The notes under the pieces are model-generated. The model saw only the letters and a program-made list of their open reading frames with translations. It was not told the DNA's origin and searched no databases. 64,000 bases of DNA from Haplodiscus bocki. Its lineage: Eukaryota. Below, piece by piece: positions 1 to 64,000 of the stretch; positions within the stretch are counted from its first letter, which is position 1; every line of letters begins with the position of its first letter. The stretch spans positions 21,328,001 to 21,392,000 of the forward strand of contig OZ296652.1 of NCBI GenBank assembly GCA_965655095.1, given 5' to 3'. The translations under genes were made by a program, and so were the position numbers.

Positions 1-215
1 TACTATTGAAGGGTGGGACACAACGCATACCACGACTGACAATGACACATTTTATAAAGATGATGAGCCCAGAAGAGTCTACTGGGATATTTCGTCGAGC
101 GACACCTTCGACTCTAACGAGCCAAGAAATGTGTCTGTCGCCTCGAGCCCTTCTTCTACTCCACCACCTCCACCGCGACAGAAGAGATGACTAAGCATGG
201 GGATGTCTTTTCCTC

Positions 216-227
216 AAAAGGGGGGAG
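216..227 (+). promoter_or_regulatory. Polypurine tract (PPT) of an LTR retrotransposon
   Basis: AAAAGGGGGGAG immediately followed by TGT at 228, the usual PPT/3'-LTR junction of Ty3/Gypsy elements. Confidence 0.7.
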
Positions 228-464
228 TGTCGCAGCACACCTGCGAGGCATGCGGCCAATCCTTACCGCAAGGAAAGCCACCCAATGCTTAGAAGAAACT
301 CAAACATTGACTGAACTTTCAATATAACTTTATTATGTATGTTAACTGTTGTGCTTTTATACGAATACGTATATAATACGTATCTTCAACAACGCATACA
401 AATAAGGGTATGTATTTATACGGAATCAAACTGATCCGTATGACGACGGAACCGCTACGGAACA
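228..464 (+). mobile_element. Putative short 3' LTR of a Ty3/Gypsy-like element (body lies upstream of the window)
   Basis: Begins TGTCGCAGC right after the PPT; candidate end GCTACGGAACA (imperfect inverted repeat, TG...CA). The right boundary is uncertain. Confidence 0.5.
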
Positions 465-744
465 AACGAGTATTCACAGAGCATTATTAATAGAATAGGT
501 GCTCTATTTATATTAATATAAATACTTAATTATTAAATAAAAATCCACTTTTTTTGCAATGAAATCGCACAATAATTGATTACTAGAAGTGCAGTTTAAT
601 GTCAAGTTAGAATTAAATTGATGCTGTACGTAGATTGACTGATTTCAAGTGTATTGACTCTAGGAGTCAATATTTGTTCCGTACGTGTTCCGTCGCTACT
701 AGTCTGGTGACTTTACTACCATTATTACTCTGCCGCGTTGTTGT

Positions 745-895
745 GATTCCGGAATCATTCCGGAATCACTCCTCATTTGAGCAAAGAATACGACCACTAC
801 TAGTGAATACGGAACGATTCCGGAATCATTCCGGAATCCACTAGTGCTACTCGTACGAAAGAGGAGTAAACTAGTAGTGCTACTAGTTTCTCCTC
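745..895. repeat. Palindrome cluster in the putative LTR
   Basis: GATTCCGGAATCATTCCGGAATC at 745-767 and 816-838; near-perfect 35-nt hairpin GAGGAGTAAACTAGTAG-TG-CTACTAGTTTCTCCTC at 861-895; several ACTAGT sites. Confidence 0.9.
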
Positions 896-1083
896 ATTTC
901 CAAAGAGTAAGAACTAATGAGCTGTTGTTATTGATGAGGTGAATGTGAGGGTTATGATTATTTCTGTTATTTAAAGTCATGCATTTCCATATTTGTTTTT
1001 TAATCCATTTTTACAATTAAGGAAATATTTTTCCTTTTCTATTTACGGAATATTTTTGTAGAACTGTAAACCAAAGTGTCGGC

Positions 1084-1314
1084 GCGGGAAAAAACACTTT
1101 GATGTCCATCTCTGACGGATTAGGACCGTCCATTTTCTGTCGAAAGATGGAAAAGGCGTGTTCTATGAGGGAAGAGTTGGTTGGAAGTTTTTTATTTCCC
1201 GCCAGAGTCGGCACTCTTACCTTTGATGCTATACCTTTCGACAGTACTTTTCCTATTTGTACTTTGACTTGGCGTGCAAACAATTTTGTTTCCCGCCAAG
1301 AAAAAGTATAAATA
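1084..1314 (+). promoter_or_regulatory. Candidate promoter: three E2F consensus sites plus TATA box
   Basis: TTTCCCGC at 1195-1202 and 1289-1296, its reverse complement GCGGGAAA at 1084-1091, and TATAAATA at 1307-1314. Confidence 0.55.
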
Positions 1315-1634
1315 GGAGAAACGAAAGTACAACGTCAGAACTTTTGGGGAATTCGACAGAACTTTGCAGAACTTTTGGGAGCCATTCAAGAGAATATTTC
1401 ATAATTTTTCAAGAGCTTTTCAGAACCTTTTCGAAAACTCTTAGGAATTGTATTGAACCTTCTTCAGAACGAGTGTACGATTATTTTTGATTGATAAGTA
1501 CTGACGAAACTTAACCATTCTTCATTTATTCTTCATTTATTCTTTATTTCATAACGTTAATACTGTATACCACCAATTTGACACTACAATAAAAAGACAA
1601 TCAATTATTAATCGTCAAAGCACTTTTCCGTAGA

Positions 1635-2060
1635 ATGGCAACTCGCAACAAAAGAAAACTGGCAGCTTTGAATAAGGAAAACTGTGAGGAACATCCCAGG
1701 AGTAATTTGGCATCAAACTCAACTGTTCCCAGATCACAGGAGGACTATATAACTCAAGTTTCCGAGGAAATTGAGGGAAGAGTCACCAAAAAGTTGTCGC
1801 AAGAATTTAGCAGAACAGAATATCGTATACTAGGTGCGCTAGCAAGACTTGATGACTTCCTGATGAACCCACTACTCCAGGGCCACTACGGAACCACTCC
1901 GTAGACGTCCCGGAATATGTTTATTATAGACCAGGGAACGAATGAGGATGACTCCAAGAGTAACCCTCATCCTGAAGCAGGCCTGCTCACCTCTGGCCGA
2001 GAGGATCGCCACGACATGGCGACAGGAGTCCAAAGAGAGAGTGCAGCTGGTCAGGACACA
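1635..2060 (+). pseudogene. Truncated gag-like N-terminal ORF of an LTR retrotransposon with one in-frame stop
   Basis: ORFs 1635-1904 and 1917-2186 are in the same frame, separated by one TAG (1902-1904). Sequence MATRNKRKLAALNKENCEEHPRSN...EEIEGRVTKKLSQEFSRTE is basic then coiled-coil-like; it lies just downstream of the LTR candidate. It degrades into A-rich sequence after ~2060. The gag call rests on position and recollection, not a search. Confidence 0.55.
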
Positions 2061-3224
2061 TGCAAAATCAATTTGTGCGCAAAAAAGATTTTCAAACAGA
2101 AAAAAATAGAAACAAATTTGGAATTGAACTGTCGCGCACAATGTTTAGAGTACATCGAAGTTAACGAAAAAGCGATTGTTTTGTGACTAAAAAAGTTACT
2201 GAAGCCGCATTCCATGTGAACATGACGGAAAAGATGCCTAGACAAAAGCAGCGGCGCGAAATGATTAGCAATGGCAAAGCAGGAAAAAACTTGTTTTCAG
2301 AATTGCTGTAGTTACCGCGTCGAAAAATGCAAGTACGAACTGACTGAACCTTGAATGGAACAATTCTTGGTTTTTCGAATAGAAACTTGAGACATTAGGC
2401 AGGAAAAGCGAGGAAGCAATATCCTCTTCTACCCTGCAAAACTTCTAAGCTAAAAAAAACAGGAACATCTCTGGATGAGGGCAAGCGAACACGGAATTGT
2501 CAACGCAAGCAATTTCAACGGTGGACGCAATTTCACTTGAAAGTAAAGATGTTTTATACCGAAAACGAAAAAAAAACACAAAAAGACTGGTCTCTATCAT
2601 CAACTGGAGCTCCAGACGGAAAAAAATCAGACTCCGAAAAAAAGTGGACAAAAACCTTGCTTATTAGTTGAGTCTCCAATGTTTTAAATCAAAGTACACA
2701 GATCCCAAAAATTCAAGACTAAAAAAACAATGCCAGCAGAAAACTCTTCGGATTTTTATTTTCAACCCAATCTCTATTGCCATCGAAAATTACAGTAAAC
2801 TAGCTGAGCTGTCATCCACTGTCACTGAACAGGTTTTACGATAAATTAGTTTTTAAAAGACTCGAGAAGGACTGTTTTTCAACTAAGAGTAAAAAAGGGC
2901 GTTTAAGGTACAATTACACAAAGTTTTTCCACAAAATCCCATTAAACGCAACTTAGATCTGCGTACATTTATGCGAATAAGATGAGATTGTGAAACTCTG
3001 AAAGCAGGTGGCTCAATTGGTGGAGCGAATGCTTTCTCAATCACAGTTTGTAGGTTTCAGCTCCGAACAAAGAGGAAAAAATTGTGAGATTCTCAGAATC
3101 TCCAGAAAAACAACCCATTGACGTTGTGGAAAACGAAGGAAAAACCTGCCAGAAAAGCAATTGAAAGTGTAACACAGGGGAGAAGCAGTGGCTTGCACAG
3201 CCTTTTGCGAAGGTGAGATGGGGC

Positions 3225-5815
3225 ATCAAACAAAATCCATGAACACTGACGCAGTCAGTTTTTTGTTTGCCTGTGGCAAAGATGCATTCAAATTTGCAGC
3301 CTGGCCTGGTTCGTTGGAAATTTGACATTACCTTTTCTTCCCAAGTTACGGGTCAGGCTGTGTCGAGCTGTGAACCTCTTCGTCTCTGAACTGAAAACTT
3401 TTTCGTGTATAGAAAGTGGTCGGCATGAGTTGAGAGATAGAGTGGGGCATTGTCGGCTAACGTCAGTCCGAACAATAGATTTGTATTTGTTTGTTAACTT
3501 TCGAACGAAAATTTTCTAAACAACTGCTTTACGGGTGAAAAAGACATATGGACCACTGACAACGTCTTCTTGAATTATTTTGATAAGGGATTTTTCTCTT
3601 CTTCCGTGCAAAATAGAAGTTTGTATATCTGGACTTGTACAGTCAAATGTTGGCCAGGTTTGGTAATGTACAACTAAGCTTTAACATACAATTTTCTTTG
3701 TTATGGCAGAAATCAATCGTTCTCAGCATTGCCTCTAAAACTGGAATTTTTCCAAAATTGTTATACTATCGCAAAAAGTCTAGTAACGTGATCCTTATTT
3801 CCTGTTTTGAAATTTCTTGCTTGTATTGATAGTTCTAGACTCATGTACGTAGTGGTTTTGATAGTTTCAGTTTGATAACGACTTGTTCTGTGGTCCTACG
3901 ATAGTTCAAGACGTCAACATAGTCAATGTATTCTGCTTCAATAAGGTTACAGCTGTGGAGTTTAGTGTAAAGGGTGTCAAATGGTGAAATTTAGTAATTG
4001 TCGGGTTGACCGAACCTTTCGTAAGGGAAAAATCTTTGCTCTCTGATGTTTCGTATGCTTTTAAGAAGTAATGAAAACTTGATGCTCAGCCAAGATTTAC
4101 CAATTTATGCAGTAGTTGAAAACCACCTTTTCTGAAGGAGGTGAATTGATTATTTTTTCGATGAACGAAGTTTCATTGTCTTGTTCATTAACAGGAACGG
4201 GTAGCTAGTAAGATTTGAACTGTTTGAGATCATATTTTTACTGTTGAAGGCAAACACTGGTAAAACATTGCATTACCAATTTGGTTGTTCTTGCATATCA
4301 AGTCATTGATTTTTTGTACCTGTAAGAACTTAGCGGAGGCACAACTTTCGTCACCATGATCATCCGAACTACCCTGTTTCCGCCGATTTTGACGTTGGAT
4401 GAGATCTCCAAGATGCTAACCGGTTTAGTCTTTTTTGTTGTATCGATGAAAAGGAACGAAAATTGCCTTTGTGTTCTGATTTGTAACGCGATACTGTCAG
4501 GAAATTTGATGAAGCATGCAATGATGTGATGAGAATCATAGTCGCGAAGGAAAAATAGTTCATTAACATCGTTTGAATATAGAATACAGATATCGGGCCA
4601 TGTTTTGCTATCCACGTTGTTGTCTTTGTGTCCTTCAAGGTCTCTTTGTGGAGACAAGTTGTTTCAAAGTCGAAAATTGCTAAGTTTGCAGAGAATTTCT
4701 ATTGAATCATAAACCTAATGTCAAATGACTCCAGCTTGTCAAACGGAATTTCTCTGGCTTTAATACGTCCCCGGGATAGACATTTCTTATACATTCACTG
4801 CATGCAATTAAAATCTGATCCTTCTGGGGTGCTCGGTAAGAAAAGTTTCACATTTAGGGCATTACAAAGACTGATTGACAGCCTTGATTTTGCTCACATA
4901 GCATATAGCGTTGTTGTATCTTAATATTCGCACAGTGTTTTCATACTTCTGCAGGCTGCGTCTAGCAAGTTCTTCGATGAAAATTCCATCCCAGAAATTT
5001 CTAGCGTAAATTAGAACCATTAGCGTTAGCAGATTCTCTCGAACTGGACGGACTCCTCGGAACTGATTGGGGTTGAGTCTATCCATTCTGTTTTTGAATT
5101 GTTCAGAAATTTTCGAAGTGTCTACTTCCTGTCGTTGACCTTGGTGCAACAAGGAGAGCAAGCAAAGAAAAGGCACATGTAGTCGGTTTAAGGCTGACTT
5201 ACATTTTTCTCAAATGGAAACATTTCACTGTTTGATTTGTGTTTTTGATTTGTGCTAACACAGCGTCCCTCCAACCCATAGGTACCTGTTTGAGAGAAGC
5301 AGCAAACCCAGTTAACCTTGTCAACTTGTAGGTTCTCCACTTTGTGTTCATTTTTTCTTTACTACAGGACTCAACGGCGTCAGTTTTGGTAATCATAACC
5401 TTTAGCTTCGCCAATTTGTTCATGGTGCACACAAAGGTCGATCGATCTAGAAGTGTATTGTTTTCGTGTGCGTTAAAGTATCTTAATGTTCCATTGTTTA
5501 CGTTCTCTACATCAAACGCAAGTGATAGATTTTATTTCATGGCAAAAGTGATGTTTTTGAAAACGCGATCAAGCTTCTGGACACTATTGTTGCGTTTATT
5601 TTCTCCATTGCACAATTGAAAACTTCGTGTCTCATGTTTTCAAGTTCAAAGTCAAGGAAGAAATGTTGACACCAACGGAACTTTTGTTTAGGATTGATAA
5701 AATTAATTTCAGGGAGAGAATTGTTATGCTGAGCATCTGTTGATTTAGTGGAAAAGCCTTTTCTAGTGTTTTTTGGTGTCAGAGAGCGTAAATTGTTGGA
5801 AATTTTTCGTAACAA
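3225..5815 (-). pseudogene. polB: Decayed protein-primed family B DNA polymerase (Polinton/Maverick/adintovirus type), C-terminally truncated
   Basis: Manual minus-strand translation in collinear order: ELARRSLQKYENTVRILRYNNAICYV (~4890-4975); Exo I-like LAIFDFET (~4660-4685); Exo II-like VLPVFAFNS-[frameshift]-YD (~4228-4268); MLKLSCTLPNLAN (~3648-3687); IQEDVVSGPYVFFTRKAVV (~3520-3577); degenerate motif A KSIVRTDVS..P.S..Q.MPTTFYTR (~3403-3482). Many stops and frameshifts. Motifs B and C were not found. Confidence 0.8.
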
Positions 5816-6329
5816 AGTTTAATTTTGAGGGTAACATCAAGTTTTCGACCGCTTTTTTGCTTAGCAATATGGTAAATCAAGTCAATTCGGGCTTTTGTGG
5901 AAAGTTTAGTATTCTGGGTCCAATTCATTGTCACAGCAGAGCAAATTTTCTTGTGGCGCGCAAGATAAAATTTTGTAGTTTAGGTTCCAAAATTTTTACA
6001 ATAAACTTTTCAAAAAAGTTTTAGGAAAGGCGTTTCAGTATTAAAGGTTAACCTGAAAACTTTTAAAAATTTCAAAAAAACGTAACAATGTTTTTGTAGC
6101 AATGCAAAAGAAAACATTGCAAAATTTTGTAACATTTTTTTTTCATTTCCTCTTACCGTATATGGGAAAATCGTATGAAGAACGACACAACCACATGACC
6201 TGAAATAAAGATTGACCCTCATGATCTTAAAAAGAAAGGGTGATTCACGTCACCACAGAGAAATTGTCTATCAAGTATTCCTTCACCACAATCACCATAT
6301 GACCAAAAGGCAAAACTAATATGAGATAA

Positions 6330-6670
6330 CCCTTCATCTTCTCAAGTGGAGGGGAGCGCACGCAAAAGGGAGCGACAGCGAAAAAGAGATTCCAGGAGCG
6401 AGCGTGGGTTTAACGCAGGGAAGCGGGCAGGCGAAGATATATTGTCTGAGGAGTGTGAACTAGTGGGTCAATTTACCTGATATGGCGATTGACTGTCCTG
6501 GAAAGTCAATCAAGCGGAACAAGTTGTCCTGATACTGAGACTTGCCGTCTGGGGAAATTCCGCCCGTGAAACCCATCCAACTGATAAGGAGACAAGTTTT
6601 CTGAGAAAATCATTCAAACACCACGTGTTCCACTGATTGGGAGACAGTTTGTCTGAGAAAGATATTTCGG
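6330..6670. other. Purine/GC-richer non-coding segment with a duplicated motif, between polB and the plus-strand ORFs
   Basis: Imperfect direct repeat CAACTGATAAGGAGACAAGTTTTCTGAGAAA (~6578-6608) / CCACTGATTGGGAGACAGTTTGTCTGAGAAA (~6630-6660); possible divergent control region of the element. Confidence 0.4.
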
Positions 6671-7273
6671 TTTTGATTTTGAGTTTCGTCTCTGTTGCTA
6701 ATCAAAAAAACCACCATAAGAAGAACAAGATTTAAATTTTGCAGAGTCTGTAGTGTTGCGGTTGAAATCTTCCAACTGTTGAAACTCTCATACTAAGTTG
6801 TTACAGAAATCCCTAACACAGTGAAGCTATTAAGTTTTCAACCGCAAGACTTATGTTTCACTTTTATTTGTCAGCACAGCTTTATAAATTTGATTGGTTG
6901 GAATGAAAACAACGCCAATGCCTGAAAATGATCTCCCTAGCCAATCCGTATCGTTTTCAGGACTACACCAGCCATAACCTCATTTTGCATGAGTCACAGA
7001 TTAAAAGCTGATGATGTGTGTCAAAAATCTTTTCCCCACTTCGTACAAACTGGATAACCGGATTCATTTTGAGAAGAATTGCCAGAAGAACGTTTGGACG
7101 AATTGGACGTTGATAGTTTTTGATCACAGTTTCTTTTAAACGTCTCAGTCCCACCACCGACAAGCAAGGCCTAGCAATTGACCCAACAGAAAGTTATTGA
7201 GGATCAGATTGTTGCATTTTAGCAATTTGAAGAAACAGCAGCGTTATATCTTCCAAAAGAAATTTTTGATCAG

Positions 7274-8065
7274 GTGATCAATTATTACCAATGTTTGGTA
7301 ATGGAAACGAAAACTGAGATTAGATCCGCACAAACAAGAGACAATCCTTTTTCTCAATGGTTAAAAGAAAATCTTGAACATTCAAACAGACAAGTTCGTT
7401 TATTGGTCCGTTTTGAAAACAACAACCTTTGCATCTTTTCCATGAAAAATTTTGACTATTACGGTAATCTTCTCAGACCTAGAAGACTGGTGAATCCTAA
7501 CAAAGGAATTATCACCACTTGTTCAGGATCCGATTTTACTTTGCATACAAGTGTGAGTTTATTGAGAGCAATAACGATCCGTAAAACTTTCGATGCTGTT
7601 TATTCCTATAACAAAAGCGTTATTAACCGCATTGAAAGCGTGTATTATCCAAACAAAATGTCGTCGGAGAAGAATTGCGTGCACAAAAAAGTTGTCAAAC
7701 ATCTGGTCAGTACTGGTTTTCGATGTCCAGACAACCCGTCTTTGTGCCACACCCGCAATGTTCCTTTTGAAAATCAATTAACTTCGTTTCTCCTAACGTC
7801 TGACCAAAAGGAATACATCTTGAAATGTTGCAAAAAACTAAATATTTGTTCCAGGTTTCTCCTCTCTTGGCAGCTTTCCTGCAATACAAAACCGTGTCCG
7901 TTTCCATGCAAAAAAAAACAGAATGGTGAAACGTCTTACGAAAGTTTACAAGGCAGAGCATGCAGCCACGGTCTGATTATTCCATTCAAGCAACAAAAGA
8001 TTAAAATGACATTATTTGTTGGGAGTGGTGCACATTGCTTCGCATATAAGACGAGTAGCGACTAA
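7274..8065 (+). CDS. Hypothetical Cys-rich protein (263 aa), probable Polinton-associated accessory ORF, possibly decayed
   Basis: Longest ORF in the window, uninterrupted, first ATG at 7301, divergent from the polB relic. No recognisable domain. Confidence 0.35.
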   Translation: MINYYQCLVMETKTEIRSAQTRDNPFSQWLKENLEHSNRQVRLLVRFENNNLCIFSMKNFDYYGNLLRPRRLVNPNKGIITTCSGSDFTLHTSVSLLRAITIRKTFDAVYSYNKSVINRIESVYYPNKMSSEKNCVHKKVVKHLVSTGFRCPDNPSLCHTRNVPFENQLTSFLLTSDQKEYILKCCKKLNICSRFLLSWQLSCNTKPCPFPCKKKQNGETSYESLQGRACSHGLIIPFKQQKIKMTLFVGSGAHCFAYKTSSD

Positions 8066-9235
8066 AAAGAGGAGAAACCATCTCAATTTAAAAAAAAACT
8101 GAGCGTCAATCACAATCAGTCACACCCGAACTTTTTCCTTGAATGTCAAAATCATTTCATTTATGGCATACTTGTGTCAAATTCCCATTGGTTGCTGAAA
8201 ATTGTAAGATTTTGAAATATTACTTCTTTTCAAGATATTTCAACCATCCTGAAAGCAGCACGGTTTTCTCAGTTTCCAACAACGGTTTCCAGTTGACTCC
8301 CGTTTTCGGACCAGATTCTCTAATTGTGAGTGTAAAGGATCTCGTCTAAGAAATGAAGATAAGCTCACAAGAAACTCTTCAGCCACCTTGAAACTTGTTG
8401 ACTTGTTGTTGTCTCAAGCATACAACTCTTTTGGATAAAAATCTAGCAAAGTTTTTCTTAACTGAAAACCAGCAGAGAACTATGCAGTTTCGGGACGAAC
8501 GACTCTCAATTGCAGGGGCACATAAGATGGACAAAAACAGATCTAAGTGGTCTGATCTGGAAAACATTGAGTTTTGCTGGGAAGATCCTGACTTTAACAT
8601 AAATGAAGTTTTTCGATCAGGCATAAACACTCCTTCTTTCTTTCAACTTTCAACGATCTTGAGATGGGTACAGTTGTTGAAAACTCGTTCAGTGTTGACG
8701 ACAGTGGAACAGGGAGAACTCTTCTCCGACAACTCTTGTGTTGGAGAGACCTAATAATCCTTCCAAGTTGCTGAGATGTCATTCTTCTAGATTGGGAAAA
8801 AAATGTTCCTGGTTATTTTGATAGAAATTTCTTTGAATGATAATATTTATGGTGTTTGTGATTTAATAAAAACATTTCGTTGAAATCTTTCCTTCTATCA
8901 AAAATTTTCGGAAACACTAGTCGAACAGCTTTGAGATAAAAACATTTCTTCTTTTCCTTGATCCTACTAGTCGCAGTTAGTCTCTGCATAAATCAAAATT
9001 ATACTGAGAATGAAGTGGGACACCACAGGGGAATGAGAAATCAAAATACTTGTGACACTGAGTACAGTTGCTATTGTTTGAAAAGCGAATGCTGTTATCT
9101 ATTTGAGGAAATTTTTGTTGATTGTGTTCGTTTTTGCTCGTCAGACGAAAATTTAGTGAAGAGTCTTTATAATGAATTTCTGAAAATTAGAAGTTTTCTG
9201 ATTCAAAAACTGAATTGTTGTAAACTTTTGGAATG

Positions 9236-9545
9236 AAAATCCGACGCTTTGTAAATTATTTGGTTCAAAGTTTGCCAAATTGTGAAGATTAGGATGCGAA
9301 ATCTGGCACGGAGCAAGTGTCTTGATTCAATTTCTCAGTTCTTAAAAGAAATGCCTAAGAAAAATGCAAATTTTGAAGTTTTCGTTGGAGTAAAATGACT
9401 GAAAACGCGGTTTTTTGAAAGCATTTTTTCTTCAAACCATAACTTCACAAAAAACGTTCAATTCATTTTTCTAATGCCAATTAATTAAAATCTGATTTGT
9501 TTAAAATGGTTGATTCAAAGTCTGACGCTTCTTGAGAACTGTTTA
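9236..9545 (+). repeat. Degenerate copies of the 31-bp minisatellite seen at 18.0 kb
   Basis: GAAAATCCGACGCTTTGTAAATTATTTGGTTCAAAG (~9236) and AAAATCTGATTTGTTTAAAATGGTTGATTCAAAGTCTGACGC (~9487-9528) match the TTCAAAATCTGACGC core. Confidence 0.6.
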
Positions 9546-12029
9546 AAAAAATATGCGTAAACAATTTGATTCGGATACTCGTTCTCTCCTTGATTTTTCA
9601 AGTGCTTGCCAATTGTTTGCTATGGCCTAATCCGGGGGCAAAACAAAAACAACAATGGAAGGTGAAATTTTTTGTTTTTCATTGTTAATTGTCTTGTTCG
9701 TGTTACTTGGATTCCTGCTGGATATTCTGGTTTTTCGTGCTGAACTACTCAGAGATTTTTACATGTTTCTTCGGGTTGCCGAAGTAGTATACTTTTAAGA
9801 ATTGTTCCCGAAAAATGTGGGTCTGCAATGTATTAAGATAAGGTTTGTATGTCGGCCGAGTCAGTGCATTAAGAAAGCCGAGCCGAGGGAGGCAAAGTAT
9901 TGAGACAGGCGAACGGAGCCGAGAGCCAAAAAGTGGGCAAAATGTGTGCTCTGGGTGTGGATGAACCTTGTGGGATCCGATGCTGTAACGTGAGGTCAGT
10001 GTATTAAGATGAAGTTTGGATATATTGTTCAGTTTTCAGTACTAATTTTCGTGCTGGCTTCCAATTGGTGGTCCAGAAGAACTTCGCGAATGACGAAAGC
10101 CATGTGTTAAGATGGAGAATGATCTTTGGCAACATATTAGTATAGGATTTCGCAAAGTGAAAAGATACGGAGCGGGGTTCGATGACTCATTTTCAGCACT
10201 GAGACTTTTTCATAAGATTTTTTTGAGCCTTTTTGGGTGCAAAACGGTGGGCTGGAGAAAAATACTCCACGAGACCATTTTCAGAAGACGCGGATAGTTT
10301 GCAACGCCTGCTTATACTCAATTGCTATGTTAATTCACGTGTGCGATAATTCATTCTCACTTTTTTTGCAAATTTCCGGCGTTTAGTGTGGCTACCGGTC
10401 CGCGCAAGGTTTTTATTTACTGAAAAAGTATTGTTACAGGCAAGGATGTTTATTAAGGTATAAGCATGAGTTGTTAGTATACTCAACGTACAAAGATGGA
10501 ATTTTACGGATGATGTTGTGTAATGAAACACTTTACGTTAAGATAAAGTGGGTTTTCTGGAAGTAGAGTACAGAATTTTCACGGTCGCAGCTCTTGTTCA
10601 GATGCTCACCGTCATCACGGCTGGTACTTAAACTCGAATGAAAAAAATCAAAAAAATCACATGGTACAGGTAGTTTCAAGGAGAATTGTGATAAAAGTTG
10701 TGTTTTATAAGCAAATTAGTATAACTAAGCGTTACAAATCTGTTGATACCGATATATGTGACACGTAAATGACAAAAATATCCTAACTTACTTTTTTTAA
10801 CAGTGCTTGTTAAACACGCCCGAGCAACTACCTTTTTGAGAAATTCGAAAAATCTCATGAAGGAATAACTGCAAAAACTTGGTTCTGTGCTAAAGCAAGA
10901 ATATTTAGCAGAATTAATTTGTTACAAAACGTTAAAAATACTACAAGAAAATGTGATTTCATTGCATCAAAATCAATAACGGCGTTTGCAGAACTTTAAG
11001 ATATAACTGAATGTTTTTTGTTTTGGCAGGAGAAGATCGTTTTTGTGCTTTTTTGGCTGTCTAGCCAAATCATGGATTCTTGAGCCGAAGAAGGAACCAA
11101 AAGGTTTTTATACCAGAGTCTCACTTTGAATTTCGTTGAGCAAATAGGCAAAACAACAACTTTTTACGATGGTGGTTTTTTTTCTCCTAATGTTCGAGTT
11201 CATCTGTTTAAGACAGCTCCTAATTCGAACCTCGGATAATGCCGACATTATTTGTGGAAAAATTTGACAAGACTAAGAGCAGAGATTGCTTTGAATTAGA
11301 AGAGGCTGAATAGTTATTTCAGTAACGAATTGTGCCCTGAAATATTGTAAAGCGCCTGTTCTCGTGTGTGACAGATTCAAAGTGAAATGGAAAAGTGTTT
11401 GAAGTAATTATATAGTCTAGCACAGAGACAGATGCCGAGAACCACGCATCATTTCATTTAAACTGACGAAGAGAACAATGAAGCAAATGTTTAACGGATT
11501 ACAGTCTACCATTTGACTGATGAAACTCAATTCTGTCAATTCAAAGCAGTAAAAAAAGTAGCTACACTGAAGTTTTTCTCTGAATGATACAAAATTTACT
11601 TTCAAAACAACCAAATCTAACAGAAATGTAACCAATTTTTCGTTAAATACCAGTTTGATGTTCAATTTTGTTGCTAACGGTGATGCGTTGGAGCATTTTT
11701 TGTATGTCTCGTCTTTGAAAAAAATGTCTTTTTTGGAGAAGAACTTTACTTTCTCAAATTGTCATCTGTAGAACATTTTCCAAACAACACTTGGCTTTAA
11801 TTCAGTTCCTTTGAAGGATTGGTTAAAAATCACAACCTTCTGTACAAAACTATAACGTTGTCCTTTTTTTGTACACAAATTCCGTTGAATGTGAGTTCAA
11901 CACGGTGCAGAAGGAATCGTCAATCTGATGCGTGAGCTGAACCTATTTCAACCTGTCAATCAAATCGTTCAAACCATTCCTTCTCAATGAGGCTGCAAAG
12001 AGTACCAAGGTAACAGGTGCCAGAAGGTT

Positions 12030-12660
12030 ACAATTTGACTTCAAATTGCACAAAAACAAATTTCAGCTTTTAGGGGGAGTTAATTGTTCGATAATGTCCA
12101 TTTGTTGTCAGGGAAAAGTGCAAACTCATATCTCAACATTTAATTGAGAAGACTAAAGAAGTAGCGACACTTCGTTGAGAAATCGACTCTTTTAGCAATG
12201 CACAACGGCCTAACTGAGCATTTGTTTTGTATCTTACACTAAAATTCTTTGTTTCTCTATATATACAGTCCTCATATTTATCTTGTTAGTTGTAGTTTAG
12301 GGAAAGGTTTGCAGTGAACAGTGTTCAGGAAATTCATGGGAAGTAAACGTAGAGATCGTAGCAACATGACTGTAGCGATGTAAAAAACAATGGCGAGCTC
12401 ATTTTAGTGAGGGTTTATCATTGCTTCATATCCTATATGAAAAGATCATGAAAAACCACTGCTTCACATGAGCATAATTAGATCTGTCAAAAAACTGGCA
12501 TTGTTCACAGTACAAATCTTGTGAGAAAAAAAAACAAATTACGATCCTTTCATAATCTCAAGCGAAGATATACTGTCTGAGAAAGTGTTCGAGAACAAGT
12601 TCTCTTAAAGGGGCAACAACCGGTCTGAGAAATGAAATATAAACTTACAATCGTTTCCTG
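12030..12660 (-). repeat. Inverted ~630 bp module homologous to part of the 1.53 kb array monomer (copy 1)
   Basis: AATTCATGGGAAGTAAACGTAGAGATCGTAGCAAC (~12331-12365) is the reverse complement of the monomer core. Homology runs from TTGACTTCAAATTGCAC to CAATCGTTTCC. Confidence 0.9.
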
Positions 12661-14859
12661 AGGCAGCGACAATCTGTGTGAGAAATTTATTTTAGTGGAA
12701 CAATTGATGTTTCAAGCAGCGACAGCTGGACTGGCAGAAACAGACTATCGATACAACCATCCCATCAAGTTAAGAGAGTTTGTTTGAGAAAAAATTAGTT
12801 TTCAGATAGGAAAACAAAAAGCATACCAAATGAACTGCTGTAAATGTCATTAAAATCTATCACAAAGTGAACAAAATTGATTTGCAGTAGGCTGGTGAAA
12901 GCAAAACACTTTTCCAAAAATGGTGTTATTTTGCTTTTCCAGTCCTCCGCACACGTTTTATAAATGGAGGTTGCTCAATTTGTCCCCAGTTTTAAGCAAA
13001 GGGTTAGGATTTAGGGCAACAAAGTTTTATCGCCGGAAATCCCCTTTTGGTTTAAAACAGCAGGTTTTTCCTATCAATGCAGAACTTTTCTCCTTCTCCG
13101 TCTTTTACCCAAACTTCCCTGCAAGGACACTTTTCGGTTGATCTTTTCGCGTGGGACTCATCTTTCTGAGAAACGGCATCCAAACGCAATTTAAAACGTT
13201 TTTACGGACTGCAAAGACTCAAATCGTGACTTAGAGATGCGGAAGTTTGATCAAAGTTTGATTTTGGAAACATGCTTCAACTTCAAAATCATAAATTTTC
13301 TATACTTTTTAATTCCTAGTTAGATAAAAAGTTCTCGTGGAAAAAAAATCTGTTGCTAAGATTGAAAACACTTTGAATTTTACAATAGAATGAAAAGAAC
13401 AGATTTTTAGATTTTTACGTACTAGCTGAGAATTGTTACTTACGATACAGCTACCAGCTGAAAAATGAAGTCTTTTTGTGGAAAACTTAGTCTGAAAAAC
13501 GAAGTGTTATTGCTCTATCAAATTAACCCACCTTTTTCAAGAAAAATGTCTTAAGTATGACCAAAAAGGAGAAGAAGTTCCATATATGGCAGTTTCTCTG
13601 GTCAAAAACCGAATAAAATCTATTCCATACAAGTTTGCTGTGATTTGTTTAAATCGTACACGAGCAGCAATTTGCTACTCCCAAGAATCACTCCTATGAA
13701 ATCATTCTCAACAACAATAACGAAACCTTGCTCTTTTTTCTTCTATCAGCATACACAACCACTACAGAAAATCTGACTAATACCTGTCTATGACAACAGT
13801 TCGGTGCCAATTTTATGTCGGAACTTAATGGATCTTCAAATATGCAAGAAACCTTGGTGAATTACCACTCAACACGAGGTTCTTTTTATGATTCCACATG
13901 AAGTCAACTCAGTATATTTCATCGTAGATCATAGGAACATCCAACTTAACCGGGTTTGCTCATGTGTGATTGGGTGACCTAATACTCGAGTATGATTAAC
14001 TGCCGACCCTCTGACAGCAGTGTTTTGAGATAGGCTATAGATGTACTACTGGCGACTGACTCTTTAAAAAACATTGTCTTTCACTTCTCCGCTAAATTTT
14101 TGGACAAGAGTTGGGGCTCAAAATGCTATGAAAAACCAAAAGGCGGACAACGTTTTCTGAAGAAGTTTATGCTCTGAAAAAGGGTAAGGCGCCTCTTCTA
14201 GTCTGCGATAGATTCAAAGTGTAAAGGTAAACTTTTTCAAGGTAGACATATATTCTTCCGCCGAGACAGGTACAGAGAAGCACGTATCTCTTCTGCTAAA
14301 TTCAGGAAAAAGAACAATGGTGTAGGCTTTCAACGGATCACTCTAAACGCGTTGAATGATGAGACCCATTTCTGTTAATTTTGGGCAGCAAAAAAGTAGT
14401 TACACTGAGTTTTTTTTTGAATGACACAAAATTATTTTGAAAATCACCAAACTCACCAAAAATGCAATCAATTTTCAGTGAAACATCTGTTTAATGCTCA
14501 GTTTCATTGATAGGTGCCACCCGTTGCCACAAAGATTTTGGTGTTGACTTGAAGAATTGTCTTCTTTGGAGCGGAACTTTGTGTTTCCTGATTGTTTACC
14601 GCAAAAATTCTTTTCAAAAACTCGGTATTAGTTTGACTCCTTTGAACGACTGTTCAAAAACTACAGCGCTCTCCAGAATACTGGAACGTTGTCTTTCTCT
14701 GTACACACACTCCAGTTGTTTATGATGTTGAACACTGTGCAGAAGGAGTCGTCAAACTCATGCGTGAGCTTAACCCAATGCAGCTTTTCAATCAAACTTC
14801 CCAACCATTTTTCCCAAGGGGGCTGCAAAGAATACTAGGGTAACAGTTGCGTGAAGGAC

Positions 14860-15497
14860 ACATTTTGATTTCAACTTCAACGAAAGCCTGTTCCAGTTTT
14901 TAGCAACAGTTAATTCTTCGATAATGTCTTTGAGTTGTCAAGGAATAGTGCAAACTCAAATATTGACAGTTTTTTGACAAGACGAAAGCAGTAGAGAGAG
15001 TTTGCCCTGTGAATTCCTTGACAAGTTGGGTCTTTTACCGCCGTACAAGAGGATTTGTCTTGTTTCTGATCCTACTCTCACTGGTTTTTTTTAAATACAA
15101 TAGAATCCTCTCAATTTACTTGTTCGTTCTACTTAAAGGAAAGTTTTCGAGTGGACAGTGTTTCTGGAATTCGTGGGAAGTAAACGTAGAGATCGTAGCA
15201 AATTGACTCTAGCAATGTAAAAAAAACAATGGCGAGCTCATTGTAGCAAGGTTTACTCATAGCTTCATATCGTATATGAAAAACCATAAAAAACCCTATT
15301 TCACATGAGCACAAACAGATCTGTCAAAGAAGACTGCATTGTTCGCAGAACATATCTGGTTGTGAAAAAAAAAACAAATTACTATCCTATTATCATCTCA
15401 AGCGAGGACATACTATCTGAGAAAAAAATCAAGAACAAGTTCCCATAAAGTGGCAAAAAAGTCTGAGAAAACAAATATAAAGTAACAATCGTTTCCT
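14860..15497 (-). repeat. Inverted ~630 bp module homologous to the array monomer (copy 2)
   Basis: TGGGAAGTAAACGTAGAGATCGTAGCAA (~15174-15201); same end points as copy 1. Confidence 0.9.
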
Positions 15498-16789
15498 GAA
15501 GCGGCAACAATGTGTGTGAGAAAACTACTTCAGTGGAACAGTTAGTCTTTCAGGCAGCGACAGGATTACTGTTGGAAACAGACAGGCAAAGAAACGGTCC
15601 TCCCAAGTGTTTAGAGTTTGTCTGAGAAAACATTGAGAGCAAAAAGCACACACAATGGAGTGCTGTTAAAACCTATAAAAGCTACCAAAAGATGAACAAA
15701 AGTGGGTAGCAAAAAGCTGGTGAAGGCAAAACAATTTTAGAAATTTTGTGGTCCTTTGCTTTTCCATTCCTCGGCACACATTCTCCAAAGGCAGGTTGCT
15801 GAACTAGTTTGAAGTTTTTGGCAAGGGTTTAAGTTTTGGCTCGGAGAAATTGTTTCACTGAAATTGGTTTTTTACGACAATACTTTGAGAATGTCTTCTA
15901 TATGGAAAGTTTTCATTCTGTCATTTACATAATTTTCCATCCAGGAACAACTCTCCATTGATTCTTCCGCGGTCGACTCATCTTTATTCAGAAAAAGGCA
16001 TCCAAACGCATTGCTAAACAATTTTATGGACTGAAATTACTCAAATCATGACTTAGAGATGCGAAGTTTTTGTCAAACTTTTCAAAACATGATTGAACTT
16101 CAAATTCTGAGAGGTTCCAATTTTTTTTTCATTCATAAGTAGATTCACTGTTCTTTTCCAACAACCTCATGGAAAAATAATTTCTGTTGCTAATACTCAA
16201 AAGACTTTGAGTTACACAATAGATATAAAGGGACACTTTTTGGGTTTTTACGTACTAGCTGAGAATTTTTAAAAACAATACATCTACCATCTGATTAATT
16301 ATGCGGTTTTGTAAATAACTGAGTCTGAAAAACAGAATATTTTAAGTTTTTGACTAAAGCACCAAAAGGGACCGTTTTTCCTCAAAAACTGTCATCATCA
16401 TGACGGAAAATGGAACAAAATCCAAATATGGCAGTTTCTTGGGTCAAAAACCAAACAAAAAAGATTTCTTCTCCAGACAAGTTTGCTGTGATTAACTCCT
16501 AATAATCACTCTTTAGAAGTCAATCTTAACAACAAGAACAACAATTATGCGGGTTTTTCCAGCTACCAGCATACCCAATCACTAGTTGGAATCCTCACTA
16601 AAACTTGTCTACGACCACAATTTGGGGCTCAAATATTGTCGAAATTGAAAATATTTCCATTACGCATGAAGCTATCTTGAATAACAAGTCAACGCAAGGT
16701 TCTTTTTATGATCCCAGAATGCCTTCAATTTATTTTTTTTTGCACCCGAAAGTCAACCTCATCTCAAATTGTGCTCAAAATTCAAGACG

Positions 16790-17340
16790 ACAATTTCTGT
16801 CGAAGACAAGGTGTACTTCATTGTTGAGGAAAACATCGTGACTGATGTAGAAATCTATCCCTGTTTTACATTTTAACCTGAAGCTGTCATCCGGGAACAA
16901 AAAAAGCTGGGCAGAATTTGTAAAAACCCGAATTGCATCCCAAATCATGATCAACGTAGCTATTTTTTTGATGAGGAGTCAAACTCTAACATCTTCGAGG
17001 ACTACTACAAATTTTCAATTTTGGAACGTGGATCCAGTATCTCTTTTATTATTCAACCACATTCATGATTTGGATCTGATGATCATTCAGTGTTCTCAAA
17101 CAGTAACTCATCAGAATAAAATAGACTTGCTTCCGCCGATCGACTCATTGCGACCAATGAACAATGAAAGGAAAGGGTTGAGAGGCAGCTTTGAATTCTT
17201 CCATAAAAAATCCCTACCGAACAGACAATTGAACAATACACTTCCTTTGGATGGAGAATTGCGTGACTCTTGGGAGCCTGGAGCGTTGGAAGATGTTCCT
17301 CCGTTTGTGACGAACTGTAACTGTATTGAAGTGTAGCTAT
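16790..17340 (+). pseudogene. Decayed coding fragment of unknown family, probably mobile-element derived
   Basis: A frame not in the ORF track reads EENIVTDVEIYPCFTF*PEAVIREQKKLGRICKNPNCIPNHDQRSYFFDEESNSNIFEDYY with scattered stops. It abruptly interrupts the second 2.83 kb unit. Confidence 0.35.
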
Positions 17341-18003
17341 TTCTTTTAGTTGTCTCGTTTTTTTTTGTTTGCTGGTGCAAAAAATACAATTTTTAATAAT
17401 TTTTTTTGTTCCTTTAACCTGATGATATTGTAGAAGAAGTTAATCTTCAACAACGAGTACCGAGTAAAGTACCAGACCTGTAACCACCCCAAATCGCAGT
17501 CCTTCTTAATATATTGCAGAACATCACCCTACCGTAAAGCATAGATGGACAATCTCCTTAGCTTCCACTCTCTATAACCTGCTTCATCACCTAAAAAAGT
17601 CAAGTCTATGCCTTATCGTGGTACCTGACGCCTAGGATGAGTCATTAAAACGAGAATATTTAATCTCTGTAGAATCTATCAAGATAGCCAGTGTTCTTGT
17701 CTTAGTAAAACCCTGCCAAACGCCTTTCACTATCTAAACAATTTGATGAACAAATTTGGATCGGGTAGCCTGTCTTAACATGTCCCACTAAGTTGATCAC
17801 CGCCGGGAGACTGGTAAACTATCCCAACTCAATAACTCAACCAACCAACTCCACAAATTACATTGAAACGTAGCCGAAATTTACCCTACCTTACTAAATG
17901 GATGATAACTTGGCAAATTGCAAAGAACTAGACACAAAACCGACACACTAGAGAAAAGCTGATTGAAAATCTGTCGCGTGCCAAAAAAGAGCGTTCTGAG
18001 GCA

Positions 18004-18165
18004 GACACATTGTAAAATTTTTAATTTGAAATCCGATATGTTTGAATTTTTTCAATTCAAAATCTGACACGTTGTAAAATTTTCAATTCAAAATATGACG
18101 CATTGTAAAAACATTGATTCAAAATCTGAAGCTTTGTCCAACGTTTTCATCAAAATCTGATTTTT
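18004..18165 (+). repeat. 31-bp minisatellite, ~5 copies
   Basis: GACACATTGTAAAATTTTTAATTTGAAATCC / GATATGTTTGAATTTTTTCAATTCAAAATCT / GACACGTTGTAAAATTTTCAATTCAAAATAT / GACGCATTGTAAAAACATTGATTCAAAATCT / GAAGCTTTGTCCAACGTTTTCATCAAAATCT. Confidence 0.9.
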
Positions 18166-18261
18166 TAGCTCGTTTCTCAGGTTCTTACTGAACAATCACA
18201 TCTACTGTCATGGTGAGAACTATTTTCCTGCGCAGCGGAGAAAAGAAAAACAATGTCTGTC

Positions 18262-21200
18262 AAAGTCACCAAAATACTCGCTGCACGATTTTCCTCCTGT
18301 ATGTTGATCATTTAGGCAACTTTCAACCAAAATTGATACTCGTGAATCAATTTGAAAAACCTTTTACATCCTGATTGGTCATCTAAATGTCCGAATATGG
18401 TAAGAGTCTGTAATTCCAGTCCATAATTGTACAGAGAATTAATAGGTTGTTAGACTGCAATTCGCACAAATGATTTATGTTTGGAAAAAATTCAAGTGGA
18501 CAACAATGTTGAAAACTATGGCTGCTGTTTTGTCACCAGTAATTTTTTTAACCAGGTTGTCCACAACACTCGTTGTTCACTTCCACAGATGACAAGGAAA
18601 AACATCTACATTTACCGAAAAATTGCCTTGCATACCATACCTCGAAATACTGTTTCCTATCTGATTGCCGTTACCATGCACTACTTATTGGCATAAACGA
18701 TTGTTCCGCTTGATTTTATTTTCCCTCAACTTGGCACCCTTTCAGGAGATTCTGTTCGCTTTCAGTTTGTCTTTGCTTGAGAGGATAAAATTTTCGCACT
18801 TTGTTTTTTTCTCATAACCAGATGTGTGCTGTGAACGATGCATTTTTTCGAGAGTCCACTTATTCTCATGCGAAGAAGTCCTTTCGCTTAAGATCTTTCC
18901 ATATGAAGTATACGGTAACTAGTAACCCTTGCTACATTGTTTTGGCCCTTATTTGTTTTTTATTGCAACAGTCAAGTTGCTACGGTCTCTACGTTTACTT
19001 CCCATGACTTTCTCAAACCCTCTTCACTGAAACGTTTTTCCGGAATTAGAACAAACAATGTACTTCGGGAGACTATGCTATACAAAGGAAAATTAGAGTA
19101 AAAAACAGGACAATTGGGTCTTTTGGGCATTTGTGCAACGTTTAAACACTCAACTTCTCAACGAACTCCCAAAACGAATTCTCTCTACTTCTTCAGTTAT
19201 CTCAAACTACTGCTGAATTATGAGTGTGCGTTTTTCTTTGGCAACAATGGACATTATCGAACATTTAACTCCCGTCAGAAACTGGAACTTGTTTTCGTGC
19301 AAATTGGAGTCAAGTTTTGTCTGTCAAGCTCCATTTACCCTGACAACGTTTAAAACCAGTATTTTGACTCTGGACTCCACTACCTGGATTGGTGGGAGAA
19401 CAAATTCTGTTTTCTTAAAGTTCTTTTGGACACGTCCGTTTTTCAACCACATAGATTGTGTTTTACTAGGTTTGATCCGCATCAGTTTAATGAATGCCAT
19501 TCATTCTGAAAATCATTTTTTTTATTTTGAAGCAGACTGTTAATTTCAGAGACAAAGTCCGATGGCTTAGGTATTTTGTTCGTAGACATGTTTAGGTAAA
19601 GGTATAATATTCGTCGGCTGAGTTTTTCCGAATACCAGAAAAAAGAAAGACGAGTGTAGGTTCTCCGGAACTTGTCTATTGGCAATTTTCCCGGTTTTCG
19701 TTCAAACACGGAAGACATTTTCTTCCGGTCGAGGTTCAATTTTGTCGAACCAGTGCCATCGAAAAGTTTGCTGCACAGCTTTGTTGCTGTCTGTTGATAA
19801 TTTTTGAAAAAAAATATGCGTATTTGGTACTCGTGAATCATCTTGCAAAATCTTTTCCAACGTGATCGGTCATTAAAAGTTCCTTTTACGGAAAAAGTCC
19901 ACAGTTTCGGCCATCTTTGTACAGCGAAGTAATGAGCTATTTCGCTTTATATCACCCAATCCATTTTTGTTTGAAAACCATTCCAGTGGACAGCGCTGTT
20001 GAAAAAACCATTGCTGCTGATATATTACAAGCAAAATTTTTTTTAAAATCCCAGTTACTCACAAAGCTCGTTGTTCACTTCCACATATTACGATGGAAGA
20101 CATCTACATATTCAGCAGAATTGCCTTGCAAATCATACTTTGAATTACTGTTCATTATCTGATTGCCGTCAATATGCAGTACTTCTTAGAGAAAACGATT
20201 GTTCCCATCGATGATGTTCCTAAGACAGTTTGGCTTCACTTGATTTGATAAAGGGTGCGCAATTCGTTTTTTCTCCCATAACCAGATGTGTGCTGTGAAC
20301 ATTACAGTTTTTTCTCACGGATCACTTTTTCTCATGTGAAGCAGTCGTTTTTTATGTTCTTTCCTTTTTTTGTATAAAGTCGGGAGTAGATCTTGCTACA
20401 CATTTTTCGCCGTGATTTGTTTTTTTTGCTACAAGTCAAGTTGCTACGATCTCTACGTCTACTTCCCATGAATTTCTTAAACCTTGTTCGCTGGAAGTTT
20501 TTCCCTCATTTAGAACGAAGGGGTAAATTGAGAGATCTATGCTACAGTAAAGACAAAGACAAGTAGAAAGCACAATAATATACAGGACCAATGCTCAGTT
20601 GGGCCTTTGTCCAGCACCTAAAGTCTCAACTTTTGATTGAACTCCCAAGATTAACTCCCTCTACGTCTTTAGTTTTCTCACATTACTGTTGAATTATCGG
20701 TTTTCTTTTTTCTTTGACTACAAAGAATAATATTTGAACAATTAACTCCTCCTATAAGCTGAAAAATGTTCGGTGCAAGTCACCTTTTGTCCTCGTAAAG
20801 TTTGAAGCCTGTTTTGTGACTCTGGGCTCACCTGCTGGGTTGGTAAACACACTTAGTTTACTATTTTGAAAATCTTTGTTCATGTCTACTTTTTTAACTA
20901 TGTAGGTTGTGTATAATTATGTTTGTTATGAGAATGCCATTCGTTCTGAGAATCGAGTTTTTCTATTCCGCACGAGATTGTTAATTTCAGACATGAGTTC
21001 CGAAGGCATGGGTTTTTTTCCTTGTAGTCTTTATGGGTAAAAGTATATTATTAGTTGGCTGAGTTTTTCCGAACAAGAGAAAAACGGCAGACGATTATAC
21101 GTTTTCCGGAAATAATGCATTGGTAAATATCTCAGTCTTCGTCCACACAAGTAATTTTTTCCCGGTCAAAAATAGACTTCGTCAAACCAGAGTCACCGAT

Positions 21201-24200
21201 ATAGTCGCTGCACGATTTTCTTGCTGCATGATTTGTTTGGGAAATTTATCCGTGTTTGATACTCGCGAATCAACTTGCAAAACCTTTTACATCCTGATTG
21301 GTCATCAAATTTTCCGATTACGATAAAAAAACGGCAATTTTAGCCCATATTTGTACAGCGAGGTAAGAGGCTGTCCGGCTAAATTTCGCCTCAGTATTCT
21401 TTGTTTGAAAACCAATCGAGTACACAACGCTGCTAAAAAACCAAGACTGCTATTGCGTTACAAGCAAATTCTTTTTTTATTCAGTCTATCCACGAAGCTC
21501 GGTGTTCACTTTCACATATCACAAAGAAAAACAACTATATTTTCCGAAAAAATGCCCTGCAAACCATACTTCGAAATACTGTTCCCTATCCGATTGCCGT
21601 TACCATGCACCTTTGCTTGGGGGAAACGATTGTTTTACTTGATTTTCTTTCTCAGAAAGGTTGTCGCTCTTTTAGGAGATTTGATTCCCCTTGAATAGAT
21701 TTTTCAGACAATGTGTCTTCGGTTGGGATGGTAAAATTTCGTAAATTGTTTTTTCTCATAACCAAATGTGTACTGAGAACAAAGCAGTTTTTTCTGACAG
21801 TGCTTCTATTCTCCTGCGAAGAAGTCTTTTCTCTTAAGATTTTTCCATAGATGGTATAAAGTAAGGAGTAACTGTGGCTGCAAACCTTTTGCGCTTCTTT
21901 ATTTCCCAATCCCACAGTCAAGTTGCTAAATTCTTTACGTTTACTTCCCATGAGTTTTCGAAATACTATTCGCTGGAACGCATCCCCTTACTTAGAACAA
22001 ACAAGTTGTTTCAGAATACTATGCAATAGAAAAGACAAAGAAGAGTAGAATAATGTACATTACAAATGCTCCATTGATCTTTAGTACAACGCTAAAAGAC
22101 TCAACTTCTCAACTAACTCCCTAGATGAACACTCTCTACTTCTTTAACCATCGCGAATTACTGCTGAAATATGAGCGTGCACTTTTCTCGGACAACGAAT
22201 GGACACTATCGAACAAATACCTATTGTTCAAAGTCGGAACTTGTTTTCGTGCAAATGGAAGGCAAGTTGTGTCACTAAGGCACTTGTTGCTCGGATAAAC
22301 ATTAAAGGCTGAATTGTGACTCTGGACTCCAGTAGTTGGATCGTTAAAAACACATAACCTCGTATTTTGTTTTTCTTTTGTGCATGTCTATTATTTTAAA
22401 GATACAGGTTGCGTACTGTTGACCTTGTCCAGGCATCAGATGAAAGATTGCCAATCATTCTGAAAAACGATCTTCTTGATTTTGAAAGGGACTTTAAAAT
22501 TCCGAGACAATGTTGGATGGCTGAGGTTTTTTTTGTGGTCATATCTGAATAAAATTATAACATTTGTTGGCTGAGTGTTTCTGAATACCAGAATACCGAA
22601 AGACGACTATAGGTTTAACGGAAATTGTCTATTGGTAGATTTATCGGTTTTCGTCCAAACATGGAACAGATATTCTTCTGGTCAACGTTCGCTTTTTCCG
22701 AAGCAGTATCACCGATATCTTCGCTGCACAATTGTCTTGCTGTATTTTGATCATTTTTGGCAAATTTCTCCGTATATGGTACCTGTGAATCAACTTGGAA
22801 AATCTTTTGCGTCTTGATGGGTCATCCAAGTTCCCTATTTTAATAAAATCTGTAATTACAGCCCATATTTTTACAGCGAGGTACTAGGCTGCTTGGCTGT
22901 ACTGCGGGGCAGTCACTTTCGTTTGAAAACCTTTGGAAAAGGCAACGTTGTTGAAAAACTATGGCTGCTGCTGTTACAAGCAAATTCATTTTTTATCCAG
23001 GTTAATCACAAAGCTCGTTGTTCATTTCCGCATATCACAATGAAAAATGTCTACATGTTGTGAAGATTGCTTTGCAAACCCTATTTCCAAATACTGTTCC
23101 TTATCTGATTGCCGTAACCAAGCACTACTTCTTGGGGAAAGTGTTTGTTCCGCTTGATTTCTTTTTCCAGAAAGGTTGTCGCCTTTTCAGGAAACTACAA
23201 TCGCTTTGGAATTTTTTCTCAGACAGTATGTCTTCGCTTGCGATGATAAAAGGTTTGCAATTTGTTTGTTCTCAAAACCAGATGTGTGCTATGAACGATG
23301 CATTAATTTCTGAGAAGCCACTTCTTCTCATGTGAAGCAGTCCGTTCTTTTTAGTTCTTTCCGTATATGGTATAAAGTAAGGAGTAACTCTTGCTGAAAA
23401 ACTTTTGCCCTTTTTAATGTTACAATGCCGCAGTCATTTTGCTACAAACTCTACGTTTAATTCCCATTAAATTCCTTAACATTAGTCATTTTTAAACTTC
23501 CCGTAATTAGAAAGTTTGCTTTTTACTTCAGACGACTATATTATCTAAAAGACAAAGAATCTTGGAGTAATATAAATGATAAATGGTCAGTTGGGCAGTT
23601 GTACAGCGTTAAAACACTCAGTTCTCAACAAACTCCCAAAAAGAACTCCCTCTTCTTCTTCTTCAGTCATCTCAAATTACTGCTGGTTCACGAGCGTGCC
23701 TTCTTCTTTGACAACAAAGAGACTTTATCGAAAAGGTAATTGCTCTTAAAAGGTGGCACTTTTTGCCCCAGAATCATTAAAGCCTGTAGTGTGACTCTGG
23801 ACTCCAGTAGCTGGATCGGTAAAAGACAAAATCTACTAATTTAAAATCCTTTCGTGAATGTTTAATCTTTTAACCAAAGAGATTGTGTACTGCTATGTTT
23901 GTTCCGCTTAAGTTGAGAGAATGCCATTTGTTCTGAAAACAGTGTTTTCATTGTGAAAGCGATTGTTTTTTTCGGAGACAATGTTTGATAGCTGAAGTTT
24001 TTCGTTCGTAGTCGTGCTTGGGTGAAAGCATATTATTCTTAGGACCAGTTATTCCAAATACCAGAAGATGACTATAAATTTTCCGGAAATTGTGCATTGG
24101 TAAAAATTCTGGCTTTACGTGAAATAGTGAAGAGAGTTTTTTGTGGCCAGAGCTTGTTTTTTTTCGAACCAGGGTCACTTATATAACCGTTGCACGCCTC

Positions 24201-27200
24201 TCCTGCTGTTTGTTGATCATCGTTGTAAAATTTATCCGTATTCGGTACTCGTGAGTCAATTTGCAAAATTTCTCACACCCTGTTGGGTCATCAAAAGTTT
24301 CATTTGCAGCAAAAGTTTATAAATTCAGCCCAACTTTGTAGAGCGAGGCAAGAGACTGTTTGGCTGTATTTCGCCCAAGACATTTTTTTTGAGAACCATT
24401 CGAGTAAGCAACGCTGCTAAAAAATCATGGCTGCTCCTATGTTGCGAGCAAAGTCATTTTTTATCAAAGCTAATCAAAGAACATGTCATTCATTTCAAGA
24501 TATCTCAATGGAAAACATCTACAAATTGAGAACAAAGGCCCTGTAAACCATGCCTCGAATTACTGTTTCTTATCTGTTTGCCAATACCATGCACTACATT
24601 TTGGGATAAACGATTGATCCGCTTGATTTTTTTGTCGGTCAACTTGTCGCCCTTTTGAAGCGCTTGTTCCCATCGATGATGTTTCGACAGTTTGTCTTCG
24701 CTTGAAAAGATAAAAGGTGCGCAATTTTTTTTTCTCATAACCAGATATGTGCTGTGAACATTGCAGTTTTTTCTCACAGATCACTTATTCTCATATGAAG
24801 CAGTCGTTTCTGTTATGGTCTTTCCTTTTATTGTATGAAGTAAGGAGCAAACCTTGCTACAAATTTCTCGACTTCCTTTTTTTTACACTGCCACAGTCAA
24901 GTTGCTTCGAACTCTACGTTTACTGCCCATGGATTTTATGAGCACTTTTTACAGGAACCGTCTCCCTTAAAACGAACGTACAAGTTAATTGTGAGGACCA
25001 TGCTATACAAAAGACAAAGGAAAGTAGAGTAATAAACAAGAGAATTGCTCAGTTGGCCCTTTGTATGGCGCCCAAAGACTCAACATCTCAACGAACTCCG
25101 AAGATGAACTCTCTCGACTTCTTTAGTCATCTCATTTTACTGCTGAATTATTAGTGTGCCCTTTTCCTTTGACCAGAGTTGGACATTATCAAAGAATTAA
25201 CTCGTCTTGAAAGCTGGAACTTGTTTTCGTGCAAATTGAAATCAAGATGTGTCTGTCAGGCTCAGGCACTTTTAGCCTCGGTACACTTTAAAACCTGTAT
25301 TGTGACCATAGACTCGACTAACTGGAACGATGAAAACACATTTTTTTTTATTTTAAAATTCTTTTGTGCATGTCTTTTAACCATATAGATTGTATATTGC
25401 CAGGTTTATTCCGGATCAGTTGAAAGAGTGCCATTTCTTCTCAGAGTCAGTTTTTTGATTTGGAAATTAACTGCTTTGTCATTGACAATGACCGATGGCT
25501 TCACGTTTTTCGTTCGAAGTCGTATTTGGGTGAAAGCATAATATTCGTTGCATCATTGTTTCTGAAGATCAGAATAATGAAACACGAGTAAAAGTTTTCC
25601 GGAAATTGTGCATTGGTAAAAATGTCGGTTTTCGACCGAACACGGAAGAGATTTTCTTCTGGTCAAAGCTCGTTCTTTTTTCAAACTAGAGTTATCTATA
25701 TAGTCGCTGCACAATTTTCCTGTTGTATGTTGATCATATTTGGAAAATTTATCCGTATTTGGTAGTCGTGAGTCATTTTGCAAAATCTTGCACACCCTGA
25801 TGAGTCATTGAAAGTTCCATTTACGACAAAAAATTCTATCTTCAGTCCAAATTTTTACAGCAAGGTAATAGATTGTTTGCCTGTAATTACACCATATCAT
25901 TTTGGTGGAGAACCATTGCAGCAGACAACGCTGTTGAAAAAACCAGGGCTGCTGCTTTGTTACAAGGAAATTCCTTTTCTATCCAAATTGCTCACAGAGC
26001 TCCTTGTTCACGTCCACAAAAACAAAAGAAAATGCAACTATATTTTGAGAAAAATTGCCCTGCAAACCATACTTCGAATTATTGTTCTTTGTTTTTTCAG
26101 GGTTACCATGTACCACTTCTTGGATAAAATGATTTTTCCACTTGATTTTTTTCTCAGACATTGTCGTCCTATCAGGAGAATTTGTTCCCCTTGATGAATT
26201 TTCTGCGACGGTATGTCTTTGTTTGAGATCATAAGGATTCGCTTTTTGTTTTTTCTTCTCATAACCCGATGTTTACTGTGATTAGTGAGGTTTTTTCTGA
26301 GAGTCCTCTTATCCTCATGTGAAGCAGTCTTTTGTTTAAGGTCCTTCCATATACGGTAAAAACAAAGTAGTAACCCTTGCTAAAAATTTTTCGCCCTTTT
26401 TGTATGAGAACCACAGTCAAGTTGCTACGATCCCTACATTTACTTCCCATGAATTTCCTAGACTTTGTTCAGTGAAACGTTTTTCCTTAATTAGATGGAA
26501 CATGTTAATTCGGAGGACTATGCTATACAAATTAAAAAGAAGAGTTGAGTAATACACAGGACAAATGCTCTGTTAGGCCTCTGTACAGCGCTAAAAACTC
26601 AACCTCTCAACGAACTCACAAGTTGAACTCCCTCTACTTCTTTAGTCATCTCAACTTACCGCTGAAAGATTAGTGTGCATTTTTTTGACAACAAATGGAC
26701 AATATTGAACAATTAACTCCTCTTAAAAACTGGAAACTGCTTTCGTGCAAATTGAAGTCATCTTCCCTCAGCAACCTTTTGCCCTGGTAAACATGAAAAC
26801 CTGCAATTTGACTCTGGACTCCACTAGTTGGATTAGTAAAAACAAATAAAACACTATTGTAAAAGTTTTCCGTGCATGTCTAATCTTTTAGCCATAAAGG
26901 TTGTGTATTCTTGGGTTTATCAAGGCATCAGATGAAAGAAAGCCATTCATTCTGAAAATCGATTTTTTTTTATTTTGAAGTAGATTGTTAATTTCAGAGT
27001 CAATGTCCGTTGGCTTCCGTTTTTTGTTCGTAGTCGTACTTGGGTAAAAGCATAATATTCCTCGGCTAAGCGTTTCCGAATACCAGAATAACGGAAGATG
27101 ACTATAAGTTTTCCGGAAGTTGTGCATTGTTAAAAATGTCGGTCATAGTCCAAAAACAGAAGAGGTTTTCTTTTGGTCATAGTTCGTTTTTGTTGGACCA

Positions 27201-30200
27201 GAGTCACCTATATAGCCGCTGCACATTTTCCATGCTGTATGTTGATCTTTTGCGAAATTCTGTCCCTCCTTGGTACTCGTGGATCAACTTGCAAAATCTT
27301 TCAAATCCTAATTGGCCATCAAACGTTTCTTTTACGATAAAAGTGTATAAATTCAGACCTAACTTGTGCAGCGGGTTAATAGACTGGTTGGCTGTAATTT
27401 GCCGAGGTCATTTTGGTTTTTCAAAATTCGAGCAGACAACGCTGTTTAGAAAATCATGGTTTCTGCTGTGTTGCAAGCAAAGTCCGTTTTTTTATCCAGG
27501 TTCATTAGAGAACTTGTTGTTCACTTCCGCATATCACAAAGAAAAACACTTATATAGTGGAAAAATTGCTTTGCGAGCGCTACTTCGAATCACAGTTCCT
27601 TATCTGATTGCCGAAACCAAGCACTACTTCATGGGGAAAACGATTGTTCCACTTGATTTCATTTTCAAGTCAAGTTGTCGCCCTCTGAGGAAATTTTGTT
27701 CCCTATTGAATATTTTCTCAGTCAGTATGTCTTCGATTGAGTTGACAAAATGTTGGCAATTTGTTTTTTTTCTCATAACAAGATGTGTGCTGGGAACGAT
27801 GCATTGTTTTCTGAGAAGCCACTTCTTCTCATGTGAAGGAGTCCTTTCTTTATAGTTCTCTCCGTATATGTTATAAAGTGAGGAGTAACTCTTGCTGAAA
27901 AACTTTTGCTTTTTTTTATGTTAAAAGGCCACAGTCATTTTGCTACGACCTCTACGTTTAATTTCCATTAACTTTCTTAACGTTAGTCATTTTTCATCCT
28001 CCCGTAATTAGAAGTTTTTTTTCACATCAGATGACGATATTATACAAAAGACAAAAAATCGTGGAGTATTATAAAAGACAAATGGTCAGTTTCCAGTTGT
28101 ACAGCGTTAGAAGACTCAGTTCTCAACGAACTCTCAAAATGAACTCCCTCTTCTTATTCAATCATCTCAAATTACTGCTGATTTTTGAGCGTGCACCCTT
28201 CTTTGACAACAAAGTGACTTTATCAAAGAAGTAACTCCTCCTAAAAGGTGGAATTTGTTTTCGTGCAAGTTGAAGTCAAGTTGTGTGCCTCAGGCACTTT
28301 TTTGCCCGAAAAACTTTAAAGCCCGTAGTGTGACTCTGGACTCCAGTAGCTGGATCGGTAAAACGGAAAATCTCCTTTTTTAAAATCCTTTCGTGAATGT
28401 TTAATATTTTAATCAAGTAGATTGTGTATTGCTACGTTTGATCCGCATAATTATAAAGAATGCCATTTGCTCTGAAAATCAGTCTTTTCATTGTGACAGC
28501 GACTGTTTTTTCCAGAGACAAAGTTTGATGGCTGAAATTTTTCGTTCGTAGTCGTGCTTGTGTTAAAGCATATTATTCACAGGGTCAGTGATTCCAAATA
28601 CCAGAAGACGACTATAAGTTTTCCGGAATTTTTCCATGGGTAAAAATTTTGGTTTTGGACGAAACAGTGAAGAGAATGTTTTCTGTTCAAGGGGTCGTTT
28701 TTGTCGAACCAGGGTCACTTATATAGTCGTTGCACGCTTTTCCCGCTGTATGTTGATCATCTTTTAATTTTATCCGTATTCGGTTTTCGTGAGTCAATTT
28801 GCAAGATTACTTACATCCTGTTTGGTTATCAAAAGATCCATCTCCAGCAAAAAATTGTAACTTCAGCCCAATTTCGTACAGCGAGTTAAGATACTGTTTG
28901 GTTGTACTTCGCCCAAGACATTTTTTTGAGAACCGTTCGAGTAAGCAACGCTGTTAAAAAAACCATGGCTGCTCCTATGTTGCGAGAAAAGTCCTTTTTT
29001 ATCCAGGTTATTCAGAGTACTTGTCGTTCACTTCAAGATATCTCAATGGAAAACATCTACAAATTGAGAACGAAGGCCCCTTAAACCATGCCTCGAATTA
29101 CTATTTCTTTTCTGCTTGCTGTTACCATGCACTACTTTTTGGAATAAACGATTGTTCCGCTTGATTTTATTTTCCCTCAACTTGGCACCCTTTCAGGAGA
29201 TTCTGTTCGCTTTCAGTTTGTCTTTGCTTGAGAGGATAAAATTTTCGCACTTTGTTTTTTTCTCATAACCAGATGTGTGCTGTGAACGATGCATTTTTTC
29301 GAGAGTCCACTTATTCTCATGCGAAGAAGTCCTTTCGCTTAAGATCTTTCCATATGAAGTATACGGTAACTAGTAACCCTTGCTACATTGTTTTGGCCCT
29401 TATTTGTTTTTTATTGCAACAGTCAAGTTGCTACGGTCTCTACGTTTACTTCCCATGACTTTCTCAAACCCTCTTCACTGAAACGTTTTTCCGGAATTAG
29501 AACAAACAATGTACTTCGGGAGACTATGCTATACAAAGGAAAATTAGAGTAAAAAACAGGACAATTGGGTCTTTTGGGCATTTGTGCAACGTTTAAACAC
29601 TCAACTTCTCAACGAACTCCCAAAACGAATTCTCTCTACTTCTTCAGTTATCTCAAACTACTGCTGAATTAAGAGTGTGCGTTTTTCTTTGGCAACAAAT
29701 GGACACTATCGAACATTTAACTCCCCTCAGAAACTGGAACTTATTTTCGTGCAAATTGGAGTCAAGTTTTGTCTGTCAAGCTCCATTTACCCTGACAACG
29801 TTTAAAACCAGTATTTTGACTCTGGACTCCACTACCTGGATTGGTGGGAGAACAAATTCTGTTTTCTTAAAGTTCTTTTGGACACGTCCGTTTTTCAACC
29901 ACATAGATTGTGTTTTACTAGGTTTGATCCGCATCAGTTTAATGAATGCCATTCATTCTGAAAATCATTTTTTTTATTTTGAAGCAGACTGTTAATTTCA
30001 GAGACAAAGTCCGATGGCTTAGGTATTTTGTTCGTAGACATGTTTAGGTAAAGGTATAATATTCGTCGGCTGAGTTTTTCCGAATACCAGAAAAAAGAAA
30101 GACGAGTGTAGGTTCTCCGGAACTTGTCTATTGGCAATTTTCCCGGTTTTCGTTCAAACACGGAAGACATTTTCTTCCGGTCGAGGTTCAATTTTGTCGA

Positions 30201-32050
30201 ACCAGTGCCATCGAAAAGTTTGCTGCACAGTTTTGTTGCTGTCTGTTGATAATTTTTGAAAAAAAATATGCGTATTTGGTACTCGTGAATCATCTTGCAA
30301 AATCTTTTCCAACGTGATCGGTCATTAAAAGTAATGAGCTATTTCGCTTTATATCACCCGATCCATTTTTGTTTGAAAACCATTCCAGTGGACAGCGCTG
30401 TTGAAAAAACCATTGCTGCTGATATGTTACAAGCAAAATTTTTTTAAAATCCCAGTTACTCACAAAGCTCGTTGTTCACTTCCACATATTACGATGGAAG
30501 ACATCTACATATTCAGCAGAATTGTCTTGCAAATCATACTTTGAATTACTGTTCATTATCTGATTGCCGTCACTTTGCAGTACTTCTTAGGGAAAACGAT
30601 TGTTCCGCTTGATTTCGTTTCTGAGACTGCTTTTTGCCCTTTTAGGAGAATTTGTTGCTCTGGATGATTTCTCCCAGACAGTAAGTCTTTGCTTGAGATG
30701 ATTAAACTTTCGCACTTTGTTTTGTTCCCCAAATCAGATTGTTATTATGAACAATGCAGTTTTTTCGACAGTAGTTTTTTTCTGGCGTGAAGCAGTTGTT
30801 TCTTTTAAAGGTTTTCCATATACTGTATAAAATAAAGAGTAACGCTGGTTTGGAAACTTTTGCTTTCAGTTATTTAGCAATGCCACACTCAAGTTGCTAC
30901 GATCTCTACGTTTACTTCCCATCACTTTCCTATACACTGTTCATTGGAACATTTTCTCGTATTTAGAACGAACCAGTTAATTCGGTGGACTATGCTATAA
31001 AAAGACAAAGAAGAGTAGAATAATATCAAGGACAAATGCACTGTTGGGCATTTGTACAGCACTAAAAGGCTCAACTTCTCAAAGAACTCACCGGGTGAGC
31101 TGTCTCTACTTCTTTAGCTATCTCAAATCACTGCTGAATTAAAAGTGTACACGTTTCTTTGACGGCAGATGGACATTATCGAACAATTAACTCCTCTTAG
31201 AAACCGGAACTTGTTATCGTGCAAATTGAAGTCCAGTTGTGTCTGTCAAATACCTTTTGCCCTGAAAAAGTTTTACAAACCAGTATTGTGACTCTGGACT
31301 CCACTACCTGGATTGGTGTAAAAACAAATTCTGTTTTCTCTAGAATTCTAGAATTCCTTTGTGCGTGTCTAATTTTCAAGCAGATAGATTGTGTTTTGGT
31401 AGGATTGATCCCCATCACTTAAAACAATGCTATCCATTCAGGAAGTCAGTTTTTTTGTTTCTAAAAAGAGTTTGTCATTTTCAAAGGCAATGTATGAGGG
31501 CTTAGGTATTTTAGTCGTAGTCATTTTTGGCTAAAAGTATAGTGATAATTGGCTCAAAGTTTCCAAATACCAAAATAACCGGAGACCACAGTAGGTTTTC
31601 TGGAATTTGTGTATTGGTAAAAATCTCGCTTCTCGTCCTGCTGTATATTGAGCATTTTTCGAGTTTTTATCCGTGTTTGGGACTCGTGAATCAATTTGCA
31701 AAACCTTTTACATCCAGACTGGTATGAAAAGCTCCTTTTGCGGTAAAATTCTATAACTGTAGCCCGTATTTGTACAGCGAGTTAAGAGATTGTTCGGCCG
31801 TAATTCGCGAAAGTCATTTTTGTTCGAGAACCATTCGAGTAGACAACGCTGTTGGGAAAACCATGGCTGCGGCTATGTTACGAGCAAAAACTTTTCTAAT
31901 TGCAGGATTTCTACAAAGCTTGTTGTTCATTTCTCCGTATCACAACGAGAAACATCTACAAATTCAGAAGAATTGGATTGCAAATCATACTTGGAATTAA
32001 TGTTCCGAATCTGATTGCCGTCACTATGCACAACTTCTTGGGGAAAATGA
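18262..32050 (+). repeat. Diverged edge layer of the array (~9 monomers)
   Basis: Neighbouring monomers differ by many substitutions and deletions; the period varies from ~1400 to ~1540 bp. Confidence 0.9.
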
Positions 32051-35000
32051 TTGCTCCACTTGATTTCACTTCTCAGACAGCTTGTCGCCTTTCTAGGAGA
32101 ACTTGTTCCCCTGGATGATTTTTCTCAGACAGCATGTCTTCTCTTGAGATTTTAAAAGTTTCGCAAGTTGCTTTTTTTCAAAACCAGGTGTGTATTGTGA
32201 ACAATGCAGTTTCTACTGACAGTCCTCTTATTCTTGTGTGAAGCAGACTTTTCTTTTAAGGTACTTCCATTTACGGCAGAAAGAAATTAGTAACCCGTGC
32301 TACAAATTTTTTGCCCTTGTTTGTTTTTGATTTTCACAGTCAAGTTGCTAAGATCTCTATGTTTGCTTCCCATGAATTTACTGAACACCGTTCACTGTAA
32401 CGCTTTCCCTTACTTAGAACGAACAAGTCAATCCAGCGGACTTAGCTATCCAAAAGACAAGGAAAAGTAAAGTAATATACATAAAATGTGCCCAGTTGGG
32501 CCTTTCTACAGCACTAAAAGACTCAACCTCTCTACGAACCCCCAAGATCAACTCTCTCTGTTTTCCTAGTCATCTCAAATTACTGCTGAAATATGAGTGT
32601 GCACTTTTCTTTGACAACAAAGATACCTTTTCCAACAGTTGACTCCTCCTAAAAACGGAACTTGTTTTCGTGCCAGTTGAAGTCAAGGTTGAGACTCATA
32701 AACTTTTTGCCCAGGTAAATGTTACAGCCTCTATTGTGAGTTCAGACACCATTAGGTGGATCGGTAACAACGCATGACATAATTTTTCAAAATAATCTGT
32801 GCTTGTCTAATATTTTAACCATATAGGTTGTTCATTGCTAAGTTTGTTCCGCATCAGTTAAGATAATGCTTTTTTTCTGAAAATCACTTTTTTGTCTTTG
32901 AAGGAGACTTTTAAATTCACAGGCAAGGTCTGATTGCTTAGGTTTTTTGTTCGTAGTCATCAATTGGAAAAAGTTGTAATTCGTTGGCGGAGTGTTTCCG
33001 AATACCAGATTAACGAAAGACGACTATATAAACGTCTTCCGGTAATTGTTTTTTTTTCTAAAACTGTTGGTTTTCGTCCATACATGGAACATATTTTCTT
33101 CTGGTCATGGTTCGATTTTGTCGAACCAGTGTCACCGATATAATTGCTGCACCATTTTCTTGTTGTATGTTGACAAATTTTGTAAAATGCATCCGTATTT
33201 GGTGCTCGTGAATCACCTTGCAATTTTTTTTGCAACTTGATTGGTCATCAAAAGTTCTATTTACGGAAGAAATCTACAATTTCAGGCCATAGTTGTACAG
33301 CGAAGTAATGGCCTGTTTGGCTTTATTTCACATAATTCAGTTTTGTTTTGAAACCATTCCAGTAGACAACACTGTTAAAAAAACCATTGCTGCTGATATG
33401 TTATAAGCAAAATCATTTTTTAAATCCAAATTAGTCACAAAAATCGTTGTTCACTTCCACATATCATAATAAAAAACATCTACATTTTTATCAGAAATGC
33501 CTTGCAAATCTTACTTAGGATTATTGTTCTTTTTGTGATTGCCGTCACTATGCACTACTTCTTGGGGAAAAGTATTGCTCCGCTGGATTGCATTTCTCAG
33601 ACAGCTTGTCGCACTTTTAGGAGACCTTGTTCCCCTGGATGATTTTTCTCAGACAGCATGTCTTCTTTTGAGATTTTAAAAGTTTCGCAAGTTGCTTTTT
33701 TTCAAAACCAGGTGTGTATTGTGAACAATGCAGTTTCTACTGACAGTCCTCTTATTCTTGTGTGAAGCAGACTTTTCTTTTAAGGTACTTCCATTTACGG
33801 CAGAAAGAAATTAGTAACCCGTGCTACAAATTTTTTGCCCTTGTTTGTTTTTGATTATCACAGTCAAGTTGCTAAGATCTCTATGTTTACTTCCCATGAA
33901 TTTACTGAACACCGTTCACTGTAACGCTTTCCCTTACTTAGAACGAACAAGTCAATCCAGAGGACTTAGCTATCCAAAAGACAAGGAAGAGTAAAGTAAT
34001 ATACATAAAATATGCCCAGTTGGGCCTTTCTACAGCACTAAAAGACTCAACCTCTCTACGAACCCCCAAGATCAACTCTCTCTGTTTTCCTAGTCATCTC
34101 AAATTACTGCTGAAATATGAGTGTGCACTTTTCTTTGACAACAAAGAGACCTTTTCCAACAGTTGACTCCTCCTAAAAACGGAACTTGTTTTCGTGCCAG
34201 TTGAAGTCAAGGTTGAGACTCATAAACTTTTTGCCCAGGTAAATGTTACAGCCTCTATTGTGAGTTCAGACACCATTAGGTGGATCGGTAACAACGCATG
34301 ACATAATTTTTCAAAATAATCTGTGCTTGTCTAATATTTTAACCATATAGGTTGTTCATTGCTAAGTTTGTTCCGCATCAGTTAAGATAATGCTTTTTTT
34401 CTGAAAATCACTTTTTTGTCTTTGAAGGAGACTTTTAAATTCACAGGCAAGGTCTGATTGCTTAGGTTTTTTGTTCGTAGTCATCAATTGGAAAAAGTTG
34501 TAATTCGTTGGCGGAGTGTTTCCGAATACCAGATTAACGAAAGACGACTATATAAACGTCTTCCGGTAATTGTTTTTTTTTGTAAAACTGTTGGTTTTCG
34601 TCCATACATGGAACATATTTTCTTCTGGTCATGGTTCGATTTTGTCGAACCAGTGTCACCGATATAATTGCTGCACCATTTTCTTGTTGTATGTTGACAA
34701 ATTTTGTAAAATGCATCCGTATTTGGTGCTCGTGAATCACCTTGCAATTTTTTTTGCAACTTGATTGGTCATCAAAAGTTCTATTTACGGAAGAAATCTA
34801 CAATTTCAGGCCATAGTTGTACAGCGAAGTAATGGCCTGTTTGGCTTTATTTCACATAATTCAGTTTTGTTTTGAAACCATTCCAGTAGACAACACTGTT
34901 AAAAAAACCATTGCTGCTGATATGTTATAAGCAAAATCATTTTTTTAATCCAAATTAGTCACAAAAATCGTTGTTCACTTCCACATATCATAATAAAAAA

Positions 35001-38000
35001 CATCTACATTTTTATCAGAAATGCCTTGCAAATCTTACTTAGGATTATTGTTCTTTTTGTGATTGCCGTCACTATGCACTACTTCTTGGGGAAAAGTATT
35101 GCTCCGCTGGATTGCATTTCTCAGACAGCTTGTCGCACTTTTAGGAGACCTTGTTCCCCTGGATGATTTTTCTCAGACAGCATGTCTTCTCTTGAGATTT
35201 TAAAAGTTTCGCAAGATGCTTTTTTTCAAAACCAGGTGTGTATTGTGAACAATGCAGTTTCTACTGACAGTCCTCTTATTCTTGTGTGAAGCAGACTTTT
35301 CTTTTAAGGTACTTCCATTTACGGCAGAAAGAAATTAGTAACCCGTGCTACAAATTTTTTGCCCTTGTTTGTTTTTGATTATCACAGTCAAAATGCTAAG
35401 ATCTCTATGTTTACTTCCCATGAATTTACTGAACACCGTTCACTGTAACGCTTTCCCTTACTTAGAACGAACAAGTCAATCCAGAGGACTTAGCTATCCA
35501 AAAGACAAGGAAGAGTAAAGTAATATACATAAAATATGCCCAGTTGGGCCTTTCTACAGCACTAAAAGACTCAACCTCTCTACGAACCCCCAAGATCAAC
35601 TCTCTCTGTTTTCCTAGTCATCTCAAATTACTGCTGAAATATGAGTGTGCACTTTTCTTTGACAACAAAGAGACCTTTTTCAACAGTTGACTCCTCCTAA
35701 AAACGGAACTTGTTTTCGTGCCAGTTGAAGTCAAGGTTGAGACTCATAAACTTTTTGCCCAGGTAAATGTTACAGCCTCTATTGTGAGTTCAGACACCAT
35801 TAGGTGGATCGGTAACAACGCATGACATAATTTTTCAAAATAATCTGTGCTTGTCTAATATTTTAACCATATAGGTTGTTCATTGCTAAGTTTGTTCCGC
35901 ATCAGTTAAGATAATGCTTTTTTTCTGAAAATCACTTTTTTGTCTTTGAAGGAGACTTTTAAATTCACAGGCAAGGTCTGATTGCTTAGGTTTTTTGTTC
36001 GTAGTCATCAATTGGAAAAAGTTGTAATTCGTTGGCGCAGTGTTTCCGAATACCAGATTAACGGAAGACGACTATATAAACGTCTTCCGGAAATTGTGTT
36101 TTTTTTGTAAAACTGTTGGTTTTCGTCCATACATGGAACATAATTTCTTCTGGTCATGGTTCGGTTTTGTCGAACCAGTGTCACCGATATAATTGCTGCA
36201 CCATTTTCTTGTTGTATGTTGACAAATTTTGTAAAATTCATCCGTATTTGGTGCTCGTGAATCACCTTGCAATTTTTTTTGCAACTTGATTGGTCATCAA
36301 AAGTTCTATTTACGGAAGAAATCTACAATTTCAGGCCATAGTTGTACAGCGAAGTAATGGCCTGTTTGGCTTTATTTCACATAATTCAGTTTTGTTTTCA
36401 AACCATTCCAGTAGACAACACTGTTAAAAAAGACAATGCTGCTGATATGTTACAATCAAAATCAGTTTTTTAAATGCAAGTTAGTCACAAAGTTCGTTGT
36501 TCACTTCAACATATCACAATAAAAAACATCTACATATTTAGCAGAAATGCCTTGCAAATCTTACTTGGAAATATTGTTCCTTATCTGATTGCCGTCACTA
36601 TGCACTACTTCTTGGGGAAAAGGATTGCTCCACTTGATTTCGTTTCTCAGACAGTTTTCGACATTTTAAGAGAACTTGTTCCCCTGGACTAGTTTCTCAG
36701 ACAGCAAGTCTTCCCTCAAAATTTTAGAAGTTTCGCAACTTGCCTTTTTCTCAAAACCAATTGTAAATTGTGAACAATGCAGTTTCTTCTGACAGACCTT
36801 TTATTCTTGTGTGAAGCAGTCTTTTATTTTAAGATCCTTCCATATACGGCAGAAAGAAATTAGTAACCCTTGCTACAAATTTTTCGCCCTTATTTGTTTT
36901 TGATTACCACAGTCAAGTTGCTAAGATCTCTACGTTTACTTCCCATGAATTTACTGAACACTGTTCATTGTAACGCTTTCCTTTGCTTAGAACGCACAAG
37001 TCAATCCAGAGGACTATGGTATCCAAAAGACAAGGAAGAGTAAAGTAATATACATGAAATATGCCCAGTTGGGCCTTTCTACAGCACTAAAAGACTCAAC
37101 CTCTCTACGGACTCCCAACATCAACTCTCTCTGATTCTTTAGTCTTCTCAAATTACTGCTGAAACATGAGTGTGCACTTTTCTTTGTCAACAAAGAGACC
37201 TTATCCTACAGTTGACTCCTCCTAAAAACGGAACCTGTTTTCGTGCCAGTTGAAGTCAATGTTGTGACTCAGGCACTTTTTACCCTGGCAAATGTTACAG
37301 CCTGTATTGTGAGTCTAGACACCATTAGTTGCATCGGTAACAACACATGGCCAAATATTTCAAAATATTCTGTGCATGTCTAATATTTTAACCATATAAG
37401 TTGTTCATTGCTATGTTCGTTCCGCATCAGTTAAGATAATGCCATTTTTTCGGAAATTATTTTTTTGTTTTTTGAAGGAGATTTTTAAATTCAGAGACAA
37501 TGTCTAATTGCTTAGATTTTTTGTTCGTAGTCATCAATTGGAAAAAATACGTAATTCGTTGGCTGAGTGTTTCCGAATACCAGATTAACGAAAGACGACT
37601 ATATAAACGTCTTCCGGAAATTGTTCTTTTTTGGTAAAACTGTTGGTTTTCGTCCGGACATGGAACAGATTTTCTTCTGGCCAAGGTTCGATTTTGTCGA
37701 TCCAGTGTCACCGATAAATTTGCTGCACTGTTTTCTTGCTGTATGTTGATAACTTTTGTAAAGTAAATCCTTATTTGGTGCTCGTGAATCAACTTGGAAT
37801 TTTTTTTGCAACTTGATTGGTCATCAAAAGTTCTATTTGAGGAAAAATTCTACAATTTCAGGCCAAAATTGTACCGCGAAGTAATGGCCTGTTTGGCTTT
37901 AATTCACCGAATTCATTTTTGTTTTGAAACCATTCCAGTAGACAACACTGTTTAAAAAACCATTGCTGCTGATATGTTATAAGCAAAATCATTTTTTTAA

Positions 38001-41000
38001 ATCCAAATTAGTCACAAAAATCGTTGTTCACTTCCACATATCATAATAAAGAACATCTACATATTTAGCAGAAATGCCTTGCAAATCTTACGTGGAAATA
38101 TTGTTCCTTATCAGATTGCCGTCACTATGCACTACTTCTTGGGGAAAAGTATTGCTCCGCTGGATTGCATTTCTCAGACAGCTTGTCGCTCTTTTAGGAG
38201 ACCTTGTTCCCCTGGATGATTTTTCTCAGACAGCATGTCTTCTCTCGAGATTTTAGAAGTTTCGCAACTTCCGTTTTTCTCAAAACCAAATGTAAACAAT
38301 GCAGTTTTTTCTGACAGTCCTCTCATTTTCGTGTGAAGCAGTCCTTTCTTTTATGGTCCTTCCATATACGGCAGAAAGAAATTAGTAACCCCTGCTACAA
38401 ATTTTTTGCCCTTATTTGTTTTTGGTTACCACAGTCAAGTTGCTAAGATCTCTACGTTTACTTCCCATGAATTTACTGAACACCGTTCACTGTAACGCTT
38501 TCCTTTACTTAGAACGCACAAGTCAATCCAGAAGACTATGCTATCCAAAAGACAAGGAAGAGTAAAGTAGTATACGTGACATATGCCCATTTGGGCGTTT
38601 CTACAGCACTAAAAGACTCAACCTCTCTACGAACTCCCAAGATCAACTCTCTCTGATTCTTTAGTCATCTCAATTTACTGCTGAAACATGAGTGTGCACT
38701 TTTCTTTGACAACAAAGAGACCTTATGCTACAGTTGACTCCTCCTAAACACGGAACTTGTTTTCATGCCTGTTGAAGTCAAGGTTGTGACTCAGGCACTT
38801 TTTACCCTGGCAAATGTTACAGCCTGTATTGTGAGTTTAGACACCATTAGTTGCATCGTCGGTAACAAAACATGACCTAATTTTTCAAAATTATCTGTGC
38901 ATGTCTATTATTTTAACCATATAAGTTGTTCATTGCTATGTTCGTTCCGCATCAGTTAAGATAATGCCATTTTTTCGGAAATTATTTTTTTGTTTTTTGA
39001 AGGAGATTTTTAAATTCAGAGACAATGTCTAATTGCTTAGATTTTTTGTTCGTAGTCATCAATTGGAAAAAATACGTAATTCGTTGGCTGAGTGTTTCCG
39101 AATACCAGATTAACGAAAGACGACTATATAAACGTCTTCCGGAAATTGTTCTTTTTTGGTAAAACTGTTGGTTTTCGTCCGGACATGGAACAGATTTTCT
39201 TCTGGCCAAGGTTCGATTTTGTCGATCCAGTGTCACCGATATATTTGCTGCACTGTTTTCTTGCTGTATGTTGATAACTTTTGTAAAGTAAATCCTTATT
39301 TGGTGCTCGTGAATCAACTTGGAATTTTTTTTTGCAACTTGATTGGTCATCAAAAGTTCTATTTGAGGAAAAATTCTACAATTTCAGGCCAAAATTGTAC
39401 CGCGAAGTAATGGCCTGTTTGGCTTTAATTCACCGAATTCATTTTTAATTTGAAACCATTCCAGTAGACAACACTGTTTAAAAAACCATTGCTGCTGATA
39501 TGTTATAAGCAAAATCATTTTTTTAAATCCAAATTAGTCACAAAAATCGTTGTTCACTTCCACATATCATAATAAAGAACATCTACATATTTAGCAGAAA
39601 TGCCTTGCAAATCTTACGTGGAAATATTGTTCCTTATCAGATTGCCGTCACTATGCACTACTTCTTGGGGAAAAGTATTGCTCCGCTGGATTGCATTTCT
39701 CAGACAGCTTGTCGCTCTTTTAGGAGACCTTGTTCCCCTGGATGATTTTTCTCAGACAGCATGTCTTCTCTCGAGATTTTAGAAGTTTCGCAACTTCCGT
39801 TTTTCTCAAAACCAAATGTAAACAATGCAGTTTTTTCTGACAGTCCTCTCATTTTCGTGTGAAGCAGTCCTTTCCTTTAAGGTCCTTCCATATACGGCAG
39901 AAAGAAATTAGTAACCCCTGCTACAAATTTTTTGCCCTTATTTGTTTTTGGTTACCACAGTCAAGTTGCTAAGATCTCTACGTTTACTTCCCATGAATTT
40001 ACTGAACACCGTTCACTGTAACGCTTTCCTTTACTTAGAACGCACAAGTCAATCCAGAAGACTATGCTATCCAAAAGACAAGGAAGAGTAAAGTAGTATA
40101 CGTGACATATGCCCATTTGGGCGTTTCTACAGCACTAAAAGACTCAACCTCTCTACGAACTCCCAAGATCAACTCTCTCTGATTCTTTAGTCATCTCAGT
40201 TTACTGCTGAAACATGAGTGTGCACTTTTCTTTGACAACAAAGAGACCTTATCCTACAGTTGACTCCTCCTAAACACGGAACTTGTTTTCATGCCTGTTG
40301 AAGTCAAGGTTGTGACTCAGGCACTTTTTACCCTGGCAAATGTTACAGCCTGTATTGTGAGTTTAGACACCATTAGTTGCATCGTCGGTAACAAAACATG
40401 ACCTAATTTTTCAAAATTATCTGTGCATGTCTATTATTTTAACCATATAAGTTGTTCTTTGCTATGTTCGTTCCGCATCAGTTAAGGTAATGCTCTTTTC
40501 TGAAAATCATTTTTTTTGTTTTTGAAGGAGACTTTTAAATCGGAGACAATGTCTGATTGCTTGGTTTTTTGTTCGAAGTCATAAATTGGAAAAAGTCTGT
40601 ATTTCGCTGGCTGAGTGTTTCTGAATACAAGATTAACGAAAGGCGACTATATAAACGTCTTCCGGAAATTCCGGAAATTGTTTTTTTGGTAAAACTCCTG
40701 GTTTTCGTCCAGACATGGAACAGATTTTCTTCAGGTCATGGTTCACTTTTGTCAAACCAGTGTCACCGATATAAATGCTGCACCGTTTTCTTGCTGTGTG
40801 TTGATAAATTTTGTAAAATGTATCCGTTCTTGGTGCTCTTGAATCAACTTGCAAATTTTTTTGCAACTTGATTGGTTATCAAAAGTTCTATTTACAGAAA
40901 ACTTCTACAATTTCAGGGCATAATTGTACCGCGAAGTAATGGCCTGTTTGGCTCTATTTCACCGAATTCATTTTTGTTTTGAAACCATTCCAGTAGACGA

Positions 41001-44000
41001 CACTGTTTAAAAAACCATTGCTGCTGATATGTTATAAGCAAAATCATTTTTTTAATCCAAATTAGTCACAAAAATCGTTGTTCACTTCCACATATCATAA
41101 TAAAAAACATCTACATTTTTATCAGAAATGCCTTGCAAATCTTACTTAGGATTATTGTTCTTTTTGTGATTGCCGTCACTATGCACTACTTCTTGGGGAA
41201 AAGTATTGCTCCGCTGGATTGCATTTCTCAGACAGCTTGTCGCACTTCTAGGAGACCTTGTTCCCCTGGATGATTTTTCTCAGACAGCATGTCTTCTCTT
41301 GAGATTTTAAAAGTTTCGCAAGTTGCTTTTTTTCAAAACCAGGTGTGTATTGTGAACAATGCAGTTTCTACCGACAGTCCTCTTATTCTTGTGTGAAGCA
41401 GACTTTTCTTTTAAGGTACTTCCATTTACGGCAGAAAGAAATTAGTAACCCGTGCTACAAATTTTTTGCCCTTGTTTGTTTTTGATTATCACAGTCAAGT
41501 TGCTAAGATCTCTATGTTTACTTCCCATGAATTTACTGAACACCGTTCACTGTAACGCTTTCCCTTACTTAGAACGAACAAGTCAATCCAGAGGACTTAG
41601 CTATCCAAAAGACAAGGAAGAGTAAAGTAATATAAATAAAATATGCCCAGTTGGGCCTTTCTACAGCACTAAAAGACTCAACCTCTCTACGAACCCCCAA
41701 GATCAACTCTCTCTGTTTTCCTAGTCATCTCAAATTACTGCTGAAATATGAGTGTGCACTTTTCTTTGACAACAAAGAGACCTTTTCCAACAGTTGACTC
41801 CTCCTAAAAACGGAACTTGTTTTCGTGCCAGTTGAAGTCAAGGTTGAGACTCATAAACTTTTTGCCCAGGTAAATGTTACAGCCTCTATTGTGAGTTCAG
41901 ACACCATTAGGTGGATCGGTAACAACGCATGACATAATTTTTCAAAATAATCTGTGCTTGTCTAATATTTTAACCATATAGGTTGTTCATTGCTAAGTTT
42001 GTTCCGCATCAGTTAAGATAATGCTTTTTTTCTGAAAATCACTTTTTTGTCTTTGAAGGAGACTTTTAAATTCACAGGCAAGGTCTGATTGCTTAGGTTT
42101 TTTGTTCGTAGTCATCAATTGGAAAAAGTTGTAATTCGTTGGCGGAGTGTTTCCGAATACCAGATTAACGAAAGACGACTATATATACGTCTTCCGGAAA
42201 TTCCGGAAATTGTTTTTTTTGGTAAAACTCTTGGTTTTCGTCCATACATGGAACATATTTTCTTCTGGTCATGGTTCGATTTTGTCGAACCAGTGTCACC
42301 GATATAATTGCTGCACCATTTTCTTGTTGTATGTTGACAAATTTTGTAAAATGCATCCGTATTTGGTGCTCGTGAATCACCTTGCAATTTTTTTTGCAAC
42401 TTGATTGGTCATCAAAAGTTCTTTTTACGGAAGAAATCTACAATTTCAGGCCATAGTTGTACAGCGAAGTAATGGCCTGTTTGGCTTTATTTCACATAAT
42501 TCAGTTTTGTTTTGAAACCATTCCAGTAGACAACACTGTTAAAAAAACCATTGCTGCTGATATGTTATAAGCAAAATCATTTTTTTAATCCAAATTAGTC
42601 ACAAAAATCGTTGTTCACTTCCACATATCATAATAAAAAACATCTACATTTTTATCAGAAATGCCTTGCAAATCTTACTTAGGATTATTGTTCTTTTTGT
42701 GATTGCCGTCACTATGCACTACTTCTTGGGGAAAAGTATTGCTCCGCTGGATTGCATTTCTCAGACAGCTTGTCGCACTTTTAGGAGACCTTGTTCCCCT
42801 GGATGATTTTTCTCAGACAGCATGTCTTCTCTTGAGATTTTAAAAGTTTCGCAAGATGCTTTTTTTCAAAACCAGGTGTGTATTGTGAACAATGCAGTTT
42901 CTACTGACAGTCCTCTTATTCTTGTGTGAAGCAGACTTTTCTTTTAAGGTACTTCCATTTACGGCAGAAAGAAATTAGTAACCCGTGCTACAAATTTTTT
43001 GCCCTTGTTTGTTTTTGATTATCACAGTCAAGTTGCTAAGATCTCTATGTTTACTTCCCATGAATTTACTGAACACCGTTCACTGTAACGCTTTCCCTTA
43101 CTTAGAACGAACAAGTCAATCCAGAGGACTTAGCTATCCAAAAGACAAGGAAGAGTAAAGTAATATACATAAAATATGCCCAGTTGGGCCTTTCTACAGC
43201 ACTAAAAGACTCAACCTCTCTACGAACCCCCAAGATCAACTCTCTCTGTTTTCCTAGTCATCTCAAATTACTGCTGAAATATGAGTGTGCACTTTTCTTT
43301 GACAACAAAGAGACCTTTTCCAACAGTTGACTCCTCCTAAAAACGGAACTTGTTTTCGTGCCAGTTGAAGTCGAGGTTGAGACTCATAAACTTTTTGCCC
43401 AGGTAAATGTTACAGCCTCTATTGTGAGTTCAGACACCATTAGGTGGATCGGTAACAACGCATGACATAATTTTTCAAAATAATCTGTGCTTGTCTAATA
43501 TTTTAACCATATAGGTTGTTCATTGCTAAGTTTGTTCCGCATCAGTTAAGATAATGCTTTTTTTCTGAAAATCACTTTTTTGTCTTTGAAGGAGACTTTT
43601 AAATTCACAGGCAAGGTCTGATTGCTTAGGTTTTTTGTTCGTAGTCATCAATTGGAAAAAGTTGTAATTCGCTGGCGGAGTGTTTCCGAATACCAGATTA
43701 ACGAAAGACGACTATATAAACGTCTTCCGGAAACTCCGGAAATTGTTTTTTTTGTAAAACTGTTGGTTTTCGTCCATACATGGAACATATTTTCTTCTGG
43801 TCATGGTTCGATTTTGTCGAACCAGTGTCACCGATATAATTGCTGCACCATTTTCTTGTTGTATGTTGACAAATTTTGTAAAATGCATCCGTATTTGGTG
43901 CTCGTGAATCACCTTGCAATTTTTTTTGCAACTTGATTGGTCATCAAAAGTTCTATTTACGGAAGAAATCTACAATTTCAGGCCATAGTTGTACAGCGAA

Positions 44001-46040
44001 GTAATGGCCTGTTTGGCTTTATTTCACATAATTCAGTTTTGTTTTGAAACCATTCCAGTAGACAACACTGTTAAAAAAGCCATTGCTGCCGATATGTTAC
44101 AATCAAAATCAGTTTTTTAAATCCAAGTTAGTCACAAATTTCGTTGTTCACTTCAACATATCACAATAAAAAACATCTACATATTTAGCAGAAATGCCTT
44201 GCAAATCTTACTTGGAAGTATTGTTCCTTATCTGATTGCCGTCACTATGCACTACTTCTTGGGGAAAAGGATTGCTCCACTTGATTTCGTTTCTCAGACA
44301 GCTTTCGACATTTTAAGAGAACATGTTCCCCTGGATTAATTTCTCAGACAGCAAGTCTTCCCTCAAAATTTTAGAAGTTTCGCAACTTGCTTTTTTCTCA
44401 AAACCAATTGTAAATTGTGAACAATGCAGTTTCTTCTGACAGTCCTTTTATTCTTGTGTGAAGCAGTCTTTTCTTTTAAGATCCTTCCATATACGGCAGG
44501 AAGAAATTAGTAACCCTTGCTACAAATTTTTCGCCCCTATTTGTTTTTGATTACCACAGTCAAGTTGCTAAGATCTCTACGTTTACTTCCCATGAATTTA
44601 CTGAACACTGTTCACTGTAACGCTTTCCTTTGCTTAGAACGCACAAGTCAATCCAGAGGACTATGGTATCCAAAAAACAAGGAAGAGTAAAGTAATATAC
44701 ATGAAATATGCCCAGTTGGGCCTTTCTACAGCACTAAAAGACTCAACCTCTCTACGGACTCCCAACATCAACTCTCTCTGATCCTTTAGTCATCTCAAAT
44801 TACTGCTGAAACATGAGTGTGCACTTTTCTTTGTCAACAAAGAGACCTTATCCTACAGTTGACTCCTCCTAAAAACGGAACCTGTTTTCGTGCCAGTTGA
44901 AGTCAAGGTTGTGACTCAGGCACTTTTTACCCTGGCAAATGTTACAGCCTGTATTGTGAGTCTAGACACCATTAGTTGCATCGGTAACAACACAGGGCCT
45001 AATATTTCAAAATATTCTGTGCATGTCTAATATTTTAACCATATAAGTTGTTCATTGCTATGTTCGTTCCGCATCAGTTAAGATAATGCTCTTTATTCGT
45101 AAATTATTTTTTTGTTTTTTGAAGGAGATTTTTAACTTCAGAGACAATGTCTAATTGCTTAGATTTTTTGTTCGTAGTCATCAATTGGAAAAAGTACGTA
45201 ATTCGTTGGCTGAGTGTTTCCGAATACCAGATTAACGAAAGACGACTATATAAACGTCTTCCGGAAATTGTTCTTTTTTGGTGAAACTGTTGGTTTTCGT
45301 CCGGACATGGAACAGATTTTCTTCTGGCCAAGGTTCGATTTTGTCGATCCAGTGTCACCGATATATTTGCTGCACTGTTTTCTTGCTGTATGTTGATAAC
45401 TTTTGTAAAGTAAATCCTTATTTGGTGCTCGTGAATCAACTTGGAATTTTTTTTTGCAACTTGATTGGTCATCAAAAGTTCTATTTGAGGAAAAATTCTA
45501 CAATTTCAGGCCAAAATTGTACCGTGAAGTAATGGCCTGTTTGGCTTTAATTCACCGAATTCATTTTTGTTTTGAAACCATTCCAGTAGACAACACTGTT
45601 TAAAAAACCATTGCTGCTGATATGTTATAAGCAAAATCATTTTTTTAAATCCAAATTAGTCACAAAAATCGTTGTTCACTTCAACATATCATAATAAAGA
45701 ACATCTACATATTTAGCAGAAATGCCTTGCAAATCTTACGTGGAAATATTGTTCCTTATCAGATTGCCGTCACTATGCACTACTTCTTGGGGAAAAGGAT
45801 TGCTCCACTTGATTTCGTTTCTCAGACAGTTTTCGACATTTTAAGAGAACTTGTTCCCCTGGACTAGTTTCTCAGACAGCAAGTCTTCCCTCAAAATTTT
45901 AGAAGTTTCGCAACTTGCCTTTTTCTCAAAACCAATTGTAAATTGTGAACAATGCAGTTTCTTCTGACAGACCTTTTATTCTTGTGTGAAGCAGTCTTTT
46001 ATTTTAAGATCCTTCCATATACGGCAGAAAGAAATTAGTA
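32050..46040 (+). repeat. Homogeneous domain 1, variant order A-A-A-B-B-C-A-A-B
   Basis: Near-identical chance ORFs act as markers: A type at 32934, 34458, 36008, 42089, 43622; B type at 37457, 38982, 45104; C type at 40557. Period 1524-1533 bp. Confidence 0.85.
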
Positions 46041-49000
46041 ACCCTTGGTAAAAATTTTTCGCGCTTATTTGTTTTTGATTACCACAATCAGGTTGCTAAG
46101 ATCTCTACGTTTACTTCCCATGAATTTACTAAACACCGTTCACTGGAACGCCTTCCCTGACTTAGAACGAACAAGTCAATCCAGAGGACTACGCTATACA
46201 GAAGAGAAGGAAGATTTAGGTAATATACATGACATACACCCAGTTGGGCGTTTCTACAGCACTAAATGACTCAACTTCTCCACGAGCTCCCAAGATCAAC
46301 TGTCTCTGATTCTTTAGTCATCTCAAATTACTGCTGAAACATGAGTGTGCACTTTTCTTTGACAGCAAAGAGACCTTATCCAACAGTTGACTCCTCCTAA
46401 AAACGGAACTTGTTTTTGTGCCAGTTGAAGTCAATTTGTGTCACTCAAGCACTTTTCATTCTGGCAAACTTTACAGCCTGTATTGTGAGTCTGGACACCA
46501 TTAGGTGGATAGGTAACAACACAGGACCTAATATTTCAAAATAATCTGTCCATGTCTAATATTTCAAACATATAGGTTGTTTATTGCTAGGTTGGATCCG
46601 CATCAGTTAGGATAATGCTCTCTTCTAAAAAACGTTTTTTTTTGTTTTCGAAGGAGACTTTTATATTCAGAGACAATGTCTGATTGCTTAAGTTTTTTGT
46701 TCGTAGTCATAAAAAGGAAAAAGTATGTAATTCGTTGGCTGAGTGTTTGCGAACACCAGATTAACCAAAGGCGAATTGAAATACGTCTTGCGGAAAATGT
46801 TTTCTGATGAAATTCTCGGCTTCCGTCCAGACATGCAACAGCTTGTCTTCTGGCCAAGGTTCGATTTTGTGGAACCAGTGTCACCGATATATTTGCTGCA
46901 CCGTTTTATTGCTGTATGTATATAATTTTTGTAAAATATATCCGTATTTCGTGCTCGTGAATCAACTTGCAAATTTTTTTGCAACTTGATTGGTCATCAA
47001 AAGTTCCATTTACGGAAAAAGTCTACAGTTTCGGGCCATACTTGTAAAGCGAAGTAATGGCTTGTTTGGCTTTATCTCACCCAATTCATTTTTGTTTGAA
47101 ATCCGTTCCAGTAGACAACGTTGTTGAAAAAACCATTGCTACTGATATGTTACAAGCAAAATCATTTGATTTAATCCAAGTTAGTCACAAAGTTCGTTGT
47201 TCACTTCCACATATCACAATGGAAAACATCTACTTATTCAGCAGAATTGCCTTGCAAATCATACTTGGAAATATTGTTCCTTATGTGATTGCCGTCACTA
47301 TGCACAACTTCTTGGGGAAAAGGATTGCTCCGCTTGATTCCATTCCTCAGACAGCTCGTCGCTCTTTTAGGAGAACTTGTTCCCCTGGATGATTTTTGTC
47401 AGACAGCATGTCTTCCCTCGAGATTTTAGAAGTTTCGCAACTTCCTTTTTTCTCAAAACCAAATGTAGATTGTGAAGAATGCAGTTTTTTCTGACAGTCC
47501 TCTCATTCTCGTGTGAAGCAGTCCTTTCTTTTAAGGTCCTTCCATATACGGCAGAAAGAAAATAGTAACCCTTGCTACAAATTTTTCGCCCTTATTTGTT
47601 TTTGGTTACCACAGTCAAGTTGCTAAGATCTCTACGTTTACTTCCCATGAATTTACTGAACACCGTTCACAGTAACGCTTTCCCTTACTTAGAACGCACA
47701 AGTCAATCCAGAGGACTATGCTACCAAAAGACAAGGAAGAGTAAAGGAATACACATGAAACATGCCCAGTTGGGCCTTTCTACAGCACTACAAGACTCAA
47801 CTTCTCTACGAACTCCAAGATCACCTCTCTTTGATACTTTAGTCATCTCAAATTACTGCTGAAACAAGAGTGTGCACTTTTCTTTGATAACAAAGAGACC
47901 TTAGCCTACAGTTGACTCCTCCTAAAAACAGAACTTGTTTTCGTGCCAGTTGAAGTCAAGTTTGTGACTCAGGCACTTTTTACCCTGGCAAATGTTACAA
48001 CCTGTATTGTGAGTCTAGACACCATTAGGTGGATCGGTAACAACACATGACCTAATGTTTCAAATAATCTGTGCATGTCTAATTATTTTACCATATAGGT
48101 TGTTTTTTGCTAGGTTTGATCCGGATCAGTTGAGATAATGCTCTCTTCTGAAAATCATTTTTTTTTGAAGGAGACTTTTAAATTCAGAGACAATGTCTGA
48201 TTGCTTAGGTTTTTTGTTCGTAGTCATAAATTGGAAAAAGTATGTAATTCGCTGGCTGAGTGTTTCTGAATACAGGATTAACGAAAGGCGACTATATATA
48301 CGTCTTCCTGAAATTCCGGAAAATGTTTTTTTTTGGTAAAACTCTTGGTTTTCGTCCAGACATGGAACAGATTTTCTTCAGGTCATGGTTCAATTTTGTC
48401 AAACCAGTGTCACCGATATAATTGCTGCACAGTTTTCTTGCTGTGTGTTGATAAATTTTGTAAAATGTATCCGTATTTGGTGCTCTTGAATCAACTTGCA
48501 ATTTCTTTTGCAACTTGATTGGTTATCAAAAGTTCTATTTACGGAAAAATTCTACAATTTCAGGGAATAATTGTACTGCGAAGTAATGGCCTGTTTGGCT
48601 TTATTTCACCGAATTCATTTTTGTTTTGAAACCATTCCAGTAGACAACACTGTTTAAAAAAACATTGCTGCTTGTATGTTATAAGCAAAATCATTTTTTC
48701 AAATCCAAATTAGTCACAAAAATCGTTCTTCACTTCCACATATCACAATAAAAAACATCTACATATTTAGCAGAAATGCCTTGCAACCCTTACTTGGAAT
48801 TATTGTTCTTTATCTGATTGCCGTCATTATGCACTAATTCTTGGAGAAAAGGATTGCTCTACTTGATTTCATTTCTCAGACATCTTGTCGCCCCTTTAGG
48901 GAGAACTTGTAGCCCTGGATTATTTTCTCAGACAGCATGTCTTCCCTCAAAATTTTAGAAGTTGCGCAACTTGCTTTTTTCTCAAAACCAAATGTAAATT

Positions 49001-52000
49001 GTGAACAATGCAGTTTCTTCTGACAGTCCTCTTTTTCTTGTGTGAAGCAGTCTTTTATTTTAAGATCCTTCCATATACGGCAGAAAGAAATTAGTAACCC
49101 TTGGTAAAAATTTTTCGCGCTTATTTGTTTTTGATTACCACAATCAGGTTGCTAAGATCTCTACGTTTACTTCCCATGAATTTACTAAACACCGTTCACT
49201 GGAACGCCTTCCCTGACTAGAACGAACAAGTCAATCCAGAGGACTACGCTATACAGAAGAGAAGGAAGATTTAGGTAATATACATGACATACACCCAGTT
49301 GGGCGTTTCTACAGCACTAAATGACTCAACTTCTCCACGAGCTCCCAAGATCAACTGTCTCTGATTCTTTAGTCATCTCAAATTACTGCTGAAACATGAG
49401 TGTGCACTTTTCTTTGACAGCAAAGAGACCTTATCCAACAGTTGACTCCTCCTAAAAACGGAACTTGTTTTTGTGCCAGTTGAAGTCAATTTGTGTCACT
49501 CAGGCACTTTTCATTCTGGCAAACTTTACAGCCTGTATTGTGAGTCTGGACACCATTAGGTGGATAGGTAACAACACAGGACCTAATATTTCAAAATAAT
49601 CTGTCCATGTCTAATATTTCAAACATATAGGTTGTTTATTGCTAGGTTGGATCCGCATCAGTTAGGATAATGCTCTCTTCTAAAAAACGTTTTTTTTTGT
49701 TTTCGAAGGAGACTTTTATATTCAGAGACAATGTCTGATTGCTTAAGTTTTTTGTTCGTAGTCATAAAAAGGAAAAAGTATGTAATTCGTTGGCTGAGTG
49801 TTTGCGAACACCAGATTAACCAAAGGCGAATTGAAATACGTCTTGCGGAAAATGTTTTCTGATGAAATTCTCGGCTTCCGTCCAGACATGCAACAGCTTG
49901 TCTTCTGGCCAAGGTTCGATTTTGTGGAACCAGTGTCACCGATATATTTGCTGCACCGTTTTATTGCTGTATGTATATAATTTTTGTAAAATATATCCGT
50001 ATTTCGTGCTCGTGAATCAACTTGCAAATTTTTTTGCAACTTGATTGGTCATCAAAAGTTCCATTTGCGGAAAAAGTCTACAGTTTCGGGCCATACTTGT
50101 AAAGCGAAGTAATGGCTTGTTTGGCTTTATCTCACCCAATTCATTTTTGTTTGAAATCCGTTCCAGTAGACAACGTTGTTGAAAAAACCATTGCTACTGA
50201 TATGTTACAAGCAAAATCATTTGATTTAATCCAAGTTAGTCACAAAGTTCGTTGTTCACTTCCACATATCACAATGGAAAACATCTACTTATTCAGCAGA
50301 ATTGCCATGCAAATCATACTTGGAAATATTGTTCCTTATGTGATTGCCGTCGCTATGCACAACTTCTTGTGGAAAAGGATTGCTCCACTTGATTCCATCT
50401 CTCAGACAGCTTTTCGCTCTTTTAGGAGAACTTGTTCCCCTGGATGATTTTTGTCAGACAGCATGTCTTCACTAGAGATTTTAGAAGTTTCGCAACTTAC
50501 TATTTTTTCAAAACCAAATGTAAATTGTGAACAATGCAGTTTTTTCTGACAGTCCTCTTATTCTCGTGTGAAGCAGTCCTTTCTTTCAAGGTCCTTCCAT
50601 ATACGGCAGAAAGAAATTAGTAACCCTTGGTAAAAATTTTTCGCGCTTATTTGTTTTTGATTACCACAATCAGGTTGCTAAGATCTCTACGTTTACTTCC
50701 CATGAATTTACTGAACACCGTTCACTGAAACGCTTTCCCTTTTTTAGAACGAACAAGTCAATCCAGAGGACTATGCTATACAAAAGAGAAGGAAGAGTTA
50801 AGTAATATACATGACATATGCCCAGTTGGGCATTACTACAGCACTAAGTGACTCAACCTCTCTACGAGCTCCGAAGATCAACTGTCTCTGATTCTTTAGT
50901 CATCTCAAATTACTGCTGAAACATGAGTGTGCGTTTTTCTTTGACAGCAAAGAGACCTTATCCAACAGTTGACTCCTCCTAAAAACGGAACTTGTTTTTG
51001 TGCCAGTTGAAGTCAATTTGTGTCACTCAGGCACTTTTCATTCTGGCAAACTTTACAGCCTGTATTGTGAGTCTGGACACCATTAGGTGGATAGGTAACA
51101 ACACAGGACCTAATATTTCAAAATAATCTGTCCATGTCTAATATTTCAAACATATAGGTTGTTTTTTGCTAGGTTTGATCCGGATCAGTTGAGATAATGC
51201 TCTCTTCTGAAAATCATTTTTTTTTGAAGGAGACTTTTAAATTCAGAGACAATGTCTGATTGCTTAGGTTTTTTGTTCGTAGTCATAAATTGGAAAAAGT
51301 ATGTAATTCGCTGGCTGAGTGTTTCTGAATACAGGATTAACGAAAGGCGACTATATATACGTCTTCCTGAAATTCCGGAAAATGTTTTTTTTTGGTAAAA
51401 CTCTTGGTTTTCGTCCAGACATGGAACAGATTTTCTTCAGGTCATGGTTCAATTTTGTCAAACCAGTGTCACCGATATAATTGCTGCACAGTTTTCTTGC
51501 TGTGTGTTGATAAATTTTGTAAAATGTATCCGTATTTGGTGCTCTTGAATCAACTTGCAATTTCTTTTGCAACTTGATTGGTTATCAAAAGTTCTATTTA
51601 CGGAAAAATTCTACAATTTCAGGGAATAATTGTACTGCGAAGTAATGGCCTGTTTGGTTTTATTTCACCGAATTCATTTTTGTTTTGAAACCATTCCAGT
51701 AGACAACACTGTTTAAAAAAACATTGCTGCTTGTATGTTATAAGCAAAATCATTTTTTCAAATCCAAATTAGTCACAAAAATCGTTCTTCACTTCCACAT
51801 ATCATAATAAAAAACATCTACATGTTTAGCAGAAATGCCTTGCAACCCTTACTTGGAATTATTGTTCTTTATCTGATTGCCGTCATTATGCACTAATTCT
51901 TGGAGAAAAGGATTGCTCTACTTGATTTCATTTCTCAGACATCTTGTCGCCCCTTTAGGGAGAACTTGTAGCCCTGGATTATTTTCTCAGACAGCATGTC

Positions 52001-55000
52001 TTCCCTCAAAATTTTAGAAGTTGCGCAACTTGCTTTTTTCTCAAAACCAAATGTAAATTGTGAACAATGCAGTTTCTTCTGACAGTCCTCTTTTTCTTGT
52101 GTGAAGCAGTCTTTTATTTTAAGATCCTTCCATATACGGCAGAAAGAAATTAGTAACCCTTGGTAAAAATTTTTCGCGCTTATTTGTTTTTGATTACCAC
52201 AATCAGGTTGCTAAGATCTCTACGTTTACTTCCCATGAATTTACTAAACACCGTTCACTGGAACGCCTTCCCTGACTTAGAACGAACAAGTCAATCCAGA
52301 GGACTACGCTATACAGAAGAGAAGGAAGATTTAGGTAATATACATGACATACACCCAGTTGGGCGTTTCTACAGCACTAAATGACTCAACTTCTCCACGA
52401 GCTCCCAAGATCAACTGTCTCTGATTCTTTAGTCATCTCAAATTACTGCTGAAACATGAGTGTGCACTTTTCTTTGACAGCAAAGAGACCTTATCCAACA
52501 GTTGACTCCTCCTAAAAACGGAACTTGTTTTTGTGCCAGTTGAAGTCAATTTGTGTCACTCAGGCACTTTTCATTCTGGCAAACTTTACAGCCTGTATTG
52601 TGAGTCTGGACACCATTAGGTGGATAGGTAACAACACAGGACCTAATATTTCAAAATAATCTGTCCATGTCTAATATTTCAAACATATAGGTTGTTTATT
52701 GCTAGGTTGGATCCGCATCAGTTAGGATAATGCTCTCTTCTAAAAAACGTTTTTTTTTGTTTTCGAAGGAGACTTTTATATTCAGAGACAATGTCTGATT
52801 GCTTAAGTTTTTTGTTCGTAGTCATAAAAAGGAAAAAGTATGTAATTCGTTGGCTGAGTGTTTGCGAACACCAGATTAACCAAAGGCGAATTGAAATACG
52901 TCTTGCGGAAAATGTTTTCTGATGAAATTCTCGGCTTCCGTCCAGACATGCAACAGCTTGTCTTCTGGCCAAGGTTCGATTTTGTGGAACCAGTGTCACC
53001 GATATATTTGCTGCACCGTTTTATTGCTGTATGTATATAATTTTTGTAAAATATATCCGTATTTCGTGCTCGTGAATCAACTTGCAAATTTTTTTGCAAC
53101 TTGATTGGTCATCAAAAGTTCCATTTGCGGAAAAAGTCTACAGTTTCGGGCCATACTTGTAAAGCGAAGTAATGGCTTGTTTGGCTTTATCTCACCCAAT
53201 TCATTTTTGTTTGAAATCCGTTCCAGTAGACAACGTTGTTGAAAAAACCATTGCTACTGATATGTTACAAGCAAAATCATTTGATTTAATCCAAGTTAGT
53301 CACAAAGTTCGTTGTTCACTTCCACATATCACAATGGAAAACATCTACTTATTCAGCAGAATTGCCATGCAAATCATACTTGGAAATATTGTTCCTTATG
53401 TGATTGCCGTCGCTATGCACAACTTCTTGTGGAAAAGGATTGCTCCACTTGATTCCATCTCTCAGACAGCTTTTCGCTCTTTTAGGAGAACTTGTTCCCC
53501 TGGATGATTTTTGTCAGACAGCATGTCTTCACTAGAGATTTTAGAAGTTTCGCAACTTACTATTTTCTCAAAACCAAATGTAAATTGTGAACAATGCAGT
53601 TTTTTCTGACAGTCCTCTTATTCTCGTGTGAAGCAGTCCTTTCTTTCAAGGTCCTTCCATATACGGCAGAAAGAAATTAGTAACCCTTGGTAAAAATTTT
53701 TCGCGCTTATTTGTTTTTGATTACCACAATCAGGTTGCTAAGATCTCTACGTTTACTTCCCATGAATTTACTGAACACCGTTCACTGAAACGCTTTCCCT
53801 TTTTTAGAACGAACAAGTCAATCCAGAGGACTATGCTATACAAAAGAGAAGGAAGAGTTAAGTAATATACATGACATATGCCCAGTTGGGCATTACTACA
53901 GCACTAAGTGACTCAACCTCTCTACGAGCTCCGAAGATCAACTGTCTCTGATTCTTTAGTCATCTCAAATTACTGCTGAAACATGAGTGTGCGTTTTTCT
54001 TTGATAGCAATGAGACCTTATTCAACAGTTGACTCCTCCTAAAAACGGAAATTGTTTTCGTGCCAGTTGAAGTCAAGGTTGTGTCACTCAGGCACTTTTT
54101 ATTCTGGCAAACTTCACAGCTTGTATTGTGAGTCTGGACACCATTAGGTGGATAGGTAACAACACAGGACCTGATATTTCAAAATAATCTGTGCATGTCT
54201 AATATTTTAAACATATAGCTTGTTTACTGCTTGGTTTGATCCGCATCAGTTAGGATAATGCTCTCCTCTGAAAAACGTTTTTTTTTGTTTTCGAAGGAGA
54301 CTTTTATATTCAGAGACAATGTCTGATTGCTTAAGTTTTTTGTTCGTAGTCATAAAAAGGAAAAAGTATGTAATTCGTTGGCTGAGTGTTTGCGAACACC
54401 AGATTAACCAAAGGCGAATTGAAATACGTCTTGCGGAAAATGTTTTCTGAAGAAATTCTCGGCTTTCGTCCAGACATGCAACAGCTTGTCTTCTGGCCAA
54501 GGTTCGATTTTGTGGAACCAGTGTCACCGATATATTTGCTGCACCGTTTTATTGCTGTATGTTTATAATTTTTGTAAAGTATATCCGTATTTGGTGCTCG
54601 TGAATCAATTTGCAAATTTTTTTTGCAACTTGATTGGTCATCAAAAGTTCCATTTACGGAAAAAGTCTACAGTTTCGGGCCATACTTGTACAGCGAAGTA
54701 ATGGCCTGTTTGGCTTTATCTCACCCAATTCATTTTTGTTTGAAATCCGTTCCAGTAGACAACGCTGTTGAAAAAACCATTGCTACTGATATGTTACAAG
54801 GAAAATCATTTGATTTAATCCAAGTTAGTCACAAAGTTCGCTGTTCACTTCCACATATCACAATGAAAAACATCTACTTATTCGGCAGAATTGCCTTGCA
54901 AATCATTCTTGGAATTATTGTTCCTTATCCGATTGCCGTCACTATGCACAACTTCTTGGGGAAAAGGATTGCTCCGCTTGATTCCATTCCTCAGACAGCT

Positions 55001-58000
55001 GGTCGCTCTTTTAGGAGAACTTGTTCCCCTGGTTGATTTTTGTCAGACAGCATGTCTTCCCTCGAGATTTTAGAAGTTTCGCAACTTGCTTTTTTCTCAA
55101 AACCAAATGTAAAGTGTGAACAATGCAGTTTTTTCTGACAGTCTTCTTATTCTCGTGTGAACCAGTCCTTTCTTTCAAGGTCCTTCCATATACGGTAAAA
55201 AGGAAGTAGTAAACCTTGCTTAAAATTTTTCGCCCTTTTATTGTATCTGAGAACCACAGTCAAGTTGCTAACATCTCTACTTTTACTTCCCATGAACTTA
55301 GTAAACAACGTTCACTGGAACGCTTTCCCTTACTTAGAACGAACAAGTCAATCCAGATGAATATGCTTTACAAAAGAGAAGGAAGAGTTAAGTCATATAC
55401 ATGACATATGCCCAGTTGGGCCTTTCTACAGCACTAAATGACTAGACTTCTCTACGATCTCTCAAGATCAACTCTCTCTGATTCTTTGGTCATCTCAAAA
55501 TACTGCTGAAACATGAGTGTGCGTTTTTCTTTGATAGCAATGAGACCTTATCCAACAGTTGACTCCTCCTAAAAACGGAAATTGTTTTCGTGCCAGTTGA
55601 AGTCAAGGTTGTGACTCAGGCACTTTTTGCCCTGGTATATGTAACAGCCTGTATTGTCAGTCGAGACACCATCAGGTGCATCGGTAACAACACATGACCT
55701 AATATTTCAAATTAATCCGTGAATGTCTAATATTTTAACCATATAAGTTGTTCATTGCTATGTTTGTTCCGCATCAGTTAAGATAATGCTCTTTTTTCGG
55801 AAAATCTTTTTTTTTGTTTTCGAAGGAGACTTTTAAATTCAGAGACAATGTCTGATTGCTTAAGTTTTTTGTTCTTAGTCATAAAACGGAAAAAGTATGT
55901 AATTCGTTGGCTGAGTGTTTCCGAATACCAGATTAACCAAAGACGAATATAAATACGTCTTCCGGAATTGTTTTTTTGATAAAATTCTTGGTTTTCGTCC
56001 AGACATGGAACATATTTCCTTCTGGCCAAGGTTCGATTTTGTGGAACCAGTGTCACCGATATATTTGCTGCACCGTTTTATTGCTGTATGTTTATAATTT
56101 TTGTAAAGTATATCCGTATTTGGTGCTCGTGAATCAGCTTGCAAACTTTTTTGCAGCTTGATTGGTCACCAAAGTTCCATTTACGGAAAAAGTCTACAGT
56201 TTCGGGCCATACTTGTACAGCGAAGTAATGGCCTGTTTGGCTTTATCTCACCCAATTCATTTTTGTTTGAAATCCGTTCCAGTAGACAACGCTGTTGAAA
56301 AAAAACCATTGCCACTGATATGTTACAAGCAGAATCATTTTTTTAAATCCAAGTTAGTCACAAAGTTCGTTGTTCACTTCCACATATCACAATGAAAATT
56401 ATCTACTTATTCAGCAGAATTGCCTTGCAAATCATACTTGGAATTATTGTTCCTTATCCGATTGCCGTCACTATGCACAACTTTTTGGGGAAAAGGATTG
56501 CTCCGCTTGATTCCATTCCTCAGACAGCTCGTCGCTCTTTTAGGAGAACTTGTTCCCCTGGATGATTTTTGTCAAACAGCATGTCTTCCCTCGAGATTTT
56601 AGAAGTTTCGCAACTTCCTTTTTTCTCAAAACCAAATGTAGATTGTGAAGAATGCAGTTTTTTCTGACAGTCCTCTCATTCTCGTGTGAAGCAGTCCTTT
56701 CTTTTAAGGTCCTTCCATATACGGCAGAAAGAAAATAGTAACCCTTGCTACAAATTTTTCGCCCTTATTTGTTTTTGGTTACCACAGTCAAGTTGCTAAG
56801 ATCTCTACGTTTACTTCCCATGAATTTACTGAACACCGTTCACAGTAACGCTTTCCCTTACTTAGAACGCACAAGTCAATCCAGAGGACTATGCTACCAA
56901 AAGACAAGGAAGAGTAAAGGAATACACATGAAACATGCCCAGTTGGGCCTTTCTACAGCACTACAAGACTCAACTTCTCTACGAACTCCAAGATCACCTC
57001 TCTTTGATACTTTAGTCATCTCAAATTACTGCTGAAACAAGAGTGTGCACTTTTCTTTGATAATAAAGAGACCTTAGCCTACAGTTGACTCCTCCTAAAA
57101 ACAGAACTTGTTTTCGTGCCAGTTGAAGTCAAGTTTGTGACTCAGGCACTTTTTACCCTGGCAAATGTTACAACCTGTATTGTGAGTCTAGACACCATTA
57201 GGTGGATCGGTAACAACACATGACCTAATGTTTCAAATAATCTGTGCATGTCTAATTATTTTACCATATAGGTTGTTTTTTGCTAGGTTTGATCCGGATC
57301 AGTTGAGATAATGCTCTCTTCTGAAAATCATTTTTTTTTTGAAGGAGACTTTTAAATTCAGAGACAATGTCTGATTGCTTAGGTTTTTTGTTCGTAGTCA
57401 TAAATTGGAAAAAGTATGTAATTCGCTGGCTGAGTGTTTCTGAATACAGGATTAACGAAAGGCGACTATATATACGTCTTCCGGAAATTCCGGAAAATGT
57501 TTTTTTTTGGTAAAACTCTTGGTTTTCGTCCAGACATGGAACAGATTTTCTTCAGGTCATGGTTCAATTTTGTCAAACCAGTGTCACCGATATAATTGCT
57601 GCACAGTTTTCTTGCTGTGTGTTGATAAATTTTGTAAAATGTATCCGTATTTGGTGCTCTTGAATCAACTTGCAATTTCTTTTGCAACTTGATTGGTTAT
57701 CAAAAGTTCTATTTACGGAAAAATTCTACAATTTCAGGGAATAATTGTACTGCGAAGTAATGGCCTGTTTGGCTTTATTTCACCGAATTCATTTTTGTTT
57801 TGAAACCATTCCAGTAGACAACACTGTTTAAAAAAACATTGCTGCTTGTATGTTATAAGCAAAATCATTTTTTCAAATCCAAATTAGTCACAAAAATCGT
57901 TCTTCACTTCCACATATCATAATAAAAAACATCTACATGTTAGCAGAAATGCCTTGCAACCCTTACTTGGAAATATTGTTCTTTATCTGATTGCCGTCAT

Positions 58001-61000
58001 TATGCACTACTTCTTGGAGAAAAGGATTGCTCTACTTGATTTCATTTCTCAGACATCTTGTCGCCCCTTTAGGGAGAACTTGTAGCCCTGGATTATTTTC
58101 TCAGACAGCATGTCTTCCCTCAAAATTTTAGAAGTTGCGCAACTTGCTTTTTTCTCAAAACCAAATGTAAATTGTGAACAATGCAGTTTCTTCTGACAGT
58201 CCTCTTTTTCTTGTGTGAAGCAGTCTTTTCTTTTAAGGTCCTTGCATATCCGGCAGAAAGAAATTAGTATCCCTTGCTACATTTTTTTCGCCCTTATTTG
58301 TTTTTGATTACCACAATCAAAATGCTACGATCTCTACGTTTACTTCCCATGAATTTACTAAACACCGTTCACTGGAACGCCTTCCCTGACTTAGAACGAA
58401 CAAGTCAATCCAGAGGACTACGCTATACAGAAGAGAAGGAAGATTTAGGTAATATACATGACATACACCCAGTTGGGCGTTTCTACAGCACTAAATGACT
58501 CAACTTCTCCACGAGCTCCCAAGATCAACTGTCTCTGATTCTTTAGTCATCTCAAATTACTGCTGAAACATGAGTGTGCACTTTTCTTTGACAGCAAAGA
58601 GACCTTATCCAACAGTTGACTCCTCCTAAAAACGGAACTTGTTTTTGTGCCAGTTGAAGTCAATTTGTGTCACTCAGGCACTTTTCATTCTGGCAAACTT
58701 TACAGCCTGTATTGTGAGTCTGGACACCATTAGGTGGATAGGTAACAACACAGGACCTAATATTTCAAAATAATCTGTCCATGTCTAATATTTCAAACAT
58801 ATAGGTTGTTTATTGCTAGGTTGGATCCGCATCAGTTAGGATAATGCTCTCTTCTAAAAAACGTTTTTTTTTTGTTTTCGATGGAGACTTTTATATTCAG
58901 AGACAATGTCTGATTGCTTAAGTTTTTTGTTCGTAGTCATAAAAAGGAAAAAGTATGTAATTCGTTGGCTGAGTGTTTGCGAACACCAGATTAACCAAAG
59001 GCGAATTGAAATACGTCTTGCGGAAAATTTTTTCTGATGAAATTCTCGGCTTCCGTCCAGACATGCAACAGCTTGTCTTCTGGCCAAGGTTCGATTTTGT
59101 GGAACCAGTGTCACCGATATATTTGCTGCACCGTTTTATTGCTGTATGTTTATAATTTTTGTAAAGTATATCCGTATTTGGTGCTCGTGAATCAATTTGC
59201 AAATTTTTTTTGCAACTTGATTGGTCATCAAAAGTTCCATTTGCGGAAAAAGTCTACAGTTTCGGGCCATACTTGTAAAGCGAAGTAATGGCTTGTTTGG
59301 CTTTATCTCACCCAATTCATTTTTGTTTGAAATCCGTTCCAGTAGACAACGTTGTTGAAAAAACCATTGCTACTGATATGTTACAAGCAAAATCATTTGA
59401 TTTAATCCAAGTTAGTCACAAAGTTCGTTGTTCACTTCCACATATCACAATGGAAAACATCTACTTATTCAGCAGAATTGCCTTGCAAATCATACTTGGA
59501 AATATTGTTCCTTATGTGATTGCCGTCACTATGCACAACTTCTTGTGGAAAAGGATTGCTCCACTTGATTCCATCTCTCAGACAGCTTTTCGCTCTTTTA
59601 GGAGAACTTGTTCCCCTGGATGATTTTTGTCGGACAGCATGTCTTCCCTCGAGATTTTAGAAGTTTCGCAACTTGCTTTTTTCTCAAAACCAAGTATGTA
59701 TTGTGAACAATGCAGTTTCTTCTGACAGTCCTGTTATTCTTGTGTGAAGTCTTTTCTTTTAAGGACCTTCCATATACGGCAGAAAAAAATTATTAACCTT
59801 GCCACAATTTTTTCGCCCTTCTTTGTTTTTGAATATCACAGTCAAGTCGCTAAGATCTCTACATTTACTTCCCATGAACTTAGTAAACAACGTTCACTGG
59901 AACGCTTTCCCTTACTTAGAACGAACAAGTCAATCCAGATGAATATGCTTTACAAAAGAGAAGGAAGAGTTAAGTCATATACATGACATATGCCCAGTTG
60001 GGCCTTTCTACAGCACTAAATGACTAGACTTCTCTACGATCTCTCAAGATCAACTCTCTCTGATTCTTTGGTCATCTCAAATTACTGCTGAAACATGAGT
60101 GTGCGTTTTTCTTTGATAGCAATGAGACCTTATTCAACAGTTGACTCCTCCTAAAAACGGAAATTGTTTTCGTGCCAGTTGAAGTCAAGGTTGTGTCACT
60201 CAGGCACTTTTTATTCTGGCAAACTTCACAGCTTGTATTGTGAGTCTGGACACCATTAGGTGGATAGGTAACAACACAGGACCTGATATTTCAAAATAAT
60301 CTGTGCATGTCTAATATTTTAAACATATAGCTTGTTTACTGCTTGGTTTGATCCGCATCAGTTAGGATAATGCTCTCTTCTGAAAAACGTTTTTTTTTTT
60401 GTTTTCGAAGGAGACTTTTATATTCAGAGACAATGTCTGATTGCTTAAGTTTTTTGTTCGTAGTCATAAAAAGGAAAAAGTATGTAATTCGTTGGCTGAG
60501 TGTTTGCGAACACCAGATTAACCAAAGGCGAATTGAAATACGTCTTGCGGAAAATGTTTTCTGAAGAAATTCTCGGCTTTCGTCCAGACATGCAACAGCT
60601 TGTCTTCTGGCCAAGGTTCGATTTTGTGGAACCAGTGTCACCGATATATTTGCTGCACCGTTTTATTGCTGTATGTTTATAATTTTTGTAAAGTATATCC
60701 GTATTTGGTGCTCGTGAATCAATTTGCAAATTTTTTTTGCAACTTGATTGGTCATCAAAAGTTCCATTTACGGAAAAAGTCTACAGTTTCGGGCCATACT
60801 TGTACAGCGAAGTAATGGCCTGTTTGGCTTTATCTCACCCAATTCATTTTTGTTTGAAATCCGTTCCAGTAGACAACGCTGTTGAAAAAACCATTGCTAC
60901 TGATATGTTACAAGGAAAATCATTTGATTTAATCCAAGTTAGTCACAAAGTTCGCTGTTCACTTCCACATATCACAATGAAAAACATCTACTTAGTCGGC

Positions 61001-64000
61001 AGAATTGCCTTGCAAATCATTCTTGGAATTATTGTTCCTTATCCGATTGCCGTCACTATGCACAACTTCTTGGGGAAAAGGATTGCTCCGCTTGATTCCA
61101 TTCCTCAGACAGCTGGTCGCTCTTTTAGGAGAACTTGTTCCCCTGGATGATTTTTGTCAGACAGCATGTCTTCCCTCGAGATTTTAGAAGTTTCGCAACT
61201 TGCTTTTTTCTCAAAACCAAATGTAAAGTGTGAACAATGCAGTTTTTTCTGACAGTCTTCTTATTCTCGTGTGAACCAGTCCTTTCTTTCAAGGTCCTTC
61301 CATATACGGTAAAAAGGAAGTAGTAAACCTTGCTTAAAATTTTTCGCCCTTTTATTGTATCTGAGAACCACAGTCAAGTTGCTAACATCTCTACTTTTAC
61401 TTCCCATGAACTTAGTAAACAACGTTCACTGGAACGCTTTCCCTTACTTAGAACGAACAAGTCAATCCAGATGAATATGCTTTACAAAAGAGAAGGAAGA
61501 GTTAAGTCATATACATGACATATGCCCAGTTGGGCCTTTCTACAGCACTAAATGACTAGACTTCTCTACGATCTCTCAAGATCAACTCTCTCTGATTCTT
61601 TGGTCATCTCAAAATACTGCTGAAACATGAGTGTGCGTTTTTCTTTGATAGCAATGAGACCTTATCCAACAGTTGACTCCTCCTAAAAACGGAAATTGTT
61701 TTCGTGCCAGTTGAAGTCAAGGTTGTGACTCAGGCACTTTTTGCCCTGGTATATGTAACAGCCTGTATTGTCAGTCGAGACACCATCAGGTGCATCGGTA
61801 ACAACACATGACCTAATATTTCAAATTAATCCGTGAATGTCTAATATTTTAACCATATAAGTTGTTCATTGCTATGTTTGTTCCGCATCAGTTAAGATAA
61901 TGCTCTTTTTTCGGAAAATCTTTTTTTTTGTTTTCGAAGGAGACTTTTAAATTCAGAGACAATGTCTGATTGCTTAAGTTTTTTGTTCTTAGTCATAAAA
62001 CGGAAAAAGTATGTAATTCGTTGGCTGAGTGTTTCCGAATACCAGATTAACCAAAGACGAATATAAATACGTCTTCCGGAATTGTTTTTTTGATAAAATT
62101 CTTGGTTTTCGTCCAGACATGGAACATATTTCCTTCTGGCCAAGGTTCGATTTTGTCGAACCAGTGTCACCGATATATTTGCTGCACCGTTTTCTTGCTG
62201 TATGTTGATAAATTTTGTAAAATATATCCGTATTTGGTGCTCGTGAATCAGCTTGCAAACTTTTTTGCAGCTTGATTGGTCACCAAAGTTCCATTTACGG
62301 AAAAAGTCTAAAGTTTCAGGCCAGAAATGTACAGCAAAGAAAAGGCCTGTTTGGCCTTATTTCAGCCAAATCATTTTTGTCTGAAATCCGTTCCAGTAGA
62401 CAACGCTGTTGAAAAAAAACCATTGCCACTGATATGTTACAAGCAGAATCATTTTTTTAAATCCAAGTTAGTCACAAATTTCGTTGTTCACTTCCACATA
62501 TCACAATAAAAATTATCTACTTATTCAGCAGAATTGCCTTGCAAATCATACTTGGAATTATTGTTCCTTATCCGATTGCCGTCACTATGCACAACTTTTT
62601 GGGGAAAAGGATTGCTCCGCTTGATTCCATTCCTCAGACAGCTCGTCGCTCTTTTAGGAGAACTTGTTCCCCTGGATGATTTTTGTCAGACAGCATGTCT
62701 TCCCTCGAGATTTTAGAAGTTTCGCAACTTCCTTTTTTCTCAAAACCAAATGTAGATTGTGAAGAATGCAGTTTTTTCTGACAGTCCTCTCATTCTCGTG
62801 TGAAGCAGTCCTTTCTTTTAAGGTCCTTCCATATACGGCAGAAAGAAAATAGTAACCCTTGCTACAAATTTTTCGCCCTTATTTGTTTTTGGTTACCACA
62901 GTCAAGTTGCTAAGATCTCTACGTTTACTTCCCATGAATTTACTGAACACCGTTCACAGTAACGCTTTCCCTTACTTAGAACGCACAAGTCAATCCAGAG
63001 GACTATGCTACCAAAAGACAAGGAAGAGTAAAGGAATACACATGAAACATGCCCAGTTGGGCCTTTCTACAGCACTACAAGACTCAACTTCTCTACGAAC
63101 TCCAAGATCACCTCTCTTTGATACTTTAGTCATCTCAAATTACTGCTGAAACAAGAGTGTGCACTTTTCTTTGATAACAAAGAGACCTTAGCCTACAGTT
63201 GACTCCTCCTAAAAACAGAACTTGTTTTCGTGCCAGTTGAAGTCAAGTTTGTGACTCAGGCACTTTTTACCCTGGCAAATGTTACAACCTGTATTGTGAG
63301 TCTAGACACCATTAGGTGGATCGGTAACAACACATGACCTAATGTTTCAAATAATCTGTGCATGTCTAATTATTTTACCATATAGGTTGTTTTTTGCTAG
63401 GTTTGATCCGGATCAGTTGAGATAATGCTCTCTTCTGAAAATCATTTTTTTTTTGAAGGAGACTTGTAAATTCAGAGACAATGTCTGATTGCTTAGGTTT
63501 TTTGTTCGTAGTCATAAATTGGAAAAAGTATGTAATTCGCTGGCTGAGTGTTTCTGAATACAGGATTAACGAAAGGCGACTATATATACGTCTTCCGGAA
63601 ATTCCGGAAAATGTTTTTTTTTGGTTAAAACTCTTGGTTTTCGTCCAGACATGGAACAGATTTTCTTCAGGTCATGGTTCAATTTTGTCAAACCAGTGTC
63701 ACCGATTTAATTGCTGCACAGTTTTCTTGCTGTGTGTTGATAAATTTTGTAAAATGTATCCGTATTTGGTGCTCTTGAATCAACTTGCAATTTCTTTTGC
63801 AACTTGATTGGTTATCAAAAGTTCTATTTACGGAAAAATTCCACAATTTCAGGGAATAATTGTACTGCGAAGTAATGGCCTGTTTGGCTTTATTTCACCG
63901 AATTCATTTTTGTTTTGAAACCATTCCAGTAGACAACACTGTTTAAAAAAACATTGCTGCTTGTATGTTATAAGCAAAATCATTTTTTCAAATCCAAATT
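46040..64000 (+). repeat. Homogeneous domain 2 with higher-order repeats, order E-D-E-D-E-F-G-D-E'-F-G-D
   Basis: Dimer offset 3055-3060 (46603/49658/52718; 48292/51351). Tetramer offset 6114 (52160/58274, 54331/60445, 54623/60737, 55216/61330, 55778/61892, 56745/62859). Confidence 0.9.

What the first reader, a model, noticed from the sequence alone, without database searches (positions are those of the whole stretch)
12331..32385. Unusually conserved ~28-nt block shared by the monomers and both inverted 2.83-kb units
Seen: TTGCTACGATCTCTACGTTTACTTCCCA is exact in inverted form at ~12337-12364 and ~15174-15201 and exact at ~30894. It is within 1-4 mismatches at ~18977, 20440, 21922, 23439, 24902, 26422, 27940, 29428, and mostly reads TTGCTAAGATC... 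in the core, while flanks look far more diverged by eye. It ends in TTCCCATG, matching the CSL/Su(H)/LAG-1 consensus RTGGGAA on the minus strand (CGTGGGAA at 15172). Inference: a constrained protein-binding box, analogous in role to a CENP-B box, or a small-RNA/target site.
Basis: partly seen in the sequence, partly recalled or inferred. Interest (0 to 1): 0.7.

Follow-up and report, generated by a model that had tools for sequence, protein, structure and literature searches.

The report
Conserved box in transposon-derived satellite
A 28-letter stretch really is the best-kept part of a 1.5-kb tandem repeat, but both the repeat and the box come from a common gene-less, virus-like (Maverick-ended) mobile element, so it is a candidate protein docking site inherited from that element and not a centromere or Notch-pathway box.

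Summary
The block is at every stated place and in all 41 monomers; the array runs about 17 kb past the window. It is also in both inverted 2.83-kb units. Among 13 old units that differ by about 30%, it has about a third of the expected changes (22 against 62.5) and is the best of 1,499 windows. Significance depends on the null: P<0.0003 by column shuffling, 0.02 to 0.16 under stricter nulls. In the young core it is not an outlier.

The 1.5-kb monomer is an inner piece of one arm of a gene-less palindromic element with Maverick/Polinton-type ends ((AGT)2 tips, 6-bp target duplication). Earlier scan notes describe such palindromes elsewhere in this genome. The block closes a roughly 170-bp module found at 1,000 or more places in the genome, in two repeat families whose likeness stops just after the block. 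The array's own TTCCCA ending occurs only at this locus.

Best reading: an inherited cis-acting site, probably for a DNA-binding protein. The binder is unknown and untested. The CSL/Su(H) match fails, since the canonical site is in 1 of 43 units. There is no CENP-B box, RNA family, hairpin or coding signal. No RNA data exist, so the small-RNA idea stays open. A known kind of thing; moderate interest.

The parts
12337..12364 (-). Block, exact copy, in inverted 2.83-kb unit 1 (inv1)
15174..15201 (-). Block, exact copy, in inverted 2.83-kb unit 2 (inv2). This is the only unit where the flank makes a canonical CGTGGGAA (15172-15179).
11330..16493 (-). Two tandem 2.83-kb units, 68-72% identical, which form the minus-strand arm. 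Each holds monomer positions 397-1095 plus arm sequence that the monomer lacks.
9811..14208 (-). Left copy of a young inverted duplication. It is 97% identical to C5:21411120-21415551 beyond the far end of the array, so the exact block there is not independent of inv1.
16554..17924 (-). Innermost 1.4 kb of the palindromic element's arm (arm positions 1-1386). The old palindrome centre is at about 17924.
18277..31644 (+). Nine old, diverged monomers (m1-m9), about 70% identical to each other and to the core. The block has 0-4 mismatches in each.
31645..64000 (+). Homogenised core of the 1.5-kb array (82-100% identical), mostly with the TTGCTAAGATC form. It continues about 17 kb past the window's end, for 41 monomers in all, with two diverged monomers at the far edge.
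30894..30921 (+). Block, exact copy, in diverged monomer m9
49149..49176 (+). Block in the representative core monomer (48449-49974 in my rotation, block at positions 701-728)
49018..49176 (+). A roughly 170-bp module (monomer positions about 570-728) shared by dispersed families A and B. It holds a CArG-like box, three TTGCTAC-type repeats in the family consensus, and the block at its 3' end.
49071..49080 (.). Decayed copy (CCATATACGG) of the module's CCATATATGG palindrome, which is better kept than the block in dispersed copies
48853..48954 (+). Two roughly 51-bp subrepeats at the monomer junction (positions 405-506). The junction lies on a short sequence present at both ends of the amplified arm piece.

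Best explanation
Shown: the 1.5-kb satellite is an inner 1.5-kb piece (arm positions about 1994-3570) of one arm of a gene-less palindromic mobile element with Maverick/Polinton-type ends, copied head to tail 41 times. The two inverted 2.83-kb units are the opposite arm of the same old palindrome, whose centre is near 17924. The block is the 3' end of a roughly 170-bp non-coding module that occurs at 1,000 or more places in the genome, in two repeat families. Over the long time in which the locus's old units diverged by about 30%, the block took about one third of the substitutions of its surroundings. Its edges are sharp, and the locus-specific TTCCCA ending never changed. Inferred: the block is a cis-acting docking site for a sequence-specific DNA-binding protein. 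It was inherited from the mobile element's own set of signals and kept at this locus, possibly because units with an intact site are the ones retained or re-amplified. The binder could come from the host or from the element and is unknown. It is not a CSL site and not a centromere box.
For: The monomer is homologous to an abundant dispersed non-coding family. Copies of that family sit in the arms of 10-13-kb palindromes. One of these (E1, 13.25 kb) starts AGTAGT and has a 6-bp target duplication, TTTAGA, which fits the published Maverick end motif and TSD (PMC8097293). The window maps as centre, minus arm and plus array. The block is conserved in the dispersed copies too and is the top window there. 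Likeness between families A and B stops right after CTACGTTTAC. The degenerate block has 1,046 genome hits against 6 for the control. At the locus there are 35 changes against 90.9 expected, P<2e-4. The diverged units give 22 against 62.5, the best of 1,499 windows. Base context does not explain it. The flanks are not conserved: 2.98 and 2.54 changes per column on the two sides. That argues against long conversion tracts. No unit carries the dispersed TTCAGA ending, and the array's form is unique to the locus. That rules out copying from dispersed elements.
Against: There is no direct evidence for any binding protein. Under nulls that keep regional rate variation, significance drops to P about 0.02-0.16. 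In the young core the block is not an outlier, and CpG-loss variants (CTATG, CTACA) have spread there. In the dispersed families the block barely exceeds its neighbours (0.863 against 0.856), and the nearby CCATATATGG box has more near-exact genome hits. The copy in E1 is badly decayed (7 of 25 mismatches). Selection on single units of a 41-copy array is expected to be weak.
Confidence: 0.4

Rival explanations
1. No function at this locus. The block is simply the luckiest window in a repeat with uneven substitution rates, helped by having started from an already well-kept part of the parent element.
For: Per-column changes are autocorrelated. Block permutation gives P=0.024, and z=-2.75 against 53 windows is about 0.16 after correction. 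The block is not an outlier in the core.
Against: In the part present in all 13 old units the block has 22 changes and every other window has 45 or more (z=-3.3). It is also the longest exact run in the separate comparison of inv1 with inv2 (P about 0.012). Neutral decay after amplification should not remember the parent's conserved parts, and the array and family profiles correlate only weakly (rho -0.14).
Confidence: 0.3
2. The block is a recombination or rearrangement site. It promotes breakage and rejoining, by illegitimate recombination or transposase-like cutting, so it marks module junctions and is carried along whenever units are re-amplified. This was proposed for conserved boxes in nematode satellites.
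For: Likeness between families A and B ends exactly at the block's 3' end, and the module sits at two different positions in the arms. Rider-derived arrays with other unit lengths (3.6 and 4.4 kb) that hold the block occur elsewhere. Precedent: PMC3694981.
Against: In this array the monomer junction lies about 300 bp from the block, on a 51-bp subrepeat and not on the block. The 2.83-kb unit junction was not shown to lie at the block either.
Confidence: 0.15
3. The block is the source or the target of a small RNA of about 28 nt (piRNA-sized), and that pairing keeps the sequence.
For: The length fits. Both strands of the block begin with T (1U). The parent family is a high-copy mobile element, a natural piRNA target.
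Against: There is no hairpin (z 0.89 and -0.18) and no Rfam match. No RNA run holds the sequence, and the four runs found behave like DNA. Conservation extends unevenly over about 42 nt (positions 694-735) with variable positions at 707-710, which a single small RNA does not explain well.
Confidence: 0.1
4. The block is a CSL/Su(H)/LAG-1 binding site.
For: The minus strand reads ATGGGAA in most units and CGTGGGAA at 15172.
Against: The canonical YGTGRGAA occurs at the block in only 1 of 43 units. The window holds 8 such sites against 10.4 expected. Conservation covers 28-42 nt, not 8. The TGGGAA part is absent from the ancestral family.
Confidence: 0.03

Closest known systems
Conserved boxes in satellite DNA monomers (CENP-B box of alpha satellite; CENP-B-box-like and other motifs in Meloidogyne satellites, PMC3694981)
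   Same: A short motif is kept far better than the rest of the monomer across diverged units of a tandem repeat. It lies at a junction between sequence modules. There is a link to transposon biology.
   Different: There is no sequence likeness to the CENP-B box. This is a single 62-kb locus, not a chromosome-wide centromeric satellite. The monomer is 1.5 kb, not about 170 bp. No binder is known.
Transposon-derived satellites (tandem amplification of an inner part of a mobile element, for example Helentron/MITE-borne satellites of bivalves, PMC7492417, PMC3879986)
   Same: The monomer is a piece of a dispersed element and the copies are head to tail and in register. The edges are old and diverged and the core is homogenised.
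   Different: The parent here is a gene-less palindromic element with Maverick/Polinton-type ends, not a Helitron or MITE. The unit is a single 1.5-kb stretch and not the element's own short inner repeats.
Maverick/Polinton virus-like transposons (end motifs and 6-bp TSD as in PMC8097293)
   Same: The parent family's full copy E1 has AGTAGT tips, long inverted arms and a 6-bp target duplication. The genome is full of protein-primed polymerase genes.
   Different: No polymerase, integrase or capsid gene was found in the copies read. The arms are 3-6.5 kb and make up almost the whole element. I could not show that the block lies in the inverted repeats of a gene-bearing Maverick.
Adenovirus-type subterminal cis signals (packaging 'A repeats', auxiliary origin sites); recalled from memory, a lead only
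   Same: In family B the module, with its repeated TTGCTAC motif, lies about 0.5-0.75 kb from the tip, next to subterminal tandem repeats. That is where relatives with protein-primed replication keep cis signals.
   Different: There is no sequence likeness and no functional data. In family A and in the array the module is in the middle of the arm.

Membership tests
CENP-B-box-type centromeric satellite box | Short motif conserved above the monomer background | tested here: met
   35 changes against 90.9 expected, the best window; 6.9% against 20.8% mismatch in the old units
CENP-B-box-type centromeric satellite box | Resides in the centromeric satellite of many or all chromosomes | tested here: not met
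   All 39 genome hits to the array's form of the block are at this one C5 locus. The array is about 62 kb.
CENP-B-box-type centromeric satellite box | Matches the core of the CENP-B box (TTCG-N4-A-N2-CGGG; recalled from memory) | tested here: not met
   2 hits with one mismatch against 4.6 expected, none at the block
CENP-B-box-type centromeric satellite box | Bound by a specific protein | not testable with these tools
   Needs EMSA, pulldown or ChIP
CSL/Su(H)/LAG-1 site | Canonical YGTGRGAA present in the conserved units | tested here: not met
   Present at the block in only one unit (15172). The window has 8 sites against 10.4 expected.
Transposon-derived satellite | Monomer homologous to a dispersed element over its whole length | tested here: met
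   Dispersed copies cover monomer positions 405 to 1526 and on through 1 to 420, at 60-75% identity. The first look found more than 1,100 candidates.
Transposon-derived satellite | Head-to-tail copies in register, with a junction explained by short homology | tested here: met
   Period 1451-1534 in all 41 units. The junction lies on an ATTGC...TTGATT sequence present at both ends of the amplified piece.
Maverick/Polinton-ended non-autonomous palindromic element (parent family) | (AGT)2 or (AG)3 end motif with inverted ends | tested here: met
   E1 starts AGTAGT and ends with the inverse of AGTATT. E2 has AGTTGT and AGTAGT. The motif is as quoted in PMC8097293.
Maverick/Polinton-ended non-autonomous palindromic element (parent family) | 6-bp target site duplication | tested here: inconclusive
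   E1 has TTTAGA on both sides. The older E2 shows none. Only two full copies were read.
Maverick/Polinton-ended non-autonomous palindromic element (parent family) | No polymerase, integrase or capsid genes | tested here: met
   No Pfam or PHROG hit for any ORF of 80 aa or more in the two copies. tblastx shows no preferred reading frame.
Maverick/Polinton-ended non-autonomous palindromic element (parent family) | This window's locus ends in the same tips | tested here: inconclusive
   Outer-arm sequence (arm 6178-6297) lies beyond the far end of the array. The left tip was not found, and the locus is rearranged.
piRNA/small-RNA source or target | 26-31-nt reads piling up on the block | not testable with these tools
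   No RNA run holds the stretch. The four runs found are DNA-like short contigs.
Structured RNA gene (miRNA, snRNA, SL RNA, tRNA) | Match to a known family, or a stable fold | tested here: not met
   Rfam at gathering and at E<=1 gives 0 hits. ARAGORN finds 0. Fold z-scores are 0.89 and -0.18.

The most novel reading that the evidence does not exclude
The block, with the repeated TTGCTAC motif before it, is the recognition site of a Maverick-encoded or Maverick-derived DNA-binding protein. It would be a cis signal, for packaging, replication or integration, that lets gene-less palindromic riders be propagated by Mavericks. The array would keep it because that machinery still acts on it, for example by driving its re-amplification.
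Probability: 0.12. Interest if true: 0.7.

Novelty: new member of a known kind. Interest (0 to 1): 0.35.

Why it matters
Conserved boxes inside otherwise fast-changing satellites are among the few handles on what tandem repeats do. Here the box can be traced to a defined module of a very abundant, poorly understood class of elements: gene-less palindromic riders with Maverick/Polinton ends in an acoel genome. If a protein binds it, that would give a first cis-acting signal for such elements, and an example of a satellite inheriting a transposon's protein-binding site. If nothing binds it, the case shows how far uneven decay alone can mimic a functional box.

Tried and rejected
- **Structured RNA:** Rfam on the whole window (gathering) and on one monomer (E<=1) gave no hits. 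ARAGORN found no tRNA. Folding 231 nt around the block on both strands gave no stable structure. The miRNA, snRNA, SL-RNA and tRNA-derived readings are rejected.
- **Coding:** there is no conserved ORF. tblastx hits are equal in all frames, and ORFs in the window and the parent elements have no Pfam or PHROG hits. Of the changes in the block, about 6 of 18 are synonymous in the only open frame, which is no excess (my reading).
- **CSL site:** rejected.
- **CENP-B box:** rejected.
- **Repeated binding sites along the arms:** TTGCTAC is not enriched outside the module.
- **Copying from dispersed elements:** rejected, because no unit has the dispersed TTCAGA ending.
- **Base-context mutation bias:** rejected.
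- **Long gene-conversion tract:** unlikely, because the flanks are at or above the average rate.
- **Expression:** no RNA runs were found, and the laid contigs are short, DNA-like pieces.
- **Linking the 15-21-kb inverted pairs to polymerase genes:** none of the 98 listed pPolB places fell inside the pairs I could see. That is uninformative, since only 91 of 10,959 candidates were scored.
- **Fetching family B copies:** Family B rests on two loci (L017, L018) plus pattern counts.
- **A 27-nt inverted match (monomer positions 59-83 against 681-707, E=0.004):** not followed up.
Full report
**1. The observation**

The 28-mer has 31 matches with up to 3 mismatches in the window, against 0 in shuffles. 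Allowing up to 5 mismatches adds the copy at 21923.
- It is exact on the minus strand at 12337-12364 and 15174-15201, and exact at 30894.
- It has 1-4 mismatches in the other eight left-hand monomers.
- The core mostly reads TTGCTAAGATC.
- CGTGGGAA is at 15172-15179.

All the stated facts are right. The range given is too narrow. The plus-strand copies recur every 1451-1534 bases to the end of the window. After joining the neighbouring loci, they continue to about 80.8 kb in window coordinates. That makes 41 monomers, every one with the block at 5 mismatches or fewer.

**2. The array**

Monomers m1-m9 (18277-31644) are only about 70% identical to each other and to the rest. From 31645 on, the monomers are 82-100% identical, with segmental re-duplications. 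The two last monomers at the far edge are again diverged. This is the usual picture of an array with old edges and a homogenised core.

The two inverted 2.83-kb units (11330-16493) are 68-72% identical to each other. Each holds monomer positions 397-1095 in reverse orientation.

**3. Is the block more conserved than chance would give?**

I aligned all units and counted parsimony changes per column on a tree.
- **32 units:** the block has 26 changes against 68 expected. The next clean windows have 41 or more, and column permutation never reached 26 in 5,000 trials.
- **43 units, gaps counted as changes:** 35 against 90.9 expected, next best 54, P<2e-4.
- **13 old units:** the block differs from their consensus at 6.9% of positions, against 20.8% in the rest of the shared region.
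- **Base context:** trinucleotide context predicts 69 changes, so composition does not explain it.
- **Edges:** they are sharp. The 50 columns before the block average 2.98 changes and the 50 after its 50-column bin average 2.54, against 1.62 in the block's own bin.
- **Extent:** at single-base level the kept stretch runs from about 694 to 735, with variable positions at 699-700 and 707-710.
- **inv1 against inv2:** in this separate pairwise comparison (2,434 columns, 68% identical) the block is the longest exact run, P about 0.012.

Two cautions apply.
- Per-column changes are autocorrelated. Permuting 14-column blocks gives P=0.024. Against the spread of 53 other non-overlapping windows the block is at z=-2.75, about 0.16 after correction. 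In the part that all 13 old units share it is at z=-3.3, with 22 changes against 45 or more everywhere else.
- The signal comes from the old units, where the block has 22 changes against 62.5 expected and is the best of 1,499 windows. In the 30 young core units the block has 13 against 27 expected and is not an outlier. CpG-loss variants of it have spread there.

So the block is real, the best-kept window and about three-fold slowed. It is not invariant, and its significance ranges from moderate to strong depending on the null.

**4. What the repeat is**

- **Not RNA or protein:** the monomer has no Rfam match, no tRNA, no stable fold around the block and no coding signal.
- **A dispersed family:** it is homologous over its whole length to an abundant dispersed non-coding family, which I call family A. 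The first look found more than 1,100 candidates at 60-75% identity.
- **Palindromic parents:** these copies typically come as minus/plus pairs a few kb apart. The ones I read are the arms of large palindromes.
- **Two full copies:** E1 (C11, 13.25 kb) has 6.5-kb arms at 92% identity and a 285-bp loop. E2 is 10.4 kb.
- **Ends:** E1 starts AGTAGT, ends with the inverse of AGTATT, and is flanked by TTTAGA on both sides. This fits the (AGT)2//(ACT)2 end motif and 6-bp target duplication reported for Mavericks (PMC8097293). The older E2 shows no duplication.
- **No genes:** no ORF in either copy hits Pfam or PHROGs.
- **Mavericks are abundant:** the genome holds a very large number of protein-primed polymerase genes, 10,959 first-look candidates.
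- **Earlier notes:** notes of this scan describe the same kind of gene-less palindromes with Maverick-type ends in this genome, and call the organism an acoel worm. I tested the palindrome, the ends and one target duplication myself, but not the organism.

**5. The locus**

Mapped on E1's arm, with position 1 at the centre and 6481 at the tip, the window reads as follows:
- arm 1-1386 at 17924 down to 16554, on the minus strand;
- then the two 2.83-kb units on the minus strand;
- to the right of 17924, a 31-bp tandem repeat;
- then the plus-strand array, whose monomer equals arm positions about 1994-3570.

The locus is therefore one old palindromic element. An inner 1.5-kb piece of the right arm was amplified 41-fold, and a 2.83-kb piece of the left arm was duplicated.

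The monomer junction lies on a short sequence (ATTGC...TTGATT). That sequence starts the family's 51-bp subrepeats and is also found at the other end of the amplified piece.

Beyond the array, C5:21411120-21415551 is a 97% inverted copy of window 9811-14208. The exact block found there is therefore not independent of inv1.

**6. The block in the wider genome**

- **Dispersed family A copies:** the block is also well kept. In an alignment of 29 independent copies its window is the top one, but only just: 0.863 against 0.856, 0.855 and 0.851.
- **The module:** the block is the 3' end of a roughly 170-bp module (monomer positions about 570-728).
- **Family B:** a second, more abundant family (up to 2,488 first-look candidates) shares the module. 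There it sits between arm positions 5813 and about 6100, some 0.5-0.75 kb from the tip. Likeness between A and B stops just after CTACGTTTAC.
- **Repeats in the module:** the module's consensus holds three TTGCTAC-type repeats, the last inside the block. The heptamer is not enriched elsewhere in the arms.
- **Genome counts:** the family form of the block has 524 hits at 2 mismatches or fewer. With four variable positions left open it has 1,046 hits at 1 mismatch or fewer, against 6 for the control. Two subfamily forms dominate.
- **The CArG-like box:** a CCATATATGG-centred box 88-92 bp upstream has even more hits, 1,729 and 2,835. In the dispersed elements the block is therefore not the best-kept part.
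- **Locus-specific form:** the array's own form, ending TTCCCA, occurs only at this locus. All 39 hits are on C5 here.
- **Different profiles:** the conservation profiles of the array and of the family correlate only weakly, rho -0.14.

The extra conservation at the locus is therefore not simply inherited. It also cannot be due to copying from dispersed copies, because no unit carries their TTCAGA or TTCAAA ending.

**7. How it most likely works**

*Shown:* the transposon origin of the satellite, the module, and the slowed change of the block in the old units.

*Inferred:* a sharp 28-42-nt cold spot that includes locus-specific bases, sits in non-coding DNA and has no RNA structure is most simply a docking site for a sequence-specific DNA-binding protein, inherited from the element's cis signals. 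I put this at 0.4.

The rivals are:
- uneven neutral decay plus after-the-fact choice of the window (0.3);
- a recombination or rearrangement site, as proposed for conserved boxes at module junctions in nematode satellites (PMC3694981), favoured by the A/B breakpoint at the block but not by the array's own junction (0.15);
- a small-RNA source or target (0.1), untestable because the only four runs that hold the sequence are short, DNA-like contigs from one study;
- a CSL site (0.03), with the canonical YGTGRGAA in only one unit and no enrichment.

A centromere role is unlikely. The array is a single 62-kb locus and has no CENP-B-box likeness.

**8. Limits**

- I could not show whether the inverted pairs of block hits 15-21 kb apart flank Maverick genes.
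- There are no relatives of this genome in the collections, so no cross-species test was possible.
- The adenovirus-type analogy and the CENP-B core pattern are recalled from memory.

**9. Verdict**

This is a new member of a known kind, a conserved box in a transposon-derived satellite, made somewhat more interesting by its origin in Maverick-ended palindromic riders.

Noticed in passing
window 49071-49080 (decayed copy); genome-wide, e.g. C1:126885266 and C1:193399322: A perfect CC(A/T)6GG palindrome (CCATATATGG, the form of an SRF/MADS CArG box) sits 88-92 bp upstream of the block in the shared module. Its 18-mer has 2,835 genome hits at 1 mismatch or fewer, more than the block, yet it is decayed in the array.
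   Followed up: partly
window 9811-14208 and C5:21411120-21415551 (L021:1120-5551): A young inverted duplication, 97% identical and 4.4 kb long, brackets the whole array. The 62-kb array therefore lies in the spacer of a roughly 78-kb palindrome-like structure. A second partial copy is at L021:27-1122, matching window 10795-9699.
   Followed up: partly
window 18004-18129: A 31-bp tandem repeat (4.1 copies, 72% matches) lies right beside the old palindrome centre (about 17924), between the minus arm and the first monomer.
   Followed up: no
C3:72149289-72167034 and C2:68991132-68998367 (not fetched): Block hits on one strand at regular 4.4-kb and 3.6-kb spacing suggest other tandem arrays, with different unit lengths, grown from the same element family.
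   Followed up: no
G000 genome-wide; e.g. C4:88368991-88370433 (+) and C4:88381124-88382563 (-): There are 10,959 first-look candidates for the protein-primed DNA polymerase family PF03175, many with long open frames. At least one pair of polymerase genes lies in inverted orientation 12 kb apart, which may be a gene-bearing palindromic dimer.
   Followed up: no
L057:8904-9539 (+), mirrored at L057:896-1531 (-): A 211-aa ATG-started ORF is kept in both arms of palindrome E1, just outward of the part homologous to the monomer. It has no Pfam or PHROG hit.
   Followed up: partly
window 32345-43060 and 59847-59874; beyond the window at about 67492 and 72048: In the core, block variants that lose a CpG (CTATG, CTACA) recur in groups of monomers. 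CpG columns also change somewhat more often than average (3.1 against 2.4 per column). This is a hint of CpG-directed mutation in this genome.
   Followed up: no
window 46093-64000: Core monomers form near-identical sets at 2-, 4- and 6-monomer spacing (for example m21=m23, m25=m29 and m20~m26 at 98-100%). This shows recent segmental re-duplication within the array rather than one fixed higher-order period.
   Followed up: no
window 48507-48531 and 49129-49155 (monomer positions 59-83 and 681-707): There is a 27-nt inverted match (81%, E=0.004) between the sequence just before the block and a site 620 bp upstream in the same monomer.
   Followed up: no

What the first reader, a model, noticed from the sequence alone, without database searches (positions are those of the whole stretch)
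18262..64000. Layered 1.53-kb macrosatellite with higher-order repeats: candidate centromere or pericentromere edge
Seen: TE debris, then diverged monomers, then homogeneous HOR domains. Established: primate alpha-satellite arrays have diverged monomeric flanks around homogenised HOR cores, but with ~171-bp monomers. Inference: this is an uncharacterised array with the same layered architecture and a monomer about nine times larger. It may be centromeric chromatin, or another long-unit locus such as a piRNA source or heterochromatin block.
Basis: partly seen in the sequence, partly recalled or inferred. Interest (0 to 1): 0.8.

Follow-up and report, generated by a model that had tools for sequence, protein, structure and literature searches.

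The report
Short single-locus 1.53-kb layered satellite
This is a real, non-coding tandem array of about 41-45 copies of a 1.53-kb unit with old, diverged copies at both ends and young, re-copied blocks in the middle, but it is only about 62-69 kb long and was found at one place only, so it looks like an ordinary locus-specific macrosatellite and not a centromere.

Summary
From 18,261 to the window end there are 30 full copies of a 1,401-1,533-bp unit. Nine edge copies are 68-77% alike. A 9-copy domain then shows a 5-unit pattern, and a 12-copy domain is built from a dimer that became a 6.11-kb tetramer (copies 98.3% alike). A second public contig, read as the other haplotype, shows the array ending about 17 kb beyond the window with the same step-down (99% > 84-94% > 82% > 72%). 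Layering is therefore two-sided, and the whole array is only about 62-69 kb.

The unit has no ~170-bp sub-period, no coding signal, no Pfam, Rfam or protein relatives, and no CENP-B-like box. Protein-level searches found it only on the two allelic contigs, while a flank repeat used as a control hit more than 5,000 proteins. The haplotypes differ by whole-unit insertions and deletions, and there are 1-1.5-kb tracts of near-identity inside old copies.

This fits unequal exchange and gene conversion with the well-known weaker homogenisation at array ends, which is not specific to centromeres. I put the centromere reading at about 5%.

One unusual feature, seen only on the other haplotype, is that inverted copies of the left-flank 2.84-kb repeat bracket the array.

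Earlier scan notes describe similar layered satellites elsewhere in this genome. This sequence was noted only on this same stretch.

The parts
1593..2186 (+). Fragment of a high-copy dispersed repeat in the far flank. This is the only confirmed 'TE debris'.
   Evidence: The 103-aa stop-free piece at 1,593-1,901 has 5,046 protein relatives at E<=0.001; the 120 best listed are 79-96% identical and lie on contigs of many different lengths. No Pfam family.
6081..6732 (+). Strongly decayed relic of the 2.84-kb flank unit, including its copy of the shared module.
   Evidence: nhmmer with the unit profile and with the monomer profile, E 3e-4 to 8e-8.
11330..17003 (+). Two tandem copies (U1 11,330-14,166; U2 14,167-17,003) of a 2.84-kb unit, about 70% alike.
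   Evidence: BLAST self-comparison: 70.3% over 2,635 bp. Profile search.
11989..12658 (-). Copy of the ~690-bp module shared with the satellite (unit positions 372-1061), antisense to the array, inside U1.
   Evidence: nhmmer E 7.9e-132. Sharp homology boundaries in alignment A1. The module is bounded at U positions 665-1355 in all 30 monomers.
14712..15496 (-). Second antisense copy of the shared module, inside U2.
   Evidence: nhmmer E 6.2e-120.
11751..14208 (.). Left arm of a near-identical inverted repeat. Its partner lies to the right of the array on the other-haplotype contig.
   Evidence: L005 14,280-16,736 is 99.8-99.9% identical to the reverse complement of this stretch. Seen on contig ctg82929 only. 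That contig is seen to end at this boundary; the start of ctg87553 at window ~11,741 is inferred from coordinates.
18010..18160 (+). Short ~37-bp minisatellite 100 bp left of the array. Its words are extremely abundant in public runs.
   Evidence: Sequence read. Summed contig depth is about 222,000 against a single-copy depth of about 44 in run X1, with many 37-61-bp 'goes back' joints.
18261..18330 (+). Left end of the array: a partial unit (unit positions ~1457-1516).
   Evidence: nhmmer. In runs X1-X3 a single-copy-depth contig at 18,071/18,077-18,677 bridges this edge; in X4 the listed pieces stop at 18,074 and resume at 18,280.
18331..31674 (+). Left edge layer: nine old monomers m01-m09, 68-77% alike, each a deep lineage.
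   Evidence: Identity matrix. Tree branch lengths are 0.09-0.19, apart from the m01/m08 twins on a 0.15 stem. The m02/m03 contig is at single-copy depth.
18680..20130 (+). ~1.45-kb tract 99-100% identical to 29,130-30,580, inside otherwise ~67%-alike monomers (m01/m02 versus m08/m09). Read as a recent conversion or duplication tract.
   Evidence: Sliding identity. Contig depth is about 2-3 times single copy.
31675..45419 (+). Core domain 2: m10-m18 in the five-unit pattern A A B C D | A A B.
   Evidence: Matrix. m11-13 versus m16-18 are 98.4% alike over 4,576 bp.
45420..63763 (+). Core domain 3: m19-m30, E/F dimers (3.06 kb) followed by the tetramer E-G-H-F (6.11 kb) twice.
   Evidence: Matrix. 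The tetramer copies are 98.3% alike, in a patchwork of 100% and 90% windows. Window 37,057-57,392 is reproduced at 100% by an independently named ENA contig.
63764..64000 (+). Start of monomer m31; the array runs off the window.
   Evidence: By homology with the other haplotype, about 11 more units follow and the array should end near window-equivalent 80,800.

Best explanation
This is a locus-specific, non-coding macrosatellite: about 41-45 head-to-tail copies of a 1.53-kb unit, 62-69 kb in all. It evolves by in-register unequal exchange and gene conversion.

An old array diverged to about 70% identity. One monomer lineage was later re-amplified in the interior to give the 21+ core copies. 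Multi-unit duplications (2, 4 and 5 units) then produced the local higher-order repeats. Copies at both ends take part in exchange less often, so they keep the old divergence; this is the edge effect.

Shown here: the layering on both sides, the single origin of the core, whole-unit copy-number differences between haplotypes, and near-identity tracts inside old copies. Inferred: that the array has no sequence-specific function and is not the centromere.
For: Tandem structure and layers.

Core monophyly (100/100) with star-like old copies, rooted on the flank module copies.

Right-hand step-down on the other haplotype (99-100% > 84-94% > 82% > 72%), and the end of the array there.

Whole-unit differences between haplotypes, while orthologous units are 99.4-100% alike (the flank is 99.83%): a 4,453-bp three-unit duplication in the old zone, plus shifts of one unit (1,523 bp and about 1,460 bp).

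Mosaic identity tracts: m01/m08; h2 27,501-28,500.

No sub-period. No period-3 signal and no open frame. No Pfam or Rfam match.

Exhaustive HMMER and the word search find only gene calls on this same locus. The same kind of search finds more than 5,000 copies of a flank repeat.

Flat conservation along the unit (best 25-bp block 0.95 against a mean of 0.79, SD 0.09).

The edge effect is described as general for satellite arrays in PMC5615363, section 3.4.3.1.
Against: No chromatin, methylation or RNA data exist for this locus, so a function cannot be excluded.

'Single locus' rests on ORF-level searches of the public protein collections, where only one ENA assembly yielded hits (likely built from the same reads as the window), and on single-copy contig depth for edge units only. 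A direct DNA scan of the whole genome was not possible.

The right end was seen only on the other haplotype.

Small, chromosome-specific centromeric repeats do exist in other organisms, so size alone does not exclude a centromere.

The inverted-repeat bracketing is not predicted by this simple model.
Confidence: 0.78

Rival explanations
1. The array is the centromere, or the edge of the centromere, of this chromosome: a chromosome-specific long-unit centromeric satellite with CenH3 sitting on the young HOR core.
For: Two-sided age layering with a young HOR core resembles primate alpha-satellite organisation. Coral centromere DNA is essentially unknown, and one chromosome-specific centromeric FISH marker has been reported in a scleractinian (PMC12355185).
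Against: The array is only about 62-69 kb, with 2-3 copies of each HOR. It was detected at a single locus. There is no nucleosome-length sub-period, no CENP-B-like box and no composition difference from the flanks. Layering is generic for arrays. Earlier scan notes, which I did not check, report many comparable kb-unit arrays in this genome and ~170-180-bp HOR satellites on several pieces, one of them about 36 Mb further along this same piece. Those are more conventional centromere candidates.
Confidence: 0.05
2. The locus is, or derives from, one large foldback-type structure: inverted arms made of 2.84-kb units bracket a central satellite that shares a 690-bp module with the arms. It arose either as a foldback-like mobile element or by breakage and amplification at the centre of an inverted duplication.
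For: On contig ctg82929 the DNA right of the array is an inverted copy of the left flank: 2.5 kb at 88% directly abutting the last monomer, then 2.46 kb at 99.8-99.9%. The arms are themselves tandem units, and they share a sharply bounded module with the satellite unit. ctg82929 is seen to end at the outer boundary of the near-identical arm, and the coordinate mapping puts the start of ctg87553 at the same point, window ~11,741; an assembler typically breaks contigs at a near-identical inverted repeat. Foldback elements that seed satellites are known (Tetris, PMC4079207). An unchecked scan note reports a foldback element carrying a 1.58-kb macrosatellite on another piece.
Against: It was seen on one haplotype contig only, and the 99.9% arm lies at the contig end, where mis-joins occur. 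No terminal inverted-repeat ends, target-site duplication or transposase were seen. No second copy of the unit or arms was found elsewhere. The central array is in a single orientation. This reading concerns the origin of the locus and does not conflict with the turnover model.
Confidence: 0.15
3. The repeat is an assembly artefact: a collapsed, expanded or chimeric repeat.
For: Long near-identical repeats are hard to assemble, and the window runs off inside the array.
Against: A differently named public contig reproduces window 17,136-37,855 and 37,057-57,392 at 100%. A second contig carries the allelic array, with orthologous units 99.4-100% alike. Short-word contigs at single-copy depth bridge the left edge in runs X1-X3 and cover edge units in all four runs.
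Confidence: 0.02

Closest known systems
Locus-specific macrosatellites with kilobase units (the class that includes human D4Z4 and DXZ4; named from my own knowledge)
   Same: The unit is longer than 1 kb, the array spans tens of kb at one locus, and copy number differs between haplotypes by whole units.
   Different: There is no ORF, CpG-rich island or known protein-binding element in the unit. No sequence similarity to any described family was found. GC content is about 37%, the same as the flanks.
Primate alpha-satellite centromeric arrays (HOR core flanked by diverged monomeric layers)
   Same: Higher-order repeats, a young homogenised interior and progressively older copies towards both edges.
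   Different: The unit is 1.53 kb with no ~170-bp sub-period. The array is about 65 kb, not megabases. It is at a single locus. There is no CENP-B-type box. CenH3 is untested.
Long-unit, chromosome-specific centromeric satellites of potato and chicken (recalled from my own knowledge, not checked here)
   Same: A kilobase-scale unit that is unique to one chromosome.
   Different: Those arrays are far larger and were defined by CenH3 ChIP. Here there are no chromatin data, the array is short, and no retrotransposon homology was detected.
Satellites seeded by foldback elements (Tetris/TIR-220 in Drosophila virilis, PMC4079207)
   Same: Inverted arms that themselves contain tandem units, and a satellite that shares sequence with the arms.
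   Different: In Tetris the ~220-bp repeats lie inside the TIRs of a multi-copy element. Here the units are 1.5-2.8 kb, the structure is single-copy, no TIR termini or TSD were seen, and the right arm was observed on one haplotype contig only.

Membership tests
Alpha-satellite-like centromeric satellite | Tandem monomers organised in higher-order repeats | tested here: met
   Two-, four- and five-unit HOR patterns with copies 98-100% alike.
Alpha-satellite-like centromeric satellite | Nucleosome-length (~170 bp) monomer or sub-period | tested here: not met
   Ungapped autocorrelation, sensitive self-BLAST and sliced-profile nhmmer show no ~170-bp periodicity. They show only a ~45-bp local duplication and weak scattered matches.
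Alpha-satellite-like centromeric satellite | Age-layered flanks around a homogenised core | tested here: met
   Left side. Right side on the other haplotype. This feature is not specific to centromeres.
Alpha-satellite-like centromeric satellite | Very long array and/or the same family at the centromeres of many chromosomes | tested here: not met
   About 62-69 kb in total. Protein-level searches of the public collections find it on the two allelic contigs only, while a control repeat gives more than 5,000 hits.
Alpha-satellite-like centromeric satellite | CenH3/CENP-A nucleosome occupancy | not testable with these tools
   No chromatin data are available. The four public runs that hold the sequence are not on record as RNA or ChIP.
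Alpha-satellite-like centromeric satellite | CENP-B-box-type motif (accessory, not universal) | tested here: not met
   Two matches at up to 1 mismatch against 4.6 expected by chance, and neither is periodic.
Locus-specific macrosatellite | Unit of at least ~1 kb repeated head to tail over tens of kb | tested here: met
   Units of 1,401-1,533 bp; 30 full copies in the window and about 41-45 in all.
Locus-specific macrosatellite | Confined to one or a few loci | tested here: met
   as control. Edge units are at single-copy contig depth. Caveat: no whole-genome DNA scan was possible.
Locus-specific macrosatellite | Copy-number polymorphism by whole units | tested here: met
   The haplotype contigs differ by a 4,453-bp (three-unit) duplication and several one-unit shifts.
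Foldback-element-derived satellite | Long inverted arms flanking the array | tested here: inconclusive
   Present on contig ctg82929 (88% and 99.9% arms). The right flank of the window's own haplotype could not be fetched.
Foldback-element-derived satellite | Defined termini with a target-site duplication, and multiple copies in the genome | tested here: not met
   No TIR or poly-A termini at the module or unit ends. No other locus was detected. The outer right boundary lies beyond the contig end, so a TSD could not be examined.
TE- or gene-fragment-derived satellite | Detectable homology of the unit to a TE or host protein | tested here: not met
   Pfam gives nothing above noise. Exhaustive HMMER returns only self hits. 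No period-3 signal and no stop-poor frame. The depth spike inside the module sits on a T-rich low-complexity run.

The most novel reading that the evidence does not exclude
The array may sit at the centre of a large inverted duplication: arms made of 2.84-kb units, one arm pair 99.9% alike across about 70-80 kb, and a central satellite that shares a 690-bp module with the arms. If so, it would be a giant foldback-type structure. It could seed macrosatellites in this genome, or it could flip the array by recombination between the arms. This might be one example of a wider class, given the unchecked note of a foldback element carrying a 1.58-kb macrosatellite on another chromosome.
Probability: 0.15. 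Interest if true: 0.5.

Novelty: new member of a known kind. Interest (0 to 1): 0.25.

Why it matters
The unit sequence matches nothing described, so it is a new satellite family, but its kind and its dynamics are textbook.

Its value is as a clean, fully bounded example. With both haplotypes in hand, one can see the edge effect on both sides, the birth of higher-order repeats from a dimer to a tetramer, whole-unit copy-number changes even in the 'dead' edge zone, and conversion tracts.

It also warns against reading layered HOR architecture as a centromere signature in genomes that hold many kilobase-unit arrays.

If the inverted-repeat bracketing is real on both haplotypes, it would point to a way such arrays arise or rearrange.

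Tried and rejected
1. Hidden ~170-bp monomer (1,530/9), prompted by earlier notes on other satellites of this genome. Autocorrelation, self-BLAST and sliced profiles were all negative.

2. Ancestral gene or TE ORF in the unit. One + frame stays open in several diverged copies, including a 261-aa run at 27,070-27,852. However, stop mapping shows 0.8-1.6 stops per 50 codons in the best frame, there is no period-3 signal, there is no Pfam match, and HMMER finds only this locus.

3. The shared module as a dispersed TE. The contig-depth spike lies on a T-rich low-complexity run, so I dropped the claim.

4. Rfam: nothing. TRF: blind, because its period limit is 500 bp.

5. Protein atlas search on the flank peptide: uninformative.

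6. Walking to the right end on the window's own contig (ctg87553). Four exact-ORF look-ups found nothing on record or only the other contig, so the right flank of that haplotype is unseen.

7. Placing the window on its chromosome from scan notes.

8. Independent check of the organism. All related proteins are unnamed ENA calls and the run names are coded, so 'coral' rests on earlier unchecked notes only.

9. Gene coordinates of the 'reversed' ENA loci translate with stops. I suspect a different genetic code in that gene caller, and I did not rely on those gene models.


Full report
**Observation**

A k-mer distance histogram shows a dominant period of 1,524-1,533 bp from about 18.3 kb to the window end, with secondary peaks at 3.06 and 6.11 kb. 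TRF returned nothing because its period limit is 500 bp.

BLAST of one unit finds 30 full head-to-tail copies (m01-m30, 18,331-63,763), a partial copy at 18,261-18,330 and a 237-bp start of m31. It also finds two partial copies on the opposite strand in the flank.

The pairwise matrix shows three layers:
- m01-m09 are 68-77% alike, with the exceptions m01/m08 at 92% and m04/m07 at 82%.
- m10-m18 follow the pattern A A B C D | A A B, with A copies 98-99% and B copies 98% alike.
- m19-m30 are built from E/F dimers (the two types are about 87% alike) that became a tetramer E-G-H-F, present twice in the window. The two tetramers are 98.3% alike over 6,110 bp, in a patchwork of 100% and ~90% windows.

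The higher-order units are present in only 2-3 copies each.

**What the unit is**

It is non-coding as far as I can tell:
- No Rfam family and no long ORFs.
- No period-3 signal in column variability.
- No frame that is free of stops across diverged copies. The best frame still has 0.8-1.6 stops per 50 codons.
- No Pfam match above noise.
- Nearly flat conservation along the unit.
- An exhaustive HMMER search with the longest stop-free piece (261 aa, 27,070-27,852) against 1.84 billion proteins gave six hits, and all of them are gene calls on this same satellite.
- The word-based search with the recurrent 111-aa ORF gave one cluster, on the same two contigs.

Earlier scan notes said that several kilobase 'units' in this genome are hidden 8-10-mers of ~170-bp monomers, so I tested that idea here. 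Ungapped autocorrelation, sensitive self-BLAST and sliced-profile nhmmer show no such period. The 1.53-kb unit is a genuinely long unit.

**Surroundings**

The left flank holds two tandem copies of a 2.84-kb unit (11,330-17,003, about 70% alike) and an older relic at about 6.1-6.7 kb. Each carries, on the opposite strand, a ~690-bp module that equals unit positions 372-1061 of the satellite. The module's boundaries are sharp in all 30 monomers.

The module has no TIR, LTR or poly-A ends. A contig-depth spike inside it sits on a T-rich low-complexity run, so I do not claim a TE origin.

A ~37-bp minisatellite lies 100 bp left of the array, and its words are hugely abundant in public runs.

One far-flank piece (1,593-1,901) belongs to a dispersed repeat with more than 5,000 protein relatives; the 120 listed lie on contigs of many different lengths. 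This partly confirms 'TE debris'. It also shows that the protein-level approach does detect multi-locus repeats among ENA gene calls.

**Other copies of the locus**

A public ENA assembly (ERZ26859043) has two contigs for this place.
- ctg87553 (284 kb) is 100% identical to window 17,136-37,855 and 37,057-57,392, so it is the window's own haplotype.
- ctg82929 (123 kb) is 99.83% identical in the unique flank and carries the allelic array.

Stitching three overlapping loci of ctg82929 shows 24 further units and the right end of the array. The order is three copies of the tetramer HOR (99.5-99.9% to window units m20-m30), then a domain at 84-94%, then one unit at about 82%, then a last unit at about 72%. 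The layering is therefore two-sided.

The array spans about 68.5 kb (about 45 units) on that haplotype. On the window's haplotype I predict about 62.5 kb (about 41 units), ending near window-equivalent 80,800.

**Mechanism**

A tree of the module region, rooted on the flank copies, puts all 30 monomers in one clade. The nine edge copies are deep star-like lineages, and the 21 core copies form a single young clade (100/100, stem 0.09). The interior was therefore re-amplified from one lineage of an already old array.

Between haplotypes, orthologous units are 99.4-100% alike, but the unit count differs:
- The other haplotype has a 4,453-bp tandem duplication of three old-zone units. Its junction lies in the m01/m08 near-identical tract.
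- There are also several one-unit shifts.

Tracts of 99-100% identity, 1-1.5 kb long, sit inside otherwise 67-88%-alike copies.

These are direct signs of in-register unequal exchange and gene conversion. Weaker homogenisation at array ends is described as a general property of satellite arrays (PMC5615363). I therefore read the layering as the ordinary edge effect.

**Centromere question**

Points against:
- The chromosome extends at least 67.5 Mb beyond the window.
- There is no nucleosome-length period, no CENP-B-type box and no composition contrast with the flanks.
- Unchecked scan notes report many similar kilobase-unit arrays in this genome. They also report ~170-180-bp HOR satellites on several pieces, including one about 36 Mb along this same piece.

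Points for: only the architecture, plus the fact that coral centromere DNA is essentially unknown.

CenH3 occupancy cannot be tested here. I put the centromere reading at about 5%.

**The unusual feature**

On ctg82929 the DNA to the right of the array is an inverted copy of the left flank. 2.5 kb at 88% identity directly abuts the last unit, starting inside the module, which here has the same orientation as the array. This is followed by 2.46 kb that is 99.8-99.9% identical to the reverse complement of window 11,751-14,208, and there the contig ends. By the coordinate mapping, the window's own contig would begin at the same sequence point, which I did not see directly.

The 88% arm cannot be a trivial artefact. 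The 99.9% arm could be real (recent conversion between arms) or a contig-end mis-join.

I could not fetch the right flank of the window's own haplotype.

The closest precedent I found for satellites associated with inverted arms is the foldback element Tetris (PMC4079207). The defining TE features (termini, TSD, multiple copies) were not met here.

**Limits**

- The organism could not be verified. 'Coral' comes from earlier unchecked notes.
- The public runs are kept as contigs only, from one study and two samples, so depth is only a rough guide.
- No N stretches occur in the window.

**Verdict**

The interpretation as a centromere is not supported. This is a new member of a known kind, a locus-specific macrosatellite, with an inverted-repeat context that deserves one simple follow-up check.

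Noticed in passing
window 18,010-18,160: A ~37-bp minisatellite (…TTCAATTCAAAATCTGACACGTTGTAAAA…) lies 100 bp left of the array. In public contigs its words sum to a depth of about 222,000 against a single-copy depth of about 44, with many 37-61-bp 'goes back' joints. It is therefore a very abundant tandem family genome-wide.
   Followed up: partly
window 1,593-2,186 (+): A stop-free peptide (MATRNKRKLAALNKENCEEHPRSN…) has more than 5,000 relatives at E<=0.001; the 120 listed are 79-96% identical, unnamed ENA gene calls on contigs of many different lengths. There is no Pfam domain. It is a high-copy dispersed element of unknown class.
   Followed up: partly
window 7,223-8,062 (+): A 280-aa stop-free stretch, improbable by chance at this base composition. 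It has no Pfam match, and its only relative among 5.8 billion proteins is its own allele. It may be a decayed orphan gene or TE ORF.
   Followed up: partly
L005 11,741-16,736 (contig ctg82929, right of the array) versus window 9,699-14,208: The right flank of the array on the other haplotype is an inverted copy of the left flank (88% over 2.5 kb, then 99.8-99.9% over 2.46 kb up to the contig end). The adjacent left-flank units U1 and U2 are only 70% alike, so the far-apart inverted pair is much younger than the neighbouring direct pair.
   Followed up: partly
L008 ~4,500-13,500 (contig ctg82929) versus window ~26,600-30,600: The other haplotype carries a 4,453-bp tandem duplication of three 'old' edge monomers. 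Both copies are at least 99% identical to the single copy in the window, and the junction lies in the m01/m08 near-identical tract. The diverged edge zone is therefore still subject to unequal exchange.
   Followed up: yes
window 17,300-17,700: Public contigs pile up here to about 60-120 times single-copy depth, with many variant letters (for example 17,311-17,343 and 17,538-17,581). This suggests another dispersed repeat fragment in the 1.26-kb spacer between the 2.84-kb units and the array.
   Followed up: no
loci L001, L002, L004, L005 (contig ctg82929): The recorded gene products on this contig do not translate exactly from the DNA with table 11: there are 1-2 mismatches, one listed gene has 6 stops, and there are far more and longer 'genes' than on the allelic contig. 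The likely cause is that the source's gene caller used a code that reads through a stop codon. These are not real genes.
   Followed up: partly
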